Below are positions 1 through 64,000 of a stretch of DNA of 64,000 bases, piece by piece. Location: the IMG/VR virus record IMGVR_UViG_3300031758_000004, positions 32,001-96,000 of that record, one strand, 5' to 3'. How positions within the stretch are numbered: position 1 is the first letter of the stretch; each line of letters begins with the position of its first letter. The notes below the pieces were generated by a model. The model made no database searches. It saw nothing but the letters and a program-made list of their open reading frames with translations, and was not told the origin of the DNA. The translations under genes were made by a program, and so were the position numbers. This DNA comes from a virus.

Positions 1-128
1 TCTCTTTCAATTTCAGATTCAGGGTTGAAAAATTCATTAATTTTCTTTATAAATCTCATTTTATACGTTTTATTTTTAATTATATATTATTTTTTAAAAA
101 CCGTTTTTTTACTTTTTATATATACATT

Positions 129-1181
129 ATGAAAGTTTTTAATTATTCAGAATTCTTGTTAGAAGAAGCAGGTGAAAGACTTAAAGGTCTATTTAAGTTA
201 TCCAGAGAAGTTAAACATAAATTAAATATAATTATCAATAATTTTGATGATTCAGTGGGTAAAGCTTTGTTAGAATTAGATAGAAGTGAACAAGAAATGA
301 CTTATATAAATCTACATAGTGAAGATAAAATACTTTATGTTCCAATGGATAAAGTCAAATCTTTTTTTGATAATCCAAGTGTTAATAGATTTGTTAAAAA
401 ACAAAATCTAAATGATTTAATTAGAATTTACGAATTTAAACCAGATCCAGGAAAACTATATAATTATTATTTTGATACAAAGTTATCATTTACTGAGATT
501 TATGTTGGTAGATTTGTTAAAAAATTATTAGGTGATACATTTAGTGATAAAGATATATCACTATTTGTGGAAAGATGGGTATCAACAAATACAAGTGGAA
601 CTTTTCAAATATGGGGAACTGATAAAGTATTAGATGCTTATTGTACAGGTAATTATGAAGAATACTTGGGATCAACTTTAGACCATTCTTGTATGAATGA
701 TGATCATTCTGTTAATTTTTATAGAGCTTGTCCAGGAGTTAAAATATTGGTACTACTTGATGATCAAGAATCTATAAAGGGTAGAGCTCTTCTTTGGGAA
801 ACAACTTCTGGTAAAAAATTAATGGATAGAGTTTATTATAATACAGAGGCTGATTATCAAAAGTTTATGAAGTGGGCTATAGATAATGACTATTATACAA
901 GAAGCAAGACTAGTAATTCAATTGACGCTTTTCATTGGAAAGGAAGTCCGTTAGTAGTTACACTAAAAGAAAAAGTAGTTTTTCCTAATATAGATGAATA
1001 TAGAAATGAAGATTTTCCATATTTAGATACATTTTGTTATTCACAAGGTGGTTTTGGTATGAATTATGAACCATCTGAACCTGGTAAATATTATAAACTT
1101 CAAGAAACGGATGGAACGGTTGAAGAGTTTTTTAATATTGATCCAAGTCAAAGAGATATGACACAAGATGATAATTGGTAA
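129..1181 (+). CDS. Hypothetical phage protein, probable capsid-internal protein
   Basis: 350-aa ORF. N-terminus MKVFNYSEFLLEE resembles a T4 capsid-targeting sequence. Contains an SCM...GRALLW...MDRVY segment. TTTATATATA upstream. Confidence 0.6.
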   Translation: MKVFNYSEFLLEEAGERLKGLFKLSREVKHKLNIIINNFDDSVGKALLELDRSEQEMTYINLHSEDKILYVPMDKVKSFFDNPSVNRFVKKQNLNDLIRIYEFKPDPGKLYNYYFDTKLSFTEIYVGRFVKKLLGDTFSDKDISLFVERWVSTNTSGTFQIWGTDKVLDAYCTGNYEEYLGSTLDHSCMNDDHSVNFYRACPGVKILVLLDDQESIKGRALLWETTSGKKLMDRVYYNTEADYQKFMKWAIDNDYYTRSKTSNSIDAFHWKGSPLVVTLKEKVVFPNIDEYRNEDFPYLDTFCYSQGGFGMNYEPSEPGKYYKLQETDGTVEEFFNIDPSQRDMTQDDNW

Positions 1182-1202
1182 TCTAAAATTAATATATAAT
1201 AT

Positions 1203-2006
1203 ATGAAAATTAAAAGATATAACGATATTGTAGTTGACTCAATGGTTGAACATTTTATACAATCACTTGAAATGGTAACAGAATCAGATGAAACTGAAAA
1301 TGAAGATTATAAAAGTGTACTAAGAAAAATAGTAAGTGATTTAAATCTTAATTTTAGATTAATTGGGACATTTGGATTTGGAATTGGTGCTTTTATGCCA
1401 ATTATACTTAATATAATGAAAAATGCAAGTTTATCACAAGTTGAAATAACAAAAGAAACAGTAGTTTTATTAGCATTAACATCACTTTCAATTATTTATT
1501 TAGAAGAAAAGAAAACTAAATCACCTAAAGAAGAGGTTGAAATGACAAAGGATTCGAAATCTATGCTTGAGGAATTGAGAATGAGAGGTATTGGTGATGG
1601 AATTGTTAAAAAAGTTATTAAATGTTTGAAATCAGTAACAGGTGTTTTTAAAATATTTGGTAAACACGTTGGTGCTGTTATTGGTGGTATTATAGATATG
1701 TTTGCTTATGGTGCTATGTTAGCTCCTATTTGTGTTTCATTAGCTGATATAATCAATAAATATAAACTTAACTTAGACACAATGCCTGAAAACTTTCTAA
1801 TGTTAGCTAGTGGTGTTGCGACTATTGTTGCTAAACACACAATAGCTCATGTTATTAAAAAATTAAAAAGTAAATTAAAACTTCCAAAGAAAATTGAAGA
1901 TAAAATAGAAGATGAAGTGGAAGAAATGGAAGAACCGACTATACAAAAGACACTAGGAAATAGTCGTTTAGGATCTGAAATAATAAATGATAATAAAAAT
2001 AAGTAA
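1203..2006 (+). CDS. Hypothetical membrane-associated protein
   Basis: 267-aa ORF with several hydrophobic stretches (LIGTFGFGIGAFMPIIL, VVLLALTSLSIIYL, VGAVIGGIIDMFAYGAMLAPICV). TTAATATATA at 1189-1198. Confidence 0.55.
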   Translation: MKIKRYNDIVVDSMVEHFIQSLEMVTESDETENEDYKSVLRKIVSDLNLNFRLIGTFGFGIGAFMPIILNIMKNASLSQVEITKETVVLLALTSLSIIYLEEKKTKSPKEEVEMTKDSKSMLEELRMRGIGDGIVKKVIKCLKSVTGVFKIFGKHVGAVIGGIIDMFAYGAMLAPICVSLADIINKYKLNLDTMPENFLMLASGVATIVAKHTIAHVIKKLKSKLKLPKKIEDKIEDEVEEMEEPTIQKTLGNSRLGSEIINDNKNK

Positions 2007-2011
2007 AAATG

Positions 2012-2038
2012 AAAATCCTTAATATAAGGATTTTTTTT
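2012..2038 (+). terminator. Intrinsic terminator
   Basis: AAAATCCTTA-ATA-TAAGGATTTT hairpin followed by a T-run, just after the stop at 2006. Confidence 0.7.
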
Positions 2039-2095
2039 ATTTAAACAAAGATTAGTTTATTTATATAATTCATGATTAAAAAATAATTATTATAA

Positions 2096-2824
2096 ATGAC
2101 TACTCCACAATTAGAGAAAGTATATTTTAATTACATTTTAAAGAACAAGAAATATTTTGAGATAGTAAAGGCTTATTTTTTTAGAAATTCGGAAATTCAA
2201 TTTGTTTACGGCGTAATTAGAGAATATATGTTGAAAGGTTCGGATGTTGAAATCCCAACTCCGAGACAAATTTTAGACATGGTTAACCTTCAAGATAAAG
2301 AAGGTATGATAACCAAAGAGATTTTAAAATCAATTCTTCAAGTTAATCTTGATGAATATGATGAGAAAAACTTTATAGAACCAAACTTTAATGGTTGGGT
2401 TTTAGCAAATCGATTAAAAACTGGTACAGTAGATATCATCGATGAAACTAGAAATCTAGATTCAATATCTGACTTTGATAAAGCAGTCGAAGCTGCTAAT
2501 AGAATTAAAGGTATTGTTGATGAGATGTCATCAACTAGATTTGTACAAGATGATGATATGGGTTCAGATTTTGATGAGGCTGAAAATCACGTACAAGATT
2601 CCTCAAAATTTAAAGTTAAATGTGGATTCGAAACCATTGACCATATGCTAGGTGGTGGATGGGATATTTCTACATTAAATGTAATAATGGCTGAAACTAA
2701 CAACGGAAAATGTTGTTCTTTTGATACGGTGATAAAAGTTAGAGATAAGAATAATGGTAATGTTTCAAATGTTGATTTTGGAACATTCTTTGCCAAAGTT
2801 AGTCAGTGGGGTGTTGATATTTAA
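2096..2824 (+). CDS. dnaB: Replicative helicase (T4 gp41/DnaB-like), N-terminal extein plus 37-aa split-intein N-fragment
   Basis: Helicase N-domain up to Walker A MAETNNGK, followed immediately by CCSFDTVIKV (intein block A), then a stop. Confidence 0.9.
   Translation: MTTPQLEKVYFNYILKNKKYFEIVKAYFFRNSEIQFVYGVIREYMLKGSDVEIPTPRQILDMVNLQDKEGMITKEILKSILQVNLDEYDEKNFIEPNFNGWVLANRLKTGTVDIIDETRNLDSISDFDKAVEAANRIKGIVDEMSSTRFVQDDDMGSDFDEAENHVQDSSKFKVKCGFETIDHMLGGGWDISTLNVIMAETNNGKCCSFDTVIKVRDKNNGNVSNVDFGTFFAKVSQWGVDI
2711..2821 (+). other. Split intein N-fragment (IntN, 37 aa) of helicase
   Basis: Begins with Cys directly after the P-loop Lys. Sequence CCSFDTVIKVRDKNNGNVSNVDFGTFFAKVSQWGVDI. Confidence 0.85.
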
Positions 2825-2847
2825 TATATAAAAATAAAATATTAAGT

Positions 2848-4029
2848 ATGAATGCAGATGCTAAAAAAAGATATAAGGATATAGAATTTCCTTACACTTG
2901 TCCTATTAGTAATAGAATATTTGAGAGTTCACAGGGTTTATCTTGTTATGTTACAAAAACATTGAAAATGAATCATGAAGAGTATTATGATACTTATATA
3001 AATCACAGAGACAATTCTTGTTTCTTTTGTGGTAGTAAAGGTAAGTTTATTTCTATATCAAAGGGATATAGAAATTTATGTGAGAGTCAAGAGTGTGTTA
3101 AAAAATCATTTAACTCTCATAGTGTAGAGGGATTCATGTATAGAAATATGCTTTCTAGAGAAGAAGCTGAAGTTCAATTTAAAATAGAAAATGAAAGGCA
3201 GTTGAAAGAAAGGATTGAATCACAAAATAAATTAAGAAAAATAGATAAAAATTGGGACAAAAAAAGAAGTAGAAACTGTAAGTATTTTTGGATTGAGAAG
3301 GGATATTCTGAAAAGAATGCTATTTTAAAAGCAAAAGAGGTTATGGATGAAATTCATTTAAAAACCTCTATTAAATTAAAATCAAATCCTGAAAAATATG
3401 CACATAAATATCCAACGAAAAAGGAGTACTATTTAAAAAGAGGTTTTAGTGAAGAGGAGGCTATTGAAAAGATATCTGAAATACAAAATAGATTTTCGTT
3501 ACAAAAATGTATTGAAAAATATGGCAAAGAAGATGGTAAAATAGTTTTTGAAGAGAGACAGAGGAAATGGATCGAAACAATAGATTCAAAAACAGAAGAG
3601 GAGAAAATAGAAATTAATAGAAAAAAATTATTTAATAATGGTGGATATTCTAAAATTTCACAAAATCTTTTCTGGAGTATTTATGAGAACTTTAAAAATA
3701 ACAAAATTAATTTTGAAGAGTTAAACTCAGAAACCATTAGATATGATAAAATAAATAAAAGACATTATAGATTTGATTATGTTGATCATAGTAAAAAGAA
3801 ATGTATTGAATTTAATGGTGATTATTGGCACTGTAACCCTGATAAGTATAATGAGAGCTTTATACATCCTATATTGAAAGTAACATCAAAAGAAATTTGG
3901 AAAAAAGATATTGATAAAATCAATTGGTTTAGAAAAAGGGGTTATGAAGTTTTTATTGTTTGGGAATCTGAATATAGAAAAAACCCGAAACAAACCGTAG
4001 AAAAATGTATAAAATTTATTAATGAATAA
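2848..4029 (+). mobile_element. Free-standing homing endonuclease, Vsr-like/DUF559 PD-(D/E)XK family
   Basis: C-terminal RFDYVD...CIEFNGDYWHCNP...GYEVFIVWESE. N-terminal Cys motifs and repeated W/Y-x-x-K-G-Y/F-S-E-E-E-A units. Lies between the two intein halves. Confidence 0.85.
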
Positions 4030-4471
4030 TTTAGATAATTTTGAAGTAATAGAAGCAGATAGTCTATTAGAAGGTAAGTATGATAGACCGCTTTATGATA
4101 AATTCATCGAAGCATATGAGGTGGATAATTTTGAGGTATTGACCCCAAATGGATGGGTTAATATAGAGGGTATTGGTAAAACAATAAAATTTGAAGAATT
4201 TGAAATTATTACCTCCGGTGGTAAAAATTTAATATGCGCTGACAAACATCTATTATATAGATGTGATAATATGGACTTTTCATCAAAAAAATGTGATTTG
4301 ACAGAGATATATTGTGAGAAATTAGAATTGGGTAATTTTATAATGACAAAAGATGGACCGGAGCAAATTATGAATATATCAAAAACCGGAAAAAATTCAC
4401 ATATGTATGATTTACAACTATCAGAGGGTTCTAATAAACAGTATTATATAAATGATATTCTTAGTCACAAT
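4022..4471 (+). other. Split intein C-fragment (IntC, 150 aa) of helicase
   Basis: Ends His-Asn (4466-4471). The +1 residue is Ser, which restores the GKS P-loop. Confidence 0.88.
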
Positions 4472-5191
4472 TCTCTTTGGATGCAAAATTTTGCCGTTAA
4501 ATCAGCAAATATGGGACACAATGTTCTTTATATCACTCTTGAAATGAGTGAGCGTAAAGTTATGAAGAGATTAGGTGCTATGAGGTTAAAAATTCCTATT
4601 AATGATTATGATAATCAATCTAAGGATGTTGAATTGATTAAATCTAAGATAGATGCTCTCAAACGAATAGAAGGTGGTGTTGATTTATTTGAAAATAAAG
4701 TTGGTAAAATTATAACTAAATTCTGGGCAGCCGGAACAGCAACTGTTAATGACTTTGATAATTATATTCAAAGATTAAAAGAAAAGAGAGGTATAAAAAT
4801 CGACCTAATTATAGTTGATTATATTACATTGATTGCTGCTAATAAAGGATCTAATGCTGATAATCTTTATACTAAGGGTAAACACTTAGCAGAGGGATTA
4901 AGAGCAATGGGAGCAAAATATATGTGTCCTGTTATAACTGGTGTGCAGGTTGCTAAAGATGCTTGGAACTCATCCGATATTACATTAGAAGCCGTACCTG
5001 AGTCAAAAGCAATAGCAGAGACTGCTGACACCTTCTTTGCTATCATCCGTACAGAAGAAATGAAAAGACAAAACTTATATAGATTTAAACTACTTAAACA
5101 AAGAGATGGTGATTTCTTAAAATCACAGATTAGATTGAGTTTAAATCCAGTTTATTTAACACTAGAAAACGATCAGTTTTTAGATCAATAA
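4022..5191 (+). CDS. dnaB: Replicative helicase C-terminal part: 150-aa split-intein C-fragment plus DnaB ATPase extein
   Basis: Intein blocks B (LICADKHLL), F (MYDLQL) and G (ILSHN|S), followed by SLWMQNFA...YITLEMSE...IIVDY...KQRDG helicase motifs. Confidence 0.92.
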   Translation: MNNLDNFEVIEADSLLEGKYDRPLYDKFIEAYEVDNFEVLTPNGWVNIEGIGKTIKFEEFEIITSGGKNLICADKHLLYRCDNMDFSSKKCDLTEIYCEKLELGNFIMTKDGPEQIMNISKTGKNSHMYDLQLSEGSNKQYYINDILSHNSLWMQNFAVKSANMGHNVLYITLEMSERKVMKRLGAMRLKIPINDYDNQSKDVELIKSKIDALKRIEGGVDLFENKVGKIITKFWAAGTATVNDFDNYIQRLKEKRGIKIDLIIVDYITLIAANKGSNADNLYTKGKHLAEGLRAMGAKYMCPVITGVQVAKDAWNSSDITLEAVPESKAIAETADTFFAIIRTEEMKRQNLYRFKLLKQRDGDFLKSQIRLSLNPVYLTLENDQFLDQ

Positions 5192-5245
5192 GAAACAAAG
5201 ATAATAAAAAATTATATAAAACAATACAAAAAATAAAAAAAATCT

Positions 5246-6196
5246 ATGGCTAAAAAAGTTAGAGATGATGAAGAAGATTTCGATGATGAATTAGATAATG
5301 AAGTCGGTGATGAAATTATTGATGATTTAGACGATGAAGAAGATTTTGATGATGAATCAAAATCAGATTCTGATCTGAATTTAGACGATGATGACAATTT
5401 AGATATTTTGATTGAAATTGACGATGATGATTTAAATTTGATGGATGATGAGAAAAAAAGTTCAGAGGATGAAGATGATATAGTTCTTTCTAAACATAAA
5501 ATCGAAGGTAAACATTCATTAAAATATGATTCTATTTTTAAGGGTAAAAAAGAAGATCCTTTAAGTGAAGATGATATGGATGGATTTGCTTTTTATCATA
5601 AAGAAAGCATCGAAGTTGATAAATCATCAAACTACTATTTTGAATCTATTGATAATGAAAATTATATTAGAACAAAATTGGTTAAAGAAAGAGTTTATGC
5701 CGTTTTAACGGAACATACATCTCTTAATTTCATGAATAATCGAAGAAAACCTTCAAGATCAGATTTTAATCAATATTATACCTTATTGAAAAGAAATTTA
5801 GAAAGTGAAAGTTTTACTAATATAGAATTGTTTAATGAGTTAGCAGTTTATTTTTCAGATAATCTATTTAATATGTTTAAATTATTAGATAATAAATGGC
5901 GTAATTTGATAATAAAAGAATTACAAGAACATATTGGTAAAAACGCAAATTCTAAACAAGTTATGAATAGAAATATTTATGTTGGAACCGAAATAGAATT
6001 CATGTGGCATGATGAGTTTGGTGATGATAAATTAATTACTGGAGTTGTTTTAGAAACTAACTACGATGATTCAATGTTTAGAGTTGATTCTTATGAAAAT
6101 ATCTATGATATTCATATCAGTATTATAACAAAAATCTTAAATAACACAAAATTTAAGTATAATTTAAATAAACTTAACAACATTGATTTTTTATAA
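5246..6196 (+). CDS. Hypothetical protein with highly acidic N-terminal region
   Basis: 316-aa ORF between dnaB and nrdA. The first ~80 aa are Asp/Glu-rich. Confidence 0.7.
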   Translation: MAKKVRDDEEDFDDELDNEVGDEIIDDLDDEEDFDDESKSDSDLNLDDDDNLDILIEIDDDDLNLMDDEKKSSEDEDDIVLSKHKIEGKHSLKYDSIFKGKKEDPLSEDDMDGFAFYHKESIEVDKSSNYYFESIDNENYIRTKLVKERVYAVLTEHTSLNFMNNRRKPSRSDFNQYYTLLKRNLESESFTNIELFNELAVYFSDNLFNMFKLLDNKWRNLIIKELQEHIGKNANSKQVMNRNIYVGTEIEFMWHDEFGDDKLITGVVLETNYDDSMFRVDSYENIYDIHISIITKILNNTKFKYNLNKLNNIDFL

Positions 6197-6283
6197 AATG
6201 AGCTATAAAAAATCAAAAAATTTTAAAGGTTTAATATTTTAAATAAAAAAACGATGAAATATATAAAAAACAAAAATTAAAAT

Positions 6284-7906
6284 ATGAGCATGATAAAAGT
6301 CACAAAAAGAAATGGTAAGAAAGAAACCGTTAATTTCAATAAGATTGTTGATCGTATAACACAACAAACTTATGGATTAGATCAAAAGTGGATAGCACCG
6401 TTTGAGATCGCACAAAAAGTTATTGAAGGTATTACACCAGATATTAAAACTTCTGTGTTAGATCAATTGGCAATGGAAACTGCGGCTTCTCTTACAACAA
6501 AACACCCAGATTACTCAGTTTTAGCAGCAAGAATCGCTATTACTTCTTTACATAAAGAAACTAAAAAGAGCTTTTCAGAAACAGTTAAAGATTTATATAA
6601 CTATGTAGATCCAATGACAGAGAAACATTCTCCAATTGTTTCTTTGGATTTTTACAACATTGTTAAAAAACACGCTGATGATTTAGATTCAGCTATTGTA
6701 CACTCAAGAGATCATAACTTTGATTACTTTGGTTACAAAACTTTAGAGAAATCTTACTTATTAAAAATTAATGGTAAAGTTGCTGAAAGACCTCAGTATA
6801 TGTATATGAGAACAGCACTTCAAATTTGGGGTGAAAACTTAGAAAAAGTAATTAAAACTTATAACGAATTATCAGAAGGTTATTATACTCACGCAACACC
6901 AACATTATTCAACTCTGGAACAGGTAGACCACAATTATCTTCTTGTTTCTTATTAGATACTGAATCAGATTCTATTGATGGTATTTTTAACACATTAAAA
7001 GAAGCTGCTCAAATCTCTAAAAACGCGGGTGGTATTGGTATCTCTTTTAACAAAGTAAGAGCTAAAGGAACTTATATTGCTGGTACAAACGGTACTTCAA
7101 ATGGTATTATTCCTTTCTTAAAAATCTATAATGAGACAGCGAGAGCGGTAGACCAAGGTGGTGGTAAACGTAAAGGATCAATTGCTATTTATATGGAACC
7201 ATGGCACGCTGATATTATGGACTTCTTAGATTTAAGAAAGAACCAAGGTAAAGATGAAATTAGAGCTCGTGACCTTTTCTTAGCAATGTGGATGAACGAC
7301 TTGTTTATGGAAAGAGTTGAGTTAGATGCTGATTGGTCATTAATGTGTCCTCACGAATGTACTGGATTGAATGAAACTTATGGTGAAGAATTTAACAAAC
7401 TTTATACTTCTTATGAAGCGGCTGGAAAAGCTAAAAGAGTTGTTAAAGCAAGAGAAGTTTGGAATAAAATATTAGAATCTCAAATTGAAACTGGTACACC
7501 ATACTTATTATACAAAGATTCAATCAATGAGAAATCAAATCAATCAAATATTGGAATGATACACTCATCTAATCTATGTTTAGATGGAGATACTTTAGTT
7601 AAGTGTAGAGTTGAAGGTGTAGAGAAAGAATTTGATATGGTCACAATAGATCTTATGTTTAAGAATGGTAAGAAAATAGAAGTTCTTTCTAGAGACTTAG
7701 AAACAGGAATTGATGAGTGGTGTTTGGTTGAAAACTCTGGTATAACCAATCATAATGCGGAAACTATCAAAGTAACAGATGAAAGTGGGAATTACATAAT
7801 CTGTACAGAGGATCATCAAGTTTGGACTCAAAATAGAGGATATGTTAGAGCTGGTGATTTAGAAGAAAATGATATTTTATTATTAAATGAAAAAGAACTT
7901 GTTTAA
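6284..7906 (+). CDS. nrdA: Ribonucleotide reductase class Ia alpha subunit, N-part plus 109-aa split-intein N-fragment
   Basis: ATP cone (VTKRNGKKE), THATPTLFNSGT, SSCFL, DQGGGKRKGS, ETGTPY, then SSNL|CLDGDT intein start at 7577 and block B CTEDHQV. Confidence 0.95.
   Translation: MSMIKVTKRNGKKETVNFNKIVDRITQQTYGLDQKWIAPFEIAQKVIEGITPDIKTSVLDQLAMETAASLTTKHPDYSVLAARIAITSLHKETKKSFSETVKDLYNYVDPMTEKHSPIVSLDFYNIVKKHADDLDSAIVHSRDHNFDYFGYKTLEKSYLLKINGKVAERPQYMYMRTALQIWGENLEKVIKTYNELSEGYYTHATPTLFNSGTGRPQLSSCFLLDTESDSIDGIFNTLKEAAQISKNAGGIGISFNKVRAKGTYIAGTNGTSNGIIPFLKIYNETARAVDQGGGKRKGSIAIYMEPWHADIMDFLDLRKNQGKDEIRARDLFLAMWMNDLFMERVELDADWSLMCPHECTGLNETYGEEFNKLYTSYEAAGKAKRVVKAREVWNKILESQIETGTPYLLYKDSINEKSNQSNIGMIHSSNLCLDGDTLVKCRVEGVEKEFDMVTIDLMFKNGKKIEVLSRDLETGIDEWCLVENSGITNHNAETIKVTDESGNYIICTEDHQVWTQNRGYVRAGDLEENDILLLNEKELV
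7577..7903 (+). other. Split intein N-fragment (109 aa) of NrdA
   Basis: CLDGDTLV...ICTEDHQVWTQNRGYVRAGDL, conventional IntN. Confidence 0.9.
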
Positions 7907-8786
7907 TTATGAGGATTTTATAACAGATAACATAGATAATACATCCTTTATCTATGTTTATCTGGATCCTAGAAAATCAGGAGACTATAAATATGGTGAA
8001 TATGAATTTAATCATGAACCTTTTTATGTTGGTGCTTCTAGTGGTAAAACTATACATGATCGAAAAGTTCGACATTTACAATACGCGAAAAACGATAAGG
8101 ATATAACAAATAATAATTACAAAAAGAATATAATAAAGAGTATATTATCAGATAAATTAGAACCAATTATATTGAAATATATTGATGGTATGAGTATATC
8201 AGATGCCTTTTTTAAGGAAAAAGATATGATACTAATCATTGGTAATAGATATGATAAGTCAGGACCTCTAGTTAATATATCAAAAGGAGGAGATGGTGGT
8301 GATAACTTTACTAATAATCCAAGAAAAGAGGAGATAAGAGAAAAGCATAGAAGAAATGCTTTAGGATCGAATAATAATATGTATGGTCTTCCTTTAGAAG
8401 AATATCCATCACATAAAGCAAAGTTGAGAGGAGAACATTGGAATATGGGTAGAACCGCGTCAATATCAACAAGAGAAAAGCTATCCAAACAAAGAAGTGG
8501 ATCTGGTAATAGTAGAGCTAAAAAAACTTTACTTTTTGATAAAGACTTCAATATAATTAGAGAATTTGATTATTGTTTTGATGTATCTAATTATATTAAC
8601 TCATCAAATAGGTCGGTTTCCAAGACCGCAAGTACAAATTCAAAAGAGGAAATGTATCCATATCATACAACAAAAGGTTATTATATAATCTATAAGGATG
8701 ATTGGGAAAATAAATTTAAGAATAAAGAAAATGAAATTAGAGAATATCTAAAGACATTTAAGAAAAATAAAAATCAATTTTCATAA
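7887..8786 (+). mobile_element. Free-standing GIY-YIG-type homing endonuclease with NUMOD3-like DNA-binding segments
   Basis: FIYVYLDPRK...EPFYVGAS...R..RH, E(KDMI), LVNISKGGDGG, then REKLSKQRSGSGNSRAK. Confidence 0.8.
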
Positions 8787-8803
8787 AAAATAAAAAAAAT
8801 ATT

Positions 8804-8899
8804 ATGATCAAAATCGAAAAAGTAAAAAATAGACCAGTTTATGACATTACTGTGAATAAAAATCACAACTTTTATGCTAATAATATATTAGTACATAAC
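8804..8899 (+). other. Split intein C-fragment (32 aa) of NrdA
   Basis: Blocks F and G ending His-Asn. The +1 residue is the Cys of the NLCxE active-site motif. Confidence 0.9.
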
Positions 8900-10165
8900 T
8901 GTGCTGAAATAGTTGAAGCGACAGGCGTTACTAAAACGCAAAAAGCTATTTTAGAAAATAAAGAGTTATTAGAGAAATTAGGGTTAGGTGAATTCTGGGG
9001 TCAAGAAGAAGTAAATGAAACAGCAGTTTGTAACTTAGCTTCTTTAGCACTTCCTAAGTTTATCAATAAGAATAAAACTTATAATTTTAATAAACTTTAT
9101 GATATTGCTTATGATGCGATTGTTAACTTAAATAATGTTATTGATGTTAACTTTTATCCATCACCATCAGCTAAATTTTCTAACTTATGTCATAGACCAG
9201 TTGGTTTAGGTGTTCAAGGATTAGCAGATGTTTTCTTTCAATTAGGATTACCATATGAATCTGAAGAGGCTAAACAATTAAATAAAGATATTTTTGAAAC
9301 TATCTATTACGCTTCAATTAAAGCTTCTTGTGATTTAGCTAAAGTACAAGGCACTTACGCAACTTATGAAGGTTCACCTATTTCACAAGGTAAATTCCAA
9401 TTTGATTTATGGGGAACTAAACCTAGTAAAAGATGGGATTGGGATAAATTAAGAGAAGAAGTTAAGAAGTATGGTGTTAGAAACTCTTTAACAACTTGTA
9501 TCATGCCAACAGCATCAACAGCTTCTATCTTAGGTAATGAAGCATCTTGTGAAGCTCAAACTTCAAATATGTACACAAGAAGTGTTCTTTCAGGAACTTT
9601 CATTATGGTAAATAAATATTTAGTTAAAGAATTAGTTAAGTTAGGATTATGGAATGAAAATTTAAGAAAGAAAATTATTGCTGAGAATGGTTCGGTTCAA
9701 AATGTACCTGAAGTACCAACTAACTTGAAAGAAATCTTTAAAACTGTTTATGAGATTAAACAAAGAGATGTTATCGAGATGGCTGCTGATAGAGGAGCGT
9801 TTATTGACCAAACTCAATCAATGAATATTTTTATGGATTCTCCAAACTTTGCTAAGTTGACAGCGATGCACTTCTATGGATGGGGTAGAAGAAACTTAAT
9901 GACCAATGAAAATGGTGAAGTTATTATCCCACAAGGAGAAAATATTCAAGTTATTTACGATTCAGAAGGTAAAGCAAGATGTTATAAAGATAAGAGATAC
10001 ACATTAAAAACTGGTATTTATTATTTAAGAAATAAATCAGCGGCAGACGCAGTTAAATTCACTGTACAACAAGATACGGCTAAGAAAACTGTTGAAGAAC
10101 AAATGGCTGAAATCTCGTGTAGCTTAGATTCAGATCCTGGTGAATGCATGGCATGCGGCTCGTGA
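8804..10165 (+). CDS. nrdA: Ribonucleotide reductase alpha subunit C-part: 32-aa IntC plus catalytic extein
   Basis: MIKIEKVKNRPVYDITVNKNHNFYANNILVHN|CAEI. Then CNLASL, RPVGLGVQG, MPTASTA, DQTQSMN, LKTGIYYLR and C-terminal CSL...CMACGS. Confidence 0.95.
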   Translation: MIKIEKVKNRPVYDITVNKNHNFYANNILVHNCAEIVEATGVTKTQKAILENKELLEKLGLGEFWGQEEVNETAVCNLASLALPKFINKNKTYNFNKLYDIAYDAIVNLNNVIDVNFYPSPSAKFSNLCHRPVGLGVQGLADVFFQLGLPYESEEAKQLNKDIFETIYYASIKASCDLAKVQGTYATYEGSPISQGKFQFDLWGTKPSKRWDWDKLREEVKKYGVRNSLTTCIMPTASTASILGNEASCEAQTSNMYTRSVLSGTFIMVNKYLVKELVKLGLWNENLRKKIIAENGSVQNVPEVPTNLKEIFKTVYEIKQRDVIEMAADRGAFIDQTQSMNIFMDSPNFAKLTAMHFYGWGRRNLMTNENGEVIIPQGENIQVIYDSEGKARCYKDKRYTLKTGIYYLRNKSAADAVKFTVQQDTAKKTVEEQMAEISCSLDSDPGECMACGS

Positions 10166-10195
10166 TATATAACTGATTATCAAATACTTATAAAT

Positions 10196-10225
10196 GGTGA
10201 GAGTTTACTTTCGCCATTTTTTTTT
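10196..10225 (+). terminator. Intrinsic terminator after nrdA
   Basis: AAATGGTGA...TCGCCATTT stem followed by a T-run. Confidence 0.75.
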
Positions 10226-10358
10226 CTATAAAAATAAATCTCTTTTAACGTCTCTATTTATTTTACTACAAAGTGGTTGTAAGTTGGTATAGTGATTTAA
10301 TCTAATAACATCCTCTTCTGTTTCAGATGATGGTATTCATTACTTCTTTAGCTTTCAT
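10226..10358 (-). pseudogene. Internally deleted HNH homing-endonuclease relic
   Basis: Minus strand: TTAATATATA, then ATG MKAKEVMN, then out of frame IPSSETEEDVIRLNHYTNLQPLCSKINRDVKRDLFL*. This closely matches the C-terminus of ORF 28459-29238. Confidence 0.75.
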
Positions 10359-10476
10359 ATTTTATATATTAAATTTGATTTGTACATTTTTGTACATTTT
10401 CTGTATAAAATCCACACTTTTTCGATTGTAATTTTAATTACACATATATAATCATATTAAAAAAATTAAAACTTTT

Positions 10477-10507
10477 TTTGGTAATTAAAATAAAAGATGT
10501 ATATTTG
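10477..10507 (+). promoter_or_regulatory. Bacteroidota-type sigma70 promoter (-33 TTTG / -7 TAnnTTTG)
   Basis: TTTG at 10477-10480, 19-nt spacer, TATATTTG at 10500-10507. Confidence 0.7.
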
Positions 10508-10598
10508 TAAAAGATTTCTGACTGAGATTTAACAAATGAAAATCTTTTAAAGAAATTTTAAACTTTTTAAAATATAAATATAAAATAAAAACAAAATT

Positions 10599-10673
10599 AC
10601 CGTAGTTAGAGAAAAGGTTACTTCGCAATTTTTAGGATAATTTCAAAACACACCTTATCTCAATTTTCTCGGT
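10599..10673 (+). ncRNA. Putative Y-RNA-like stem-loop RNA, module 1 (Ro60-associated)
   Basis: Ends pair (GAGAAAAGGT 10609-18 with ACCTTATCTC 10652-61; ACC/GGT at the ends). The loop starts with TACTTCG. Lies upstream of the TROVE gene. Confidence 0.55.
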
Positions 10674-10682
10674 CATTATTAA

Positions 10683-10914
10683 AACAGACATAGCAATAGC
10701 TCTGAGATACTTCGAACTATAAATAACAATTCAGATCGAAAAGTGTCAAAAGCGACAGCTACGACTACCAAGAAGGTATATTCTCTGGAATATTCTGAGG
10801 TGAAAAAGTCCGTTAGTCTTCACGTTACGGAGACGAGTGGAATGGTCACTACAACCATTGATAGAGTTTCGGGAGAATTCTCTATGACGCTTAGGCTAAA
10901 CTTTCTTGTCTGTT
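10683..10914 (+). ncRNA. Putative large structured RNA, module 2 (Y-RNA-like closing stem with ~180-nt multi-hairpin insert)
   Basis: AACAGACA/TGTCTGTT and TAGC-T-CTGAG/CTTAG-GCTA close the element. The loop starts with TACTTCG, there are at least five internal hairpins, and the region is visibly GC-richer than its flanks. Confidence 0.65.
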
Positions 10915-10923
10915 ACTTATTAT

Positions 10924-10967
10924 AATGACCAGGATATACAAATGTATAGTTCTGGTCATTTTTTTTT
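10924..10967 (+). terminator. Long intrinsic terminator between the ncRNAs and the TROVE gene
   Basis: AATGACCAGGA-TATACA-AA-TGTATA-G-TTCTGGTCATT followed by a T-run. Confidence 0.85.
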
Positions 10968-11014
10968 GTAGAAATTAAAGAAATTAAAAATATTAAAATA
11001 AAATTAAAGAAATT

Positions 11015-11485
11015 ATGGCTAGATTTAACGCAACATTACCTAAACAAAAGACCTTAACTAATAACTTAGCAGGAGGTCAAGCTTATTCACAATCTGATGA
11101 ATTAGCATTAGTATCATTTTTACTAACATCATTTGTTAGTGATCAATTTTATAGATCATCTGATCAATCTTTGAATGAGTTGAAAAAACTTTTAATCAAA
11201 GTTGATCCTGTTTTTGCCGCTAAAGCAGCTATTTATGCCAGAGATAAGTTTGGTATGAGATCTGTTGCACATGCTTTAGCAGGTGAGTTAGCAAAGTATT
11301 TATCTGGAAAAGATTTTGCTAAGAATTTCTATGATAAAATAGTTGTTAGACCTGATGATATGATGGAGATATTAGCTTATTATAATACAAATTGTGGGAC
11401 TAAAATTCCTAACTCTATTAAAAAGGGATTCGCAAAATCATTTGATAGATTTGATGGTTATCAGTTGTCTAAATGGAAAAAATGA
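11015..11485 (+). CDS. rsr: Ro60/TROVE-domain RNA-binding protein, N-terminal fragment
   Basis: NLAGGQAY, DQFY, AIYARDKFGMRS, RPDDMMEILAY, KKGFAKSFDRFDGYQLSK: the N-terminal TROVE domain. Confidence 0.88.
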   Translation: MARFNATLPKQKTLTNNLAGGQAYSQSDELALVSFLLTSFVSDQFYRSSDQSLNELKKLLIKVDPVFAAKAAIYARDKFGMRSVAHALAGELAKYLSGKDFAKNFYDKIVVRPDDMMEILAYYNTNCGTKIPNSIKKGFAKSFDRFDGYQLSKWKK

Positions 11486-11520
11486 TATTTGAAAAATAAT
11501 ATATACTTAAAAAGTATATT

Positions 11521-12195
11521 ATGAGTTTTTTTATTTCAAAAGAAGATTTGGAGTATTTATATTTTGTGGAAAATTTATCTTACTCTAAAATTGAAAAAAA
11601 ATTAAACTTAAATCGAGGTGTTATATATCACTGGTTTAAAAAATATGAAATTAAACCAAGAAACTACTCAGATGCTGGTAAAGGTAGAAAATTTACAGAT
11701 GAACATAAGAAAAAAATTTCATTTTCAAATTCCAAGCCACATACCGAAGAGAGAAAAAAAAATATATCAAATTCACACTTAGGTAAAAATTTAACAGATG
11801 AGCATAAAGATAAAATAAGAAGTAAATTTATAGGACTTAGACCTGGATTTAAACACCCTATGTGGAAAGGAGGTAGATCCACATTTAGAAATAGATTACA
11901 ACAATCATCTCTATATAAGGAATGGAGAAAATCTATATATGATCGTGACTTATATAAATGTCAAATTTGTAATAGTGGTGGTAAATTAAATTCACATCAT
12001 ATTATAAAGTTCTCAAAGATTGTAGAGGATTACAATCTTTTAAAATACGAAGATTACATCATGTGTAATTTTCTTTGGGATATAGATAATGGAATTACAT
12101 TATGTGAAAAATGTCACCATAGTATAAAAGGTATAGAGGAAAAATTTGAAGAAAAATTTAAAAGTATAATTTATGAAAAAAAGAAAAATGTATAA
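11521..12195 (+). mobile_element. Free-standing HNH homing endonuclease with NUMOD3 repeats
   Basis: HTH N-terminus, three (F/H/L)T(D/E)E(H/R)K..I repeats, HPMWKGG, RDLYKCQIC...LNSHHI...NGITLCEKCH. Confidence 0.88.
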
Positions 12196-13147
12196 ATTAG
12201 TTGACGTTGTTAACTTAGTACACCCAGTGCCAACAGAGAAAAACTCTGAAGCACTTAACTTATTAATCAATGATAAGTTAAAAAACACTGATACTTGGGA
12301 AGCTAAGTTATCAGCAGCTGGTCAATCAGCTGAGAACTCAGAAGATTTGGCACAATTAAAGGCTGATGCTTGGACAGAGTTAATCTCTACAAGAAAATTG
12401 GGTTACTTTGCTCTTTTAAGAAACTTGAGAAACATTGTCTCTCAAGCTCCACAATCTGTTACTGCGGCTTGTGAAATGTTGGTTGATGAAAAATTAATCA
12501 AAAAGAGTAGAGTTTTACCATTCAGATTCTCTACAGCTTATGAAGAAATCTCTAAGCTTCCTTCAAACAAGGAAACAAGACAAGTGTTAGTTGCTATCAA
12601 CAACGCTCTTGAAGTTTCAGTACAAAATGTACCAAAGTTTGAAGGTGAAACATTACTTGTAATGGACGTATCTGGATCTATGAGTGGTAGACCATCAGAA
12701 ATTGCGAGTTTATTCGGAGCAATTATTGCGAAAGCAAATAACTGTGACGTTATGACTTTCTCTACAAGTGCTAATTATAAGACTTACAATCCATTGGATT
12801 CTGTAATGACAATAAGAAGCTCTTTTAGATACTCTGGTGGTGGTACTAACTTTAAGTCTATCTTCCAAAATGCTAATAAGGCTTATGATAACATCGTTAT
12901 TTTAAGTGATATGCAAGGTTGGATTGGTTATACATCACCAAGTGCTGAGTTTAACCAATATAAGAAAAGATTTGGGGCTAATCCTTCAGTATTCTCTTGG
13001 GATCTTGCTGGGTATGGTACTTTACAACTACCTGAAAATGGTGTTTACTGTTTGGCTGGTTTTTCTGATAAAGTTTTTGATGTAATTGAATTACTAAAAA
13101 CTGACAGAAATGCGTTAGTAAACGAAATTAAATCCATTGAGATTTAA
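12188..13147 (+). CDS. rsr: Ro60/TROVE protein, C-terminal fragment including vWA domain
   Basis: KLVDVVNLVHP, TWEAKLS, LGYFALLRNLRNI, SRVLPFRF, vWA MIDAS DVSGSM, GGGTNF, ILSDMQ, WDLAGYG. The start is taken at ATG 12188, which overlaps the HNH stop; the ORF track starts at 12173. Confidence 0.9.
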   Translation: MYKLVDVVNLVHPVPTEKNSEALNLLINDKLKNTDTWEAKLSAAGQSAENSEDLAQLKADAWTELISTRKLGYFALLRNLRNIVSQAPQSVTAACEMLVDEKLIKKSRVLPFRFSTAYEEISKLPSNKETRQVLVAINNALEVSVQNVPKFEGETLLVMDVSGSMSGRPSEIASLFGAIIAKANNCDVMTFSTSANYKTYNPLDSVMTIRSSFRYSGGGTNFKSIFQNANKAYDNIVILSDMQGWIGYTSPSAEFNQYKKRFGANPSVFSWDLAGYGTLQLPENGVYCLAGFSDKVFDVIELLKTDRNALVNEIKSIEI

Positions 13148-13151
13148 TAAC

Positions 13152-13182
13152 AAAAAACCCACTCATTTGAGTGGGTTTTTTT
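13152..13182. terminator. Bidirectional intrinsic terminator
   Basis: AAAAAACCCACTC-ATTT-GAGTGGGTTTTTT between convergent genes. Confidence 0.85.
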
Positions 13183-13945
13183 ATTTCCATATATTTTCTA
13201 AATTTATTCTAGAGGTTATTTCAATAACTTTATCTCCTTTTTTGAGTGTGTATTTATGTAATCCTAAGAATTTATTTATTATACTATCAACTTTATATTT
13301 TTCATCATCATCTAAATCATTATTAAATATTTGAATTAGATTATCTATTTCATCATAAGTTAAAAAGTCTTTGTTACCAACAAAATAAACAAAGTTATAA
13401 TTATATTCATTATACTTTTCAGCACCCGGTTCATAAGATTTATCTATTAGAAATTGAGTTATTGAGTTTTCAACGCCTAATGATGGTAATGTAAATTTAT
13501 ATCCATCAATTAAAAACTCTTTTAATTCATTATTCCAATTTTTATTTAGATGTTTAAAATTAAAATAGTTAAAATTTTTTGATTCAAAATCAACAACGTG
13601 ATCTTCACCAAATTCATCAAAGTAGAAAATTTTAATCTTTTTATTCTTTGTAAATTTTACTATTTCAAAAAATAAGAAAATAACATCAATACTTTTTATA
13701 TACTCAAATGTATAACTATCTGGTATAATAATATTCTTCTTAACGATCTTCTTAACTTTTCTAAGAACTACACTTAAATCATCTATTACAAAGCCCATCT
13801 CATAGTCTTTTATATCTTTATCATTTGCTTTTTTGATAAAGACTTTAAAGTCATTATTATAAAAATAACCTTGTGATGGTAAGATACTTAAATCTATTTC
13901 TTTCTTTTTGGAAAAGATATTCTTTATAAAATCAATTATTCTCAT
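13181..13945 (-). CDS. T4 gp26-like baseplate hub protein
   Basis: LSILPSQGYFY and SIDVIFLFFEI motifs. The probable start is ATG at 13945. Confidence 0.6.
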   Translation of the reverse strand: MRIIDFIKNIFSKKKEIDLSILPSQGYFYNNDFKVFIKKANDKDIKDYEMGFVIDDLSVVLRKVKKIVKKNIIIPDSYTFEYIKSIDVIFLFFEIVKFTKNKKIKIFYFDEFGEDHVVDFESKNFNYFNFKHLNKNWNNELKEFLIDGYKFTLPSLGVENSITQFLIDKSYEPGAEKYNEYNYNFVYFVGNKDFLTYDEIDNLIQIFNNDLDDDEKYKVDSIINKFLGLHKYTLKKGDKVIEITSRINLENIWK

Positions 13946-13996
13946 AAAATATATATATTTTTTTAGAGAGCTCATGTCAAGTTTATATATACAACT

Positions 13997-14716
13997 ATGT
14001 TAGTTCATGATGATTGCTTTAACTATATATCTAATTTAAAAGATAAATCAATTAGTTTGATATTAACAGATCCACCTTATCAAATATCCAAGTCATCAAA
14101 TTTTAAAAACTATTCAGATAAAGCTAATTCTGATATAATAACAAAGTATGGTAGTCACTCTATTGACTTTGGTGAATGGGATAAAGAAGAAATTAACTGG
14201 GATCTCTTATTTAAAGAATATTTTAGAATATTAAAAGATGGTGGTACTCTAATATTCTTTTTTGATATATGGAAGTCAACTATTATAAAAGAAATAGCCG
14301 ATAAGTATAAATTCAAACAAGCAAGAGTTTGTCAATGGCAAAAAACCAATCCAGTTCCTATAAATTCTAAAGTTAATTATCTTTCAAATGCTAACGAATA
14401 TTTTTTCACTTTTGTAAAAGGTAAGAAACCTACTTTTAACTCCGAGTATGATAATGGTGTTTATAGATATCCAATTTGTCATGGAAAAGAAAGATTGGAT
14501 CACCCAACTCAAAAGCCACTTAGTTTAATACAAGATTTAGTTAAAAAACACTCTAATGAAGGTGATTTGGTGTTGGATACTTTTGCTGGATCTGGTACAA
14601 CCGGTGAAGCCTGTCAAATTTTAAATAGAAAATATATTTTAATTGAAAAGGATGAAAATTATTTTTTATTGATAAAAAATAGGTTAGGAGAAAACAAAAC
14701 AGAAATAAATACATAA
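13997..14716 (+). CDS. DNA N4/N6 methyltransferase (beta class), orphan
   Basis: LILTDPPY (motif IV) precedes HPTQKP and VLDTFAGSGTTG (motif I). Confidence 0.9.
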   Translation: MLVHDDCFNYISNLKDKSISLILTDPPYQISKSSNFKNYSDKANSDIITKYGSHSIDFGEWDKEEINWDLLFKEYFRILKDGGTLIFFFDIWKSTIIKEIADKYKFKQARVCQWQKTNPVPINSKVNYLSNANEYFFTFVKGKKPTFNSEYDNGVYRYPICHGKERLDHPTQKPLSLIQDLVKKHSNEGDLVLDTFAGSGTTGEACQILNRKYILIEKDENYFLLIKNRLGENKTEINT

Positions 14717-14738
14717 AATAAAAAAATAATAAAGTAAT

Positions 14739-15140
14739 ATGTCTATTAAAATAAAAAATTCAGAATTATCAAGTGAAACAATATCAGCATTAAATACATT
14801 AATTGATACTGATATCAACGCTACTTGCGCATTTAGATTAACTAGAATTATCAAAGAATTATCTTCTATTGTTGAAGATAAAGCAAAATTAGAAAAAAGA
14901 TTAATCGAGAAATATACTGATCGTGATGAAAATGGACAACCTACTAAAGTATATAACCAAGATGGTCAAGAAGTAGAAGGTGCTGTTAATTTAACAAATC
15001 CAGAAGCATTTCAAAATGAAATGAATGACTTTTTAGAGTTGGAAAATGAAATTCCTTATGATAAAATAAATTTTGAAGATCTTAAATTGGAGACTGCTAA
15101 GGTAAAAGATTTAATAACATTAGAGTTTTTATTTAATTAA
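14739..15140 (+). CDS. Hypothetical phage protein (helical, tail-region associated)
   Basis: 133-aa ORF with a coiled-coil pattern, followed by a terminator. Confidence 0.6.
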   Translation: MSIKIKNSELSSETISALNTLIDTDINATCAFRLTRIIKELSSIVEDKAKLEKRLIEKYTDRDENGQPTKVYNQDGQEVEGAVNLTNPEAFQNEMNDFLELENEIPYDKINFEDLKLETAKVKDLITLEFLFN

Positions 15141-15160
15141 AATTAAATTTTCTAAAATAT

Positions 15161-15189
15161 AAAGTCCGATGTTAAATCGGACTTTTTTT
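15161..15189 (+). terminator. Intrinsic terminator
   Basis: AAAGTCCGAT-GTTAA-ATCGGACTTT followed by a T-run. Confidence 0.85.
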
Positions 15190-15220
15190 ATTTAATATAT
15201 ACAAAAAAAGAATATATTAA

Positions 15221-16843
15221 ATGCCTGCTACATATAGTGTAAACATCGGTACTGAGTATGAAGCTTCGAGACTTCCAGATATATTAAGTGTACTAAAAAA
15301 TATTCCAGATAATACACACAAACTTATATCACCTAAAGATGTTAGAGATGCTTTTTTATCAACTTGGGCGAATTCACCAATTAAACAAACCACCACAACT
15401 GCTGGAACTGAATATATTGGTATAGATTCTGGTAATCCATCTAATCGTGATATAAAGCAAAAAATTTATTTAGGTAAAAGACAATTTGGTGGTAGTGATA
15501 TTTTAAATCCTACATTATTAAACAATACTAATAATGATATTTATATTTTTAATACAAAACCTGATACATCTACACAGAGTAATACTAGAATTGCAATTTT
15601 AGCAGGTACCAATTCATCTTTATATACACAAGCCCCTTATATAGAAAGTATTAGTGATGGAACAAAATTTGATTTTGAGTTTAGAAATCCATCAATTAAT
15701 AGTGGTTCAATTAACATCTATAGCTCAACTGGTAGAGTTTCTATCAACGGTATAATTTTTCCAACTGTTGCTGAATCATCCGCTTCTGCTTCAAATGGTA
15801 AAGTATTGAGATATTATGGTACTTATCCTAATGGTAGTTTAAGATGGGATAATACAAATGTTAGTATTGCTACTATTGGTAGTCCAGGAAGTCCAACAAA
15901 TATTTATGGTAGTACCGTTAGTTTAAATGGATACTCTTTAGAGTTTATAAATAATACAATAGTGCCAAGTAAAGTTGGTGGTATTGCAGTTGGAACATCT
16001 TTCTCATCAAACTCTTTTTATAATGGTAGTGGTTATCAAAATTGGCCTATTAGTGAAGTGTTGAGAAATTTATTATTTCCTTATATACCACCTCATATCT
16101 CAGTTGAGGCTATAAATACATCTAGTTTAAATAGTTATGCTGAAGTTGGAACAACCGCAACTTTAAACTTAAAATATAATCTTACAATATATCCAAGAGA
16201 AAGTAGTGAGTATGTTAGAGATTATTATGTAATTTCAAATGAGCCAAGTCCAATTGGAACAACTTTATACCCATTGGGTCAACCATATTGTGGTTTATCT
16301 TTTTCAACATCATTACCTGGTACAACATTTAGTGGAACGGTTAGTATATCTAAAAGTAGAGCAACATATGGAACCGTTAGCTTTGGTTTTCAAGTTTCTG
16401 ATAGAGATGGTTTTACAGCATCATCTTATCCTTATGGATTTAGTCATAGTGCTACTGCTTCATTTACCTATATTTACCCTATATTTTATGGTTTTACAAA
16501 TTCTGTTATTACAACAAATAGTTCGATATTTACAAGTGGAGTTACAACAATTTCAAAATTATTGCAACCATATCCAGGGGTAACTAATTCAGTTACATTT
16601 AATTCTACCGGTAGTGGATACTTTTATTTTTGTTTTCCAACAGCTTATTTTAATACCGTTGTATCTAGAATAAAGGATCCTAATGGATTTATATTATATA
16701 ATGGTGATTTATCTTCATCATTCTTTACTTATAGTACTGGATTATCAAACGCTAATTATGCTACTCCAACTAATTACACTGTTTGGAGAACAGTAGCTAC
16801 TTGTAGTTACTCACAAAATGGATCATTTGAATTTAAATTTTAA
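15221..16843 (+). CDS. Putative virion structural (tail/fibre) protein
   Basis: 540 aa, Ser/Thr/Gly/Asn-rich and beta-rich. Paralogue of the next ORF. TTAATATATA at 15192-15201. Confidence 0.6.
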   Translation: MPATYSVNIGTEYEASRLPDILSVLKNIPDNTHKLISPKDVRDAFLSTWANSPIKQTTTTAGTEYIGIDSGNPSNRDIKQKIYLGKRQFGGSDILNPTLLNNTNNDIYIFNTKPDTSTQSNTRIAILAGTNSSLYTQAPYIESISDGTKFDFEFRNPSINSGSINIYSSTGRVSINGIIFPTVAESSASASNGKVLRYYGTYPNGSLRWDNTNVSIATIGSPGSPTNIYGSTVSLNGYSLEFINNTIVPSKVGGIAVGTSFSSNSFYNGSGYQNWPISEVLRNLLFPYIPPHISVEAINTSSLNSYAEVGTTATLNLKYNLTIYPRESSEYVRDYYVISNEPSPIGTTLYPLGQPYCGLSFSTSLPGTTFSGTVSISKSRATYGTVSFGFQVSDRDGFTASSYPYGFSHSATASFTYIYPIFYGFTNSVITTNSSIFTSGVTTISKLLQPYPGVTNSVTFNSTGSGYFYFCFPTAYFNTVVSRIKDPNGFILYNGDLSSSFFTYSTGLSNANYATPTNYTVWRTVATCSYSQNGSFEFKF

Positions 16844-16845
16844 TT

Positions 16846-18384
16846 ATGGCAGGTACTTATAGTAAATATGATTCAACTTCTTACTACTCATTGAGTAGTG
16901 TTTTAGTATTGTCTGATTCAGGAACACAATCATATTCTTTTGGTAATAACTATGTTTATACTAACTTATTTGATAATGAGGATAAATTAATTTCACCAAA
17001 AATGTTGAGAGACTCTATATTATCAATATGGGACACAACACCATTTAAAGAGACAAGTGCTAGTGGTTCATATTATATTGGTATAGATACAGGAAATCCA
17101 AATGAAGATTTAACAAAAAAAATATATTTAGGTAAAAGGTATTATAGTAATGGTACCTATTCAACTACTGAAATAATGAATAATGATTTGTTGAGTAGTG
17201 AAGTGGATCTTTTCTTATTCAATACTAAGAAGGATTCTATAACACAATTACAAACTAAAATCGTTATTTTATCTGGTACAAACTCATCAATATACACTAA
17301 ATCACCATACATATCAAGTGATTATGTTGTTGGTACAACAGCTTCAAAATTAACTTTGAATTTAATAAATTCAAGTGGTGATATATCTTTATTATCACGT
17401 GGTATAGATCCATATACTGGCTTAAATACCAATTCTGGAGGTACTGTTTCTATTAATAATATTATTTACCCTACTATACAACAATCAACTGATGAGCAAA
17501 CAACCGATGGGTTAGATGGTAAGATACTAACATGGTTTAACGGAGGACTTACTTGGTCAAAAATTGAAGTTACTAATACTGATTGGGCTGGTGTCACTGG
17601 TTCTGAACTTAATTTATATGGTAATCCTGCTAATTTAAATGGTTATTCACTTGACTTTACTGATCATAGAATGGTTCCAATTAAAATCGGTGATATAGAA
17701 CCTGGATCTACTTTTTCAAAAAATAGTCTTTCCGATTTACTTAGTAGAATAATTTATGAATATCAAGCACCTGAATGTGATCTTGTATTAAAAACTAATA
17801 AATATTTAGAAGTAGGAACTTCACCAAAAATATTTTTAGATTATACTATCTATAAAAGAACAAATGATTTACTACCTACATTATTTACTAATATGATACC
17901 TAGTAGTTATGCTCCTATTTCTAGTCCTTATTCATTTAAAATAAATGGTGAAATAGAAGGAGCTGTTATAACACCATTACAAGCAACAACATCAACATTT
18001 ACTATGACTGTCAATGATGGATTAAATAGTAATAGTATAACAAAATCAGTTGTTGGTGTTTATCCTTATTTTTATGGATTTAGTACATTTAGTTCAATAA
18101 CAATAGCCAATTTATCCAGTTTAACTAAAAAAATTGAACCTAAAGAGGATAAAAGTTATGATATAACAGGTATTGGAAACTTCTTTTTTATATATGATAA
18201 AGATTATGGTACACTATCAAATATTTATAATAGTTATGGTGCTACTATATCAGCTTCGTTTTCATATACAACTAAAGTACTTTCATCACCAGATGGTTAC
18301 TGGCAATCAAAAGAATTTTATGTTTATAAGTGGGAGAGTGTTGAAATTGGACCTCCTTCAGAAATTTTCCAATTTGGATATTAA
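16846..18384 (+). CDS. Putative virion structural protein, paralogue of 15221-16843
   Basis: Shared blocks LISPK..RD...S.W, IGID(S/T)GNP....KIYLGKR, LNGYSL(E/D)F and P(I/Y)FYGF. Confidence 0.6.
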   Translation: MAGTYSKYDSTSYYSLSSVLVLSDSGTQSYSFGNNYVYTNLFDNEDKLISPKMLRDSILSIWDTTPFKETSASGSYYIGIDTGNPNEDLTKKIYLGKRYYSNGTYSTTEIMNNDLLSSEVDLFLFNTKKDSITQLQTKIVILSGTNSSIYTKSPYISSDYVVGTTASKLTLNLINSSGDISLLSRGIDPYTGLNTNSGGTVSINNIIYPTIQQSTDEQTTDGLDGKILTWFNGGLTWSKIEVTNTDWAGVTGSELNLYGNPANLNGYSLDFTDHRMVPIKIGDIEPGSTFSKNSLSDLLSRIIYEYQAPECDLVLKTNKYLEVGTSPKIFLDYTIYKRTNDLLPTLFTNMIPSSYAPISSPYSFKINGEIEGAVITPLQATTSTFTMTVNDGLNSNSITKSVVGVYPYFYGFSTFSSITIANLSSLTKKIEPKEDKSYDITGIGNFFFIYDKDYGTLSNIYNSYGATISASFSYTTKVLSSPDGYWQSKEFYVYKWESVEIGPPSEIFQFGY

Positions 18385-18402
18385 AAATTTTATATATAGT
18401 TT

Positions 18403-20493
18403 ATGGCAATAGAAATTATAGATGGTTTTAAACTTAGTTCACCTAGACCAATAGATGATAGAATTGTAGCATCAGGATCAAATGCAAGAGATGCTATAGT
18501 ATATAAATATGAGGGCTTGAGAGTATTTGATACTAGTGAGGGAGTACCTTATGTTTGGGTAAATAATGGATGGAAGAAAGAAAATTCAACAGGTTTATCA
18601 GTTCCGACTACTATTATACCTACATTTACCGAAACAACTACATATAGACTGGGTCAGGTTTTAAAGGTTTTAAATTCTAATAACTTTCTTACTAATAGTA
18701 ATATGTTTGAGATTGAATACACAACACCAGCTGGTGTGATTACTGGTAAAACTATTGCTATAAATCATAACAATGCTAGCTCTGTTACATCTACTGCTAA
18801 GTTGGATGTATCTGGTACTATTAAAGCTACTTCATTTTCTGGAAATGGTGCTAATATTACAAATATAGTTCCTAGTAATTTTGATACATCCTCTTCTAAA
18901 ATTGTATTATCTCAAATTCAACCAGGAACTGCTGATTATATATTAAGAACAAATTCGGCTGGTAGTGCTCTTGAGTGGGTTGCTTCATCAGCTTTGTCTA
19001 GTGGTATTAGTATTAGCTCGGTTTCTACGAGTGGTGGTAGTTCAAATAACATACACTATCTTACTTCAGTACCCGATAATCAACCATCACAAAGTTCTTT
19101 ACTTATTTATAACCAAAGTGCTACACAAAGGATTGGTATTATACCATCAACTGGTCAAATATTGGTTAAATCAACATCATCACCTTCATCTCCACCTTAT
19201 TCATTTATTAATAATTTATCAAGTGGTATTTACTTATCTTCTACAAACCAAGTATCTATTTCAACATCAGGAAATCAAAGATTGGAGGTTGATTCTTCTT
19301 ATGTTAGAGTTCCATCCGGAAGTAGTAAATCTTCTTTAGGTTTAAGATTTGGTGGTACTGGTACAACATTTAATATATCTAATTATGGATTATATCAAGC
19401 TAGTACTTATATCAGTACAGTTGTTAATAGTGATGAGGTTCTTAGAGTTTTTACTAGTGGTTCATCACAAGGTTCTGGTTCTGTTAGAATTTATGGAAAT
19501 GGGGGTCTTTTAAGTTTGTTTGGTAGATCACAAGGAGGTTCTGATACTACTGCTGGTGGTACTTATATACAATTTTATAGAACTGGTGGATTAGACACAA
19601 CATTAACTCCAACTAGATCAGCTTATTTAGGATTTGGAAATTCTAACAATAGTACTTTTAACATCTATAATGAAATAACAAACAACTACATTCAACTTTC
19701 GAGTCTTGGCCAAACTCTAATATATTCTAATATCTCTAATGGGTATGGAACTCAAATAAAAAATAATGGAACATCACTTGCTTATGGCGTTTTAATAACT
19801 GCTAGATTTACAACATCTGAACTTTCTAGTAGTCGAACAATCACCAGATTTGATGTGGAAGATGGTTCAAATACTTATACAGCTGCTTATGTGAATTCTC
19901 AGGGTGTTCAATTGTGGGGATATACTGGAGTAGCACAGACACCAACCGTGTCTGGTACTATTACAAAACCATCACTGTGTTTTAATAATAGTACTTCAAC
20001 TGGTCTTTATTCAAGTGATCCGGGTGTGATTGGTTTTACCTCTCTTGGTGTTAAAAAAATGGAGATAAATAATCAAGGTGTGATGATTGGTAGAGTTAAT
20101 AATATCGTCAGTAATCATACATCCGGGTATATTGTATTTGTTAGAAATTCGAGTGGTGGTGGATTTGGTTACTATGGTACTCAAAAAGGTGGAGTGATTG
20201 CTGTAACTGATGTATCTGGAATCGGTAGTAGTTTTTCAACCACATCTGGTTGGATAACAGTTCGCATAACCTTCGCTTCTGGTACATTTACGGGTGGTCC
20301 TGATGATAACGTTGTTGTTTCCAATTTTGGTTTACAAGATACACATCCTAATATACTCTATTATTGTCAACATATATCGGGTAAAGTTATTGATTCCAGT
20401 ACTCTTGAAATAAGAATGCAATTTCAACCTTTGGCATCAGGTGGGTACACAATAAGGCTATGTTTTATGGTTGAATCGGTAGTCAATCCGTAG
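18403..20493 (+). CDS. Putative tail fibre protein
   Basis: N-terminal IIDGFKLSS..PID.R...YEGL.V head-binding-like segment. Repeated P.YSF...SSGIY / PSL.F...TGLYS fibre motifs. Confidence 0.65.
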   Translation: MAIEIIDGFKLSSPRPIDDRIVASGSNARDAIVYKYEGLRVFDTSEGVPYVWVNNGWKKENSTGLSVPTTIIPTFTETTTYRLGQVLKVLNSNNFLTNSNMFEIEYTTPAGVITGKTIAINHNNASSVTSTAKLDVSGTIKATSFSGNGANITNIVPSNFDTSSSKIVLSQIQPGTADYILRTNSAGSALEWVASSALSSGISISSVSTSGGSSNNIHYLTSVPDNQPSQSSLLIYNQSATQRIGIIPSTGQILVKSTSSPSSPPYSFINNLSSGIYLSSTNQVSISTSGNQRLEVDSSYVRVPSGSSKSSLGLRFGGTGTTFNISNYGLYQASTYISTVVNSDEVLRVFTSGSSQGSGSVRIYGNGGLLSLFGRSQGGSDTTAGGTYIQFYRTGGLDTTLTPTRSAYLGFGNSNNSTFNIYNEITNNYIQLSSLGQTLIYSNISNGYGTQIKNNGTSLAYGVLITARFTTSELSSSRTITRFDVEDGSNTYTAAYVNSQGVQLWGYTGVAQTPTVSGTITKPSLCFNNSTSTGLYSSDPGVIGFTSLGVKKMEINNQGVMIGRVNNIVSNHTSGYIVFVRNSSGGGFGYYGTQKGGVIAVTDVSGIGSSFSTTSGWITVRITFASGTFTGGPDDNVVVSNFGLQDTHPNILYYCQHISGKVIDSSTLEIRMQFQPLASGGYTIRLCFMVESVVNP

Positions 20494-20514
20494 GTAATCT
20501 AATTGAACTACTAT

Positions 20515-21213
20515 TTAAACTTCCCTTTCGAACCACCAATTGAAGTAAATATAATTATCACCTACAAGGTTGTAAGTTTCATCACCATGTCTTACTATGA
20601 TTTTATCAGGGTGTGATCTTACAACCTCTATTTCTAAACCTTTATCCATGATTAGTTGTTTTCCAGTTTCAATTGAATAACAAATAATTTCATCATTTAT
20701 AAGTTTATATGTTCCTGGTTCTGGTTTTAACCACTCTTTGATAGTTTTAATTATCAATCCCTTTATTTTAATAACCCATTCTTTTGCTTGGTATAAATCA
20801 TAGTCTTTAAAAACTTCTGATTCTAGTTCAGCATTTGGACTAAAAATATTTTCAATAACCCCCCAATATTCTTTTTCACCAATTATAAAAGTTAAATAAA
20901 CATTATAATAAATATTATGAGATTTTAAAATTCTAAGTATTTTCATACTTTTTATATCTTGATCTTCAAGTGCTAATTTACCTCTTAGTTGAGCATAAGC
21001 ATTTGAACCTGATAATTTAAACATAATATCATTTATTCTAGCCATTGCTTGTCTAATAGCATCTTGGTTTTTATCAAACGCATTTAAAGATAATTTTGGA
21101 TCATCAACACCTGATATAGACCCAGCTGATGTCTCAGCACCAAATCTTTGAAGATTGAATTCGGTAAAACTTTCATTAAATTTTTCAAATTTTTTTATTA
21201 TTCTATTAGACAT
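20515..21213 (-). CDS. Hypothetical protein with capsid-targeting-like N-terminus
   Basis: 232 aa, starts MSNRIIKKFEKFNES. Confidence 0.6.
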   Translation of the reverse strand: MSNRIIKKFEKFNESFTEFNLQRFGAETSAGSISGVDDPKLSLNAFDKNQDAIRQAMARINDIMFKLSGSNAYAQLRGKLALEDQDIKSMKILRILKSHNIYYNVYLTFIIGEKEYWGVIENIFSPNAELESEVFKDYDLYQAKEWVIKIKGLIIKTIKEWLKPEPGTYKLINDEIICYSIETGKQLIMDKGLEIEVVRSHPDKIIVRHGDETYNLVGDNYIYFNWWFEREV

Positions 21214-22102
21214 TATCTTCTATTTTATTTTTTATATCATCTTTATAAGATATTCTTATTAGTTTGATATTATTAGAATTACAATAATTTGATTTTATCA
21301 AATCTCTTCTCTTTTGTATTTTAAAACTTTCTTGACCACCATAAAAATCAATAGGTTTGAAGTGTTGTTCACCATCGTATTCTATACAAATATTTAATTT
21401 AGGTAAATAAAAATCGAATCTTAATTCTTTTTTATAAAAACATTCTTTAAATGAGTGTTGACTTATATATTCTATATTATTAAATTCTAATATTCTTCTA
21501 ATCTCTCTTTCTCCTTTAGATTCTTGACATTTTGGACAACCAACTCCACTTAAATGTGAATGTGGCATTTGTTTGAATTTTCCATGTTTCAAACATATTA
21601 TATCAACTTTCTTATTCATGTTGATATACTCAACTAATTTATAGTCATATTTTTTCAAATGTATATTATTTGACCTTTCTATAAAAGTTTCAGTTGTTAT
21701 TTTTTTACATTTTGGACAATCTTGTCCTTTTAGATGATTATTAGGTGTTTGTTCAAATTCACCATGTTTTCTACATATTATTTTAACCTTTATCTTACTA
21801 CCTTTATAATCCACTTTTGAATAATCATACTTATCACCATTTAATAAGATAAAGTCATTAATTATATCTTTATTATTCTTTTTATTAAAATGTTTATCTG
21901 AGCATTCCGGACAATCTTGACCTCTTAAATGATTATTAGGTGTTTGTTCAAAAATACCATGAAATTTACATATTATTTTAACTTTAACTTTGTTATTAAC
22001 ATAAGATACTAATGAATAATCATACTCATCACCTCTTTTTGTGATACAATCTTCAATAAATGATTTAGTATTTTTCTTTTTAGTATTTCTTTGAATTGAC
22101 AT
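21206..22102 (-). mobile_element. Free-standing homing endonuclease (repeated YDYS/CxxHG..CPxC modules plus DUF559-like nuclease)
   Basis: Three F...G..YDY..V.Y...KV.IIC..HG.F.Q.P..HL.G..CP.C repeats, then LRFDFYLP..NICIEYDGEQH. Confidence 0.85.
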
Positions 22103-22103
22103 A

Positions 22104-22119
22104 TTTAATATATATTAAA
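22104..22119. promoter_or_regulatory. Palindromic bidirectional phage promoter
   Basis: Perfect 16-bp palindrome TTTAATATATATTAAA between divergent genes. It gives TTAATATATA on both strands. Confidence 0.6.
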
Positions 22120-22136
22120 ATTTAATTATTGAAAAT

Positions 22137-22454
22137 ATGAGAATTAAGAGATTTTTTGAAAATGAACAAGTTGAACTATCTAACGAAAGAGTAGATGAGA
22201 TTATCAATGAAGTTGAAGACTTTTTAGATGTTTTAAATGAAAAAAATAAATATTTAGAGTCATTAATAATTGAATTAAATAACTATAAAAATCTATCAGA
22301 TAAAGGAAATGATCAAATAGATGATTCTATAGCTTCTTTAGAGCTCGTTAAAAAAGATTTAGATAATACATTTGATAAGCTAGACACAACTTTAAGTAAC
22401 TTAAATTCATATAAAGATGAAGGTAGAAAATACCTTTATATAGAAAAGAAATAA
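22137..22454 (+). CDS. Small coiled-coil protein with capsid-targeting-like N-terminus
   Basis: MRIKRFFENE followed by a heptad-rich helix. Confidence 0.65.
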   Translation: MRIKRFFENEQVELSNERVDEIINEVEDFLDVLNEKNKYLESLIIELNNYKNLSDKGNDQIDDSIASLELVKKDLDNTFDKLDTTLSNLNSYKDEGRKYLYIEKK

Positions 22455-22457
22455 ATT

Positions 22458-22616
22458 ATGTTTGTAGCTCCCGATCCTAATACAATTGTACTTGGTGGTC
22501 CTGGTTCCAGGTTAAATCCATATAGTCATTGGTTCCAACCATTTCAAATCACTCGTCATAAAATGAGAAAGAAAAAAATTGAAAAAATATATGGAATTAG
22601 TAGGAAAGAAAAGTAA
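22458..22616 (+). CDS. Small ORF (52 aa), not in the ORF track
   Basis: ATG 3 nt after the previous stop. MFVAPDPNTIVLGG...KMRKKKIEKIYGISRKEK*. Fills the intergenic gap. Confidence 0.55.
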   Translation: MFVAPDPNTIVLGGPGSRLNPYSHWFQPFQITRHKMRKKKIEKIYGISRKEK

Positions 22617-22848
22617 TTTAGAACCTGGTTATGTTTTTGCTCCGTATATAATACAAACATCTAATCCTATAATTGATGGTAGTTTAAAACAGAATATTAG
22701 AAGGGTGAAAATAAATAAAGTTTATAACCTTAATAGAGAAATAAAAGATAGTCAATTTTCACCAAAAATGGCAGTTAAATCAAGATATTCTGTTACAAGT
22801 GTAAATAGTAATTATTTTGGAAAGATTGAAATAAAAAACCCACTTTAA
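22591..22848 (+). CDS. Miniature homologue of the T4 gp23-type major capsid protein C-terminus
   Basis: EPGYVFAPYI and FSPKMAVKSRY...YFGKIEI match my recollection of gp23-family C-terminal motifs. Probable ATG start at 22591. Confidence 0.6.
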   Translation: MELVGKKSNLEPGYVFAPYIIQTSNPIIDGSLKQNIRRVKINKVYNLNREIKDSQFSPKMAVKSRYSVTSVNSNYFGKIEIKNPL

Positions 22849-22858
22849 AAGTGGGTTT
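22836..22858. terminator. Bidirectional intrinsic terminator
   Basis: AAACCCACTT-TAA-AAGTGGGTTT between convergent genes. Confidence 0.75.
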
Positions 22859-22864
22859 AATTAT

Positions 22865-23227
22865 CTATATAAAGTAATATAAGACTAATTTAACAAAATT
22901 TCTATCATCTCTTAAAAGTCTATTAATGTCGATAGAGATTTTTTCTGGATGAAATCCTCTAACTTCGGTTGACTCGATATCTTCTAGATGTAAACCTTCA
23001 CCTAATGTTAAGTACTCATTAACTTCAGATATTACATCTTTAATATCAATAGAGTTAAAGACTCTAATTCCATCAGAGTTTTTTGTTATCTCAATAATAA
23101 GGTAGTTATCTTTGTTATCAACCTTTGTTTTGAAATCAAATTTTTCTAATTTATATAAAATTCTTTCTAAGTTAGACTTAACTGGATCTAATTCATAACT
23201 CTCATTAAACCTTCTCAAATATTTCAT
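22865..23227 (-). CDS. Hypothetical protein with capsid-targeting-like N-terminus
   Basis: 120 aa, starts MKYLRRFNES. Confidence 0.6.
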   Translation of the reverse strand: MKYLRRFNESYELDPVKSNLERILYKLEKFDFKTKVDNKDNYLIIEITKNSDGIRVFNSIDIKDVISEVNEYLTLGEGLHLEDIESTEVRGFHPEKISIDINRLLRDDRNFVKLVLYYFI

Positions 23228-23814
23228 TATTTAGTATATTTTAATTTGTAAAGTGTTTTATAAAGAAGAACTACAATATCATCAATAATACTATGTAAAT
23301 GAGTATCTTCCTCATTAATACATTTTCTCTCAACTTTAATAAAAGTAGCTAATTCATTGAAATATTCAATAGTATCTTTAGAAGCGGTTTCTTTTGTATC
23401 AATTACATCATATTCTTCAATAATACCATATTGACCTTGATATGCCTCTATCGTATCATCAATTAATTCCAAAACATCTTCATAATAATCACCAAGCGCT
23501 GTATGTTTAGCATGTGAACCCATATCACCTTTAACTTGTAAGTGATAAATATGTGCCATTTCTCTACTTTCAAATAATTTAGAGAAGAATTTACCCGGAT
23601 TTGAACCTTCGCCTAAGAATTGTTTTGGTTCTTCTTCACTTTGTGCCTGAGCTTGAGCCTGTGATTGTGCCTGAGATTGACTTTGAGCACCTTGACCTTG
23701 TAACATTTTTACAAGTTCATCTTTAGATAATTCATCATAATTTGTTGGAAGATTTGCGTCTTCGTTGAATTTTCTAAGTTTTGATTTCTTTTGTATATCA
23801 GAAAACCTTTTCAT
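23227..23814 (-). CDS. Ferritin-like four-helix protein (DUF5856-like) with Gln/Ala linker
   Basis: AHIYHLQ...SHAKHTALGDYYE....LID..IEAYQGQYG pattern and a QSQSQAQSQAQAQAQS linker. Confidence 0.6.
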   Translation of the reverse strand: MKRFSDIQKKSKLRKFNEDANLPTNYDELSKDELVKMLQGQGAQSQSQAQSQAQAQAQSEEEPKQFLGEGSNPGKFFSKLFESREMAHIYHLQVKGDMGSHAKHTALGDYYEDVLELIDDTIEAYQGQYGIIEEYDVIDTKETASKDTIEYFNELATFIKVERKCINEEDTHLHSIIDDIVVLLYKTLYKLKYTK

Positions 23815-23901
23815 AATAATATTTTAATTTTTAATTATATATTAAAAAGATAAAACTGAAAATTTCATTTTAATATATAACCTATAAAAATATTTTTTAC
23901 T

Positions 23902-24078
23902 ATGAAATACATCAATAAGTATATTAAAATGTTTGAAAACGAGGTTTTAGAAAGACCGGTTGTTAAAGAACAAACAAAAACAGCTACTGAAAAAGATGTT
24001 GTTGATAGATTAGAAAGAATCTATAAAGAACTTTCAAAAGAAGAAAAAAATGAAATCGATTCTTATTTCCAAAAATAA
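23902..24078 (+). CDS. Small ORF (58 aa) with capsid-targeting-like N-terminus, not in the ORF track
   Basis: MKYINKYIKMFENE...SYFQK*. TTAATATATA at 23870-23879. Confidence 0.7.
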   Translation: MKYINKYIKMFENEVLERPVVKEQTKTATEKDVVDRLERIYKELSKEEKNEIDSYFQK

Positions 24079-24086
24079 TTAAAATT

Positions 24087-27000
24087 ATGAAATTAAAATT
24101 AAAAGACTTTTCACAATTTTTTGAAGAAGCTGATATTAAAAAGAACATCGGTCTTCCGAAAGATTTTACATCAAGAGCTGAAGAAGAAGCAACTAAAAAT
24201 TTAGGTATTAATATAGATCAACCAACTCGAAGTAGATTGATGGAATATGCTGATAAAGCTGATCAACTAATGGGTAGATCTATTCCAAAAAATCAGATTG
24301 AAGAGAAATATACTCAATTGGAAAACTTAGCAAAAAAAGTTATTGAGACTGAATATAAAGCAGTATTTGAGTTTCTACCAATTGAATTAGATATTAGACT
24401 AATCAGACCAGGTGAATCTGTTATGGGTGAAATGCCTGAATTGGGAAAAAAACAAGAACAACCTGGTGTTAGACCTGATTATAAAGAAGAAGAATCTCAA
24501 TCCGATGAAGAACAATCTGATGAAACTCAGTCACAATCTCAATCACAAGAAGACGACGATTTCTTTAGTTTTTTTGGAGGTGATGACGAAGAACAAGAAT
24601 CTAATGAAGAGGAAGATTTAGAAAATATTATTGAGCCAGAAGTAACTAATAAAGATGTCGCTATGGCTGTTGATAAAACACAAATCTTAAATATGATTAC
24701 TCAAGGTGCTGGTAAAGCAACCAAAGATATAATCAAGTTTTCTGAATTAATTTCCTCTGAATTAAAAAACATTTTAGGTGATAATTCTGGTGAGATTTTA
24801 AAATTATGGGGTCTTATATCAGATGAAGCTGATAAAGGTGACTGGACAACTCCTATACACATTAAATCAAATCTATTTAAAGATAATCCAGGTGGAATTG
24901 CAGGGGCTGTTAGAGTTTTGTGGGAAAGTAAAAACATATCATATGAATTAGAATTATTAAAAGAAAATTCTAATTATAGTAAAATTGTTGTTAAAGCATT
25001 TGGAGTTGATTTTCCTATGTTGATACATGAGGCTGTAAAAGGTATCTATATGATTTTACAATCACCAGCTATTAAAAAGAATAAGGAATTAGCTGAGGAA
25101 ATTAAAATGGCTACTTCTTCTTATATGGACGAAGCTTCTGATTTTAGATATGGACCATTAGCTCAAAAGATGTTTAGAGATTTTATTTATCATTGTAAAG
25201 ACGCTGATAGATATCCAAATATGGTTGAGAGAGTTTTATACTTTTTAGCAATGGATATTGATAATAATGGTAAATTTACGGATGAACAATTTTTGGAAAT
25301 AACAAAGAGTTTATTTTCTTCTTTTAATAAAGTCGTTGAAGGTGGTAAAATAGAGTTTACTATTAATGAAGAAAGATTTGTTGAATCGATTGCTAGAACT
25401 AAAATCGAAGAATTGATTAAAGAAGAAGTTGATTTTGAAGAAGAAATGGAAAGAATGGAAAGAGAAAAAGATCTTAAATCTGCTCTTCCTTCCGAAAACG
25501 AGCCAAAACAACCAGAGACAACGGTTGATGATGAAGAGGATGAAATTGAAAAATTAAAAAGAGCTACAGCTCAAAGAGAACAAGATTATAGTAATATGTC
25601 ACCAAGAGAAATCCAAGAGTTAATTGATGATGCTTTAGATAGTGGTGATTATGAAAAAGTTAAGTTTCTTTCTCAATTCTTAAAAGAAGGTAAAGAAATC
25701 TATTTAAGAGAAATAGAGATGTTGAATGAAAGAATTAAAATCAGAGAGAAATCAAAATTGATTAAATCCGAATTTATCTTAAATGAGAATTTAGATAAGG
25801 CTAAAAAGTTTATGAAAGATACTTATATCTTAACAACTGCGGCTAATAAAATTGGTTTAGAAAACTTATTTGATCAATCAACTTCTGATAAAATGAAACT
25901 AGAGTTAGGAAGAGGTGAGAAGAAAATACTTACACCTAATGACTTTACTTTAGTTGATTCTGAGAAAAGAAAAGAGTTATCAGGTGTGATGAGAACTATT
26001 CCGGTAAATGATGATAAATTAAGAGAGTTAATTACAACCCCTGAATTTAAATCAATTCGTGAAATAAAAACAACGGTTGATGGTAAAGAATATCAGTTGG
26101 ATAGAGATAATATTGGTTGGTTATTTAATTTTGTTTATTTCTATTACGCTGAGAATATATCATTAGAAGATTTAACAAACTTATATCAACAATTAATTGA
26201 GAATAAAGATATTCTTAATTTATTAGATAAACCTTTTGATTTAAACTTTATTGATATTAAAATACCAAATAATAATGAGAAATTAATTGACTCATTGAAT
26301 AAATTACCTGCTCAAAGAGCTTACAAGAGATTAGAGTCTGACTTACCACCACACCTAAAAAGAGATTTAAAAGATTCTCCTAATTATATCAAGGATCAAT
26401 TCAGAGATTTAGCCTCTTCTTTTAGTGAATTAGATCCAGAATTATATAAAGGTTTCTGGGGTCAGATGATGATGGATGATAGAGAAGGTTCGAAAACATT
26501 TGGTAAGGTTGTTTTTAGAAGTCCTATATCAAGATTTAAGACAATTATTGAGTTAATACAAAATGCGAATGGTTATCTTAACTCTTGTGGTAATGGTTCA
26601 TTTGATGAATTCTATAAAAAATTACAAGCTTGTAATATGAAATGGGGAGCATCTGGAGCAAAAGAAGTTTTCTTTGAAAAAGGAATTTTAATTTTAGAAG
26701 TTGCTTCTTATGAGGCTAATAGAATGCTAAATGGTCATACAACACACTGTATTGTTACAAGCCGTGGACAATGGGATGGTTATGTAAATAGCACAAATGG
26801 ACGATTAACTTATGAAAATAAACAATATTATATTTATAACTTTAATTTACCATCAACAAATAATATGTGGACAATTGGTGTAACAATTCAACCAAATTCA
26901 AGAAACTATATTAGAGCAGCTCATAATAAAACAGATGGTAATGTTGCTTCAAGACTAGTTGATATATTAAGAGACTGGGGTAAAGAATACGATATTAATG

Positions 27001-27890
27001 CTGATGCTGAAAAGAAAGCTAAAGAATTAGGAGCATCTGATTCTGATATTTCTAGTTATGGTCCAGTATTCGCTTTAATGAGACCACTTTCAAGTGAGGA
27101 ATTAGAAAGAAGAAGAAAATCAAGAGAAGCTGAAATTGAAATTACTAAACCTGGTAAAACAATTAAAGACTTAGAGGAATATGTTAAGAAATGGGGAGCT
27201 AGTATCAACCACCTTGATTATTCAACTAAGAAATGTGCTCTTGATTGGGCTGTCCAAGAAGATGATTTAGAGAAAGCTAAGTATATACTTGAAATGGGTG
27301 CTGATCCAAATGTTAGACAAATTAATGTTAATGGTCAGATGGTTCCTGATAAGAAAACAGCAGTTATTAATGGTGCTAAATCATTAGATATGATTAAGTT
27401 ATTGATTTCACACCAATCAATTGTAACACCAGTAGTTTATGAAACTATCAGTGGTGATATAAATGCGGTTGAGTTCCTATTGGATAATAATGTTGATCCT
27501 AATTTTGAAAATTCACTACCGGTTAGAAGATCTTGTAGAGGTTCATTTGATGACGCTAATTACAAAAGAACTGGTGACAGAGGTGAGAGTTACTTAACAA
27601 CATTTGAATTACTTGTTAAGAGAAATGTTAAGCTAACAGATTCAAGAGGAAGAATGATGGTTCTTAAATGGGCTTCTGAATACGCGAGATTGGATATTTT
27701 AGAATATTGTGCTAATATGGGAATTGAGTTTGGATGGATTCAAGCTTATACTTGGGCATATAACTCAAGAAAATTAAATAATAATGATCTTAAAGAATTA
27801 GCAGACTTCATAATACCTTATATTGAGAAATATGAACCTGAACAATGGAAAGAAACTTCTAAAGATAAAAAATGGCATTTAAGTTTATGA
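24087..27890 (+). CDS. Large multidomain protein with C-terminal ankyrin repeats, probable internal virion protein
   Basis: 1267 aa, starts MKLKLKDFSQFFEE. Ankyrin-like ALDWAVQEDDLEKAKYILEMGADPN, AVEFLLDNNVDPN and LKWASEYARLDILEYC. Confidence 0.65.
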   Translation: MKLKLKDFSQFFEEADIKKNIGLPKDFTSRAEEEATKNLGINIDQPTRSRLMEYADKADQLMGRSIPKNQIEEKYTQLENLAKKVIETEYKAVFEFLPIELDIRLIRPGESVMGEMPELGKKQEQPGVRPDYKEEESQSDEEQSDETQSQSQSQEDDDFFSFFGGDDEEQESNEEEDLENIIEPEVTNKDVAMAVDKTQILNMITQGAGKATKDIIKFSELISSELKNILGDNSGEILKLWGLISDEADKGDWTTPIHIKSNLFKDNPGGIAGAVRVLWESKNISYELELLKENSNYSKIVVKAFGVDFPMLIHEAVKGIYMILQSPAIKKNKELAEEIKMATSSYMDEASDFRYGPLAQKMFRDFIYHCKDADRYPNMVERVLYFLAMDIDNNGKFTDEQFLEITKSLFSSFNKVVEGGKIEFTINEERFVESIARTKIEELIKEEVDFEEEMERMEREKDLKSALPSENEPKQPETTVDDEEDEIEKLKRATAQREQDYSNMSPREIQELIDDALDSGDYEKVKFLSQFLKEGKEIYLREIEMLNERIKIREKSKLIKSEFILNENLDKAKKFMKDTYILTTAANKIGLENLFDQSTSDKMKLELGRGEKKILTPNDFTLVDSEKRKELSGVMRTIPVNDDKLRELITTPEFKSIREIKTTVDGKEYQLDRDNIGWLFNFVYFYYAENISLEDLTNLYQQLIENKDILNLLDKPFDLNFIDIKIPNNNEKLIDSLNKLPAQRAYKRLESDLPPHLKRDLKDSPNYIKDQFRDLASSFSELDPELYKGFWGQMMMDDREGSKTFGKVVFRSPISRFKTIIELIQNANGYLNSCGNGSFDEFYKKLQACNMKWGASGAKEVFFEKGILILEVASYEANRMLNGHTTHCIVTSRGQWDGYVNSTNGRLTYENKQYYIYNFNLPSTNNMWTIGVTIQPNSRNYIRAAHNKTDGNVASRLVDILRDWGKEYDINADAEKKAKELGASDSDISSYGPVFALMRPLSSEELERRRKSREAEIEITKPGKTIKDLEEYVKKWGASINHLDYSTKKCALDWAVQEDDLEKAKYILEMGADPNVRQINVNGQMVPDKKTAVINGAKSLDMIKLLISHQSIVTPVVYETISGDINAVEFLLDNNVDPNFENSLPVRRSCRGSFDDANYKRTGDRGESYLTTFELLVKRNVKLTDSRGRMMVLKWASEYARLDILEYCANMGIEFGWIQAYTWAYNSRKLNNNDLKELADFIIPYIEKYEPEQWKETSKDKKWHLSL

Positions 27891-28396
27891 AACATTTAAA
27901 AGAATTTAATCAATGGTTTACATCATCATCAACTGGTGGTGATGTAAATCTTGAATATACAAGTAAAGATAAGATTTACTATAATAGTCACAAAGTTACC
28001 TTAACTCATAATGGTAGAAGTGTTGAAGTAACCGCAAAATTTGATACCGGTGCTAAGTCATCAAGTATTGATTTTGGTGTTGCTGAGAAATTGGGTATAT
28101 CAAAAGAGTTATTAGAAAAATGTAAAGAATTAGAAAAAATTGATAGTATACCACTTACTGTTGGTAAACTTGAGAAAAGTAAAATAGAGTTTTTCTATAC
28201 TAATAAACTTAAAAAAGAATTCCCAGGTGATATATCTTATGTTAAGATAGTTAAATCTTCATCAGGTGTTTCTATTAGAGCTTTTGTTCCAGTACAATTA
28301 AGTTATAATGGTAGAGTAATAAAAACTAATGTTAACCTAAGAAATAGAAAAGGTCTTACTTGTGAGATGTTGGTTGGATTAGACGATATGTTATAA
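27887..28396 (+). CDS. Retropepsin-like (RimK-associated type) aspartic protease
   Basis: AKFDTGAKSSSID active-site motif and MLVGLD at the C-terminus. ATGA overlap with the upstream stop supports a start at 27887 (MKHLKEFNQ). Confidence 0.75.
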   Translation: MKHLKEFNQWFTSSSTGGDVNLEYTSKDKIYYNSHKVTLTHNGRSVEVTAKFDTGAKSSSIDFGVAEKLGISKELLEKCKELEKIDSIPLTVGKLEKSKIEFFYTNKLKKEFPGDISYVKIVKSSSGVSIRAFVPVQLSYNGRVIKTNVNLRNRKGLTCEMLVGLDDML

Positions 28397-28458
28397 AAAA
28401 AGTCACTCAATTAGAGTATTTGAAAACATTTCCATTTTAGTAAACTAATATATAGTTT

Positions 28459-29238
28459 ATGGAAAAAGAATGTAGTAAATGTAAAGAAATGAAAGATATA
28501 ACTGATTTTTATAAGAAGAAAAATGGTTATAGAAGTATTTGTAAAAAATGTCATAATGATCAATCAAAATTATATCATGAGATAAATAAAGATGTTATAA
28601 AACAATATAAAAAGGATTGGAGAAATAAAAATATTGATTCAATTTTAGAAAAAGATCAAATACGAAGAAATAATCTCACACAAGAGGATAAATTAAAAAT
28701 ATCCGAGTATAATAAAAAATGGAGAGATGAAAACGAAGATGAACAAAAGTTAAAAAAACAAGAATACTATCAAAACAACAGAGAAGAGTTTTTACTAAAA
28801 TCCAAAAAATATAGAGAGAATAACAAAGATAAAATAAAAGATTATCAATCTAATTATAAAAATATAAAAAATTACAAAAGAAGAGAAAGATTAAAAACTG
28901 ATATTTTATTTTCATTGGAAAAAAGTATAAGAAATTACATATATGAATGCTTTAAAAAAAATGGTTATAAAAAATCATCAAGAACCTATAATATATTAGG
29001 ATGCTCTTTTGAAGAATTAAAATTACATTTAGAGGCAAAATTTGAAGATTGGATGACATGGGAGAATAGAGGATTGTATAATGGTGAATTGAATTATGGT
29101 TGGGATATAGATCATATAATACCATTATCCACAGCAGAAACAGAGGAGGATATAATTAAACTAAATCACTATACAAACCTACAACCCCTATGTAGCTACA
29201 CTAATAGATATATCAAGAGAGACCACTTAGATATTTGA
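28459..29238 (+). mobile_element. Free-standing HNH-type homing endonuclease
   Basis: N-terminal CSKC...CKKC zinc finger, Lys/Glu helical repeats, ILGCS..EL..HLE..F, WDIDHIIPLS...LNHYTNLQPL. Confidence 0.8.
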
Positions 29239-29932
29239 ATATGATAAAACTATCACAAATATCCTCGTATGGTTTCGGAATAGTCGATAAACCTATAATA
29301 TCATCTTTAACTAACTTACAATGTTTAGACCAAAAATCGTTCCAATTACTATTTTCTATTATTGATAAAAAAACATCAGATTTTGTGAATTTTCCACCCG
29401 CTATACCTATATTATTTCTCCATTCTTCTTTTATCGTTTTCTTTTTCTTACCAACCTCTGTTATGATTGGTTTGTAAGTTAATTTACAAGATTCCAACTT
29501 TAAAGACGATGGTGAAAGAACTAAAATATCTTTTGTTATCCTATCAAACAATTTTTTTCTTAAAAGTGTTGAGAATGTAACAAGGTCTATTAAGTCACCA
29601 ACTTGAGCACCAAAGTTATAACCTTCGATACCAACTTTAGTTGGTTTTTTGATGTCTATATTTTCTAAAATATCTTCAATGATTTGATCAGTTATTTTAT
29701 CATAGTCTTTTAATTTTACCAATTCACCTTCTGAATAGTCTTTAAAATCTCTATATTCAACATACTTATAACTAACATATTGTTCAGCTAACTTAAACCA
29801 TTTAGTCATTCCTTTCTTACCCATCACTTTACTTTCTCTACAATAGTTGTAAATTTTGAATGTATTTCCAGAACTTACCACTAGTGCTGTTGATATAAGT
29901 GAGGGGTCTATTGCTACTATATTATACTCCAT
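29213..29932 (-). CDS. RuvC-like Holliday junction resolvase
   Basis: IVAIDPSLISTALVV, VGIEGY and EDICDSF acidic RNase H-fold motifs. Probable start ATG 29932. Confidence 0.7.
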   Translation of the reverse strand: MEYNIVAIDPSLISTALVVSSGNTFKIYNYCRESKVMGKKGMTKWFKLAEQYVSYKYVEYRDFKDYSEGELVKLKDYDKITDQIIEDILENIDIKKPTKVGIEGYNFGAQVGDLIDLVTFSTLLRKKLFDRITKDILVLSPSSLKLESCKLTYKPIITEVGKKKKTIKEEWRNNIGIAGGKFTKSDVFLSIIENSNWNDFWSKHCKLVKDDIIGLSTIPKPYEDICDSFIIFKYLSGLS

Positions 29933-29981
29933 GTGAATATATATCAAAAAATATGTCTTCTATTTTTTAATATATATTACT

Positions 29982-30470
29982 ATGAAATATTTAATGAATT
30001 TTATTATGATGAATGAAAGTATTGAAGGCTATTCTATTGATAAAAGAATGGATAGTGATGATTTTTTAGTTAATTATGAATTTACTGATTTAAATGATAA
30101 TAGATATTTAGTACAATTCAAGAATGATACTGTTGGTCCAAAGTCTAATCCAGTTTTAGGTAAATGTTATGAATTAACATATTATGTTTGGGATGAGGAA
30201 ATCAACAATTGGAATGTTAATAAGTTAGTAAACACAAATCTTTATAAAGTTTTAGTTACGGTATTTGGAACAATACTAAATGACTTTATTAAAAGAAAAC
30301 CTTGGGTCACAAGAATTAGATTTGAGGGACTAGCAAAAGAACAAGAAAGAGAATATGTTACACAAAGAACGAAAGCTTATTTAAGACATTTAAGAAACAA
30401 TCCAGTTCCAAACTTTAGTGTTGAGAATTTTGGAAATAATAGAATAACACTAATAAAAAATAAAATTTAA
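29982..30470 (+). CDS. Hypothetical protein with capsid-targeting-like N-terminus
   Basis: 162 aa, starts MKYLMNFIMMNES. TTAATATATA at 29967-29976. Confidence 0.6.
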   Translation: MKYLMNFIMMNESIEGYSIDKRMDSDDFLVNYEFTDLNDNRYLVQFKNDTVGPKSNPVLGKCYELTYYVWDEEINNWNVNKLVNTNLYKVLVTVFGTILNDFIKRKPWVTRIRFEGLAKEQEREYVTQRTKAYLRHLRNNPVPNFSVENFGNNRITLIKNKI

Positions 30471-30472
30471 AC

Positions 30473-30844
30473 ATGAACCGTCCAGAAGTAAGAATAGTTC
30501 AAAATCAAGAGATTGAAACTAATCAAAATCCTAACATTGATAATTGGGAAGCTGAACAATTATTAAGAAAGTATGGATATAAACCGGAAAATTCCAATAC
30601 TTTTCAACAACCTGAACAAATTGAACAACCTGGGATGACATTTGAGGAAATGATTGCTCAAGAAGAAAATAGAAGAAATCAAGAACGAATGAGAATGGAA
30701 CAACAAATGAGAGGTCCTAAACCAGTTTCATTTGATGGTAGAAATGGTTATTATTCACAAACTTCATATGGTACTGATAGTGATTCTGGATTTTCATTCA
30801 AGATTGAAGTTACTAGTGATATGAATATTCCTAAAAATTACTAA
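30473..30844 (+). CDS. Hypothetical Gln/Glu-rich protein
   Basis: 123-aa ORF. Confidence 0.6.
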   Translation: MNRPEVRIVQNQEIETNQNPNIDNWEAEQLLRKYGYKPENSNTFQQPEQIEQPGMTFEEMIAQEENRRNQERMRMEQQMRGPKPVSFDGRNGYYSQTSYGTDSDSGFSFKIEVTSDMNIPKNY

Positions 30845-31194
30845 TTTAATATCTGACTTAATTTTAATTCTCTTAATAACTGAATTAGTATAGGAGATGT
30901 TCTGAATGGAAAATAGTGATTTGGGACTTCTTCATTTAAAAACTTTTTAAAGTTTAAAATTATTGTAGTTTCTTTATAATCTGATTTTGATAAATCAAAG
31001 TGGTAAATTCCCTTTTTAAAAGACTCTTGTAGATGTGATAACGAACACAAGTCATAAAATCCGTTAATAAATCCAAACCATTTTTTCATAAGATATTCTA
31101 AATCATTATTGAATTCATATTCAGATAACTCATTTTCATTTAGTATTTTTAATACCAAATAGTTTTTATCACTTAATGTTATTTTATTATCCAT
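30841..31194 (-). CDS. Hypothetical protein with C-terminal RxxKL tag
   Basis: 117 aa, ends LLRELKLSQILN. Confidence 0.55.
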   Translation of the reverse strand: MDNKITLSDKNYLVLKILNENELSEYEFNNDLEYLMKKWFGFINGFYDLCSLSHLQESFKKGIYHFDLSKSDYKETTIILNFKKFLNEEVPNHYFPFRTSPILIQLLRELKLSQILN

Positions 31195-31958
31195 TCTCTA
31201 CTATTATATAATTCATTTGGTATGGCAACAAAATCTAAACACAGACCAGATACGGTTTGAAAAGATATGCCTTCATTAAATCTTTTAGTAAAATAACCAT
31301 AATCATTTAATAAATTAACTACACTATTTTCATCCTCACCGTAATTTTGTAATTGATCTTCTTCGATTTCTATATAAATTATAGGACGATTTTTCATTAT
31401 AGTTTCTTTAGCACCCAATAAAACTCTTTTTTCATAACCTTGTACATCTATCTTAATTATAGATATATTTTCTATATTATAAGAATCTAATTTATGTAGT
31501 TGAACTAATTCATAATTTTCTTCAACACCAACATGAATATTTCCGAAATTAACAGGACCTTTATCAAAGTAATTGGGTTTTTCTATACTTATAAAACCCT
31601 CATTATCACCTAATGCTACATTAAAACAATGTACATTATCTAATCCATTGAAAAAAACATTTCCGCATAATTGATAGTAAATAATTCTTTGTGGTTCAAA
31701 TGAAAAGACTTTTCCATTATCACCAACTAAATTTGCAAATTCCACAGTTATTTGTCCATTATTTGCACCAATATCAACTACATTTGATCCAGATATATCT
31801 AAGTTGTTATCAACCAAAAATTGATATATCCAAGGTTCGTATAAGGTATTATTAAGAAGAGTTGATGTTACTGCATTATCATTCGGAAATAATAAATACC
31901 TTTTTTCTAAATTATCTCTTTTATTTGATATTGCTTCTATTCTAAATGTTGATTTCAT
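31179..31958 (-). CDS. FkbM-family SAM-dependent methyltransferase
   Basis: VVDIGANNGQ, FSFEPQ, IKIDVQGYE, RPIIYIEI. Probable start ATG 31958. Confidence 0.9.
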   Translation of the reverse strand: MKSTFRIEAISNKRDNLEKRYLLFPNDNAVTSTLLNNTLYEPWIYQFLVDNNLDISGSNVVDIGANNGQITVEFANLVGDNGKVFSFEPQRIIYYQLCGNVFFNGLDNVHCFNVALGDNEGFISIEKPNYFDKGPVNFGNIHVGVEENYELVQLHKLDSYNIENISIIKIDVQGYEKRVLLGAKETIMKNRPIIYIEIEEDQLQNYGEDENSVVNLLNDYGYFTKRFNEGISFQTVSGLCLDFVAIPNELYNSREWIIK

Positions 31959-32043
31959 TTGAATTTTATTCAAATAAGTAGGTTTGTTTTAAAAAAGGAT
32001 AATTTAAAAATAATATATATAGTAAATAAAATAAATTGTCTAA

Positions 32044-34413
32044 ATGAGTCAAATAATTTTCAATACCACGGTAGATATGCAAAACATTTTAGGAACTCCT
32101 TCGAGTGGTTTTGCTGTCGCATATGATCTAGATAACGTAATAAAACAAAAAGACTCTAGTGGTGTCATAACACCAATTGGTGGAGGAGGTGGTTCACAAT
32201 CACTAAAACAGACTTTGTCTATTGGTAATGACTCAGGTACATATTCAATTAATTTAGGTACGACAAGTTATATTAAAACATCAGTCGGAAATGGTAGACT
32301 TTATTTAAGTTATGGTAATACTTATAGTACATACATAATGAATGGTGATTTATCAACATCTACATCTTCTGTTAATTTAACACCAGATTTTATATCTATA
32401 AATAAAAGCACTACAAATCAATTTACCAAATTAGATCTATTTTCGAGTACATCATCTATAAATGTTGGAAGTTTAACCTACTCAACTACAATAAGAAATA
32501 ATAAAAATACCATTTCTTTATTGGTTAATCAATTAGGATTAGGTCCTGGTTTCGTTGAACCTATCAAAATAGGTAATATTTCGGATGGTAGTGATGGTTT
32601 GGTTAAATCATATCTACACTTGAATACAAATGGATCTACTACAAGTAATGGAGTTTATAATACGGTTATTATTGGTGGAGAGAACATATTAGCAACACAG
32701 TCTAATTTTGTTTATTTAGGTAATAATGTTAATATAAACAATGCTTATACCTTACCTAATACAGATGGTACCATTGATCAAGTTATGAGAACTGATGGAG
32801 TTGGAAATTTATACTGGTCTGACTCATCAGGATCAACGCCTGGTTTGTATCAAGTTTTAGCTGCTAGTGCTTACTCTGGTACTTACTCAATTTTTATGGG
32901 TACATCACAGTCTATAAAAAGTGAAAATGGAGATTCAGCAATATATTTAGATTATGATGGTATTTCTAATAATTTATATTTAACAAATAATATATCGGTA
33001 ACACAATCATATATACAGTTATCTGAAGATGTTTTATATATTGGAGCTACAAATGGTTTAGTTACTATAACTAATGGATTAGGACTTCAATATACCGATG
33101 ATTATACAGGAACATTTGTTACACACTCCTTGGTTACTAAAGGATATGTTGATAGTTTGAGTAACGGTTCTTACGAAAACTTTAAAACCGCTTATGTTGA
33201 CTCACAATATGGTGTTAACTCAACTGCTAAATTAAATAGAATTGATTTACCTTATTTAACATTCGCATCAGCATCCCAAGCTATAACAGATACTTATCCA
33301 TCAGGTGGTTTAATTTATATTAAGAAGGGACTTTACACAGAGGCTTGTGAACTATTGGATAATACTGATTATTATTGTGAACCAGGAGTTGTATTCTCTC
33401 AAAATGGTTTTAACGATGGTGGTGGTGATGTGAATTGTAATATCTATGGATATTCACAATTCAACGGCACTGATGCTACTTTAGTTGCTTTGGATGTTCA
33501 GAATAACTCAAATATTAATTTTGAATTTGACTCAATTAACAATTTACAAGTTGGTTTTAAAATTAATTCATCAACTGGAAATATTAATGTAAAAGGTAGA
33601 TATATTAAGTCACAAACTGACTATGGTAGTGTTATTTCAGTTGAAGGTGGTGGTAAATTTCATTTTGATATTAGAGATGGTATAATAGGAGCTTATGATG
33701 TTGTTTATATAAAATCTGGATTTACTGGTACTTTCTCAGTTACATCACCAAATATAGTATGTGATTCTTCTTTAAACGCATCTGGTGCGGTTGCTGACTA
33801 TGGACATGCACTTAATGTACATGAGTCAACATCTGGATATGTTATTGTAAATTCTAATTTATTAAATTCATCAACTTATATAGGTGGTAATAATTCAGCT
33901 GCTAAAATAGGGTCGGGTTATGTTACAATAAATGGTAATTTAAATGGTAATGATGAAATTGGGCTTTATTTAACCAATGGTCAAACCGGTGATGTTACCG
34001 TTAATGGTGATATTAATAGTAATAGAGAGGCTATTAAACATTTAGGAGACTTAATAAAACTAAAAGTAAATAATTCATTGATTAAATCAATGGGATTAGG
34101 TACGAGTACTTACTCTATTCATATAAATAGTGGTAGTCAATCAAGTACTTATTTATATAACACTACAATTTATAATGGATTAACTAATTCAAGTCTTATT
34201 TATATACAAGGAACAAATTCACAATTTGGATCTTACAATTCACTTGCTTATAGTGTTGGTACATCATCCGGATATTTTATTTACGGAACACCTTCATTTA
34301 ATGTTGGTATACATAATACTAGAAGTAATAAGGACAATTTTGAAGCTGTGAATGATATATTCTCACCTAGTGGGTTTATTTATGATACAAATTTATATTT
34401 ACCTATATTTTAA
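32044..34413 (+). CDS. Putative tail fibre/spike protein with C-terminal parallel beta-helix
   Basis: LKQTLSIGN and LYQVLAASA fibre motifs. AYVD...G.N....PYLT...A....IYIKKGLY is a typical beta-helix cap. Confidence 0.65.
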   Translation: MSQIIFNTTVDMQNILGTPSSGFAVAYDLDNVIKQKDSSGVITPIGGGGGSQSLKQTLSIGNDSGTYSINLGTTSYIKTSVGNGRLYLSYGNTYSTYIMNGDLSTSTSSVNLTPDFISINKSTTNQFTKLDLFSSTSSINVGSLTYSTTIRNNKNTISLLVNQLGLGPGFVEPIKIGNISDGSDGLVKSYLHLNTNGSTTSNGVYNTVIIGGENILATQSNFVYLGNNVNINNAYTLPNTDGTIDQVMRTDGVGNLYWSDSSGSTPGLYQVLAASAYSGTYSIFMGTSQSIKSENGDSAIYLDYDGISNNLYLTNNISVTQSYIQLSEDVLYIGATNGLVTITNGLGLQYTDDYTGTFVTHSLVTKGYVDSLSNGSYENFKTAYVDSQYGVNSTAKLNRIDLPYLTFASASQAITDTYPSGGLIYIKKGLYTEACELLDNTDYYCEPGVVFSQNGFNDGGGDVNCNIYGYSQFNGTDATLVALDVQNNSNINFEFDSINNLQVGFKINSSTGNINVKGRYIKSQTDYGSVISVEGGGKFHFDIRDGIIGAYDVVYIKSGFTGTFSVTSPNIVCDSSLNASGAVADYGHALNVHESTSGYVIVNSNLLNSSTYIGGNNSAAKIGSGYVTINGNLNGNDEIGLYLTNGQTGDVTVNGDINSNREAIKHLGDLIKLKVNNSLIKSMGLGTSTYSIHINSGSQSSTYLYNTTIYNGLTNSSLIYIQGTNSQFGSYNSLAYSVGTSSGYFIYGTPSFNVGIHNTRSNKDNFEAVNDIFSPSGFIYDTNLYLPIF

Positions 34414-34430
34414 AAAGATTTTAATATGAG

Positions 34431-37400
34431 ATGCAAGAATCAAGATACGGAAGAACAAATATAACAGATGAATATTTAAGGTATCCATTTAATGGACCAT
34501 TAAACTACAACTATAATTATAGTGGGACTTTTTCTAAATATTCAATAATTGATAAATATTATGTAGATTCACTAGTTAAAAATACTAAAAGATTGATAAG
34601 TGGTGGGGCTGAGTGGTCATCTGGTATGACTTTTAGTTTAACTGATATATGGTATTCTTTTTCTGGTGAAATACTATCATACTCTGCTAGTTATCCCGGA
34701 TTAACAATTAGTAATGGTGATTCATCATATCCTAGAATTGACTCAATAGTAATTACAGAGGATAGAACAATTAGAGTTAAAAGAGGTGTTCCCTCAGCAA
34801 CTCCAGTTAAAACCCCTCTAAATGAAGATGAGATTTTAATACAATACGCTTATATACCAGCATCTGCTACAACTATTGGAAGTAAAGTTCCTGTTTATTT
34901 AACAGATGCTCAATGGCAATCAAGCTCTTATTTAGTTTCTGGTACTTATTCTGGTACAGTAAGTTTTACGAGTACTGATAATCCTTTCGATGGTGGTGGT
35001 GACTTTTGTGTCGATGTTACATCTGATTATAGAACAGGTGTTAGGTTTACAAAAGCAATTGGAACTATACCACTTTCAACATACGGTTCTTTGAGTTTAA
35101 GAGTTAGATTTTCTGAAAGAGTACCTGGTAATAGATCATTAGTTGCTCAAATACAAGGTACATCTTCTCAATTTACTGGAACTGCATCTAGTAGTGTTAT
35201 TAACTTAATGTCATACGGTGTTGATAGAGATGTTATTAATCAATGGCAACATATTGTTGTTCCTATGTCTAAGTTTGGTTCGGTAATTACCAATGCTAAA
35301 AATATATCATTTAGATTAATTGGTGGTTCACCAAATTCAAATCATAATTGGAAATTAGACAATATTTACTTTCAAAGTGGAGCGCCTTATGATGAATATA
35401 TGGGAGAACCTGATCCTTCTTCAACTGGTGGTTCATTTTCTTATATAGTTCAACAAAGTAATGAATGGTTAAAATCTGTTTTTGGTAGAACAAATAGTGT
35501 GCCGAGTGGTCCAACTGCTGGTGATAGATATTTAATTATACCAACTGCTAATGATATATTTACCGGAATGGAAGATCAAATTGCCGAATTTGATGGATTA
35601 GCAGCAACTTGGTCTTTTACTATACCAACTAATGGAACATCAATAAGAGTTGATAATGAAGACAACTCTATTTATAGATATGAAGGTGATTATAATACTG
35701 GTTCTTGGATTAAAGAATTATTAGCTCAAATAAGATATTTAGATGCTACTACATCAAATGCTGGTTTAAGCTATTCAGCAACATCTACACCTTTATTTGA
35801 CGCATATAACAAAGAAATGATTTATCTTATTTCTTTTGGTGCAACTAATTCAATTGGAACGGCTTCTTTATCAGTTAACAATTTAGAACACGTTACACTT
35901 AAAAAAATTGCTGCTACTTCTGGTGTTGTAAATCTTGAGCCTAACGATTTAAAAGTTGGTGGTGTTTATAGTGTTAGTTATGATGGTACTTATTTCCAAG
36001 TTAATTTAGGTGGTGGTGGTGTAGGTAGTTTTATCGAAAATCCAGGTGATTATAGAATTTTAACAGCTACTGGTACATCTAATAATCAAGCAATAGCAAA
36101 CTCAAACTTAACTTTTGATGGTACTACATTGGGTATAACTGGGTCTAATATATCTGGTAATTTAATATATGCTTCAGCATCATCAACTGACACACTAATT
36201 AATATAACTCAAAATGGATCAGGTGATTCATTAATAGTTAATTCAAATAACTCAACATTTGTAATTGATTCAAATGGAAATGTTGGTGTTGGTACTCAAT
36301 CAACAAATAACAAATTAGAAATATTTGGAACCGTTTCGACTTTTGGATTTCAATTAAAAAACGGTGGTACTGAAGGATACTTCTTAGTATCAGATTCTAA
36401 TGGAATTGGTACATGGACGGCATCTTTCCCAGGAGCTACGGGAGCTACCGGGTCATCCGGAACATCTGGAACATCAGGTACAAGTGGTGAACAAGGTACA
36501 TCAGGTACAAGTGGTGGTGGATCTGCTGGTACATCAGGTACTTCAGCCTTAGGATCATCTGGAACATCAGGTACAACTGGTGCTCCCGGAGAGACTTTAA
36601 GTCCTCAAGGTGTCGAGGCTTCATATTCGTCATTAACTCAAAGTGTTGGTACTGTAAATACAATACCAACACCTGGATTTCTAGATACTTACATTGTACA
36701 AGATACTGCTAGTTTATGGATTTATGATCCAACTTCAACAGCGGCTAACTCAGAAGGTTGGGTTGATATGGGTTCAATTCAAGGTCCAGCTGGTTTAGAT
36801 GGATCTGCTGGAACTTCAGGTACAAGTGGTAGTCAGGGTACATCTGGAACATCAGGTTCTAATGGAACATCTGGAACATCCGGAACTCAAGGTACATCCG
36901 GTACAAGTGGTGAGAATGGAACAAGTGGAACTTCTGGTTTACATGGATCTACTGGTACATCTGGAACTCAAGGAACATCTGGAACTCAAGGAACATCTGG
37001 AACTCAAGGAACAAGTGGGACTCAAGGAACATCCGGAACATCTGGTTTAAACGGATCTGCTGGAACACAAGGAACATCTGGAACAAAAGGAACAAGTGGA
37101 ACAAGAGGTTCATCAGGAACAAGTGGATCATCTGGGTCACAAGGTAATTCAGCTGGTATTCAATATAACTATGCTACTAGCACCACAAACTCAAATCCAG
37201 GCGTAACCAATTTGAGACTTTTGAGTAACTCACTACCAACAGTTGGAACTATATTAATAAGTATTATTGATTTAAATTCAATAGATGAGTCTGCTTGGTT
37301 ATCTTCTATGACAACTGGTTATTTAACTATTAGAGGTAACTCAAATGATTCTACAAATTCAGCGGTTTTTTATATATCAAATGTTTCTTTACAGACTAGT

Positions 37401-38261
37401 TCACCATTTAACTACTACTCATTGACAGTTGATACTACATATACATCTGGTAATTGGAATTTCGCCTCAACTGATATTGTTGTTTTAAACTTTTCTAAAA
37501 CTGGTGATGGTACATCAGGAACAAGTGGTTCTGCTGGAACAAGTGGCTTAAGTGGCTCAGCTGGGACAAATGGTACTTCTGGATCATCTGGAAATCAAGG
37601 AACATCTGGTACAAGTGGTGGTGGATCTGCTGGTACACGTGGAACATCCGGTACAAGTGGTGGTGGATCTGCTGGTACACGTGGAACATCCGGTACAAGT
37701 GGTGGTGGATCTGCTGGTACACGTGGAACATCCGGTACAAGTGGTGGTGGATCTGCTGGTACAAGTGGTTTATTATTATTGACTGGATCTACCGATAATG
37801 GTATTATTACATTAAATGGTACTCAACCAAATGCTACAGTAGAACAGTATTTAAAATATGACGGAACTACATTCACGGTTGGTAATGCAAGTGGTAATTT
37901 TTTCCAAGCTGGTAATGATACAATTATAATAGGTCTAACACCATCTTTATATGCTACTAAAGGAACTGTTATAGGAGTTGGTACTACAAATATCTTTTCT
38001 GTCGCAACAGCATCATATACTAGTATGTTTTATGAATATTATATTAAAAATGGAACTAATTTAAGAGCGGGTAATATAGTAGCGGTTTGGACAGGAAGTA
38101 GTATTCAATTCACCGAAACATCAACTATGGATATAGGTAATACCACAACTGGTGTAAATGCTTTTACATTCTCAGCTGTATTATCAACACCAAATGCAGT
38201 TTTACAAGGAATTTCATCATTGACAAATTGGGAAATTAGAACAATAATTAGAGCAATTTAA
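34431..38261 (+). CDS. Long tail fibre-like protein with Gly-Thr-Ser collagen-like repeats
   Basis: 1276 aa. DUF2793-like PSGPTAGDRYLI...QIAEF segment, a CBM-like segment ending WKLDNIYF, and three GTS-repeat tracts. Confidence 0.75.
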   Translation: MQESRYGRTNITDEYLRYPFNGPLNYNYNYSGTFSKYSIIDKYYVDSLVKNTKRLISGGAEWSSGMTFSLTDIWYSFSGEILSYSASYPGLTISNGDSSYPRIDSIVITEDRTIRVKRGVPSATPVKTPLNEDEILIQYAYIPASATTIGSKVPVYLTDAQWQSSSYLVSGTYSGTVSFTSTDNPFDGGGDFCVDVTSDYRTGVRFTKAIGTIPLSTYGSLSLRVRFSERVPGNRSLVAQIQGTSSQFTGTASSSVINLMSYGVDRDVINQWQHIVVPMSKFGSVITNAKNISFRLIGGSPNSNHNWKLDNIYFQSGAPYDEYMGEPDPSSTGGSFSYIVQQSNEWLKSVFGRTNSVPSGPTAGDRYLIIPTANDIFTGMEDQIAEFDGLAATWSFTIPTNGTSIRVDNEDNSIYRYEGDYNTGSWIKELLAQIRYLDATTSNAGLSYSATSTPLFDAYNKEMIYLISFGATNSIGTASLSVNNLEHVTLKKIAATSGVVNLEPNDLKVGGVYSVSYDGTYFQVNLGGGGVGSFIENPGDYRILTATGTSNNQAIANSNLTFDGTTLGITGSNISGNLIYASASSTDTLINITQNGSGDSLIVNSNNSTFVIDSNGNVGVGTQSTNNKLEIFGTVSTFGFQLKNGGTEGYFLVSDSNGIGTWTASFPGATGATGSSGTSGTSGTSGEQGTSGTSGGGSAGTSGTSALGSSGTSGTTGAPGETLSPQGVEASYSSLTQSVGTVNTIPTPGFLDTYIVQDTASLWIYDPTSTAANSEGWVDMGSIQGPAGLDGSAGTSGTSGSQGTSGTSGSNGTSGTSGTQGTSGTSGENGTSGTSGLHGSTGTSGTQGTSGTQGTSGTQGTSGTQGTSGTSGLNGSAGTQGTSGTKGTSGTRGSSGTSGSSGSQGNSAGIQYNYATSTTNSNPGVTNLRLLSNSLPTVGTILISIIDLNSIDESAWLSSMTTGYLTIRGNSNDSTNSAVFYISNVSLQTSSPFNYYSLTVDTTYTSGNWNFASTDIVVLNFSKTGDGTSGTSGSAGTSGLSGSAGTNGTSGSSGNQGTSGTSGGGSAGTRGTSGTSGGGSAGTRGTSGTSGGGSAGTRGTSGTSGGGSAGTSGLLLLTGSTDNGIITLNGTQPNATVEQYLKYDGTTFTVGNASGNFFQAGNDTIIIGLTPSLYATKGTVIGVGTTNIFSVATASYTSMFYEYYIKNGTNLRAGNIVAVWTGSSIQFTETSTMDIGNTTTGVNAFTFSAVLSTPNAVLQGISSLTNWEIRTIIRAI
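36958..37035 (+). repeat. 18-bp tandem repeat (GTSGTQ)
   Basis: GGAACATCTGGAACTCAA-like unit, about four copies. Confidence 0.8.
37608..37763 (+). repeat. Perfect 42-bp tandem repeat, 3.7 copies (GTSGGGSAGTRGTS)
   Basis: Unit GGTACAAGTGGTGGTGGATCTGCTGGTACACGTGGAACATCC starts at 37608, 37650, 37692 and (partial) 37734. Confidence 0.95.
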
Positions 38262-38342
38262 ACATTTTGGAATAAAAGAAGTTTATGAATTTAATATATA
38301 CTTTAACTTATTTTGGAAAGTGAAAAAATTGAGTTATTGTAA

Positions 38343-41300
38343 ATGGGTAATGAATTCTTTGCTAGAAAAGGTCTAGCGCTTGGTACAGCTTCCGAAACAG
38401 CAACAGATAACCGAATATTAATATATGGTGCTGATGGTGTTCTAAAATATAGAACTGATATATCAGGTACGGGTACATCCGGTACATCCGGTACTCGTGG
38501 TACATCCGGTACATCCGGTATTCAAGGTACATCCGGTACTCGTGGTACATCCGGTACATCCGGTATTCAAGGTACATCCGGTACTCGTGGTACATCCGGT
38601 ACATCCGGATCACAAGGGCCTTCTTCCGGTCTTCTTTATAACTTTATTTCATCTGGTACAATGGCTGATCCAGGTGTTAGTAATTTTAAACTAATAAGAA
38701 CATCATCATTCTCAAATGTTACTAATATTTATATAAATGAGATTGATAATTTATCTGTTATACAAACATCTTATTTATTTGGTATAGGTGTAGGCGATTA
38801 TATAATTATAAGAGGTAATGATAACTCAACAACAAACTTTGGGATATTATATGTAACATCAAAAACTGATGTTGGATCTTATTGGGATTTTGGTGTTAGT
38901 GTTATATCCGGTAATTGGAATTTAAACTCATCATACTTATGTTCTATATCTATACAATTTTCCGGTACATCTGGTAGCCAAGGAACATCCGGAACATCTG
39001 GAGTTAAAGGTACTTCTGGTACTTCAGGAACCTCCTTATTAGTAGCCGGTGTTCAAAATCAAATACAGATTAATAATGGTTTAGGTGGATTGGGTCAATT
39101 TGGATTGATGGATTCGACTAGGGGTTCAATTCTTATAAACAATAGTAGTCCAATAAACACAACCGGATTGGATAATACATTTATAGGACATCAATCTGGT
39201 TGTGGTAACACAACCGGATTTAGTAATATATTCATCGGATCTCTATCTGGTTCTAATAATATAACCGGTTTTGAAAATATATTTATTGGTACTAAGTCAG
39301 GTTGTAGTAATACCTTTGGTGATAATAACTTATTCATTGGTAGTAATTCTGGTTGTAGTAACACAACTGGTAGTTATAACACATTTATAGGTAATTACTC
39401 AGCTAATTGCAACACAGTACAAATAGCTAACACTTATATTGGTGCTTTTACTGGTGCTGAATTACAAGGTCAATTCAATACTTTAGTTGGATATATTTCT
39501 GGTGGAGGTGGGGGGTTAATAAACGCCACTAGTTCTTACAACACATCACTAGGTGCAGCGTCTGGTGGATCTATATCATATGGTATTGGTCAAAATACAT
39601 ATATTGGATCTTTTGCTGGATACTCAGATTCATATGGATTTTCAAGTGTCATGATTGGATTTTGTTCAGGTGCTTGTACTGGTGTATCATCAACAAATTT
39701 ATTTATAGGTGCTTATAGTGGGGGTGGTAATAAGTATTCATGTCTAAATACATTTGTAGGATATCAAACCGGTGGATCTTTTAACCCAAATCCTAATTCA
39801 CAGAATGCAACAAATTCACAAAAATGCAACGTGATATTTGGTCATCAATCTGGTTTTTTAAGTTTTTATTCCTGTGATAATACATATTTGGGATTTAGAT
39901 CTGGTTATTCGGGAACACAATCATCATTTAATACATTTATAGGTTTTTGTTCAGGATATTCCAATATTATAAACAGTAATACATTTATTGGATATCTATC
40001 GGGTAATAAAAATACAATTGGATCTTCTAATTCATTTATCGGTTATAAATCTGGGAGTGAAAACACAACAGGATCTTTCAACACTTTCATTGGATATCAA
40101 TCAGGTATGTGTAATTTAACCGGGATTGCTAATGTATTTATAGGACACTGTACTGGTGGTAGTAACACAGCAGGTGAAAGAAATACATTTATTGGCGTTA
40201 ACGCTGGAGTTTCTAATACGGTCGGAATTTGTAATACTTATATTGGTCAAGGTGCTGGTTATAGTAATACAACAACTAGCGAAAATATCTATATTGGTAC
40301 ATTATCCGGTTTTTCTAGTAATGGTGCGTCAAATACGATATCAATGGGTGTTAGAGCTGGGTATTTTACATCTGGTTCTGATAATATATTTATAGGTAAT
40401 TGCTCTGGTTATGATAATAATATTGGTTTTAGTAATGTATATATTGGAAAATTATCCGGTTTCAGTGGAACCCAATCGTCTCAAAATACATTTATTGGTG
40501 TTTGCTCTGGTTATAATAACAAAACTAGTACCAATACATTCGTTGGATTTTGCTCCGGATCTTCCAACACATCAGGTTCAAATAATACATTCATTGGTAA
40601 TCTTAGTGGTTCTACTAACGTAACTGGTTCAAATAATACATTTGTTGGTAATCAAGCGGGTTTCAGTAATACAACTGGACATGAAAATACATTTGTTGGT
40701 AAATCGAGTGGTTACTATAATGTTTCTGGTGAATGTAATACTTTTATTGGAGCAGATGCTGGTTATTGTAATACTACTGGTCGAAGAAATACATTTATAG
40801 GTACTTGTGCAGGATGTTGTGCTAATGGACTTGATAATACGTTTATTGGATATCATTCTGGTAAGTCAGCGATAAATAATGGTGGTTGTGGTACTGATAA
40901 CACATTTGTAGGATCTTGTACAGGTCCAGTTAATACAACTGGTGAATTAAATACATTCATTGGTTCTGGTACTGGTTATTCAAATACATCAGGTAGATTA
41001 AATACATTCTTAGGTACTAATGCTGGTTTTGAAAATACCACTGGTTTTGAAAATACTATTGTTGGTGTACAAGCAGGACAGTATAACACAATTGGAAATT
41101 ATAACTCATTCTTTGGTGTTTATGCTGGATGGCAAAATACAACTGGTATATCAAACACATATATAGGTTGGGCATCGGGTGCATCAAATGTTTCGGGTCA
41201 AGGTAATACATTTATTGGTGAATCATCTGGTTATGGTAATACAAGTGGTATTTATAATACATTTATCGGATATTGCTCTGGTTTTGTTAGTGAAACTGGT

Positions 41301-41978
41301 GATTATAATACATTTGTAGGTGTTAATACTGGTTGTGTTAATACAGACGGATGTAATAATACATTTGTAGGATATGCTGCTGGTAGAGCAAATACAACAA
41401 CCGGTAACACATTTGTTGGTGCTTTTTCTGGTTTATCCAACACAACTGGTGTAGGTAATACATTTATTGGTAATAGTTCTGGTTATAATAATACAAGTGG
41501 TCGTGGAAACGTATTTATTGGAAACAATGCCGGATATTGTAATTGTAATGATGCTAATTTTAATACATTTGTTGGTGGTGAAGCTGGTAAAAATAATTTA
41601 TTCTCTTGTGCTCACACATTTGTTGGATATGCAGCTGGTTATTGTAATACAACTGGAGCAAACAACACATTCTTGGGTAGAGCGGCTGGTTACTATAATA
41701 CAACCGGTGGTAACAACATATTTATTGGTGAATGTACTGGTCTAAATCAAACAACGGGTAGGTTTAATACATTTATTGGTACGTGTGCTGGTATCAGTGG
41801 TAATTACTCATGTGCTATTGCAATTGGTATGAGAGCTCAACCAAGTGTAGATGGTCAATTAGCTTTAGGTTCATCACTTTATCCATTAGCCACAGCTGTT
41901 TCGGCTGGTGCGATTGCTGGTTACATATGTACAAATATAAATGGTACTAACTATAAGATACCTTATTATGCAGTTTAA
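38343..41978 (+). CDS. Tail fibre-like protein: GTS collagen-like tracts plus long Cys-rich NTFIG repeat beta-helix
   Basis: 1211 aa, starts MGNEFFARKGL. About 50 repeats of consensus NTF(I/V)GxxSGxxNTTGxx. Confidence 0.75.
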   Translation: MGNEFFARKGLALGTASETATDNRILIYGADGVLKYRTDISGTGTSGTSGTRGTSGTSGIQGTSGTRGTSGTSGIQGTSGTRGTSGTSGSQGPSSGLLYNFISSGTMADPGVSNFKLIRTSSFSNVTNIYINEIDNLSVIQTSYLFGIGVGDYIIIRGNDNSTTNFGILYVTSKTDVGSYWDFGVSVISGNWNLNSSYLCSISIQFSGTSGSQGTSGTSGVKGTSGTSGTSLLVAGVQNQIQINNGLGGLGQFGLMDSTRGSILINNSSPINTTGLDNTFIGHQSGCGNTTGFSNIFIGSLSGSNNITGFENIFIGTKSGCSNTFGDNNLFIGSNSGCSNTTGSYNTFIGNYSANCNTVQIANTYIGAFTGAELQGQFNTLVGYISGGGGGLINATSSYNTSLGAASGGSISYGIGQNTYIGSFAGYSDSYGFSSVMIGFCSGACTGVSSTNLFIGAYSGGGNKYSCLNTFVGYQTGGSFNPNPNSQNATNSQKCNVIFGHQSGFLSFYSCDNTYLGFRSGYSGTQSSFNTFIGFCSGYSNIINSNTFIGYLSGNKNTIGSSNSFIGYKSGSENTTGSFNTFIGYQSGMCNLTGIANVFIGHCTGGSNTAGERNTFIGVNAGVSNTVGICNTYIGQGAGYSNTTTSENIYIGTLSGFSSNGASNTISMGVRAGYFTSGSDNIFIGNCSGYDNNIGFSNVYIGKLSGFSGTQSSQNTFIGVCSGYNNKTSTNTFVGFCSGSSNTSGSNNTFIGNLSGSTNVTGSNNTFVGNQAGFSNTTGHENTFVGKSSGYYNVSGECNTFIGADAGYCNTTGRRNTFIGTCAGCCANGLDNTFIGYHSGKSAINNGGCGTDNTFVGSCTGPVNTTGELNTFIGSGTGYSNTSGRLNTFLGTNAGFENTTGFENTIVGVQAGQYNTIGNYNSFFGVYAGWQNTTGISNTYIGWASGASNVSGQGNTFIGESSGYGNTSGIYNTFIGYCSGFVSETGDYNTFVGVNTGCVNTDGCNNTFVGYAAGRANTTTGNTFVGAFSGLSNTTGVGNTFIGNSSGYNNTSGRGNVFIGNNAGYCNCNDANFNTFVGGEAGKNNLFSCAHTFVGYAAGYCNTTGANNTFLGRAAGYYNTTGGNNIFIGECTGLNQTTGRFNTFIGTCAGISGNYSCAIAIGMRAQPSVDGQLALGSSLYPLATAVSAGAIAGYICTNINGTNYKIPYYAV
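38481..38608 (+). repeat. Perfect 45-bp tandem repeat, 2.8 copies (GTSGTRGTSGTSGIQ)
   Basis: Unit GGTACATCCGGTACTCGTGGTACATCCGGTACATCCGGTATTCAA starts at 38481, 38526 and (partial) 38571. Confidence 0.95.
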
Positions 41979-42004
41979 TAAATAAAAAAAAATAAAAATA
42001 AATT

Positions 42005-42256
42005 ATGTCAATTATTAATGTACAAAACAAAGAAGTAGTAACTACTCAAACAATTTCACAAGTTGAAATTTTAGAAGGAAATATTCAATTAGGTCAATCA
42101 GTTAGATTTCCTGTTAAATTATTGGATGCGAGTTCAAAATTAATTAGTATTGAGTTTGTTGAAGTTTCTGGTGATGATTACGCATCTTGGGGAACTGATG
42201 ATACTTATATCAATAACTTAGTTTTAACTACTTTGGGATTAACAGCTTCAGTTTAA
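42005..42256 (+). CDS. Small hypothetical protein adjacent to fibre genes
   Basis: 83 aa, ends DDYASWGTDDTYINNLVLTTLGL. Confidence 0.6.
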   Translation: MSIINVQNKEVVTTQTISQVEILEGNIQLGQSVRFPVKLLDASSKLISIEFVEVSGDDYASWGTDDTYINNLVLTTLGLTASV

Positions 42257-42289
42257 TAAACATTTTAAACTACTCAACATATAAGTAAT

Positions 42290-43819
42290 ATGTTTGAGAA
42301 ACCATTAGGTGGTACAGAATTGATGTATAATGAGTTGATATCAAGAGTACCCAAAGAATTATTAGATAAAATAAGCATATTTAATTATGTTCCAAATGCT
42401 GATCCCAGTAAACATATGGTTTACTGGAATCAGCTTTCTTATGACCAAGAAGCTGTTCAATTTCTTCAACATGAACAAAATATTAATTTAATTAATAATT
42501 TTATTTTTGTGAGTAATTGGCAAGCAGAACAATTTAGAAAAATTTTCAAAGTTCCTGGTCAAAAAACTCATGTCTTAAAAAATGCACACTTAGGTGTTTT
42601 TCCAAAAAAAATAACAAAAAAAGAAAAATTAAAAATTTGTTATACATCAACACCTTGGAGAGGATTAGATGTTTTGCTTTTAGCGTGGGAGATCTTAAAT
42701 CCACAAGATTGTGAATTACACGTTTTTTCTTCTTGTAAAATTTATGGTACTGATTTTTCTAAAAATGATAATCAGTATGAATTTCTTTATGATTGGTGTA
42801 AAAGATTGCCAAATGTAGTTTATAGAGGGTCTATACCGAATGATGAATTAAGAAAAGAATTACCGGAATTTGACATTCTAGCTTATCCGTCAACATTTGA
42901 AGAAACTTCTTGTGTTGCTGTTATTGAAGCTTTAGCAACTGGTTTAAGAGTTGTTACATCATCAATTGGTGCTCTTCCAGAAACTTGTGAAGGTTGGGCT
43001 AGAATGTACTCTTATATTGAAGATAGAGAACAACACGGTCAATTTTTTGCTAAAGTTTTAGCAGAAGAGATTGAAAAAATGAAATCTGGTGATTTAGTAG
43101 AACACCTAAAAACTCAACAAGAAGTTTATTCTAAAAACTGGAGTTGGGAAACAAGAATTAAAGATTGGAATAACTTTTTCAAATCAATTGGTTGGAAAGA
43201 ACAAAATGATAATTCACTGAAACAAATTTCTAATTATTTTACACCACAATCTATACTTGATATTGGTGCTAACGTTGGGCAATTTTATTTAAATTGTAAA
43301 AGTATTTATCCTGAAGCTAAATATCATTTAGTAGAAGGTAATCCAATGTGTGAAAGTAAAATAAAAGAGTTTGGTGAAGATTATTCAATTGTACTTTTAA
43401 GTGATGATGTTAAAGAAGTTGACTTTTGGATGAGAACTGATGATCCATACGCAACTGGTAATTCAATCTATAAAGAAAATACTCAGTATTATAATAATTC
43501 TTTATCAGTTAAAAAACAAACAAAAACATTGGACTCATTATTTGAAAATAAATCATTTGATTTAATTAAAATTGATACACAAGGTTCTGAATTAGATATT
43601 TTAAAAGGTGGTAAAGATTTGGTTAATTTAGCTAAGGGAATCATTATGGAAGTTTCATATTCTCAATATAATGATGGTTCTCCATTGTCAGAAGAAGTTA
43701 TCGAATACATGAATAATATAGGATTTACTAAAGTTTCTATTATTGAATCTATAAATCATCCAGAAACAGGAGCTCATATACAAGATAATGTTCTTTTCAT
43801 AAAAAATAATTTGTTATAA
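42290..43819 (+). CDS. GT-B (GT4-like) glycosyltransferase fused to FkbM methyltransferase
   Basis: PLGGTEL, YTSTPWRGLDVLL, AYPSTFEETSCVAVIEALATG, then ILDIGANVGQF and IKIDTQGSELDIL. Confidence 0.85.
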   Translation: MFEKPLGGTELMYNELISRVPKELLDKISIFNYVPNADPSKHMVYWNQLSYDQEAVQFLQHEQNINLINNFIFVSNWQAEQFRKIFKVPGQKTHVLKNAHLGVFPKKITKKEKLKICYTSTPWRGLDVLLLAWEILNPQDCELHVFSSCKIYGTDFSKNDNQYEFLYDWCKRLPNVVYRGSIPNDELRKELPEFDILAYPSTFEETSCVAVIEALATGLRVVTSSIGALPETCEGWARMYSYIEDREQHGQFFAKVLAEEIEKMKSGDLVEHLKTQQEVYSKNWSWETRIKDWNNFFKSIGWKEQNDNSLKQISNYFTPQSILDIGANVGQFYLNCKSIYPEAKYHLVEGNPMCESKIKEFGEDYSIVLLSDDVKEVDFWMRTDDPYATGNSIYKENTQYYNNSLSVKKQTKTLDSLFENKSFDLIKIDTQGSELDILKGGKDLVNLAKGIIMEVSYSQYNDGSPLSEEVIEYMNNIGFTKVSIIESINHPETGAHIQDNVLFIKNNLL

Positions 43820-44736
43820 TGGATAAATACGTTGTACTTCATATTGAAGGTGGTATTGGAAAAAATGTAATTGCTACAGCTGTTATTAGAGCAATTCAAA
43901 AAAAGTATAAAAATAGAAAGATAATCGTTTTAACTGCTTATCCAGATATTTTTGAATTAAACCCAAGAGTTCATAGAGCATATCAATTTGGTCAAACTCA
44001 ATATTTTTACCAAGAGTATATTGAAAATAAAGACACTATTGTTATGTCACATGATCCTTATAGAGAAAGTGATTATATTTACCGAAAAAAACATCTTTCT
44101 CAAATCTGGTGTGATATGTATGGTATTGAATGGGATGGAGAACAACCAGAACTTTACTTTACACAATTAGAAGCTGAGTTTGTTCAAACACTTATCAATA
44201 AAGATAAACCAATATTCTTAATCAATGCTTTTGGTGGAGCTGTTAATCAACAACATAAGTACTCTTGGGCGAGAGATATTCCACCAGTTTTAGCACAAGA
44301 TATTGTTGATGAGGCATCTAAATATTATAGAGTTATTCAAGTAAGAAGAGAAGATCAAATTGCTCTTAAAAATTGTGAATATTTATCATTAAGTATTAGA
44401 CAATTAGCTTTAGCACTTCTTCAATCTGATAAGAGATTATTAATTGATTCTTATTTACAACATGCGGCAGCTTCTTTAAATCTACCATCTGTTGTACTTT
44501 GGAGTTGTAATTCACCAAAAGTATTTGGGTATAAAATACACACAAATATCTCTTCTAAATTTCAAGCTGCTAGTTTAAAAAATTCTTTATATGAAGCTTA
44601 TGATATATCAGGTGATCCTATTCAATTAGCTACACCACCTGGTGTGATGTTTGATAAACAACAAATATTAAAAGCACTTAACTTTGACACTACACTATTA
44701 GAAGTTGAACATAAAAAAGAATTAGAAAACGTATGA
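43819..44736 (+). CDS. GT9/heptosyltransferase-like glycosyltransferase
   Basis: IEGGIGKNVIATAVIRAI and IDSYLQHAAASLNLPSVVLW, a GT9-like pattern. Confidence 0.7.
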   Translation: MDKYVVLHIEGGIGKNVIATAVIRAIQKKYKNRKIIVLTAYPDIFELNPRVHRAYQFGQTQYFYQEYIENKDTIVMSHDPYRESDYIYRKKHLSQIWCDMYGIEWDGEQPELYFTQLEAEFVQTLINKDKPIFLINAFGGAVNQQHKYSWARDIPPVLAQDIVDEASKYYRVIQVRREDQIALKNCEYLSLSIRQLALALLQSDKRLLIDSYLQHAAASLNLPSVVLWSCNSPKVFGYKIHTNISSKFQAASLKNSLYEAYDISGDPIQLATPPGVMFDKQQILKALNFDTTLLEVEHKKELENV

Positions 44737-45479
44737 AAAAAGAAGTAATATTAATAGCCTTATTAACATTTAGAGATTCGGTTAATGTTAGTTTCTTATG
44801 GTGGTTAGATAACATAAGAAAGTTAAATAATGATCCAAACCATCCAAGAACATATGAAGTTATGTATGTCCCTGGTTTAAGACCAGTTGCTTACGCTAGA
44901 AACGTGGCAATTACAAACTTCTTAAATAATAAGACTGCTGATAAATTGTGGTTTATTGATGATGATTTAGTACCAACCGAAACAGCTCTAAATATTTTTA
45001 ATTCAGATGCTGATATTGTTTCAGGACTTTACTATCTTCTTTTAATGGAAGGCTCAAGACCTACACTTAGTTCAGCCATTTATCAAAAAGATGGTGATGA
45101 AAATAACCCAAAAGGATTTCAAGCAATTAATCCAAAAAACTATAAAGGCCAAAGTCAAATTATTCCAATTGATGCGGCTGGTACTGGTTCACTACTAATT
45201 AGTAGAAAAGTTGCTGAAGATCAAAGAATGATGTTGAGTAAGAAGTATGTTTCAGCTGATGGTAAACCAACCGAATTGGGTGATGATGAGGCACTTCCAA
45301 TTTTTAGAACTCTTTCTAAAGCAAATGGTTCAGAAGAAAGATCAGAAGATATTGATTTTGTTTGGAGAGCTAAAGAATTAGGTTATAAAGTAGAAGCTGT
45401 ATTAGATGCGAGATTTCTACATAAAAAAGAAATGTTAGTTGACTGGTCAGTATGGCAAGTTAACGGTGAAATTAGTTAA
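44733..45479 (+). CDS. GT-A (GT2-like) glycosyltransferase
   Basis: VAYARNVAI, LWFIDDD (DxD), DAAGTGSLLISRKV, SEDIDFVWRA. Confidence 0.8.
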   Translation: MKKEVILIALLTFRDSVNVSFLWWLDNIRKLNNDPNHPRTYEVMYVPGLRPVAYARNVAITNFLNNKTADKLWFIDDDLVPTETALNIFNSDADIVSGLYYLLLMEGSRPTLSSAIYQKDGDENNPKGFQAINPKNYKGQSQIIPIDAAGTGSLLISRKVAEDQRMMLSKKYVSADGKPTELGDDEALPIFRTLSKANGSEERSEDIDFVWRAKELGYKVEAVLDARFLHKKEMLVDWSVWQVNGEIS

Positions 45480-45480
45480 T

Positions 45481-45753
45481 ATGGAAAAAAGTAAAGGTGG
45501 TATTGGTGTAACGTCAATTTTATTTTTAATATTCTTAACTTTGAAATTGACTAATAATATTGATTGGTCTTGGTGGTGGGTTACTTCACCAATTTGGATA
45601 CCAGTTTGTATTGTACTTATTGTATTTTTATTTGCTTTTCTTTTCTTTTTTGGATGGGCAGTTATACTTCTTTCAAGAGGAGTTGATGCTGATACAATCA
45701 GAGAAAAGTTTAAAAATATAGCAGATATTAAAAACGAAAAACCTCAACAATAG
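45481..45753 (+). CDS. Small membrane protein (WSWWWV family)
   Basis: ILFLIFLTLKLTNNIDWSWWWVTSPIWIP with two TM helices. Probable ATG start at 45481. Confidence 0.75.
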   Translation: MEKSKGGIGVTSILFLIFLTLKLTNNIDWSWWWVTSPIWIPVCIVLIVFLFAFLFFFGWAVILLSRGVDADTIREKFKNIADIKNEKPQQ

Positions 45754-45766
45754 TTGAGGTTTTTTT
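45737..45766. terminator. Bidirectional intrinsic terminator
   Basis: AAAAACCTCAAC-AATA-GTTGAGGTTTTT between convergent genes. Confidence 0.85.
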
Positions 45767-45767
45767 A

Positions 45768-46166
45768 TTAGATAACTTCTTTAATTACTTCACTGACAAG
45801 TTTTCTATCTACTGGTAGAGTAGAGAACTCTTTCATAATTTGTCCGATATTAGTGATACCCGCTAATTTCAACTCAGTTACCTTAGCAACAATATCTTCT
45901 TTAGATAACTGTTTTGGTAAATAAGCTTCGATAATAGCTAATTCCATTTTAGCAATTTCACCACCTTTTTCGATAGTTTCTTTTAGTGATTTAACTGTTT
46001 TGTTAAGAATTTTTGTCACTTCTTCATCAGATAAAGAATCGACACCGGTATTCTTTTCAAGAGTTTGAATTTCACCTTTGATTACAGAAAGTAAGTTTTT
46101 TGATACTACGTCTTTTGCTTTAAACGCAGTCATGTAATCAGTACTGATTTTTTGTTTTAGTGTCAT
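45768..46166 (-). CDS. yqeY: GatB/YqeY-domain protein
   Basis: LKQKISTDYMTAFKAKD, LSDEEVTKIL, ELAIIEAYLPKQLS, NIGQIMK. Confidence 0.85.
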   Translation of the reverse strand: MTLKQKISTDYMTAFKAKDVVSKNLLSVIKGEIQTLEKNTGVDSLSDEEVTKILNKTVKSLKETIEKGGEIAKMELAIIEAYLPKQLSKEDIVAKVTELKLAGITNIGQIMKEFSTLPVDRKLVSEVIKEVI

Positions 46167-46208
46167 AATACTTATTTTTTAATTTAGACAAAATTAAGGA
46201 TAAAAAAT

Positions 46209-46236
46209 AAAACCACCAATTTTTTGGTGGTTTTTT
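46209..46236. terminator. Terminator-like hairpin
   Basis: AAAACCACCAA-TTT-TTGGTGGTTTT. Confidence 0.6.
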
Positions 46237-46397
46237 ATCATTTATTATATAATAAATAGTCTTTGTTATCATATATATTATCTCAAGGTAGAATTTGAAT
46301 TTCACTAACTTTATTAAAGACTAAAATTTATTTATTAGCTACTTACTACAATAAAAATTATATAAAAAATGAGAGTATAAGTTTAATATATACTTTT

Positions 46398-48170
46398 ATG
46401 AAATACCTTAAATATAGACAAAGTTTTTTAAATGAGAAATTTGAATCTCAATTTTTAACAAAGACAACTGGGTGGTTATCTAAAATGAAATTAAATAGCA
46501 AACCTTTTATTGAAGATTTAAAGAAAATATGTGAAAATAATTCAATTCCTTTAAGTTCTATAACTGATAACTTTTTTGATGTTAATATATTAGCCAATAA
46601 AGCTATTAAGATGAGAGCACCAGAAGATTCGGTTAATCATACTTGGGCTATTAAATTTTGGTTTTCCGCAACTGATGGTTATAAAGGATTTAGTGTTACT
46701 CCGAATAGAAGTGGAGAAAGAGTTAAAAGTAAAAGTGAGAGTAGAAAATTTGAACCATTTGAACCAGAAGAAATTTCTCTATTAAAGGAGAAAGCGGTTG
46801 ACTCCGCTTCCCAGTTAATAGGTGTCGATTTAACAAAAGGAGAATTAAGTATAGTTGATAATGATTATGTTAAAAATCTACATTTAAAAACAGGTGATAT
46901 TATAGCCTTTTATAGTTGTAGTGGTGATATAAATTATAGTAGAGACTATTCTTATCACTTAAATTGGGCTAAAATTTTCTCATCTCATGATGAATATGGT
47001 CGTTTTAGATCATATGTTGCTTATGGTAAAAATCTTAGTGGTGGATCTGCTGATTATTATTATGATGAAAACGGTGTAGAATATGCTAGTGTAATTGATC
47101 ATTTATATAGTAATGTAAGTGATAGAGAACGTAATTATATAGGATCTTGGATTTTATCTGAGAGTGGTGTTGGTTTACAAAGTGATAATTACAAAGTACA
47201 TCTTTATAAACATACAAGTGAAGATTTACATGTTGTTGGTGATTCTCCCAAAAAAGCTGAGAATGAAGATCCTAATACTTGGAACTTGAGTGTTCGTAAA
47301 GATATTAATAGTCTTAGAACTTTTGAAATACAAAAGTATGATAGAAGTGATGAAAAAAACAAATCTATTTATAAAGAAGATTTAGAAGATTCAGATTTTG
47401 CTATAATATTTTACATAGATGAGTTTCTCCCACAGATGGAAGGAGACTTAACAAGTATTAGAAAAGAAAGAATTGAGAGTAAATCCGGAGCTACTGCTTT
47501 AATGAGTAATGAAGAAATTAAAAAGATTAATGTTGATAAAAGACTTGATTATTTAGTTGACAAAATGAAAATAGATCAAAATCTTAAAATCGATGAAATG
47601 TCTAATCTAAAATCAATCTTGTTGAAAATATTGAAAGATGATTATGTTATTATTACACTATTTAGAGGTTTTAATGCGAGTATTATAAGTGGATTTTATT
47701 ACTTTTTTGATGGTCTTGAAAGTATTGAAAAACTGCAAAATGAAGAACAACTGAAAAATTATGTTGAGAGTTCACTTCAATCAATTAAAGAACAATATAG
47801 AAAATTATTAGAGGATTATCAATCAACCACTCCTAAGTTTAAGAATTCATATGAGTTAATAATGAAATCTGATAACGAAAAGTTAAAAGAAGTATTTGAA
47901 AATATATTGAGAATTGGTAAAAAATTTACAACTAAAATTAGATCCAGAGAAATAGTAAATCTTTATGATATTTCAATTATTATTAGTAATCTTCAAAATA
48001 TTCACAATATACATGATACTAATAGATTATCATACAGAACCATAAGAATTATGGAGGAATTTAGATACAGCGATGAAGTTGAGAATATGATGCGTAATTT
48101 TGATGATGATGATTATAATAAATCAATGAAAGGTATTAAATTCATGGAAAGAATGATTGATCTTATATAG
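46398..48170 (+). CDS. Hypothetical protein with capsid-targeting-like N-terminus
   Basis: 590 aa, starts MKYLKYRQSFLNEKFES. TTAATATATA at 46383-46392. Confidence 0.6.
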   Translation: MKYLKYRQSFLNEKFESQFLTKTTGWLSKMKLNSKPFIEDLKKICENNSIPLSSITDNFFDVNILANKAIKMRAPEDSVNHTWAIKFWFSATDGYKGFSVTPNRSGERVKSKSESRKFEPFEPEEISLLKEKAVDSASQLIGVDLTKGELSIVDNDYVKNLHLKTGDIIAFYSCSGDINYSRDYSYHLNWAKIFSSHDEYGRFRSYVAYGKNLSGGSADYYYDENGVEYASVIDHLYSNVSDRERNYIGSWILSESGVGLQSDNYKVHLYKHTSEDLHVVGDSPKKAENEDPNTWNLSVRKDINSLRTFEIQKYDRSDEKNKSIYKEDLEDSDFAIIFYIDEFLPQMEGDLTSIRKERIESKSGATALMSNEEIKKINVDKRLDYLVDKMKIDQNLKIDEMSNLKSILLKILKDDYVIITLFRGFNASIISGFYYFFDGLESIEKLQNEEQLKNYVESSLQSIKEQYRKLLEDYQSTTPKFKNSYELIMKSDNEKLKEVFENILRIGKKFTTKIRSREIVNLYDISIIISNLQNIHNIHDTNRLSYRTIRIMEEFRYSDEVENMMRNFDDDDYNKSMKGIKFMERMIDLI

Positions 48171-48513
48171 ATTTAATATCTTCTATTTTATAATCTAATT
48201 CAATTAAAAGTAACTGACATTCAACTTTTAATTGAATTAGTTTATCTACATCAACCTCTTCTAATATAGACCTACTTATTGATTCCATTTCATCTAAAAT
48301 AGTTTGTCTAATCTTATAAAGATCTTCTAATACATCTTCCTTTATCTCTAATAAGATAGATTTATAAAAAGGATTTTTTGTTAAATCTTCTCTGTAAAAA
48401 TCAACACTAAATCCTTTAACTATCTTTTCAATATTTGAAATGATATCTTCCTCAGTATTAGACTGATTTAATTCTTTAAGTATTTTTTGATATTCATCAA
48501 AGTTTTTACCCAT
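48163..48513 (-). CDS. Hypothetical helical protein
   Basis: 116-aa ORF abutting smpB. Confidence 0.55.
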   Translation of the reverse strand: MGKNFDEYQKILKELNQSNTEEDIISNIEKIVKGFSVDFYREDLTKNPFYKSILLEIKEDVLEDLYKIRQTILDEMESISRSILEEVDVDKLIQLKVECQLLLIELDYKIEDIKSI

Positions 48514-48953
48514 TATCTAAAATTCATTTCTCTTTTAGCATCTCTATCAATATCCCTTTGTTTGATATCTTGCTTTTTATTCCAAAGTTTCTTACCTTTA
48601 CAAACACCAATTTTCAATTTCAATCTGTTATTTTGAATGAAAATACCTAATGGTATAATAGTAGTTCCTTTATCTTGTATAAGTCTATCTATTTTAGCGA
48701 TCTCTTTCTTATGTAATAATAATTTCTTTTCACGATTTTCATCATGAACTTCAATTTTATGAGACCATTTGTAACGAGAAACTTTTAAGTTTTTAATCCA
48801 TAACTCACCAGACTTAAAGTAAGCATACGAATCAACTAAGGTAACATCACCTCTTCTGATAGATTTAACTTCACTACCTGTTAAAATAATACCGCAATCA
48901 AATTCTTCAATTACATCAAACGAATATCGAGCCTTTCTATTACTTACTATCAT
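48513..48953 (-). CDS. smpB: SsrA-binding protein SmpB
   Basis: NRKARY, GIILTGSEVKSIR, KKLLLHKKEI, TIIPL, GKKLW tail. Probable start ATG 48953. Confidence 0.93.
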   Translation of the reverse strand: MIVSNRKARYSFDVIEEFDCGIILTGSEVKSIRRGDVTLVDSYAYFKSGELWIKNLKVSRYKWSHKIEVHDENREKKLLLHKKEIAKIDRLIQDKGTTIIPLGIFIQNNRLKLKIGVCKGKKLWNKKQDIKQRDIDRDAKREMNFR

Positions 48954-49016
48954 ATATTTTTTATACAAAAATAAACAAAAGTTTTATAAGGGGCTACATT
49001 ATTTAATATATAAATA

Positions 49017-49151
49017 ATGAAAAAGTGTAAATGGTGTAATAAAGAATTGGTTGATAAAAGATCTGACTCTCTTTTTTGTAGAAGATCTTGTAAAGGAATG
49101 TTCAGTAGAAAGAAAAAAATAGAAAATGAAAAAAGAGATAGAAAAGTTTAA
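49017..49151 (+). CDS. Small zinc-finger ORF (44 aa), not in the ORF track
   Basis: MKKCKWCNKELVDKRSDSLFCRRSCKG... directly after TTAATATATA (49003-49012). Overlaps the endonuclease start. Confidence 0.6.
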   Translation: MKKCKWCNKELVDKRSDSLFCRRSCKGMFSRKKKIENEKRDRKV

Positions 49152-50190
49152 GTCTATACACGGTGATGCTTATGACTACTCATTAGTTAATTATATTAAC
49201 AATATAACAAAAATAGAGATAATATGTAAGATTCATGGCGTTTTTGAACAAACACCACATCATCATAAACGAGGTGGTGGTTGTGGTAAATGTACAAAGG
49301 GTGCGCCATCTTTATCAAAGGATGATTTTATCAAAAAGTCGGTTAGTAAACATGGTAATTTATATGATTACTCATTGGTGAATTATATTAATAATAGGAC
49401 TAAAGTCGAGATAATTTGTACTAAACACGGAATTTTTAACCAAACTCCACAATCACACTTAAATGGTAGTGGATGCTCAATGTGTAATGTGAAATGTATA
49501 AAAAATGATGAATTAATAAAAAGATTTAATGATAAACATAATGGTTCTTATACTTATCTCCTCTGTGAAGAAAGATATAAATTGTCGGACTTTATAGATA
49601 TCAAGTGTGAAATTCATGGTGTGTTTACACAAAGAATATCAAACCATCTTGTATCTGGTTGCCAGAAATGTGGTGGATTTGTATATGATAATGATGATTT
49701 TGTAGATAAATCGATTAAAGTACATGGTGATAAATATGATTATAGTTTATCAGTATATAAAAACTTCAAAACTGATGTTAATATAATATGTAAAAAACAC
49801 GGAATTTTTAAACAAAAACCTTATTTACATACATCTGGATCAGGTTGTGCTAAATGTAATGAGTCAAAAGGTGAAAAGATTATATCTTGGTTTTTGACTA
49901 AAAAAGGTATAAAATATGAAACACAAAAAACTTTTGATGATTGTGTTTATAAGAAAAAATTAAGATTTGACTTCTATTTACCCGAATATAATACTTGTAT
50001 AGAATATAATGGTATTCAACATTATGGAGAAGTTAAAGCTTTTGGAGGACATTCTTATTTATTAGATATTAAAACTAAGGATAATATAAAAGTTAATTAT
50101 TGTAATAATATGAATATAAATTTAATAGTGATAAAATATACAGATTTTGAAAATATATCTAACATAATTAGTAATTATATATCATTATAA
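49126..50190 (+). mobile_element. Free-standing homing endonuclease, paralogue of 21206-22102
   Basis: Four YDYS/CxxHG repeats, then LRFDFYLPEYNTCIEYNGIQHY. Confidence 0.85.
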
Positions 50191-50721
50191 TTCATTTAAT
50201 GAAAATGTTTCGTTATCCGCTCCAAATCTATTTTTCATTAGTTTAGCAACTCCCTTATCAATCATAAAAGCCAAATCAGCAATATACATACTTCCACTCC
50301 CTCCCTTTAAATTTTGAGATGGTGTTACTTCTAATGAAGTGTATGTTGGTGCAGTAAAAATTACTTTTAATCCACATTCTACACACTCACTTCTTAACTT
50401 TTCAACTATTTGATTTAATTGTATTGATTTATATACATCACTTTTTTGTAAATGTGGTAAATCGTTGTAATCAATCAATATGTATTTAAAGTTTATTTTT
50501 GATAAATCTTCCGAATCATTTAGAATAGAATCTAATCTAATATCTCTTATCTTTTGTTTAAGACTACCATTAAAAGAAAAAGATGGATCTATTTCTCTTA
50601 AATCAATATATGATAATTTAGAAATAAATTCATTTTTTAAATTTTTATCATTTGAAGTATATCCAATTGTAGTAAAGTTAGATTGATCTACTAAACTATA
50701 TAAATACTCAATTGATTTCAT
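50185..50721 (-). CDS. Degenerate DnaB/RecA-fold protein (inactive ATPase) with inserted RDxRL tag
   Basis: YILIDY, VEKLRS, YIADLAFMI and KLMKNRFG align to this window's own DnaB C-domain. The Walker A position reads TSNDKN. Confidence 0.65.
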   Translation of the reverse strand: MKSIEYLYSLVDQSNFTTIGYTSNDKNLKNEFISKLSYIDLREIDPSFSFNGSLKQKIRDIRLDSILNDSEDLSKINFKYILIDYNDLPHLQKSDVYKSIQLNQIVEKLRSECVECGLKVIFTAPTYTSLEVTPSQNLKGGSGSMYIADLAFMIDKGVAKLMKNRFGADNETFSLNEL

Positions 50722-50726
50722 AAAAA

Positions 50727-51053
50727 TTAATTTAAATGGTTATTAATTAATTCTTCTATTTTTTCTTTTGTTACATTTCCTGTATTTCTCTCAACTATTT
50801 CACCATCTTTATAGACAAGTAAAGTTGGAATATTTCTTATTCCTAATTCTCTAATTAAGTCTTTGGCTCCATCAGCATCTAATTTACCAACACTTAAACC
50901 CTTTTCTTTGTACTCTGAAGAAATTTGATCTACTAAAGGACCAACAACCCGACACGGTCCACACCACGTCGCTAGAACGTCAACTAATACCAAACCATTT
51001 TTAGTAAAAGACTCATAGTTTTGTTCATTTAATTCAGTAATATAAGCTATCAT
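50727..51053 (-). CDS. trxA: Thioredoxin
   Basis: ATWCGPC, IRNIPTL, 108 aa. Confidence 0.95.
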   Translation of the reverse strand: MIAYITELNEQNYESFTKNGLVLVDVLATWCGPCRVVGPLVDQISSEYKEKGLSVGKLDADGAKDLIRELGIRNIPTLLVYKDGEIVERNTGNVTKEKIEELINNHLN

Positions 51054-51149
51054 AATTTTATTTTATTTTTTATTTATATCATTTAAATATAAAAAAGTTT
51101 ATTATACAAGGGAAGCACCACCATTTTAATAACTACCAGTTTATAAAAT

Positions 51150-51866
51150 ATGGAAAATTTAACTTGTGAAGTTGCTTATATCTATGGATTGGTTGATCCT
51201 AGAAATGATGAGATAAGGTATATTGGTAAAACAATTAATCCACATTCCAGATTAGAAAGTCATTTAATAGAGTCTAAAGATATAAATAAAAAAAATTATA
51301 GAGTTAACTGGTTGAGAAAATTAACATCAATTGGTTTACATCCCAAAATAACCTTTTTAAGAACATGTCCATCTCATGAATATGAGAAGTATGAGACTGA
51401 GTATATAAAAATTTATTCTTGTAATAGATTAACTAACTCTGATGAAACTGGACAAGGCAATACAAATCGCAAGAGAGAAGTTTTAGATAGACAATCTGAA
51501 AACTCTGGTAAAAAAGTATATCAATATGATTTAGATGGTAATTTCATAAAGGAGTTTAGAAGTGCGAGAACAGCCGCTTCTGAATTAAATCTAAATCATG
51601 GTAATATATCAAGATGTTGTAATGGTAAGTTTAAACACACAGGGGGATATATTTTTAGATATGAAATGAATAGTGATATAAAATTAGAAAACCCCAATGC
51701 TGTTAAAAAAATAGTCATTGAGGTTGATTATAATGGATTGGAAATTAATAGATGGTTATCTATTATGGATTGTTCAAGAGATACAAAATTAGATCAGGGT
51801 AATATTAGTAGAGTTTGTAATAATAAATTAAGAAGTATTAAAGGTAGATTTTTTAAATTTCTTTAA
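51150..51866 (+). mobile_element. Free-standing GIY-YIG homing endonuclease with two NUMOD1 domains
   Basis: YIYGLVDPRNDEIRYIGKT...RL..H, then VYQYDLDGNFIKEF.S...A...GNISRCCNG repeated. Confidence 0.85.
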
Positions 51867-53127
51867 TTTTATTCTCTAAGTTTAGAACTTTTCTAACTTT
51901 ACCTTTAGTATCATTAACAATTTCTTTTCTAACCGATAATTCCAATAATAATTTCTCACTATCATCAATAATATCAGGCATTTTAAACCCCTCTTTTTCT
52001 AATAGAGAAATTGCTATAATTGGATCATCAGAAAACTCATTAAATAAAGTTTTAATTATATTTAATTGTTCTGATAGAGTGTAACCATTGAGTGAGTTTA
52101 TTGCTCTTGTGTTCTCAACAAGTCTTTTAAGTAAATCTAAATCTTCTTTACTCGGTTGACAATCTATATAATCTTCTGTGTTAAAATTATAAGACTTCCA
52201 TATTTTTTTAATCTCTTCATTTTCATAAACATTTCTTATATAGAATAAGAAGTTCTTACAAGTTTGAATAGATGTTATATCAGAGTCACTCCAATATTCA
52301 AATCCTTTATCAACCATGTTTATAACATCAAATAATACTTTTTCTTCTTTAACATATTTAACTGGTATCAATTTATATAACTTATCATCAGAATTAAACA
52401 TAGTTTTTATATACATCTCATCATCTAAACACCTAACTATATTAAAGTAATTACTTAACTTATCTGAGTATTTTTCAAATATTTCATAATATCTTTCTTT
52501 AAACATTCTTTTTGAAACATCTGAGAAATAGTAACTATTACTGATTACATAAGACAGGATCTTATACTCAAATTCATCTAATTCACAACCTAATTCATCA
52601 GACTTTTTAATTATTCTGATAGCAGTATGTGATGGTGTGGTTAAGTTAACTATCTTCAATTCACCGGTTTTCAAGAAATTCTCAAACTCTTTAGTCCAAT
52701 AAAATTTATCTTCATCAATTGAATAACCAACTGCTGTACAATTTATATCAAATGAGTCTATAATAAACTTTGGATCTTCGATATTTGAATCGTATTCTAT
52801 AATATTAAATATTCCGTCTTTTTCAGACGATGCGATTGAATAGAAATTTTTTGTGTAAGTACTCCAGTTTATACCAGTATAATCTTCATAAGCTTTAATA
52901 TCATCAACTTTATATCTATAAAGACTATCTCTATCAACATTAGAGAATTTATCTATTTTATTTCTAAAAATAAAAACATCAATATCATTTACAACTGCTT
53001 TTTTACCGGAAACTAATTCCCACGCAATATTAGCAATAGAACCACCAGCAATAAATCCTGTTTTTGGAATACCCCAAGTATCTTTAATTATTTGTAGAGC
53101 TGATCTACAAAGACTTTCTATATTCAT
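51853..53127 (-). CDS. Nucleotidyltransferase, CCA-adding/poly(A) polymerase-like head domain
   Basis: GFIAGGSIAN, NDIDVF (DxD), SFDINCTAVG, TAIRII. Confidence 0.65.
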   Translation of the reverse strand: MNIESLCRSALQIIKDTWGIPKTGFIAGGSIANIAWELVSGKKAVVNDIDVFIFRNKIDKFSNVDRDSLYRYKVDDIKAYEDYTGINWSTYTKNFYSIASSEKDGIFNIIEYDSNIEDPKFIIDSFDINCTAVGYSIDEDKFYWTKEFENFLKTGELKIVNLTTPSHTAIRIIKKSDELGCELDEFEYKILSYVISNSYYFSDVSKRMFKERYYEIFEKYSDKLSNYFNIVRCLDDEMYIKTMFNSDDKLYKLIPVKYVKEEKVLFDVINMVDKGFEYWSDSDITSIQTCKNFLFYIRNVYENEEIKKIWKSYNFNTEDYIDCQPSKEDLDLLKRLVENTRAINSLNGYTLSEQLNIIKTLFNEFSDDPIIAISLLEKEGFKMPDIIDDSEKLLLELSVRKEIVNDTKGKVRKVLNLENKIKEI

Positions 53128-53387
53128 TTTAAAAGTTTTATGAGTTTACTATCTCTTATTTCTTCTACTTTTGTGAAGAAACTTTTATCTATACAAAATT
53201 TATCAGCATGGATTTTAGAAGGGTTTTCAAATATCAGAAGTTTTTCTTCACCATCTTCAAAAGTATCCAAAACCATTAATTTTTGATTTCTATCAATACC
53301 AAATGACTCTAAAAGATTTTGACTGTCCTTTTTGAAAAGACGGTCAAAACCAGTACAGATAACTATATCACCAATATTAAAATCCAT
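53124..53387 (-). CDS. Small KOW/SH3-like protein with C-terminal RDxKL tag
   Basis: Starts FNIGDIVIC, ends IRDSKLIKLLK. Confidence 0.55.
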   Translation of the reverse strand: MDFNIGDIVICTGFDRLFKKDSQNLLESFGIDRNQKLMVLDTFEDGEEKLLIFENPSKIHADKFCIDKSFFTKVEEIRDSKLIKLLK

Positions 53388-54073
53388 TATTTAACTGTAT
53401 CAATACAATTTCTCCATCTACGACCTTCATAAACTTCATCAATTTTCTTAAAGTCGTTTTTAGTTTCACCAATAAGAATTGACCTACCATTTCTTATTTG
53501 TGATTTGATTGTACTTAGGTTTTTACCTAATTGATCAGAGATTTCTTTGTAAGACATTTTTCTAATCTCTCTCATTTCAATGACTGTTTTATATGGTTCT
53601 TTTAATTTAGATATTTGTTCTATCATAATAGAAGCCTTAATATCATTAGACTCATATAATTCTAAATTAGTTTGATAATCTTCAGGTATAAAATCTTTCA
53701 TTGTTGTACCTTCATCATCATACTCTGTATCAAGAGATACATTTCTTTTATCATTTTTGATTGCTTGAAGAGCAAGATTTTTAGCTATAGTGAATAGCCA
53801 AGTTGAAAATTGAGCTTTTTCATCATCATACTTATCAATCTTTTCAAAAGCTGTTAAGAACGAATCTGTTGCTATGTCTTCTGTTTTTTGAGGATCATTA
53901 CACATTTTAGAAGTGTAATAAATTAATTTTGGATAATACTTTTTGTAAAGAGTTGAAAAATCTTTACCTGTTTTTTCTACGAAAAACTTTTCTTGTTCTG
54001 AGAATAAAATGTTTTCTTTCATAATTGCCGTTAAAATTTTATTGACTGCCGTCATTGCCTTATATTTATTCAT
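53387..54073 (-). CDS. ECF-type sigma70 factor
   Basis: FSTLYKKYYPKL, DIATDSFLTAFEKI, FSTWLFTIAKN (region 2) and MSYKEISDQLGKNLSTIKSQIRNGR (region 4). Confidence 0.9.
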   Translation of the reverse strand: MNKYKAMTAVNKILTAIMKENILFSEQEKFFVEKTGKDFSTLYKKYYPKLIYYTSKMCNDPQKTEDIATDSFLTAFEKIDKYDDEKAQFSTWLFTIAKNLALQAIKNDKRNVSLDTEYDDEGTTMKDFIPEDYQTNLELYESNDIKASIMIEQISKLKEPYKTVIEMREIRKMSYKEISDQLGKNLSTIKSQIRNGRSILIGETKNDFKKIDEVYEGRRWRNCIDTVK

Positions 54074-54160
54074 AACTTAATCCCCTCTATGAGAAGACCA
54101 AGTAATATTATACTTATTTATTTATAAAAAGTTTACTACTTTTATAAATTTTTTTGTATA

Positions 54161-54574
54161 TTAACGGACATATTTAGTCTTAGCAGTCATTGTGTTTAAA
54201 TTCACAATTATATTATAATCCCAACCAGTAAAGGTTAATTTATTATCATCTTCATAGTATCCATTTGACTGATAAACGTTTAGAAAGTAAATTTTCTCAT
54301 CTTTCTTAATTAAGAAAGAGTCTTCATTTTCAAAAACTTCAATACCATTATCGAGAGTTTCAACTTTCTTAAATCTCATAATTTCATTTTCATTGAAATC
54401 ATATTCTTTTTGATAATCAAAAATCTCATTAAATGAGTCTTTTTCAATTTCCAATAAATTAATATTATCATCTTTTTTCAAGTTGATAATATTTGGGTTG
54501 TTCACTTCTTTTGGTGTAATAGCATTATCACCAACTGGGACATAATCATCCCAACTATCAAAATCTAGCTCCAT
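54161..54574 (-). CDS. Hypothetical protein
   Basis: 137-aa ORF in the minus-strand operon. Confidence 0.55.
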   Translation of the reverse strand: MELDFDSWDDYVPVGDNAITPKEVNNPNIINLKKDDNINLLEIEKDSFNEIFDYQKEYDFNENEIMRFKKVETLDNGIEVFENEDSFLIKKDEKIYFLNVYQSNGYYEDDNKLTFTGWDYNIIVNLNTMTAKTKYVR

Positions 54575-54586
54575 TTTATTTTGTTT

Positions 54587-54973
54587 TTAATTAATTCCTA
54601 AATCACCTAATTTTTCATCTCTTCTTTTTGAAATAATCATTGAATAAACTTTTCGTAAAAAGTCATCAAAATGATCATCTTCCATTACTCCATCAGATAT
54701 AGATACATCTAAATCTTTTTCCATTTTCATAATAAGATCTATAACGTCATAAATATCAATATCTGTAAGATTATTTATATCATATCCAATCTCTTTTATT
54801 TTGGATTCAATATCATACTTTTTATCCACTATTAACTCAACCAATTCATCAACGGTCTCAATTAATCTTATTTCAGATCTAGTATATGATTGTACTGTTA
54901 CCTCATGAGGACCATTTTTGAGTTTATTAAGCTCATCAATGTTTATATTGATATTTGGTGGATTTACACTCAT
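54587..54973 (-). CDS. Hypothetical protein with C-terminal RDxKL tag
   Basis: 128 aa, ends KRRDEKLGDLGIN. Confidence 0.55.
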   Translation of the reverse strand: MSVNPPNININIDELNKLKNGPHEVTVQSYTRSEIRLIETVDELVELIVDKKYDIESKIKEIGYDINNLTDIDIYDVIDLIMKMEKDLDVSISDGVMEDDHFDDFLRKVYSMIISKRRDEKLGDLGIN

Positions 54974-55194
54974 TATTTATGAAAATGTATTTTTGGTATT
55001 GTTTTGATAATCTCTACTGTGTGAGTGATGATGTTCTCATTATCCATGTGTTCAAAATGGTCGAAAACAAGTTGTTCAGCTTGTCCAATCCCATCAGCCT
55101 CAACTAAAACAACGGTCGAATATTTTTCAATTGTTCCTAATTGGTGGTGCTCCTCAACTACATTGATAGCAACCGTGTACTCATTGTGTGTCAT
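54973..55194 (-). CDS. Hypothetical protein
   Basis: 73-aa ORF abutting its neighbours. Confidence 0.5.
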   Translation of the reverse strand: MTHNEYTVAINVVEEHHQLGTIEKYSTVVLVEADGIGQAEQLVFDHFEHMDNENIITHTVEIIKTIPKIHFHK

Positions 55195-55199
55195 ATTAC

Positions 55200-55814
55200 T
55201 TAATTTAAAATTTTATCTATTTTTTCGTCTCTTATCTCACCAATGAAATGAGAAAGCATAGTATTTATATCCGAGTCAATAAGATGTCGGTTCGATAAAA
55301 TACTCATTTTATTTATATATTCAAAGAAATTAAACTGATTTCTCTTAATATCTTCTAAGTCTATATCTAATTTATCACAATCCGAAAAAAATGAATTTTT
55401 ATAATCTGGATAAATATTATTTACATATTTTTCTGATATACTCAATTTTCTACCAGTTATAACATCTTGTGGACTTTTATTCACAAACTCGTTTGTTATT
55501 ATATCATTTAGTGACTTACCAACTTCTATATAACCAATCTCACCATTAAGAATAACTGAATAGAAATATCTAGTTCCAATACTCTTAACTTTAGATGCGA
55601 TTTTAGAATTATCAAATTCTCTTTTGTAAAGCCAAATTTTATTTGATAGTTTACCATCTAAATCATAGTATATTTTACTATCAATATAGACGTATCTTGT
55701 CGATATATTCAAGTCAAAACTCTGACCGTTCCATATCGGTAAGATCCTAAACTCTTGATTATTTTCAATTTTAAATTTCATACTAATTATCAAAAAAGAA
55801 ACAACATCTAACAA
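55200..55814 (-). CDS. Degenerate T4 gp32-like ssDNA-binding protein with C-terminal RDxKI tag
   Basis: FRILP, RYFYSVI, VGKSLNDII, DVITGRKLSI and YPDYKNSFF resemble gp32 core motifs. Ends IRDEKIDKILN. The true start may be downstream of 55814. Confidence 0.5.
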   Translation of the reverse strand: MLDVVSFLIISMKFKIENNQEFRILPIWNGQSFDLNISTRYVYIDSKIYYDLDGKLSNKIWLYKREFDNSKIASKVKSIGTRYFYSVILNGEIGYIEVGKSLNDIITNEFVNKSPQDVITGRKLSISEKYVNNIYPDYKNSFFSDCDKLDIDLEDIKRNQFNFFEYINKMSILSNRHLIDSDINTMLSHFIGEIRDEKIDKILN

Positions 55815-56283
55815 AAGATGGATTTGTATCCAACTTACTCATTTTATCCAAAGTGGATTTAAAATTTGGAAAATCAGTCCAATCATACTCTAATAACTCT
55901 TTTAAAGTAAAGTATGAGTGTGAGTGACCGTCACCATTCCATTGTTCACACATATACTTATATCCAAAAGAAGCATCTTTTGGAATTCCTCTTGGATCTG
56001 AGATAGCATTATATTCTCCGTAACCTCTAACATCAGCTAATATTGAAAATAAAGAGTAGTTTCTACCAGAATAAAAACGTTCTTCATATAAGGTGTTCCA
56101 ATACTCATTAAATCCATCAGTTTCTATCTCCCAACTATCAGCAGATACCCATCTAAAATGAGATGGACTTTCATCTAAAATCTGATTTAATCTCAAATCT
56201 CTTTCTTCTGAAAGATCTCTTGGACCTTCATAATCATTAGAATCTGTCCACCTCTCTACAAAAAAATGACAATCACACCCCAC
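55783..56283 (-). CDS. Conserved phage protein (MGCD.H...RNY.LF..LA.VR family) with inserted RDxRL tag
   Basis: MGCDCHFFVE, GRNYSLFSILADVRG, PRGIPKD, HSHSYFTLKELL, RCCFFFDN. Confidence 0.65.
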   Translation of the reverse strand: MGCDCHFFVERWTDSNDYEGPRDLSEERDLRLNQILDESPSHFRWVSADSWEIETDGFNEYWNTLYEERFYSGRNYSLFSILADVRGYGEYNAISDPRGIPKDASFGYKYMCEQWNGDGHSHSYFTLKELLEYDWTDFPNFKSTLDKMSKLDTNPSFVRCCFFFDN

Positions 56284-56284
56284 A

Positions 56285-57076
56285 TTATTTATTTTTATAG
56301 TAATTTAACATATCTTGATATTTTTCATATTTTCTATCTAAATGAGTGGTTGTTTCATCATACAACCAATCTAAAACCTTAATTATTTGTCTATTACCTC
56401 TTAGATAAACTGAATATATCGACTTCATTTTTCTTAATTTAATATTAACATTATTTTTAGAAAGTATTAATTGTAAAGTCTTCATCAAATCATAAGAACC
56501 AACAATGGAAAAAGTATATCTTCTATAATTTTTATCCATTGAGTAAGTCAAACAACCATCACCATCAAAAATACCTTTTATAAAAAATCTATCAAATTCC
56601 GAATCTATATTTGGATAAGTAACAATTTTGCTTTTTCTCTTAACTAATCCTAAACAATCAACATCAGATAATAACTTTTTATCTTGTATTGTTAGATAAA
56701 AAATATCTTTACCGTTTATTATATTTTTCTTTTTTCTAACCGGCATATCACAATTTACATAAATTTTATCTCTCAATTTTTCCAAATGTCCCTCATCTTG
56801 TATATCCACTCTAATAAACTTACCACTATTATAACCATCAGCCATCAAAAAACCCAACCAATAAGCTTTATCTTCCGAATCTATTACTTCAAAATAATCT
56901 TTGTTTATCAAATATTTTCTATGAGTCTTTTTAACCTCAATATTATTAACTTTTAACCTGTTTGTTATAGTAGCGACATCAACATTAAAAAGTCTTCCTA
57001 TTTTACTAGCACTAAAATTCTCTTCGGTATAAAGTCTAATAATCTCTTTTTCATCAATTTGTTTTTTCTTTCCCAT
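56285..57076 (-). mobile_element. Free-standing double-motif LAGLIDADG homing endonuclease
   Basis: AYWLGFLMADG and FFIKGIFDGDG motifs with an N-terminal HTH. Confidence 0.88.
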
Positions 57077-57098
57077 ATCTTATATATTAAGATATGGG
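57072..57098 (-). promoter_or_regulatory. Start-codon-sequestering hairpin with embedded phage promoter
   Basis: Perfect 11-bp inverted repeat CCCATATCTTA/TAAGATATGGG. The stem contains the ATG and TTAATATATA spans the loop. Confidence 0.75.
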
Positions 57099-57144
57099 TT
57101 GTTCATTTCACCTTACCTTAGAATTATCTATTTGATACTATCTA

Positions 57145-59013
57145 TTATTTTAATAGATCCTCTAATTGTTCAACAGTAATAACTTCTACTCCCAAATCAA
57201 GAGCCTTTTTCTCTTTAGAAGAACCAGAACCAATCGCTTTCATAACTAAGTGTGTTGTGTTTTTACTAACACTACCACCAATTTTACCACCACGAGATTC
57301 AATAACCTCTTCTAATTCTTTTCGACGAACTCCTGTGAATACAAACTGCTTACCTTCTAAGTCATTAGAAACTTGTACTACTTCAACTTTCTCAGAAATA
57401 GTAACTGGTAAATCAGAAATAAACTCGAAGAACTTATCATAATTATCAACATAAGTTTTAGCAGAAATCTCAGCAAATCCTTCAATTTCCATAACTTTTC
57501 CAACAGTAGGTTTTTCATTGAAGTGTTCTAACAGAGCTAACTTTTTACTTCCTAATCCAGAGAAGATGCCAGTAGCGTGTTGTAATTTAGATAATTGAAC
57601 ACCAGTGATAGACTTTTGAATTGAGTCATAAACAATTTTAGCTTTACGTTTACCAAAACGATCAATCTTTTCTAAGTTTTCTACTTTAAGATTTAAAATA
57701 TCTTTAATAGTTTTATAACCAGCATCCCACAATTGTGTGATAACACCTTCTGAAACATTATCAGCTTCTAATATCTCAAAGAAAGCGATATTCTTTTTTA
57801 ATTTTTGCTCTTCTGTTTCAGTTAATGTGATTAACTCAATACCAGCCTCATTCCAATCAATCTCAACACCTTCGATAGTTGGTAAAACAAATTCAACTGT
57901 TTCTAATACGTCAGCAATAATTGGAATAACCATACCACTACGTTTAACAACAACTTTAGCACCAACTCCCAATCCCATATCTTTTACGAAACGAGCGTTA
58001 TTACCAGTTACATTAGATACAGTAACTCCGTCTAATTTAACAGGTTTGATATGTAATACCGGTTTTAATAAACCTTGTTTAGAAATATTCCAAGTAATAC
58101 CAATTACTTCTGTTTCAGCTGATTGCTCGAAACTTGGGTGTTTGAATGCTCTTGCGAATACTGGGTTACCTGATGAAGTTTCACGACCTAATGATGATTG
58201 TGTTGCTAAGTTATTTACCTCTAAGATAATACCATCAATCTCATATTCTTCAGACCATTCTTTAAATAAAGAGATAAGTAATTCTTCTGTTAAATCTAAA
58301 ATGCCACAAACATGATAAGGTACTTTTACTTTTTGATTCTCATTTAATTCATCTAATATTTGTTGTTTAGTGGTGAAATGATTTCTGAATTTTGATGATG
58401 GAATAGCACCATATTTAATAAAGTTACAATCTTTTAAAGCTTCTCTCGCATCTGGTGAGTTGATAAGACCAGCCACGAAGTTTCTTGGGTTAGCATAATC
58501 ATTTGAGTATTTATCGATAAATACTCGTTTAGGCATAATAACTTCACCATAACTATGTGAGAAAGTAATAGGTGCGAAAGGATCTATATCATTTTCAATG
58601 TCATATAACTTGTTTCCTATAAGTTTATAGTGTTCATTTGATTTTTGACCATAAACACCATCTCCACGAGTGATAGCATCACCGTTGTTTTCTTCATCTT
58701 TACATAAAGAAAGACCATCATATTTAGGTGTACAGATAATTTCAACAGAGTTTGGGATAAGTTTAAGACGTTGCCAGTCTTTAATTTCTTCTAAAGACTT
58801 AATTTTGTTCATAGAAGCCATTGGAATAGGTAGACGAGTTTTTCTCGTTTCGTCAAGAATTTCATGTCCTACAACAGATAACAATTCATCATCTGGTGAC
58901 ATATCAGATAACTCTTCTACAAGAATATCATATTCTTTATCAGACATAATTGGTTTTCCAATTCTATATGCCTCGTTTGCTTCTTTAATCTTATTCTTTA
59001 ATTGTTCTATCAT
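57145..59013 (-). CDS. ligA: NAD-dependent DNA ligase
   Basis: ANEAYRIG, PMASMNK, KYDG adenylation motif, TRGDG, EIDGII, OB-fold and HhH, C-terminal BRCT (GKQFVFTG...VSKNTTHLV). Confidence 0.93.
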   Translation of the reverse strand: MIEQLKNKIKEANEAYRIGKPIMSDKEYDILVEELSDMSPDDELLSVVGHEILDETRKTRLPIPMASMNKIKSLEEIKDWQRLKLIPNSVEIICTPKYDGLSLCKDEENNGDAITRGDGVYGQKSNEHYKLIGNKLYDIENDIDPFAPITFSHSYGEVIMPKRVFIDKYSNDYANPRNFVAGLINSPDAREALKDCNFIKYGAIPSSKFRNHFTTKQQILDELNENQKVKVPYHVCGILDLTEELLISLFKEWSEEYEIDGIILEVNNLATQSSLGRETSSGNPVFARAFKHPSFEQSAETEVIGITWNISKQGLLKPVLHIKPVKLDGVTVSNVTGNNARFVKDMGLGVGAKVVVKRSGMVIPIIADVLETVEFVLPTIEGVEIDWNEAGIELITLTETEEQKLKKNIAFFEILEADNVSEGVITQLWDAGYKTIKDILNLKVENLEKIDRFGKRKAKIVYDSIQKSITGVQLSKLQHATGIFSGLGSKKLALLEHFNEKPTVGKVMEIEGFAEISAKTYVDNYDKFFEFISDLPVTISEKVEVVQVSNDLEGKQFVFTGVRRKELEEVIESRGGKIGGSVSKNTTHLVMKAIGSGSSKEKKALDLGVEVITVEQLEDLLK

Positions 59014-59037
59014 AATACAAATATAATAAAATTATTA

Positions 59038-59259
59038 TTAAATTCTTAATTGATTTAATTTATAATCTCTAGTTTCTCTAATCTTTTCTACTCCTTTTAA
59101 GTGTTTTAGTTTAGTTTTATATGAAGCTGCGCAAGACTTTGAACAACAAAGCCCCCATCCTCTTTTCAAATTTCTTTTATCTGGTATAAAACTAGATTTA
59201 CAATAAAGACAGAATGACTCTTCTTTTTTACTTTTAGCTTTATCAAATAAATTCTTCAT
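59038..59259 (-). CDS. Small zinc-finger protein with C-terminal RDxKL tag
   Basis: CLYC...CCSKSC, ends TRDYKLNQLRI. Confidence 0.65.
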   Translation of the reverse strand: MKNLFDKAKSKKEESFCLYCKSSFIPDKRNLKRGWGLCCSKSCAASYKTKLKHLKGVEKIRETRDYKLNQLRI

Positions 59260-59334
59260 TCTACAAATATATGAAAAATTTTACATGAAAGAAAGCATTT
59301 TTTTAATATATACTAAAAAATCAAATAGAATAAG

Positions 59335-62300
59335 ATGCCAATTCAAAGTTCTTTTCCTAAAGTAGCTGATCAGATATTAAACTTTAATAAAAATATTGTT
59401 GATATATTATCAAAGATAAATTCGATAACTACAACAACTGATCCTACTGTAAGTCTTCAAATATTTAATGAAAATGGTGTATTAAAAAACTATACACTAC
59501 CTAGTATTAATTCACTTAAATCTGAAATTGATAGACTAAATAATAATATCAATTCACTTTATAGTATTGATGTAACTGGTTCACTAATTCAAACTTCACC
59601 TAACTCATTTAAACGAGTTATAACAGTTGACTTAAATAGAGAGCCTAATCCAATTAGTAGTTTAGGTTCAATAACAACTTTTAATACAACAAATAATTGG
59701 TTTTTTGACTCTATGTTAAATCCGATGTTAAATATTGAATTAGACTTAACTGGTCAAATTGAAGATAATGTTAGAAAAGTACAAATAAGAAGATATATTG
59801 TTGAATTTGCTAAAGATAGTGCTGGAAACTTTACTAACTTAGGTCAATCAGCTTTAAATAGTTTTAATACTTTATTTAGAGGTAATACAAATATTAATAT
59901 TACTGATTTTGAAAATTGGCATAGAACAACACCTGGTGTTGTGGATCCATTAAATCCACGTATTGATGAGCAAGTATTTGATTTAGATCCTAATGAATTA
60001 TTGTATGAAGGTCAATTCTCGGTTTTAAGAGTTGATGAGGATAGAATTAATAGAAAACTTTGGTATGTTTTAAACACATTAGATTATCTTGATATTTCTC
60101 TGAATCAAATTCAACAATTAAAAATTGGTAGTGAACTTATTGTTAACAGAGCTCAAACATCAACAAAGTATAGAGTTACTGAGATATCAACAGCTGATAC
60201 TAGTCCAAGAATAAGAGTTGAGAGAGTTGAAGGTTTAGAGGCTATTCCAATTGGTGTTGGAACTATGAAGATATATTCACCAATTGTTTATAAAAAGTCT
60301 GTTAGAGTTAGTATTGGTTATAATGAAAGAAATATAATATTTGCTAAACCAATAAATACTGAAAATCATTTACTTTCGAGAGAATGGTCTTTTGGAACTG
60401 GATATTGGTCAAATGATTTAAGATTAAGTGCTAATTCACCAGATGATGGTATAACAATGGAGCAGTTTTATATTGACTATGTTTATGATTATGGAACAGT
60501 TTTACAAGATTTAGTTGCTAAGAAAACACCTAATAAATTGGCTGGTACTCCGGTATCACCTACTCTTAATGCGACTAACTTTAAAGTAGTTCAAATAAAT
60601 AAACATTTAACTGATACACCAGATGCTAATTTGATTAAACAAAAACATAATTATCAACAAAGTTTAAAATCTCAATTAGAGCAAATATCTAAAGGTATTA
60701 TATCTAGAAATAGAACTTCTAAAGTATCAAGATTTAAATCAGAATCTCTAAGAGTAGAAGCTCAATTTGAAATAGAAGAATTGGGTAGAAAAAGAGATAG
60801 TATATCTAACTTATTAAATTCCACTACGAGAGAAATTTTAGATCTTAGTAGAACAAGTTTTAGTGAAGTTCAACCTGTATTTAGAATTAGAGGTTTTTGG
60901 AGTATACCAGAAGCTGTAATCACTAGAAGTACTAAACCACAAGAAATTGTACAATTTAGAGTTCAATATAGATATTTAAGTAAGGATGGTAAAGAAACAC
61001 CGGTTGAAACTTTCTCATTAGATAATACACAAACAACAGCAGCTTTCTCAAATTGGAATGAGTTTAAAACAGATGCTAGAAAACGAGTTTTTGACGCTGC
61101 TACTGGTGGATATACTTGGCAAATAGAAGATGTTACAAGTGCTGATACACCAAATATTAACCAAATAGATATTCCAATTAGAGCTAATGAGAGAGTAGAA
61201 ATTAGAGTTAAATCTATTTCAGAAGTTGGATGGCCTGAATCACCAGTTGAGTCTGAATGGTCGGAAGTATTAACTGTTGATTTTCCGGATGATTTAAATA
61301 ATGTTTTAAATGAAAATCAATTTATTTTACAAGAGGCTACCAAAGAAGATTTAAAAGTTTCTATGAATAGAGAGTTATCAGCTAAAGGTTTAGATGAACA
61401 CCTTTCTGATACAGTTACTATAAATAATAAAATCTTTCATCACGATTCTGATAAAATATTATCTGGATTTAAAGATGAGAATGGAGTAGCTTTAGATTTA
61501 TTTGAGTATTTACAAAAACTTGAAAATAGAATTAAAACACTTGAAGAAAAAATTACAAGAGCTAAGGGTGAACTTGAAGTTGTTGTACTTAGAAATAACC
61601 AAGAATATCCTGTTAAAAATGGTACAGAAATAACATTCAATATTGAGTGTGAAGATTATTTACAATTATTTAAAGGAACTGGTATACCAACTGGTAGAGT
61701 TTATGCTAATAATATTTATGTTATTAAAGATTTTCTTGTTAAATTAAGAAATAAATCAGCTGACTCACCACTTGGATTACTTTCAAATAAAACATATTTG
61801 AATAATGCTTCTGTTTATAACTCAAGTGCACCACAAATATTTTGGGTAAATGATAGAGATGAGTTGATTACAACTGAAACAACAGGACAAACAAGAACTC
61901 AGTTAAACTATCAGTATCTTTGGAGTGTTAATTACGATTCAATTACATCAAACTCCGTTCAAAAGCTTTCTGAAAATATTGGTAATACATTTAATAATAT
62001 TGGTAATAACTCTTTAACATCTGTTTTGGGATCTACTGAATTTAACTTAGGATATTATGAAACAACACCTTTGAATTTTGTTGGTAATAATAAATCTGTT
62101 TTAGATAGATCTAAGTGGATAGATAGAGCGGTATCGGTTAACTCAACAACTAAATTATTAACATCTGTTCATCCAGTTATTAAAAAATTAGAAAACATTG
62201 TTGAAACAAATTCTGATCAAGTTAAAAGTATTTCACCTGGAGAAGCTAATTCTGTTATAATACCAATTAATATTTATTTTAAAATGAATGCTTTGGATAA

Positions 62301-62577
62301 CAACCAACCTGGTTTAAATTACCAATACATAAATTTGAACAAAACAAGAAATACTGTTAAACACGTTAAAAAAGTTAAATTTTTACTTGATAATGAGGCT
62401 GATGGTAAAGAGTTTACGTTTACAATTAAGTTTAATATAAACAGAAGTAAAGTAATTAATTATCAACCAGACTTAAACATCGCTCCTTATATACAAAGAG
62501 GTGTAAATACAGATTTTGATATATTATCAAGTAAAGCAGCTAGATTTACTGATTTTACAAATACAAATTTCATATAA
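59335..62577 (+). CDS. Large hypothetical virion protein
   Basis: 1080 aa with coiled-coil and beta-rich segments. TTAATATATA at 59303-59312. Confidence 0.6.
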   Translation: MPIQSSFPKVADQILNFNKNIVDILSKINSITTTTDPTVSLQIFNENGVLKNYTLPSINSLKSEIDRLNNNINSLYSIDVTGSLIQTSPNSFKRVITVDLNREPNPISSLGSITTFNTTNNWFFDSMLNPMLNIELDLTGQIEDNVRKVQIRRYIVEFAKDSAGNFTNLGQSALNSFNTLFRGNTNINITDFENWHRTTPGVVDPLNPRIDEQVFDLDPNELLYEGQFSVLRVDEDRINRKLWYVLNTLDYLDISLNQIQQLKIGSELIVNRAQTSTKYRVTEISTADTSPRIRVERVEGLEAIPIGVGTMKIYSPIVYKKSVRVSIGYNERNIIFAKPINTENHLLSREWSFGTGYWSNDLRLSANSPDDGITMEQFYIDYVYDYGTVLQDLVAKKTPNKLAGTPVSPTLNATNFKVVQINKHLTDTPDANLIKQKHNYQQSLKSQLEQISKGIISRNRTSKVSRFKSESLRVEAQFEIEELGRKRDSISNLLNSTTREILDLSRTSFSEVQPVFRIRGFWSIPEAVITRSTKPQEIVQFRVQYRYLSKDGKETPVETFSLDNTQTTAAFSNWNEFKTDARKRVFDAATGGYTWQIEDVTSADTPNINQIDIPIRANERVEIRVKSISEVGWPESPVESEWSEVLTVDFPDDLNNVLNENQFILQEATKEDLKVSMNRELSAKGLDEHLSDTVTINNKIFHHDSDKILSGFKDENGVALDLFEYLQKLENRIKTLEEKITRAKGELEVVVLRNNQEYPVKNGTEITFNIECEDYLQLFKGTGIPTGRVYANNIYVIKDFLVKLRNKSADSPLGLLSNKTYLNNASVYNSSAPQIFWVNDRDELITTETTGQTRTQLNYQYLWSVNYDSITSNSVQKLSENIGNTFNNIGNNSLTSVLGSTEFNLGYYETTPLNFVGNNKSVLDRSKWIDRAVSVNSTTKLLTSVHPVIKKLENIVETNSDQVKSISPGEANSVIIPINIYFKMNALDNNQPGLNYQYINLNKTRNTVKHVKKVKFLLDNEADGKEFTFTIKFNINRSKVINYQPDLNIAPYIQRGVNTDFDILSSKAARFTDFTNTNFI

Positions 62578-62594
62578 TAAAAAATTTATAATAA

Positions 62595-64000
62595 ATGAAG
62601 AGTTTTGGTATTTTAAGAACAAATGTGGGTTTAACAACAAATGTTAAAATAATGGTTGATAGTCAATATAATCTTTCATTAGATAGTATTGATTCTGTTC
62701 CAGAATTGAAAAATTCTAAATATAAAAAATTATCATTTAATAAGAATAATTATTATGATGAATTAGTTCCATATTTATGGAAAGATTTACCATCTCAAAT
62801 AGCATACTCTATTAAATATGATAATGATAATAGCACAATGAGTAATGATTTTTCCAATCAATACGATGAGATATATCAATATGGCGCCAGAAATATTATA
62901 GATAATAAAAATTACTCAGAAGAGTTTGAGTATTTTGCACCACTTTATTTAATAAAAGATAAATTACCAAATGGATTTATAATATTTAGAGTTGATGGTC
63001 CTGGTCTTTTAGACTTAGATAGATTTAATTTTAAAAGAGAAATTATTAATAAATTTAAAACTGTTAAATTATTTGACTTTAGTAAAAAGACAAATTTAGG
63101 AGAGTGGTTAAATAATAACTTTGTTGATAACGATTTTTTTCCTGAATCTCCATTTGAAATGAGTTTTGATAGACTTGAATTCAGTGAGTGGAATGGTATA
63201 GATTATAAATCTGGTGGATATACAACTAGATCTTTGTTTTTAGATGATTTTTTAGAAAAGGAAAATGAGATTTTTGAATTTGAAAAATTCGTATTTGATA
63301 ACTATAAAGAATCAGGTACTATATTTCCTAATATATTGAACTTTTCATTCTTATTTGATGATACCCCAGCGACTGGTGATTTATTGAGAAAATGGTCTAT
63401 TAATAGATACTATGGATTTTATTTAAATGGAATGGATTTAGTTAAAACTATTTCTCCATATTCTACACCAAAATTAAAAAACGGAGTTAAAGTATTAATT
63501 GGTAATGTTTTAGAAAGTGTTGATAACCTATCACCTTTTATAGATGGATGGGATTCCAATAAAGAATATTACATTGAGTATTTAGGTCAATACTATAAAG
63601 TTGAAAAATTTACACAAGATATTAGATATAGTCTTTTTAACTCTAGAGTTAGAATTCCTTTAAACTTTAGATTTTTACCAAAAGTTGGATCACGTGGATC
63701 AGGCTTATTTGGTAGAACAGTTAATTCAATTCCAGTTTCGAGAAATTTATTCACCGATGAAATAATTACACCAATTGTTGATAAGTGGAGAATAATATCT
63801 TCAGTGGATCTATCGGGAAAAGAAAATTTACTAAATAAAAATACTGCTATAATTGATTCCAACAAAAGAATAGTTGATTATAGTGGTAATAAGATAGAAA
63901 TAGATGATTTTGAACTAGCAGATGTTTGGATTATAGAAATTGATGGGGTTTATCATAATATAATAAAAGAAGATGGTTATTTAAAATTGAATACTGATTA
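62595..64000 (+). CDS. Large hypothetical virion protein, 5-prime part (runs off the window)
   Basis: ATG 62595 MKSFGILRTNVGLTTNVK... Apparently open to the window end, so it is absent from the ORF track. Confidence 0.75.
   Translation, partial: MKSFGILRTNVGLTTNVKIMVDSQYNLSLDSIDSVPELKNSKYKKLSFNKNNYYDELVPYLWKDLPSQIAYSIKYDNDNSTMSNDFSNQYDEIYQYGARNIIDNKNYSEEFEYFAPLYLIKDKLPNGFIIFRVDGPGLLDLDRFNFKREIINKFKTVKLFDFSKKTNLGEWLNNNFVDNDFFPESPFEMSFDRLEFSEWNGIDYKSGGYTTRSLFLDDFLEKENEIFEFEKFVFDNYKESGTIFPNILNFSFLFDDTPATGDLLRKWSINRYYGFYLNGMDLVKTISPYSTPKLKNGVKVLIGNVLESVDNLSPFIDGWDSNKEYYIEYLGQYYKVEKFTQDIRYSLFNSRVRIPLNFRFLPKVGSRGSGLFGRTVNSIPVSRNLFTDEIITPIVDKWRIISSVDLSGKENLLNKNTAIIDSNKRIVDYSGNKIEIDDFELADVWIIEIDGVYHNIIKEDGYLKLNTD

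What the first reader, a model, noticed from the sequence alone, without database searches (positions are those of the whole stretch)
11015..13147. Ro60/TROVE split into two polypeptides with neither intein nor intron
The N-part ends FDGYQLSKWKK* and the C-part starts MYKLVDVVNLVHP. As I recall, homologues read roughly FDxYQLAKY(x6-8)KLVDVVNLVHP, so only a few loop residues are lost. Both halves are otherwise intact, with a new stop and a new coupled start. No Cys/Ser...His-Asn intein ends are present and only 35 nt of non-coding sequence remain. Precedent: nrdA of phage Aeh1 is split by mobE and reassembles. A two-piece Ro ring might open to load RNA differently.
Basis: partly seen in the sequence, partly recalled or inferred. 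Interest (0 to 1): 0.8.

Follow-up and report, generated by a model that had tools for sequence, protein, structure and literature searches.

The report
Endonuclease-split two-piece phage Ro60 gene
A large uncultured phage carries its Ro60 RNA-binding ring protein as two separate genes, cut apart by a selfish homing-endonuclease gene that has spread the same cut into many related phages; both pieces stay under selection, so the two-piece protein very probably works. This is a known kind of event in a new protein.

Summary
The TROVE/Ro60 gene lies in two ORFs, 11015-11485 (156 aa) and 12173-13147 (324 aa). Between them is a 224-aa HNH/NUMOD3 homing-endonuclease gene (11521-12195), with no intron or intein. 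The cut falls in a 9-residue loop between two HEAT helices, and no conserved residue is lost.

New findings here:
- The split is not unique. I found at least 27 N-half, 12 C-half and about 23 endonuclease protein clusters in metagenomes.
- A close syntenic relative (L062, 85-90% nt identity) has the intact gene. The window differs from it by a 0.7-kb cassette plus about 200 nt of donor-type upstream sequence.
- The same mosaic appears in two other lineages, which is the signature of homing with co-conversion.
- The endonuclease-linked tract is one clade, found only in split alleles, with dN/dS 0.02-0.22 at saturated dS.
- C-halves show no relaxed selection.
- Two alleles have lost the endonuclease but keep both halves and the C-half start region.

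Most likely this is a functional, non-covalently assembled two-chain Ro60, analogous to Aeh1 NrdA-a/mobE/NrdA-b. Assembly was not shown.

Earlier notes of this scan report endonuclease-split Ro60-like genes on at least seven other genomes. I found no paper describing one.

The parts
10601..10916 (+). Conserved structured non-coding RNA region upstream of the Ro60 gene, a candidate Y-RNA-like partner. It is context, not part of the split.
   Evidence: The alignment of 14 loci has invariant blocks and variable-length insertions. RNAalifold gives 43 pairs, 15 with compensatory changes. An nhmmer profile finds it in 101 loci, including split alleles L061, L063 and L065. There is no Rfam hit.
11015..11485 (+). 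Ro60/TROVE N-half, 156 aa, stop TGA at 11483-11485. It covers the first HEAT helices up to the KYK-type motif (here SKWKK).
   Evidence: TROVE 29.2 bits. It keeps 20/20 family-invariant residues. 27 clusters of 154-167-aa homologues end at the same site.
11271..11482 (+). Donor-type (co-converted) tract: the 3' third of the N-half (about aa 93-156), imported together with the endonuclease.
   Evidence: Identity to the syntenic intact relative L062 falls from 0.83-0.97 to 0.60-0.87 per 30-nt bin here. At protein level it is 64-65% to L062 against 90-94% to other split alleles, Fisher p=6e-11. The tract is one clade of 33 split rows (96*) and is absent from 99 intact alleles.
11486..11520 (+). 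5' junction of the cassette: 35 nt non-coding with a conserved TATATAC-type motif about 20 nt before the endonuclease ATG. Promoter function is inferred.
   Evidence: Junction comparison of 7 split alleles. The motif is conserved in alleles with a full endonuclease and lost in the two decayed ones.
11521..12195 (+). Free-standing homing-endonuclease gene, 224 aa: N-terminal helix-turn-helix-like region, NUMOD3 repeats, C-terminal zinc-bound HNH nuclease.
   Evidence: Pfam NUMOD3 scores 21.5 bits against a 20.4 cut-off; HNH_2 and HNH fall below their cut-offs. PHROG 8446 'HNH endonuclease' matches at 1.2e-20. It is 31% identical over 89% to the Bacillus phage PBC2 HNH endonuclease. C147, C150, H159, H160, N190, C195, C198 and H199 are invariant in 5 orthologues. 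dN/dS is 0.14-0.27.
12173..13147 (+). Ro60/TROVE C-half, 324 aa: cassette-derived basic leader MKKRK(MY), remaining HEAT helices, vWA domain with DVSGSMSG metal site, C-terminal helices.
   Evidence: TROVE 45.9 bits; vWA matches below cut-off. It keeps 35/35 invariant residues and is 95% identical to intact L062. dN/dS against L062 is 0.066. The leader is conserved in 17 C-halves.
12110..12172 (+). 3' end of the cassette upstream of the C-half ATG (GAAAAATTTAAAA..TATA..TTT). It is retained in every split allele, including those that lost the endonuclease. A role as expression signal for the C-half is inferred.
   Evidence: One search shows the motif in all 7 alleles, including L068 where the endonuclease no longer abuts the C-half. 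Searches show the L061/L063 deletions stopping upstream of it.
13150..13182 (+). Hairpin plus T-run after the C-half (CCCACTC-ATTT-GAGTGGG-TTTTTTT), the likely terminator of the unit.
   Evidence: Read directly. Terminator-driven weak Rfam leader matches pile up here. The simple scan did not list it.

Best explanation
A free-standing HNH/NUMOD3 homing-endonuclease gene sits inside the phage's only detected Ro60/TROVE gene (the record is about 73% complete), in a surface loop between two HEAT-repeat helices.

The cassette ends the upstream reading frame 1-3 codons after the junction. Its 3' end supplies an ATG, a basic MKKRK leader and an A/T-rich upstream element for the downstream part. The phage therefore makes a 156-aa N-half and a 324-aa C-half (inferred).

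The two chains assemble without covalent joining into the usual Ro60 ring (inferred). The Y-RNA-binding surface is formed by residues from both chains.

The endonuclease spreads the arrangement by cutting intact alleles in co-infecting relatives. Repair copies the cassette plus about 200 nt or more of upstream donor sequence. That sequence carries a 4-residue-shorter loop that probably destroys the target site (cleavage and immunity inferred).

Because the split costs little, invaded lineages persist. They keep the two-gene state even after the endonuclease decays.
For: **Shown**
- Anatomy and family of all three ORFs.
- The profile of intact relatives matches Thermus phage Ro60 9l5y/9kop at 1.8e-37 over the full length.
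- The AF2 model of intact L062 (pLDDT 83.9) has TM 0.62-0.71 to the solved Ro60 structures (9kop, 9l5y, 1yvp, 1yvr, 2i91, 2nvo, 9ne*/9nf*). The break falls in loop 158-166 between helices 152-157 and 167-174.
- The site is polymorphic: 129 loci are intact and 7 are split at the identical site.
- L062 is syntenic at 85-90% nt identity and lacks only the cassette at this site.
- Three independent mosaics were found, p=6e-11, 1e-14 and 2e-6.
- C-halves are scattered among intact alleles (6 changes for 6 rows), while the linked tract is one clade.

**Selection**
- The tract has dN/dS 0.02-0.22 with dS 0.8 to over 2.
- C-half dN/dS against the nearest intact allele is 0.056-0.18, inside the intact-intact range.
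- Invariant residues are kept at 19-20/20 and 34-35/35 in 34 N-halves and 16 C-halves.
- All 27 N-half, 12 C-half and about 23 endonuclease clusters are full length.
- L061 and L063 lost nearly all of the endonuclease but keep both halves and the C-half start region.
- No second TROVE copy was found in the 191-kb record.

**Composite RNA site**
The phiRo60 RNA-contact residues R137/K141/K142 and R163/R169/R173/R178 map to either side of the break.
Against: - No protein, RNA or expression data exist, so association of the halves is inferred only.
- In the window itself the invasion is recent. The C-half terminal branch is 0.006, so intactness of this copy alone says little.
- Most C-half divergence among split alleles arose while those alleles were intact. 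Only the roughly 62-codon tract and the endonuclease report on evolution in the split state.
- A strongly driving selfish element can persist at some cost.
- The record is only about 73% complete, so a second intact copy elsewhere cannot be excluded.
- Promoter and translation signals are motif-level inferences; the generic promoter scan was uninformative.
Confidence: 0.72

Rival explanations
1. The split gene is dead. The endonuclease is purely selfish, destroys Ro60 function on invasion, and persists because homing outruns selection. The halves look intact only because each invasion is recent.
For: The window and L066 were invaded very recently (terminal branches 0.006-0.007). C-halves are polyphyletic, so their conservation was mostly acquired while intact. 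Function has not been shown.
Against: - The tract that travels only with the endonuclease has saturated dS yet dN/dS of 0.02-0.22.
- No frameshift or premature stop appears in 27 N-half and 12 C-half clusters.
- Invariant residues are retained.
- Older split alleles (L063, L064, L065, L068) show no raised dN/dS.
- Endonuclease-less alleles, which can no longer home, still keep both halves and the C-half start region.
- Intact alleles are strongly conserved, so loss of Ro60 should be costly.
Confidence: 0.12
2. Only one piece works. For example, the C-half (part of the TROVE domain plus vWA) acts alone, or the halves have taken separate roles, and no ring is re-formed.
For: The C-half holds two thirds of the protein, the vWA metal site and the conserved VNLVHP helix. 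Nothing shows contact between the halves.
Against: The N-half tract is under purifying selection as strong as or stronger than the rest of the N-half. In phiRo60 the RNA-contact residues lie on both sides of the break. In Ro60 structures the N-terminal repeats close the ring against the vWA domain (PMC12135203), so an N-less C-half would be an open arc.
Confidence: 0.1
3. The interruption is removed at the RNA level (a group I or other self-splicing intron carrying the endonuclease ORF), giving a continuous Ro60.
For: Phage group I introns often carry HNH endonuclease ORFs. The N and C parts are in the same frame in the window. No RNA data are available.
Against: - No intron family matches at E<=10 or at gathering score.
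- Only 35 nt lie before the ORF, and the ORF runs past the 3' junction, leaving no room for a ribozyme core.
- The N-half has its own stop and the C-half a conserved ATG plus leader.
- In L061 and L063 only 50-100 nt remain between the halves, which are in different frames.
Confidence: 0.03
4. A split intein rejoins the halves by protein trans-splicing, as in the dnaB and nrdA genes that earlier notes report as fractured in the same window.
For: An intein C-terminal end (...VHN|C) is present in the neighbouring RNR gene. Fractured genes with split inteins around endonucleases are known in phages (PMC2677866).
Against: Homology to intact Ro60 runs to within 1-3 residues of the N-half stop and resumes 5-7 residues after the C-half ATG. 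There is no Cys/Ser/Ala-led IntN, and no HN+Cys/Ser/Thr IntC.
Confidence: 0.01

Closest known systems
Aeromonas phage Aeh1 nrdA-a / mobE / nrdA-b 'gene in pieces' (Crona et al. 2011, PMC3045599; Friedrich et al. 2007, cited there)
   Same: A free-standing HNH homing endonuclease is inserted in a conserved phage gene. It gives two separately translated fragments with no intron or intein, and the endonuclease ORF overlaps the downstream fragment. The break lies between secondary-structure elements, and short cassette-derived sequences sit at both new termini.
   Different: The host gene is an RNA-binding HEAT/vWA ring, not an enzyme. The tails are much shorter (1-3 and 5-7 residues) and their role is untested. 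Here the split allele is seen in dozens of lineages, with a direct homing and co-conversion signature and with endonuclease-decayed derivatives. Aeh1 is a single laboratory case with biochemical proof, which is lacking here.
Thermus phage phiLo phiRo60 with Yrl1/Yrl2 (PDB 9KOP, 9L5Y; Hu et al. 2025, PMC12135203)
   Same: A phage-encoded Ro60 with a HEAT ring, vWA domain and metal site, and structured RNAs encoded just upstream. The intact relatives of the window protein match it over their full length (E 1.8e-37; TM 0.64-0.68).
   Different: phiRo60 is one 502-aa chain. Here the chain is cut between the positions of its RNA-contact residues K142 and R163-R169. Sequence identity is only about 24-25%.
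Cellular Ro60/Rsr (Xenopus 1YVP/2I91, human 9NEN, Deinococcus 2NVO)
   Same: The same fold (TM 0.62-0.71), the TROVE and vWA domains and the MIDAS-type DxSxS motif.
   Different: About 50 residues shorter, 16-19% identity, phage-borne, and in two polypeptides.
Fractured genes with split inteins around a free-standing endonuclease (Dassa et al. 2009, PMC2677866)
   Same: A phage gene broken in two with an endonuclease gene between the parts and expression signals brought in by the cassette. The same window holds such cases (intein end in nrdA).
   Different: No intein halves are present here, so rejoining by trans-splicing is excluded.
Intronless homing of free-standing endonucleases in T4-like phages (mobE, seg genes; PMC2790892, PMC2988022)
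   Same: Presence/absence polymorphism at one site, with unidirectional transfer of the endonuclease gene together with flanking donor markers.
   Different: Those genes usually sit between genes. Here the insertion is inside a coding region, and the co-converted tract is coding sequence that remains under selection.

Membership tests
Ro60/TROVE family (PF05731 + vWA) | TROVE domain recognisable by profile | tested here: met
   N-half 29.2 bits and C-half 45.9 bits against a cut-off of 23. PHROG 850 'RNA-binding protein' matches both halves in consecutive profile ranges, 1-131 and 161-464.
Ro60/TROVE family (PF05731 + vWA) | C-terminal vWA domain with DxSxS metal site | tested here: met
   DVSGSMSG in the C-half. 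D323, S325 and S327 are invariant and retained. vWA_Ro60, VWA_2 and VWA_CoxE match below their cut-offs.
Ro60/TROVE family (PF05731 + vWA) | Closed HEAT-repeat ring fold | tested here: inconclusive
   Met for the intact relative L062: AF2 pLDDT 83.9 and TM 0.62-0.71 to Ro60 structures. Ring closure by two separate chains could not be modelled with the tools allowed.
Ro60/TROVE family (PF05731 + vWA) | Single polypeptide | tested here: not met
   Two ORFs with 18 in-frame stops between them. This is the finding itself and concerns gene structure, not homology.
Ro60/TROVE family (PF05731 + vWA) | Cognate Y-type RNA encoded nearby and bound by the protein | tested here: inconclusive
   A conserved structured RNA lies directly upstream in 101 loci. 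There is no Rfam Y_RNA/YrlA match, and binding is not testable here.
Free-standing HNH homing endonuclease | HNH (beta-beta-alpha-metal) catalytic motif with zinc-binding cysteines | tested here: met
   CxxC...HH...N...CxxCH is invariant in 5 orthologues. PHROG 8446 matches at 1.2e-20. Pfam HNH and HNH_2 score 17-18 bits, below cut-off.
Free-standing HNH homing endonuclease | DNA-binding modules typical of homing endonucleases (NUMOD3) | tested here: met
   NUMOD3 scores 21.5 bits against a 20.4 cut-off. The repeats are conserved.
Free-standing HNH homing endonuclease | Presence/absence polymorphism at one precise site in otherwise collinear genomes | tested here: met
   129 loci are intact and 7 are split at the same codon. 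L062 is collinear and lacks 11474-12180.
Free-standing HNH homing endonuclease | Co-conversion of flanking markers with the endonuclease gene | tested here: met
   Three independent mosaics. The tract is monophyletic while the rest of the gene is polyphyletic.
Free-standing HNH homing endonuclease | Site-specific cleavage of the endonuclease-less allele; immunity of its own allele | not testable with these tools
   Inferred only. The 4-residue-shorter loop and other tract-specific changes are found in all split alleles and in no intact allele.
Genes in pieces of the Aeh1 nrdA/mobE type | Conserved gene cut into two translated ORFs by a free-standing endonuclease, without intron or intein | tested here: met
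Genes in pieces of the Aeh1 nrdA/mobE type | Cassette-derived tails on the new termini | tested here: met
   The N-half gains K, KK, KN or RHG. The C-half gains MKK[RIT]K(M/L)(Y/I/F), conserved in 17 C-halves. Their necessity is untested.
Genes in pieces of the Aeh1 nrdA/mobE type | Fragments assemble into an active protein | not testable with these tools
   The only evidence is indirect, from selection.
Group I intron | Conserved ribozyme core flanking or enclosing the ORF | tested here: not met
   No match at E<=10. There are 35 nt 5' of the ORF and none 3'. Decayed alleles keep only 50-100 nt.
Split intein | IntN after the N-extein and IntC ending HN before a Cys/Ser/Thr | tested here: not met
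   Only 1-3 and 5-7 non-homologous residues sit at the break.

The most novel reading that the evidence does not exclude
The break lies within the Y-RNA-binding surface. Contact residues mapped from phiRo60 fall on both chains, and the cassette replaces a neutral loop (KGGNKEV) by a basic MKKRK tail. The two-piece Ro60 may therefore be an RNA-dependent assembly: the upstream Y-like RNA clamps the N- and C-halves together, and the endonuclease-derived tail acts as an adaptor or RNA-binding arm. This would give a ring that can open and close on its RNA, which one-chain Ro60 cannot do.
Probability: 0.15. Interest if true: 0.7.

Novelty: new member of a known kind. Interest (0 to 1): 0.45.

Why it matters
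Functional genes cut by free-standing endonucleases rest largely on the one biochemically worked-out case I know of, Aeh1 NrdA. This locus is a natural, replicated example in a different kind of protein, an RNA-binding ring. Intact, freshly invaded, long-invaded and endonuclease-decayed alleles are all available for comparison.

It shows that a homing endonuclease can live inside a coding region, carry with it a piece of host coding sequence that stays under selection, and leave a permanently two-gene protein behind.

For Ro60 biology it marks a loop where the ring tolerates a chain break. That is useful for engineering split or RNA-dependent Ro60, and for testing how the ring opens and how Y RNA binds.

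Tried and rejected
- **Pairwise alignment.** The MAFFT alignment of the window and LR745206 misplaced the 0.7-kb gap. I replaced it with blast and codon-level comparison.
- **IMG/VR scans.** Scans with the N-half, the C-half and the endonuclease found only intact relatives or distant endonucleases. The split clade turned up only in the protein database and the metagenome scan.
- The long contigs carrying P0018, P0027 and P0099 (104-591 kb) could therefore not be inspected.
- **dN/dS between split C-halves.** I first took this as evidence of selection in the split state. I withdrew that once the tree showed the C-halves derive from independent invasions. I replaced it with the tract-only analysis and the comparison with intact-intact pairs.
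- **Promoter and terminator scan.** It gave no more than the shuffles and missed the hairpin that is plain by eye.
- **RNase P.** I considered that the upstream conserved RNA might be RNase P RNA, because of a GTGAAAAAGTCCG block. I dropped the idea for lack of any Rfam match.
- **Extra ORFs in L068.** The two ORFs between endonuclease and C-half in L068, and the 264-aa minus-strand ORF after the gene, have no Pfam match.
- **Complex model.** A joint model of the two chains was not attempted.
Full report
**What is in the sequence**

Three consecutive plus-strand ORFs occupy 11015-13147.
- ORF 11015-11485 is 156 aa and ends ...FDGYQLSKWKK with stop TGA.
- ORF 11521-12195 is 224 aa and lies in a different frame.
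- ORF 12173-13147 is 324 aa and begins MKKRKMYKLVDVVNLVHP.

The first and third ORFs hit Pfam TROVE above the curated cut-off, in consecutive parts of the profile. The third also matches vWA families, below their cut-offs. PHROG 850 'RNA-binding protein' matches them at profile positions 1-131 and 161-464.

The middle ORF is an HNH endonuclease.
- NUMOD3 scores above its cut-off.
- PHROG 8446 matches at 1.2e-20.
- It is 31% identical over 89% of its length to the annotated HNH endonuclease of Bacillus phage PBC2.
- The CxxC...HH...N...CxxCH residues are invariant in five orthologues.

The N and C parts are in the same frame, but 18 stops separate them.

**The intact form**

The window is part of a 191-kb virus record estimated at 73% complete. 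Its relatives include 634-735-kb uncultured phage genomes.

All 32 IMG/VR relatives are intact as well.

A profile of 57 intact relatives matches the crystal structure sequence of Thermus phage Ro60 (9l5y/9kop) over its full length at 1.8e-37. It also matches human, Xenopus and Deinococcus Ro60.

An AlphaFold2 model of the closest intact relative (L062, 482 aa) has mean pLDDT 83.9. Foldseek places it with the Ro60 structures at TM 0.62-0.71. In that model the break falls in the loop 158-166, between helices 152-157 (YQLAKY) and 167-174 (VDVVNLVH).

Nothing conserved is lost. The N-half keeps the sequence through the KYK-type motif and adds one or two residues. The C-half replaces the loop by MKKRKMY.

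**Not an intron, not an intein**

- No Rfam family matches between the halves at E<=10, and none in the whole window at gathering score.
- The endonuclease ORF starts 35 nt after the N-half stop and ends inside the C-half, so a ribozyme core has no room.
- Homology to intact Ro60 runs to within 1-3 residues of the N-half end and resumes 5-7 residues after the C-half ATG. That excludes split-intein pieces.
- In two related alleles only 50-100 nt remain between the halves, which lie in different frames.

**The split is a widespread allele**

A search of 5.8 billion proteins with the N-half returned 27 clusters of 154-167 residues, 67-98% identical to it. All end at the same point, with termini KWKK, KWKN, KWK, KWRHG or KYR(N/H)G.

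With the C-half as query, 12 of the best 120 clusters are 320-325-aa C-halves. The rest are mostly intact genes of 481-484 aa. All 12 but one begin MKK[RI]KM; the exception (P0113) was called from the second Met.

The endonuclease has about 23 full-length clusters at 50-82% identity.

A metagenome scan gave DNA for six further split loci.
- L064, L065 and L066 have the same three-gene layout.
- L068 has two extra ORFs between endonuclease and C-half.
- L061 and L063 have lost almost the whole endonuclease gene, but both halves remain intact.

**Homing signature**

L062 is a 221-kb metagenome contig. It is collinear with the window at 85-90% nucleotide identity over 12 kb. At this site it differs only by lacking 11474-12180.

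Against L062, the window protein shows this pattern:
- residues 1-92: 93-97% identical;
- residues 93-156: 64-65% identical;
- directly after the junction: 93-98% identical.

In residues 93-156 the window is 90-94% identical to other split alleles, and 100% to P0001.

The same mosaic is seen for L066 against L114, and for L063 against L006 with a longer tract. Fisher p values are 6e-11, 1e-14 and 2e-6.

The trees agree.
- On a tree of the C-half, the six split alleles need six changes, and each sits next to an intact allele.
- On a tree of residues 93-154, all 33 split rows form one clade with 96% support.

The tract carries a loop four residues shorter (YYxxN[CV]GxKIPNS) that none of 99 intact alleles has.

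This is what homing with co-conversion produces: one origin of cassette plus tract, then repeated invasion of intact alleles. I infer, but did not show, two further points. The tract holds the target site in an uncleavable form. And its boundaries reflect the nearest well-conserved blocks (FGMRS..HALA upstream, KLVDVVNLVHP downstream).

**Is the two-piece protein functional?**

Because C-halves come from independent invasions, their mutual dN/dS says little about the split state. I do not use it. Four other lines bear on the question.

1. The tract travels only with the endonuclease. Among seven split alleles it has dS of 0.8 to over 2 and dN/dS of 0.02-0.22. That means long evolution under purifying selection as part of a 156-aa protein.
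2. C-half dN/dS between each split allele and its nearest intact relative is 0.056-0.18. This lies inside the 5-95% range of intact-intact pairs at the same dN.
3. 34 N-halves keep 19-20 of 20 family-invariant residues, and 16 C-halves keep 34-35 of 35. No cluster is truncated.
4. L061 and L063 can no longer home, yet they keep both ORFs, the C-half ATG and about 50 nt upstream of it. The deletions stop just before the conserved GAAAAATTTAAAA..TATA element. L068 also retains that element, although its endonuclease no longer abuts the C-half.

The endonuclease itself is under purifying selection (0.14-0.27). No second TROVE gene was found in the record.

**Mechanistic detail**

Mapping the profile alignment onto the mutagenesis of phiRo60 places the Y-RNA contact residues on both sides of the break. 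R137, K141 and K142 correspond to the N-half. R163, R169, R173 and R178 correspond to the replaced loop and the first helix of the C-half.

The RNA-binding surface would therefore be built from both chains, and the cassette-derived leader is basic. That RNA helps hold the halves together is a hypothesis only.

A conserved structured RNA lies directly upstream (10601-10916). It is retained in split alleles, including the endonuclease-less ones.

**Comparison and novelty**

The closest system is Aeh1 nrdA-a/mobE/nrdA-b. It shares the free-standing HNH endonuclease, the overlap with the downstream fragment, the cassette-derived tails and assembly without splicing.

This case differs from Aeh1 in four ways:
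- the protein is different;
- the tails are very short;
- there is population evidence of homing, co-conversion and decay;
- there is no biochemistry.

Full-text searches found no paper on a split Ro60/TROVE gene. Earlier notes of this scan report endonuclease-split Ro60-like genes on at least seven other genomes. Within the scan this is therefore a recurrent theme, which I did not test on that other DNA.

**Verdict**

- It is a new member of a known kind.
- Confidence that the interruption is a homing-endonuclease insertion spread by homing is about 0.95.
- Confidence that the two chains form a working Ro60 is about 0.7.

Noticed in passing
window 10601-10916 (+), hairpin 10929-10968: A conserved structured non-coding RNA lies directly upstream of the Ro60 gene. 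It has invariant blocks (for example AGAGTTTCGGGAGAATTCT..CGCTTAGGCTAAA), variable insertions and 15 covarying pairs, including a long-range helix ACAGACA/TGTCTGT. There is no Rfam match. It makes the 60-aa 'ORF' 10743-10925 spurious.
   Followed up: partly
window 7557-8900 and 8804-10165: Relative to the collinear relative L062, the window has a 1.3-kb insertion in the ribonucleotide reductase large-subunit gene. The downstream RNR ORF begins with an intein C-terminal end (...NNILVHN|CAEIVE; Pfam Intein_splicing 23 bits, below cut-off). L062 lacks the insertion.
   Followed up: partly
L068:6254-7078: In one split allele, two extra ORFs (210 and 62 aa, no Pfam match) lie between the endonuclease and the C-half. 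The endonuclease there ends right after the HNH motif, and the C-half keeps its own upstream element and an MKVKK leader.
   Followed up: partly
L061:1172-1336 and L063:1043-1207: The two endonuclease-less alleles share an identical block of about 165 nt (endonuclease remnant plus the first 85 nt or so of the C-half), although their N-halves differ at 14% of bases and the later C-half at about 12-19%. This suggests a recent exchange of just this block, or strong constraint on it.
   Followed up: no
L064:1147-1290: The endonuclease of this allele has its N-terminal helix-turn-helix-like module duplicated (273 aa against 224-228). Several database clusters of 268-277 aa share the longer form.
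   Followed up: no
window 13997-14716 (+): An N6/N4 DNA methyltransferase (PF01555, 4e-36) lies downstream, after a 264-aa minus-strand ORF with no family match.
   Followed up: no

What the first reader, a model, noticed from the sequence alone, without database searches (positions are those of the whole stretch)
22591..22848. 85-aa mini major-capsid-protein fragment with an inserted peptide tag
EPGYVFAPYI...FSPKMAVKSRY...YFGKIEI matches the C-terminal motifs of T4 gp23-family capsid proteins as I recall them (G.xYxPYxP...FxPxxGxxTRY...xGxI). The short linker between them is replaced by a segment containing IRRVKINKVYN. The ORF is intact, has its own start and is followed by a terminator. It could be a decoy for capsid-sensing defences, a dominant-negative inhibitor of competitor assembly, or an assembly modulator.
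Basis: partly seen in the sequence, partly recalled or inferred. Interest (0 to 1): 0.8.

Follow-up and report, generated by a model that had tools for sequence, protein, structure and literature searches.

The report
Tagged capsid-fragment mini-gene, huge phage
An uncultured huge phage keeps a real, conserved 85-codon gene that copies only the capsid-protein hairpin where neighbouring capsomers touch, with a short basic helix (a peptide that many of its small proteins carry) inserted at the tip; I found no paper describing such genes, and its function is untested.

Summary
Window 22591-22848 (+) is an intact 85-aa ORF ending inside a strong hairpin. A profile of its family matches the last ~62 residues of the clade's own gp23-type major capsid protein (MCP): hhalign probability 96%, E 2e-9, with a 23-residue insertion. 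24 of 53 family members hit Pfam Gp23 on their own.

It is not a broken or split capsid gene. Relatives carry a full 568-583-aa MCP as well as this mini-gene. The family has at least 48 clusters at 50% identity, nearly all 66-125 aa.

Aligned through T4 gp23, the two conserved motifs are the strands flanking the P loop, the inter-capsomer contact at quasi-threefold axes. The insertion sits at or just after that loop.

The inserted motif is a portable peptide: 18 copies in the 191-kb record against 0.6 expected, 14 of them at C-termini. AlphaFold folds only this helix.

Function is untested. My best guess is a capsomer-edge mimic acting in head assembly. Decoy and anti-competitor roles remain open.

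This scan has noted the same gene design before on other DNA, in at least eight other huge-phage genomes. My paper searches found no description of it.

The parts
22591..22848 (+). The mini-gene: an 85-aa basic protein (pI about 9.9), a homologue of the last ~62 residues of the clade's gp23-type MCP with a 23-residue insertion.
22603..22650 (+). Residues 5-20 (GKKSNLEPGYVFAPYI). They correspond to MCP ...GRKNNPDQPGIIFVPYL and to T4 gp23 ...AGIYYAPYV, the ascending strand of the P-domain hairpin. G13, P18 and Y19 are nearly invariant in the family.
22672..22740 (+). Inserted segment, residues 28-50, absent from the MCP and from the 78-aa homologue in LR756501.1. It lies at or just after the P-loop position.
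   Evidence: PMC9546572.
22699..22725 (+). Tag core RRVKINKVY (residues 37-45). It lies within the only element AlphaFold2 folds (helix 33-44; the 10-residue block 41-50 averages pLDDT 90). It matches the genome-wide motif R[RKDE]x[KR][IL]xx[ILV][FYL].
22756..22803 (+). Residues 56-71 (FSPKMAVKSRYSVTSV). They correspond to MCP FAPRMLLRSRYAVTEV and to T4 FQPVMGFKTRYGI, the descending strand of the P-domain hairpin. S64, R65 and Y66 are nearly invariant.
22813..22833 (+). Residues 75-81 (YFGKIEI), aligned to the MCP's last strand (...FMTITV).
22836..22858 (.). Perfect 10-bp hairpin between convergent genes. It encodes the conserved ...KNPL end and the stop codon. The T-run is on the minus-strand side.
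22458..22616 (+). Upstream 52-aa ORF overlapping the target's start by 26 nt (the target is in its +1 frame). It ends with the same tag (MRKKKIEKIY). It is conserved in relatives and fused in frame with the target in one family member (P0019). Its own link to the MCP is only suggestive.
22137..22454 (+). 105-aa coiled-coil-like ORF, first gene of the same three-gene string, under very strong purifying selection (dN/dS 0.03-0.07).
22104..22119 (.). Palindrome TTTAATATATATTAAA in the short divergent gap upstream of the string. It is conserved in all relatives and may be a bidirectional promoter.

Best explanation
What it is (well supported): a real, selected small gene of a huge uncultured phage. 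The phage's capsid protein is about 73% identical to those of 635-642-kb metagenomic phages. The product is a free-standing copy of the MCP's P-domain beta-hairpin, that is, the two strands flanking the P loop plus the last strand. A basic amphipathic helix is inserted at the hairpin tip. The same peptide ends many other small proteins of this genome.

How it most likely works (inferred): the protein is unfolded on its own except for the helix. It acts by mimicry at the edge of capsomers. In T4, the P loops, the P-domain strands and a short acidic P-domain helix of three neighbouring capsomers meet at the quasi-threefold positions. The hairpin part would pair with those P-domain elements on the phage's own MCP. 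The basic helix would dock either on the acidic P-domain helix or on a shared hub, such as the scaffold or core, that all tag-bearing proteins use. The effect would be to modulate or time capsomer-capsomer joining while a very large head is built, or to plug into the lattice. It probably works together with the co-transcribed 52-aa tagged ORF and the other tagged MCP-piece mini-proteins.
For: Shown:
- Homology to MCP residues 515-576, supported by the Gp23 hits of 24 of 53 members.
- Full-length MCP and the mini-gene coexist in relatives G002 and G004.
- The family has at least 48 clusters at 50% identity. Members are intact, indels are in frame, and the motifs G-Y-x-x-x-P-Y, R-x-x-K-I and S-R-Y are nearly invariant.
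- dN/dS is 0.35-0.39 at dS about 0.8.
- Through the T4 gp23 alignment, the loop between the two motifs is TPLRG, residues T457 to G461. PMC9546572 places this in the P loop at quasi-threefold axes, where the head-length mutations T457A, R460C and G461S map. The same paper describes P loops, a short acidic P-domain helix and basic P-domain strands as the inter-capsomer contacts.
- The 57-aa mini-protein elsewhere in the genome covers exactly that strand, the short helix and the start of the spine helix.
- AlphaFold2 folds only the helix.
- Natural circular permutants and an ORF1-ORF2 fusion exist. This fits two strands that pair with each other plus a movable helix.

Context: both flanks carry genes with a shared N-terminal leader MK..K.F.E. 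There are 12 in the genome against 2.7 expected, and 5 of them adjoin the target. From my knowledge of T4, this resembles the capsid-targeting leader of head-internal proteins.

Precedent: a capsid-protein homologue that redirects capsid assembly, SaPIbov5 Ccm (PMC8569155 abstract).
Against: - No binding, expression or virion-content data exist.
- The MCP model was too poor (pLDDT 50) to check contacts in this clade, so the structural mapping rests on T4.
- The gene evolves much faster than its neighbours (60% against 88-95% identity between the same genome pair). That suits an arms-race gene at least as well as an assembly factor.
- The tag also sits on fragments that weakly resemble portal and gp32, and on proteins with no capsid link. 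The tag's partner therefore need not be the capsid.
- A more distant huge phage has the hairpin mini-gene without the insertion and with a different tail, so the helix is not essential to the hairpin's role.
Confidence: 0.38

Rival explanations
1. It is an immune decoy or anti-defence mimic. The fragment reproduces a conserved capsid epitope that host abortive-infection sensors read, and it titrates or mis-directs those sensors. The tag would deliver the captured sensor to a common sink.
For: - It evolves fast relative to its neighbours.
- The same tag is carried by small ORFs that weakly resemble pieces of other classic immune triggers: portal (E 0.0025) and gp32-type SSB (E 0.026).
- The fragments are the most conserved MCP segments.
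- Capsid proteins are known triggers of CapRel, Lit and PifA-type defences (my knowledge).
Against: - For the known capsid sensors, binding the capsid piece activates the toxin rather than blocking it, so an unmodified mimic would harm the phage (my knowledge).
- The host and its defences are unknown.
- No homology to any known anti-defence protein was found.
- The gene sits among putative head-protein genes rather than in an early or anti-defence cluster.
Confidence: 0.2
2. It is an inter-phage weapon. The fragment acts as a dominant-negative capsomer-edge cap that poisons head assembly of co-infecting related phages, while the phage's own MCP has diverged enough to escape.
For: - The hairpin is the inter-capsomer contact element.
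- The mini-gene evolves rapidly, while the MCP itself is highly conserved across the clade, 74-99% identity over the 120 best-listed homologues.
- Precedent: satellites use capsid homologues against helper assembly (PMC8569155).
Against: - Because the MCP is so conserved in the clade, a fragment that poisons relatives should also poison the phage's own MCP.
- The mini-gene is only about 29% identical to the MCP segment.
- There is no evidence of strain-specific matching.
Confidence: 0.12
3. The tag is the functional part, and the protein is mainly a small basic cargo, for example packaged in the head or bound to DNA or membrane. The capsid-like strands would be only an evolutionary leftover that serves as a spacer.
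For: - The tag is strongly over-represented and mostly C-terminal on unrelated proteins.
- It is the only confidently folded part.
- The protein is very basic, pI 9.9.
Against: - The capsid-derived residues (G13, Y14, P18, Y19, S64, R65, Y66, N72) are as conserved as the tag across 39-53 diverged members.
- They are kept in a homologue that lacks this tag.
Confidence: 0.15
4. It is a non-functional relic: a piece of a capsid gene dragged along by homing-endonuclease or recombination events and still open by chance.
For: - A homing endonuclease gene lies 500 bp upstream.
- The genome is full of split genes.
- dN/dS between very close relatives is 0.66-1.09, though this rests on few substitutions.
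Against: - The endonuclease is absent from all the more distant relatives, which still have the mini-gene in the same place.
- At least 48 diverged clusters keep an intact ORF of the same size with invariant motifs.
- dN/dS is 0.35-0.39 at larger distance.
Confidence: 0.04

Closest known systems
T4 gp23 major capsid protein and gp24 vertex protein (Pfam PF07068, HK97 fold; PDB 8gmo; PMC9546572)
   Same: The mini-protein is homologous to the P-domain hairpin around the P loop (T4 residues about 447-479) and to the last strand. The signature residues (G..Y.PY, F.P....RY) are shared.
   Different: Only about 60 of more than 500 residues are present. There is no N-arm, E-loop, spine helix, A domain or insertion domain, so it cannot form a capsomer. 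It carries a 23-residue inserted helix at the loop, and it is predicted unfolded on its own.
SaPIbov5 Ccm, a capsid-protein homologue that redirects helper-phage capsid assembly (PMC8569155)
   Same: It is a capsid-protein-derived gene kept beside the real capsid protein, and its role is to alter lattice assembly.
   Different: The abstract describes Ccm as a homologue of the whole capsid protein, encoded by a satellite. The gene here is a tiny fragment encoded by the phage itself, and no effect on assembly has been shown.
Capsid accessory proteins that act at capsomer junctions (T4 Soc; external scaffold Sid of P4, PMC7552001)
   Same: These are small proteins that bind the MCP lattice between or across capsomers and set stability or size.
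   Different: There is no sequence relationship. Soc and Sid are not derived from the MCP. Sid binds the A-domain apex, not the P loop (which corrected my own recollection).
T4 capsid-targeting sequence and other portable sorting peptides
   Same: A short peptide shared by many unrelated small proteins of one phage suggests a common docking partner.
   Different: The T4 signal is N-terminal and cleaved (my knowledge). This one is C-terminal, or internal in this protein, and it is a basic or amphipathic helix. Its partner is unknown.
Gol peptide of T4 gp23 (trigger of the Lit protease)
   Same: A short piece of the MCP has a biological activity of its own.
   Different: Gol lies in the N-terminal part of gp23 and is not a separate gene (my knowledge). 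The present gene copies the C-terminal hairpin.

Membership tests
Gp23-type major capsid protein (PF07068) | Profile match above the curated cut-off | tested here: not met
   This protein scores 17 bits against the 24.4-bit cut-off. Some family members do better (best E 3e-7). The homology of the segment itself is secure (hhalign 96%).
Gp23-type major capsid protein (PF07068) | Complete HK97 fold (N-arm, E-loop, spine helix, P and A domains) able to form capsomers | tested here: not met
   It covers only MCP residues 515-576 of 583. AlphaFold2 shows one helix and no fold. A true 568-583-aa MCP exists in relatives.
Tagged core-protein-fragment mini-genes of huge phages (a class noted by this scan; I found no paper describing it) | Small free-standing ORF homologous to one short conserved segment of the phage's own MCP | tested here: met
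Tagged core-protein-fragment mini-genes of huge phages (a class noted by this scan; I found no paper describing it) | Carries the short peptide shared by many other small proteins of the same genome | tested here: met
   The motif occurs 18 times against 0.6 expected, and 14 of 18 copies lie within 7 residues of a C-terminus. In this protein it is internal.
Tagged core-protein-fragment mini-genes of huge phages (a class noted by this scan; I found no paper describing it) | Conserved under selection in related phages that also have the full gene | tested here: met
Capsid decoration or cement proteins (Soc-like) | Presence in the virion, bound at capsomer junctions | not testable with these tools
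   The phage is uncultured and there is no proteome or map. Complex prediction was unreachable.
Anti-defence decoys | Binds or blocks a host sensor of capsid protein | not testable with these tools
   The host and its sensors are unknown. The PADLOC library was not searched, because it holds defence proteins rather than anti-defence proteins.

The most novel reading that the evidence does not exclude
Huge phages run a modular 'fragment plus docking helix' system. In this reading, dozens of tiny proteins each copy one self-association element of a polymerising core protein. Here those would be the capsid N-terminus, the capsid P-domain strand with its helix, and the capsid P-loop hairpin, and possibly also portal, sheath and SSB pieces. 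All would carry one short helix that takes them to a common hub. The set would act as a programmable family of interface mimics. It could chaperone or time the assembly of very large virions, or it could intercept host sensors and rival phages that read those same interfaces.
Probability: 0.3. Interest if true: 0.85.

Novelty: categorically new. Interest (0 to 1): 0.66.

Why it matters
If these mini-proteins act as interface mimics, they would be a natural set of peptide-sized modulators of capsid assembly, and possibly of portal, sheath and SSB assembly too. Two open questions would then become testable. The first is how phages with genomes of roughly 600 kb or more control the building of very large heads. 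The second is whether viruses use fragments of their own structural proteins against host sensors or competitors. The shared helix would also define a sorting or docking signal used by many of the proteome's small proteins. Even if the function turns out to be modest, the gene class is widespread (at least 48 sequence clusters for this member alone) and is currently annotated only as 'hypothetical'.

Tried and rejected
- **Split or only capsid gene:** rejected. Relatives have a full MCP as well as the mini-gene.
- **Homing-endonuclease debris:** rejected. The endonuclease at 21206-22102 is missing from all distant relatives, which keep the mini-gene.
- **The tag is simply the end of the MCP spine helix:** undecided. 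hhalign lines the tag of the 57-aa mini-protein up with MCP ...SKQIVAKIF (probability only 21%). One relative, however, has a fuller spine helix followed by a separate tag.
- **ORF1 as a capsid fragment:** not significant (z 0.5; probability 3%).
- **Tag as a T4-type sliding-clamp-binding tail:** only a recollection. No gp45-type clamp was found in the record, the polymerase gene is itself split, and PMC2988020 gives no sequence to compare.
- **Fold search:** not run. The model of the mini-protein has no tertiary structure and the MCP model is unreliable (pLDDT 50).
- **PDB sequence searches with the profiles:** nothing useful.
- **Complex prediction (MCP plus mini-protein):** the machine was unreachable in nine attempts (among them), so no job ran.
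- **T4 late-promoter consensus:** not informative in this AT-rich DNA.
- **Megablast to the phage collection:** no match.
- **My recollection that P2 sir mutations lie in the P loop:** wrong. They lie at the A-domain apex, so I dropped that analogy.
- **Paper searches for capsid-fragment decoys or dominant-negative capsid fragments:** nothing relevant found.

Full report
**1. The object**

Window 22591-22848 (+) is an intact ORF of 85 codons, with an alternative TTG start at 22579. The window is bases 32001-96000 of a 191,442-bp IMG/VR virus record with 28% G+C.

The ORF ends inside a perfect 10-bp hairpin at 22836-22858 (-12.5 kcal/mol; none of 200 shuffles folds as well). The hairpin holds the last four sense codons and the stop codon. 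That probably explains the conserved ...KNPL ending in the family. The T-run of the hairpin is on the minus-strand side, so it may chiefly terminate the convergent 120-aa gene.

**2. Is the capsid likeness real?**

Yes.
- On its own the protein hits only Pfam Gp23 and the PHROG for major head protein, both weakly (E 0.004, 17 bits, below the 24.4-bit cut-off).
- The protein belongs to a family. Ten relatives of 81-86 aa at 51-88% identity turned up in the word-indexed search. An exhaustive phmmer search of 1.84 billion representatives found 48 clusters at E <= 0.001, nearly all 66-125 aa and none a full capsid protein.
- Scanned one by one, 24 of 53 members hit Gp23, and no other family recurs (best E 3e-7).
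- Related viral contigs carry a complete 568-583-aa Gp23 protein (90-95 bits) in addition to the mini-gene.
- Against that MCP the target gives a local score of 92, versus 42 +/- 5.7 for shuffles.
- The family profile aligns to the MCP profile with 96.2% probability (E 2.1e-9). Mini residues 2-82 match MCP 515-576 of 583, with one 23-residue insertion in the mini-protein.

My record lacks a full MCP and a T4-type portal. CheckV rates it only 73% complete. The MCP of its relatives is 73% identical to those of 635-642-kb metagenomic phages and 51% identical to that of a 735-kb one, with Lak phages at 30%. I recall those accession numbers as belonging to the 'huge phage' study of Al-Shayeb et al. 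2020, but I did not check this. The head genes are most likely in the missing part of the genome.

**3. What part of the capsid protein is copied?**

phmmer aligns the clade's MCP to T4 gp23 in PDB 8gmo. MCP 524-559 lies without gaps on the T4 stretch that reads ...GIYYAPYVALTPLRGSDPKNFQPVMGFKTRYGI. With the chain offset of 56, TPLRG is T457 to G461.

PMC9546572 states several relevant points:
- Inter-capsomer contacts are made by P loops, by a short acidic P-domain helix and by basic P-domain strands.
- The A-P linker is residues 486-502.

So the two conserved motifs of the mini-protein, GYVFAPYI and FSPK..SRYS, are the strands flanking the P loop. The final YFGKIEI matches the MCP's last strand. 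The insertion sits at or immediately after the P loop.

The low-confidence AlphaFold model of the clade's MCP at least agrees that 527-533 and 550-562 are strands. This mapping is by homology to T4, not by a structure of this phage's capsid.

**4. The insertion**

Its core, IRRVKINKVY, fits a motif that first-stage notes listed for this genome. I tested that motif myself. R[RKDE]x[KR][IL]xx[ILV][FYL] occurs 18 times in the ORFs of the record, against 0.6 +/- 0.7 in shuffled proteins. Fourteen of the 18 copies lie within seven residues of a C-terminus.

In the target's family the motif is as conserved as the capsid-like residues. R37 is present in 38 of 39 sequences, K40 in 34 of 39, I41 in 37 of 39, and I44/F45 are also dominant.

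With the family alignment, AlphaFold2 folds only this part. Helix 33-44 is the sole secondary-structure element, and the 10-residue block 41-50 averages pLDDT 90. The rest is extended coil at pLDDT 55-79.

A more distant huge phage (LR756501.1) has a 78-aa homologue in which the two strands are joined directly, as in the MCP. It ends in a different tail (...LDPYGEEDW..), and the ORF just upstream of it carries that tail too. So the hairpin mini-gene is older than this insertion, and 'fragment plus shared peptide' recurs with different peptides.

**5. Family architecture**

The alignment shows three further variants:
- Circular permutants (for example P0050, P0056, P0059) have the SRYS module first, then the GY..PY module with the tag at the C-terminus.
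- Two members (P0027, P0034) carry a second tag at the end.
- One member (P0019) has the upstream ORF and the target fused in frame.

These variants fit two strands that pair with each other plus a movable helix.

**6. Selection**

Between the window and the 221-kb relative (L004), dN/dS is 0.35-0.39 at dS about 0.8. Between very close relatives it is 0.66-1.09, on few substitutions.

The same genome pair gives 0.03-0.07 for the 105-aa ORF and 0.18-0.32 for the 52-aa ORF. Protein identity is 60% for the target, against 88% and 95% for those two neighbours. The gene is therefore constrained at its motifs but evolves fast overall.

**7. Context**

In every relative examined the gene ends a three- or four-gene string:
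- a 105-aa coiled-coil-like ORF;
- one or two short ORFs that end in the tag;
- the target, whose start overlaps the preceding stop region and lies in its +1 frame.

In one relative (L014) the string holds three mini-genes in a row: a spine-helix fragment plus tag, an FVDP..ILGG piece plus tag, and the target.

A palindrome, TTTAATATATATTAAA, lies in the roughly 33-bp divergent gap upstream. It is conserved in all relatives and may be a bidirectional promoter.

The homing endonuclease at 21206-22102 (PHROG 559, E 5e-85) is an insertion present only in the closest relatives.

Genes on both sides of the target start with a shared leader, MK..K.F.E. There are 12 such genes in the record against 2.7 expected, and five of them adjoin the target. 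From my knowledge of T4, this resembles the capsid-targeting leader of head-internal proteins. That is an inference.

**8. The wider set**

The same record holds several related small ORFs.
- A 57-aa ORF matches Gp23 at 33 bits and covers the P-domain strand, the short helix and the start of the spine helix, followed by the tag.
- A 128-aa ORF is like the MCP N-terminus.
- A 238-aa ORF is like part of the MCP A domain.
- Tag-bearing ORFs give weak hits to T4 portal (E 0.0025) and to gp32 (E 0.026).

Notes from this scan describe the same design in at least eight other huge-phage genomes. I treat those notes as leads. They agree with what I found independently here.

**9. Mechanism**

The following points are shown:
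- homology to the P-loop hairpin;
- coexistence with a full MCP;
- conservation;
- the portable motif;
- lack of a fold without a partner.

The following is inferred. The protein acts as a mimic of the capsomer edge. Its strands would pair with P-domain elements of MCP subunits. The basic helix would dock on the acidic P-domain helix or on a hub shared by all tagged proteins. The result would be to modulate capsomer joining during assembly of a very large head. I put this at about 0.38.

The rivals are as follows.

| Rival | Confidence | Main points |
|---|---|---|
| Immune decoy | 0.2 | Fast evolution and the tagged portal-like and SSB-like pieces favour it. Known capsid sensors are activated by binding, not blocked. 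|
| Anti-competitor dominant-negative | 0.12 | The clade's MCP is too conserved for self/non-self discrimination. |
| Tag-driven cargo with a vestigial capsid part | 0.15 | The capsid residues are as conserved as the tag. |
| Relic | 0.04 | Conservation argues against it. |

**10. Novelty**

My paper searches found no description of capsid-fragment mini-genes. The nearest precedents are whole capsid-protein homologues that redirect assembly (Ccm, PMC8569155) and non-homologous lattice binders (Soc, Sid). The gene is not a member of the Gp23 family in any functional sense. It is a derived fragment with an added peptide.

**11. Limits**

- There are no expression data.
- There is no complex prediction, because the machine was unreachable.
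- There is no reliable MCP model for this clade.
- The host is unknown.
- All structural placement is borrowed from T4.

Noticed in passing
window 22458-22616 (+): A 52-aa ORF overlaps the target's start by 26 nt, with the target in its +1 frame. It ends with the same tag (MRKKKIEKIY), has dN/dS 0.18-0.32, and is fused in frame with the target in family member P0019. An A-rich run in the overlap leaves frameshift or slippage coupling open. Its resemblance to MCP 503-519 is not significant.
   Followed up: partly
window 21206-22102 (-): A homing endonuclease gene (PHROG 559 E 5e-85; DUF4379 zinc fingers plus a Vsr-like end) is inserted exactly between the palindromic motif and the 232-aa gene. 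It is present in the closest relative (L044) and absent from L004 and all more distant relatives.
   Followed up: partly
window 22104-22119; also 29966-29980 and 59302-59317: The palindrome TTTAATATATATTAAA (with one mismatch allowed, 6 strand-matches against 0.34 expected) lies in short gaps between divergent genes and is conserved upstream of the 105-aa ORF in eight relatives. It may be a bidirectional promoter.
   Followed up: partly
window 20515-27890 (genes at 20515-21213(-), 22137-22454, 22865-23227(-), 23902-24078, 24087-27890): A cluster of genes shares an N-terminal leader MK..K.F.E. There are 12 in the 191-kb record against 2.7 expected, and five of them flank the target. The leader resembles the T4 capsid-targeting sequence as I recall it.
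   Followed up: partly
window 30841-31194(-), 50185-50721(-), 53124-53387(-), 55200-55814(-): Further carriers of the R-x-x-K-[IL]-x-x-[ILV]-[FYL] peptide inside the window. Three carry it at the C-terminus and one internally. The three scanned gave no Pfam or PHROG match (the internal carrier at 50185-50721 was not scanned).
   Followed up: partly
G000:C1:11209-11382 (= L001:1507-1680), outside the window: A 57-aa mini-gene matches Gp23 at 33 bits (P-domain strand, short helix, start of spine helix) and ends in the tag. It is conserved between an RNA-ligase-like 440-aa gene and a 410-aa gene in four relatives.
   Followed up: partly
G000:C1:134157-134944, outside the window: A second mini-gene string: a 128-aa ORF like the MCP N-terminus (residues 7-44, 27 bits), a 66-aa ORF ending in the tag, and an 87-aa ORF with an internal tag followed by GKKS and a weak T4-portal hit (E 0.0025).
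   Followed up: partly
G000:C1:179181-179474 (-) and 13247-13963 (-), outside the window: A 96-aa tag-bearing ORF has a weak gp32 hit (E 0.026). A 238-aa ORF resembles part of the MCP A domain; relatives have 249-258-aa versions, and one of them ends in the tag.
   Followed up: no
L029:1308-1553 (-) and L024:1302-1547 (-): 81-aa ORFs in relatives carry an internal tag. By eye their N-terminal part looks like the start of a tail-sheath protein. I ran no test on this.
   Followed up: no
L047:2501-2737 (LR756501.1, 735-kb phage): A 78-aa homologue of the target lacks the insertion and ends in ...LDPYGEEDW... The 101-aa ORF upstream carries the same tail. This looks like a different shared peptide on the same kind of mini-gene.
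   Followed up: partly
window 6284-10165: The ribonucleotide reductase large subunit is split into two ORFs (6284-7906 and 8804-10165), with a 299-aa ORF (7887-8786) between them.
   Followed up: no
G000:C1:25262-27767, outside the window: A family-B DNA polymerase N-terminal part (508 aa) is followed directly by an endonuclease-like 322-aa ORF. The polymerase appears to be split as well.
   Followed up: no

What the first reader, a model, noticed from the sequence alone, without database searches (positions are those of the whole stretch)
22458..59259. A portable R-[DE/x]-x-[KR]-[LI]-x-x-[LI] tag grafted onto about nine unrelated proteins, including dead copies of core phage proteins
Seen at C-termini: LRELKLSQIL (30841), IRDSKLIKLL (53124), RRDEKLGDL (54587), IRDEKIDKIL (55200), TRDYKLNQL (59038). 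Seen internally: IRDIRLDSIL (50185), ERDLRLNQIL (55783), IRRVKINKVY (22591), MRKKKIEKIY (22458). Where the host fold is recognisable, the internal copies sit as insertions. Three carriers look like degenerate capsid, helicase and SSB proteins, and such proteins are known triggers of anti-phage sensors. Inference: a short amphipathic docking helix that brings many accessory proteins to one hub (host RNAP, protease, chaperone, membrane or a phage scaffold). It may form a decoy or anti-defence display system. I know of no description of this.
Basis: partly seen in the sequence, partly recalled or inferred. Interest (0 to 1): 0.88.

Follow-up and report, generated by a model that had tools for sequence, protein, structure and literature searches.

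The report
Shared C-terminal helix tag, huge phage
About one protein in twelve of this huge lake phage and its 634-kb relative, otherwise unrelated to each other, carries the same nine-residue helix (R-D-x-K-I/L-x-x-I/L-L), almost always at the very end; selection keeps it at the protein level, so it looks like a portable docking label, I found no description of it, and its reader is still unknown.

Summary
The motif is about 18-fold over shuffles in the window. It is about 50-fold over in the 634-kb relative LR745206 (82 hits against 1.6). There, 68 hits lie within 18 residues of the C-terminus, against 0.1 expected.

- With the motif masked, 97 carriers fall into 90 BLAST groups.
- Synonymous codons inside the tag follow genome usage, so selection acts on the peptide.
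- Orthologues at 27-50% identity keep the tag.
- In one family the tag is a roughly 27-residue insertion, modelled as a helix.

New here:
- There are two covarying flavours: R-[DEN]-x-K-[IL]-x-x-[IL]-L, and R-[KR]-x-[KS]-I-x-x-I-[FY] on tiny proteins that include capsid fragments. The window's two sites near 22.5 kb are the second flavour.
- In the relative, the main flavour is enriched in operons behind host-type Bacteroidota promoters and depleted behind the promoter that drives the capsid gene.
- A separate N-terminal tag shows the opposite bias.
- The relatives encode ClpC without its N-domain plus two or three ClpP, a candidate reader that is not shown to read the tag.

The docking-helix reading is supported. 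The hub and the decoy idea are not. This scan noted the same tag before, in another window of this genome and in another giant Bacteroidota phage.

The parts
30841..31194 (-). 117-aa ORFan ending ...LRELKLSQILN; tag at 30847-30876 (main flavour, E at position 1)
   Evidence: no Pfam or PHROG hit
53124..53387 (-). 87-aa ORFan ending ...IRDSKLIKLLK; tag at 53130-53159; lies directly downstream of the sigma-70-like gene 53387-54073
54587..54973 (-). 128-aa ORFan ending ...RRDEKLGDLGIN; tag variant (L-G-I ending) at 54599-54625
55200..55814 (-). 193/204-aa ORFan ending ...IRDEKIDKILN; tag at 55206-55235; likely true start at 55781; orthologues keep the tag
   Evidence: fold prediction failed
59038..59259 (-). 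73-aa small Cys-rich protein ending ...TRDYKLNQLRI; tag variant at 59047-59073; PHROG matches cover residues 10-52 only, so the tag lies outside the shared domain; host-type promoter TATATTTG upstream
50185..50721 (-). 178-aa RecA/DnaB-like lead with a degenerate P-loop; internal tag IRDIRLDSILN at 50521-50550, kept in both huge-phage orthologues
55783..56283 (-). 166-aa member of phrog_10141; internal tag ERDLRLNQILD at 56176-56205 inside a ~27-residue insertion, modelled as helix 24-37
22579..22848 (+). 89-aa fragment of the T4-type major capsid protein (C-terminal motifs) with an internal second-flavour tag IRRVKINKVY at 22696-22725
22458..22616 (+). 52-aa protein with second-flavour tag MRKKKIEKIY at 22563-22592, 7 residues from the end; conserved next to the capsid fragment in the relative

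Best explanation
The motif is a portable address label kept by selection at the peptide level. It is a short amphipathic alpha-helix in which R0, K3/I4 and I7/L8 lie on one face. It is attached mostly at the extreme C-terminus of small, acidic, mutually unrelated accessory proteins, and occasionally sits in a surface loop.

Its most likely job is to plug all these proteins into one common reader protein. Shown: the label is real, portable, selected as a peptide, helical in one confident model, and clade-wide. Inferred: that there is a single reader.

The main flavour is concentrated in operons behind host-type promoters in the 634-kb relative. I therefore read it as a label for proteins made from the start of infection, not as a capsid-loading signal.

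My preferred reader, with roughly one chance in four, is the clade's own Clp machine: a ClpC that lacks the usual N-terminal substrate or adaptor domain, plus two or three ClpP. Tagged proteins would then be either timed-removal substrates or adaptors that hand bound partners to the protease. A host hub is about equally likely.

The second flavour (R-[KR]-x-K-I-x-K-I-[FY]) sits on tiny proteins, including capsid fragments. It probably has a different partner connected with head assembly.
For: - Enrichment and terminal bias. Controls: reversed proteins, reversed DNA pattern (27 hits per relative against 0), bacterial genomes.
- Carriers are unrelated: 97 carriers fall into 90 BLAST components once the tag is masked.
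- Selection is on the peptide: synonymous codon use in the tag equals the background (R p=0.99, D 0.76, K 0.23). Tags are kept in 11-12 of 12 own-relative orthologue pairs whose bodies are 33-77% identical. The tag arginine is invariant in 46 homologues with 57% mean identity, and the tag is present in 107 of 121.
- Portability: the tag is an insertion relative to CcrColossus and EcP1 homologues. Its position shifts between orthologous mini-capsid genes.
- Helix: AlphaFold2 model with pLDDT 87 has a helix at 24-37. Glycine is depleted (0.51x) in the 14 residues before the tag.
- Expression class in LR745206: 14.4% of genes in host-type-promoter units are tagged against 1.9% in units with the promoter found upstream of the capsid and prohead-protease genes (Fisher 6e-7). 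The N-terminal MK.LK[KR]FNE tag shows the reverse, 0% against 7.9%.
- Carrier bodies are more acidic than other small proteins (p 2e-6), and few carry membrane segments.
- Clp lead: ClpC with D1, UVR, D2 and a GVGF loop but no Clp_N, plus 2-3 ClpP, in both complete relatives. Tagged or tag-like genes sit directly beside ClpP and ClpC. The conserved protein upstream of ClpC always ends in R-[ED]-N-I-I-N-D-I-L-N.
Against: - No reader was identified, and no binding was tested.
- The Clp adjacency is weak. About 10% of genes carry a relaxed tag, the loci in the two relatives are orthologous rather than independent, and the pattern was found post hoc.
- The Clp genes are not on this 191-kb contig.
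- The early bias is significant only in the relative. In this contig it is 2 of 20 against 5 of 110. Within the window, four main-flavour carriers sit in units with no recognised promoter or the host type, and three sit behind the phage-type promoter.
- Promoter classes rest on motif matches and a crude operon definition, not on expression data.
- The only confident structural model is of an internal tag. The model of a C-terminal carrier failed (pLDDT 32).
- Some tagged capsid fragments carry the main flavour and sit behind the late promoter.
Confidence: 0.55

Rival explanations
1. Host-hub docking. The tag mimics or exploits a binding groove on one abundant host (Bacteroidota) protein such as RNA polymerase, a chaperone or a host protease. 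Many early phage proteins are thereby concentrated there for host takeover.
For: - Enrichment behind host-type promoters.
- Acidic small ORFan carriers are typical of takeover proteins.
- One Flavobacterium chromosome has an 82-aa ORF ending in a perfect tag.
Against: - In bacterial genomes the motif shows no C-terminal bias (2 of 120), so no host ligand family is visible to be mimicked.
- Nearly all tag-bearing viral contigs I found are relatives of one clade, so a phage-encoded, co-evolving reader fits equally well.
- Per the scan's earlier notes (unchecked), other huge-phage clades use different tags.
Confidence: 0.22
2. Capsid or scaffold loading signal. The C-terminal helix binds the inner face of the capsid protein or the scaffold, as scaffolding-protein tails and encapsulin cargo peptides do. 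The tagged proteins would be packed into the huge head and injected.
For: - Several carriers are capsid-protein fragments, and some tagged genes lie near the capsid gene behind its promoter type.
- 5 of the 10 small proteins most similar to the capsid protein are tagged, against 12% overall.
- Second-flavour genes are never in host-type units.
Against: - The main flavour is depleted 7-fold in units with the capsid-type promoter.
- The prohead protease fusion protein and the capsid protein carry no tag.
- A separate N-terminal tag with the late bias already fits the role of the T4-type capsid-targeting sequence, and it never co-occurs with the C-tag.
Confidence: 0.12
3. No shared reader. The helix is a common structural end-piece, for example a self-association or solubility helix, or the last remnant of one very old, hugely expanded gene family.
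For: - There is no linker before the tag, and it seems to continue a helix (low-confidence model).
- Huge viruses do expand families.
Against: - No similarity outside the tag.
- Carriers have different recognisable bodies: capsid fragment, phrog_10141 fold, Cys-rich domain, RecA-like lead, UvsW-type helicase in the relative.
- The tag appears as an insertion in a loop.
- Conserved R, D and K argue for specific recognition rather than generic packing.
Confidence: 0.08
4. A nucleotide-level signal (promoter, translation-initiation or RNA-binding site for the next gene) that happens to be read as a peptide.
For: - Many tags end 0-5 codons before a stop that overlaps the next gene's start (arrays in L061).
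- Slight excess of ATA and TTA at positions 7 and 8.
Against: - Synonymous sites are otherwise at the genome background.
- All Arg, Leu and Ile codon families are used.
- Tags occur internally and before convergent genes (30841-31194).
- The reading frame is always the coding one.
Confidence: 0.02

Closest known systems
Capsid targeting sequence (CTS) of phage T4 internal proteins (PMC3012670)
   Same: A roughly 10-residue portable peptide is the only thing shared by a diverse set of phage accessory proteins, and it addresses them to one destination.
   Different: The CTS is N-terminal and directs proteins into the scaffolding core. Here the tag is C-terminal or internal, and it is depleted in units behind the capsid-type promoter. 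A separate N-terminal MK.LK[KR]FNE tag in the same genomes is the better CTS analogue.
SspB-type adaptor tether (C-terminal XB peptide docking on ClpX) and ClpS/MecA-type adaptors; phage-encoded ClpP and ClpS noted in jumbo phages (PMC7824862)
   Same: A short C-terminal peptide on otherwise unrelated proteins docks them on an AAA+ protease. The relatives encode their own ClpC and ClpP, and tagged genes sit next to them.
   Different: There is no sequence likeness to XB (from my own knowledge). No flexible linker precedes the tag. The phage ClpC has no N-domain at all. No binding has been shown.
Clamp-binding C-terminal tails of T4 gp43, gp33 and gp55 and PIP-box-like peptides (from my own knowledge)
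   Same: A short C-terminal peptide is shared by unrelated proteins, and the hydrophobic spacing 4-7-8 resembles a PIP box.
   Different: In the relatives the DNA polymerase C-half ends ...MDIFGGFK and the sigma factor ends ...EFDDIDEMYL. Both are acidic-aromatic tails of the T4 type, not the tag.
Encapsulin cargo-loading peptides and the C-terminal capsid-docking helices of scaffolding proteins and the HK97 protease (from my own knowledge)
   Same: A C-terminal short peptide or helix docks on an HK97-fold shell protein. These phages have a T4-type HK97-fold capsid protein, and some carriers are capsid fragments.
   Different: Most carriers are not co-expressed with the capsid gene by promoter class. 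The prohead protease fusion lacks the tag.

Membership tests
T4 capsid targeting sequence | Located at the extreme N-terminus | tested here: not met
   No hit in the contig and 2 of 82 in the relative lie within 18 residues of the N-terminus; 68 of 82 are C-terminal
T4 capsid targeting sequence | Carriers expressed with head genes and packaged | tested here: not met
   Main flavour is 1.9% in capsid-promoter units against 14.4% in host-type units. Packaging itself is not testable here.
Clamp-binding C-terminal tail (T4 type) | Present on the replicative DNA polymerase and the late sigma factor | tested here: not met
   The polymerase C-half and the sigma factor end in different acidic-aromatic tails. 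No gp45 C-domain Pfam hit was found.
ssrA-type C-terminal degron | Fixed last residues next to the free carboxylate | tested here: not met
   0-7 variable residues follow the last tag leucine, and conserved internal copies exist
SspB/XB-type protease tether | C-terminal peptide separated from the body by a flexible linker | tested here: not met
   Glycine is depleted (0.51x) and proline is not enriched (0.88x) in the 14 residues before the tag
SspB/XB-type protease tether | A cognate AAA+ protease with a docking site is present | tested here: inconclusive
   ClpC (no N-domain, GVGF loop) and 2-3 ClpP are present in both complete relatives but not on this contig. Binding is not testable here.
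Encapsulin-type cargo peptide / scaffold C-terminal docking helix | Carried by the scaffold or prohead protease, or by cargo encoded beside the shell gene | tested here: not met
   The 707-aa protease fusion upstream of the capsid gene and the capsid protein lack it. Only a minority of carriers lie near the capsid gene.
Membrane-targeting amphipathic helix (MinD/FtsA type) | Net-positive helix without conserved acidic residues | tested here: not met
   Position 1 is D, E or N in all 68 C-terminal tags by the search definition, position 5 is often D, E or N, and net charge is about zero
Single paralogous gene family | Detectable similarity outside the shared motif | tested here: not met
   90 BLAST components among 97 masked carriers; the only links are orthologue pairs and one paralogue pair

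The most novel reading that the evidence does not exclude
Huge Bacteroidota phages run their own addressed proteolysis system. An N-domain-less ClpC with phage ClpP reads the R-D-x-K-I-x-x-I-L helix. About 8% of the phage proteome is then either cleared on schedule or acts as a set of exchangeable adaptors. These adaptors would include fragments of the phage's own capsid protein that could catch host sensors of that protein, and they would hand bound host proteins over for destruction.
Probability: 0.15. Interest if true: 0.92.

Novelty: new variant of a known kind. Interest (0 to 1): 0.72.

Why it matters
Short portable address peptides are known in phages for a handful of proteins, such as the T4 capsid-targeting sequence and clamp-binding tails. 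[quoted passage not shown]

If a single reader exists, finding it would assign a common pathway to about 8% of the dark proteome of this clade at once. It would also give a ready-made tag and reader pair for engineering. And it would show how very large phages organise their accessory proteins in time or space.

The co-existence of two covarying C-terminal flavours and one N-terminal tag, with opposite promoter biases, points to a multi-channel sorting scheme within one virus.

Tried and rejected
- **DNA or RNA signal:** rejected by codon analysis.
- **Clamp-binding tail:** rejected, because the polymerase and sigma factor carry different tails.
- **tmRNA link:** the window encodes SmpB, so I looked for a phage tmRNA whose tag peptide might resemble the motif. 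ARAGORN found none in the contig or in LR745206, and Rfam found none in the window or L003.
- **Free-standing Clp_N domain as reader:** none found.
- **Profile of 22 tags against all PDB sequences:** no meaningful hit.
- **Fold search of the 55783-56283 model:** no PDB match.
- **AlphaFold2 of the 55200 carrier with 4 sequences:** failed, pLDDT 32.
- **The search for related loci for two carriers:** found nothing.
- **Small complete phages using the tag:** the ~30-kb tag-bearing contigs I found are 7-8% complete fragments of the same clade. I could not reproduce the idea that unrelated small phages share the tag.
- **Tagged proteins evolving faster than untagged small proteins:** not so, 9 of 19 against 53 of 109 have a homologue in the relative.
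- **The look-up of encoding contigs:** closed when called, so the gene context of the ClpC-upstream family could not be surveyed.
- **Megablast of the region against phage records:** no match.
Full report
**What the DNA is.** The window is bases 32001-96000 of a 191,442-bp, 28% G+C virus contig. Its NAD-dependent ligase is 72% and 69% identical to genes in LR745206.1 (634,780 bp) and LR756502.1 (642,428 bp), and gene order is shared around it. Genomes of 634 and 642 kb are among the four largest reported by Al-Shayeb et al. 2020. That paper places them in the 'Mahaphage' clade and predicts that they replicate in Bacteroidetes (PMC7162821). I infer from the matching lengths that the two records are those genomes. 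The paper never uses the word 'C-terminal'. The contig is therefore a fragment of a huge phage (CheckV estimate 73%).

**The observation.** All nine peptides translate as quoted. In the window's 68 ORFs, R[DE].[KR][LI]..[LI] occurs 7 times against 0.38 in shuffles. Five hits lie within 15 residues of the C-end against 0.023. The whole contig has 19 hits, 15 of them 9-13 residues from the end.

I fetched the whole of LR745206. Among its 990 ORFs, R[DEN].[KR][LI]..[LIV][LFY] occurs 82 times against 1.6 in shuffles (maximum 5). Sixty-eight hits lie within 18 residues of the end against 0.1, and reversed proteins give 1. A back-translated DNA pattern gives 27 hits in each of the two huge relatives and none for the reversed pattern.

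The same pattern in IMG/VR hits about 30 contigs, and in them it is again nearly always C-terminal, often in tandem arrays of small genes. In bacterial genomes it gave 120 hits, only 2 of them C-terminal. The logo is h-R-[D>E>N]-x-K-[I/L]-[N/D/K]-x-[I>L]-L, followed by 0-7 residues, most often one.

**Peptide or nucleotide.** Wobble positions vary freely. Across 97 instances, synonymous codon use matches the genome background for R (p 0.99), D (0.76), K (0.23) and most other positions. Only a mild ATA and TTA excess appears at positions 7 and 8. Selection is therefore on the peptide.

**Are the carriers related?** With the tag masked, 97 carriers from the contig and LR745206 fall into 90 BLAST components. 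The only links are six orthologue pairs and one paralogue pair.

Most carriers have no Pfam or PHROG hit. The recognisable ones differ from each other:
- a fragment of the T4-type capsid protein (22579-22848);
- a phrog_10141 protein (55783-56283);
- a small Cys-rich domain (59038-59259);
- a RecA/DnaB-like lead (50185-50721);
- in the relative, a UvsW-type helicase with an internal copy.

I could not confirm any SSB-like carrier.

**Conservation and portability.** Twelve tagged proteins of the contig have a homologue in LR745206. Eleven or twelve of these keep the tag while the bodies are 33-77% identical. Key positions are 69% identical against 54% for the bodies, and most changes are D/E/N or I/L.

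In the 55783-56283 family the tag sits in a roughly 27-residue insertion that is absent from the Caulobacter phage CcrColossus and Enterobacter phage EcP1 homologues. It is present in 107 of 121 environmental homologues, and its arginine is invariant. An AlphaFold2 model (pLDDT 87) makes it helix 24-37, at somewhat lower confidence than the core.

In the mini-capsid gene the tag is internal here but C-terminal in the orthologue of the relative. Glycine is depleted before the tag, so there is no flexible linker. A model of the C-terminal carrier at 55200 failed.

**Two flavours.** Position 1 (acidic or N against basic) covaries with position 8 (L against F or Y). The counts are 73:6 against 2:13, Fisher 8e-10. 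The second flavour, R-[KR]-x-[KS]-I-x-x-I-[FY], sits on proteins of 41-83 residues. It includes the window's two sites near 22.5 kb and several capsid fragments.

LR745206 has at least ten small genes with significant similarity to pieces of its own 560-residue capsid protein, and five of them are tagged. Some capsid fragments, here and in IMG/VR, carry the main flavour inside a longer repeated module.

**Expression class.** Upstream regions in LR745206 are enriched for two motifs. One is [AT]ATATATA, found about 30 nt before the capsid and prohead-protease genes. The other is the Bacteroidota housekeeping-type TTTG...TAnnTTTG; that this is the Bacteroidota consensus is from my own knowledge.

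C-tagged genes make up 14.4% of genes in host-type units and 1.9% in capsid-type units (Fisher 6e-7). A separate N-terminal tag, MK.LK[KR]FNE, occurs on 31 proteins in the relative and 10 in the contig. It shows the reverse pattern (0% against 7.9%, p 1.6e-4) and never co-occurs with the C-tag. Second-flavour genes are never in host-type units.

In this contig the trend is the same but not significant, and the window's own carriers are mixed. These classes rest on motif matches, not on expression data.

Carrier bodies are more acidic than other small proteins (p 2e-6). Only 4 of 68 have a membrane-like segment.

**Who reads the tag?**
- It is not the clamp-binding tail. The polymerase C-half and the sigma factor of the relatives end in acidic-aromatic tails of the T4 kind.
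- It is not on the protease-scaffold fusion or on the capsid protein.
- A profile of 22 tags finds nothing in the PDB.

Both complete relatives, and one IMG/VR relative, encode a ClpC-type unfoldase. It has D1, a UVR motif, D2 and a conserved GVGF loop. Its D1 begins about residue 60, and no Clp_N domain is found anywhere in these genomes. The two complete relatives also encode two or three ClpP.

Tagged or tag-like genes lie directly beside these genes. One sits downstream of a ClpP in both relatives. A conserved 129-145-residue protein upstream of ClpC always ends R-[ED]-N-I-I-N-D-I-L-N. About 10% of genes carry a relaxed tag, and the loci are orthologous. This is therefore a lead, not a result.

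Phage ClpP and ClpS have been noted in jumbo phages without any mention of such tags (PMC7824862).

**Comparison with what is known.** The nearest concept is the T4 capsid-targeting sequence (PMC3012670). The tag fails its defining features, and also those of clamp tails, ssrA-type degrons, linker-borne XB tethers, cargo-loading peptides and membrane-targeting helices; the membership table lists each test. Four literature searches and three papers gave no description of the tag.

The scan's own earlier notes record the same tag in the neighbouring window of this genome and in another giant Bacteroidota phage. They also record different shared tags in other huge-phage clades. I re-derived the whole-contig count myself. 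I did not check the other genomes. The roughly 30-kb tag-bearing contigs I met are fragments of the same clade, not unrelated small phages.

**Verdict.** The docking-helix reading is supported as far as sequence analysis can go. The hub is unidentified, and the decoy idea is untested.

Noticed in passing
LR745206 whole record (L005-L036); contig positions 20350, 33203, 54137, 54865 and others; in the window 22137-22454 and 22865-23227: A second portable tag at the N-terminus, M-K-x-L-K-[KR]-[FY]-N-E, occurs on 31 proteins of the relative and 10 of the contig. It is enriched behind the capsid-type promoter and never occurs on a protein with the C-terminal tag. It is the likely counterpart of the T4 capsid-targeting sequence.
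   Followed up: partly
LR745206 at 423224-425329, 123556-124221 and 75119-75859; LR756502 (L192-L194, L003 26149-26715); L195 2178-4274: The huge relatives encode a ClpC-type unfoldase with no N-terminal Clp_N domain but a conserved GVGF loop, plus two or three ClpP. No free-standing Clp_N domain was found.
   Followed up: partly
LR745206 at 291407, 207176, 93266, 554784, 255010, 440158, 104947; window 22579-22848; L038 12119-13184: There are at least ten separate small genes encoding different pieces of the phage's own T4-type capsid protein. Half are tagged, and some are joined into mosaic ORFs with repeated tag modules.
   Followed up: partly
window 48513-48968 (-) and 45768-46166 (-): A phage-encoded SmpB (Pfam E 9e-51) and a YqeY-like protein. 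No tmRNA gene was found in the contig or in LR745206 (ARAGORN), nor in the window or L003 (Rfam).
   Followed up: partly
contig 25262-26788 (outside the window); LR745206 232803-234344 and 130568-131992: The family-B DNA polymerase is split into an N-half and a C-half, encoded about 100 kb apart in the relative. The N-half ends and the C-half begins with charged helical stretches.
   Followed up: no
LR745206 intergenic regions; window examples upstream of 59259 (TATATTTG) and 22137 (AATATATA): There are two promoter-like motif classes: [AT]ATATATA about 30 nt before the capsid and protease genes and about 150 other units, and Bacteroidota-type TTTG...TAnnTTTG, often right after a terminator hairpin.
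   Followed up: partly
window 53387-54073 (-), 57145-59013 (-), 49126-50190 (+), 56285-57076 (-), 24087-27890 (+), 34431-38261 (+): The window also holds a sigma-70-like factor (regions 2 and 4), an NAD-dependent DNA ligase, two HNH/homing-type endonucleases, a 1267-aa protein with ankyrin repeats and a 1276-aa protein with collagen repeats.
   Followed up: no
L148 3419-3667 (Flavobacterium sasangense chromosome): An 82-aa bacterial ORF ends in a perfect tag (...FRDSKIDEILKKE). It lies next to another small ORF and an 885-aa protein that looks like a TPR and CHAT-type protease by eye. It could be a host gene or a phage remnant.
   Followed up: no
LR745206 ClpP C-termini (for example 123556-124221): The phage ClpP proteins end ...R-Y-G-M-I-D-E-I-L-I-K, which matches the tag at R0, I4, D5, I7 and L8. 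As far as I know this is the ordinary family-wide ClpP ending, so the likeness may be a coincidence.
   Followed up: no
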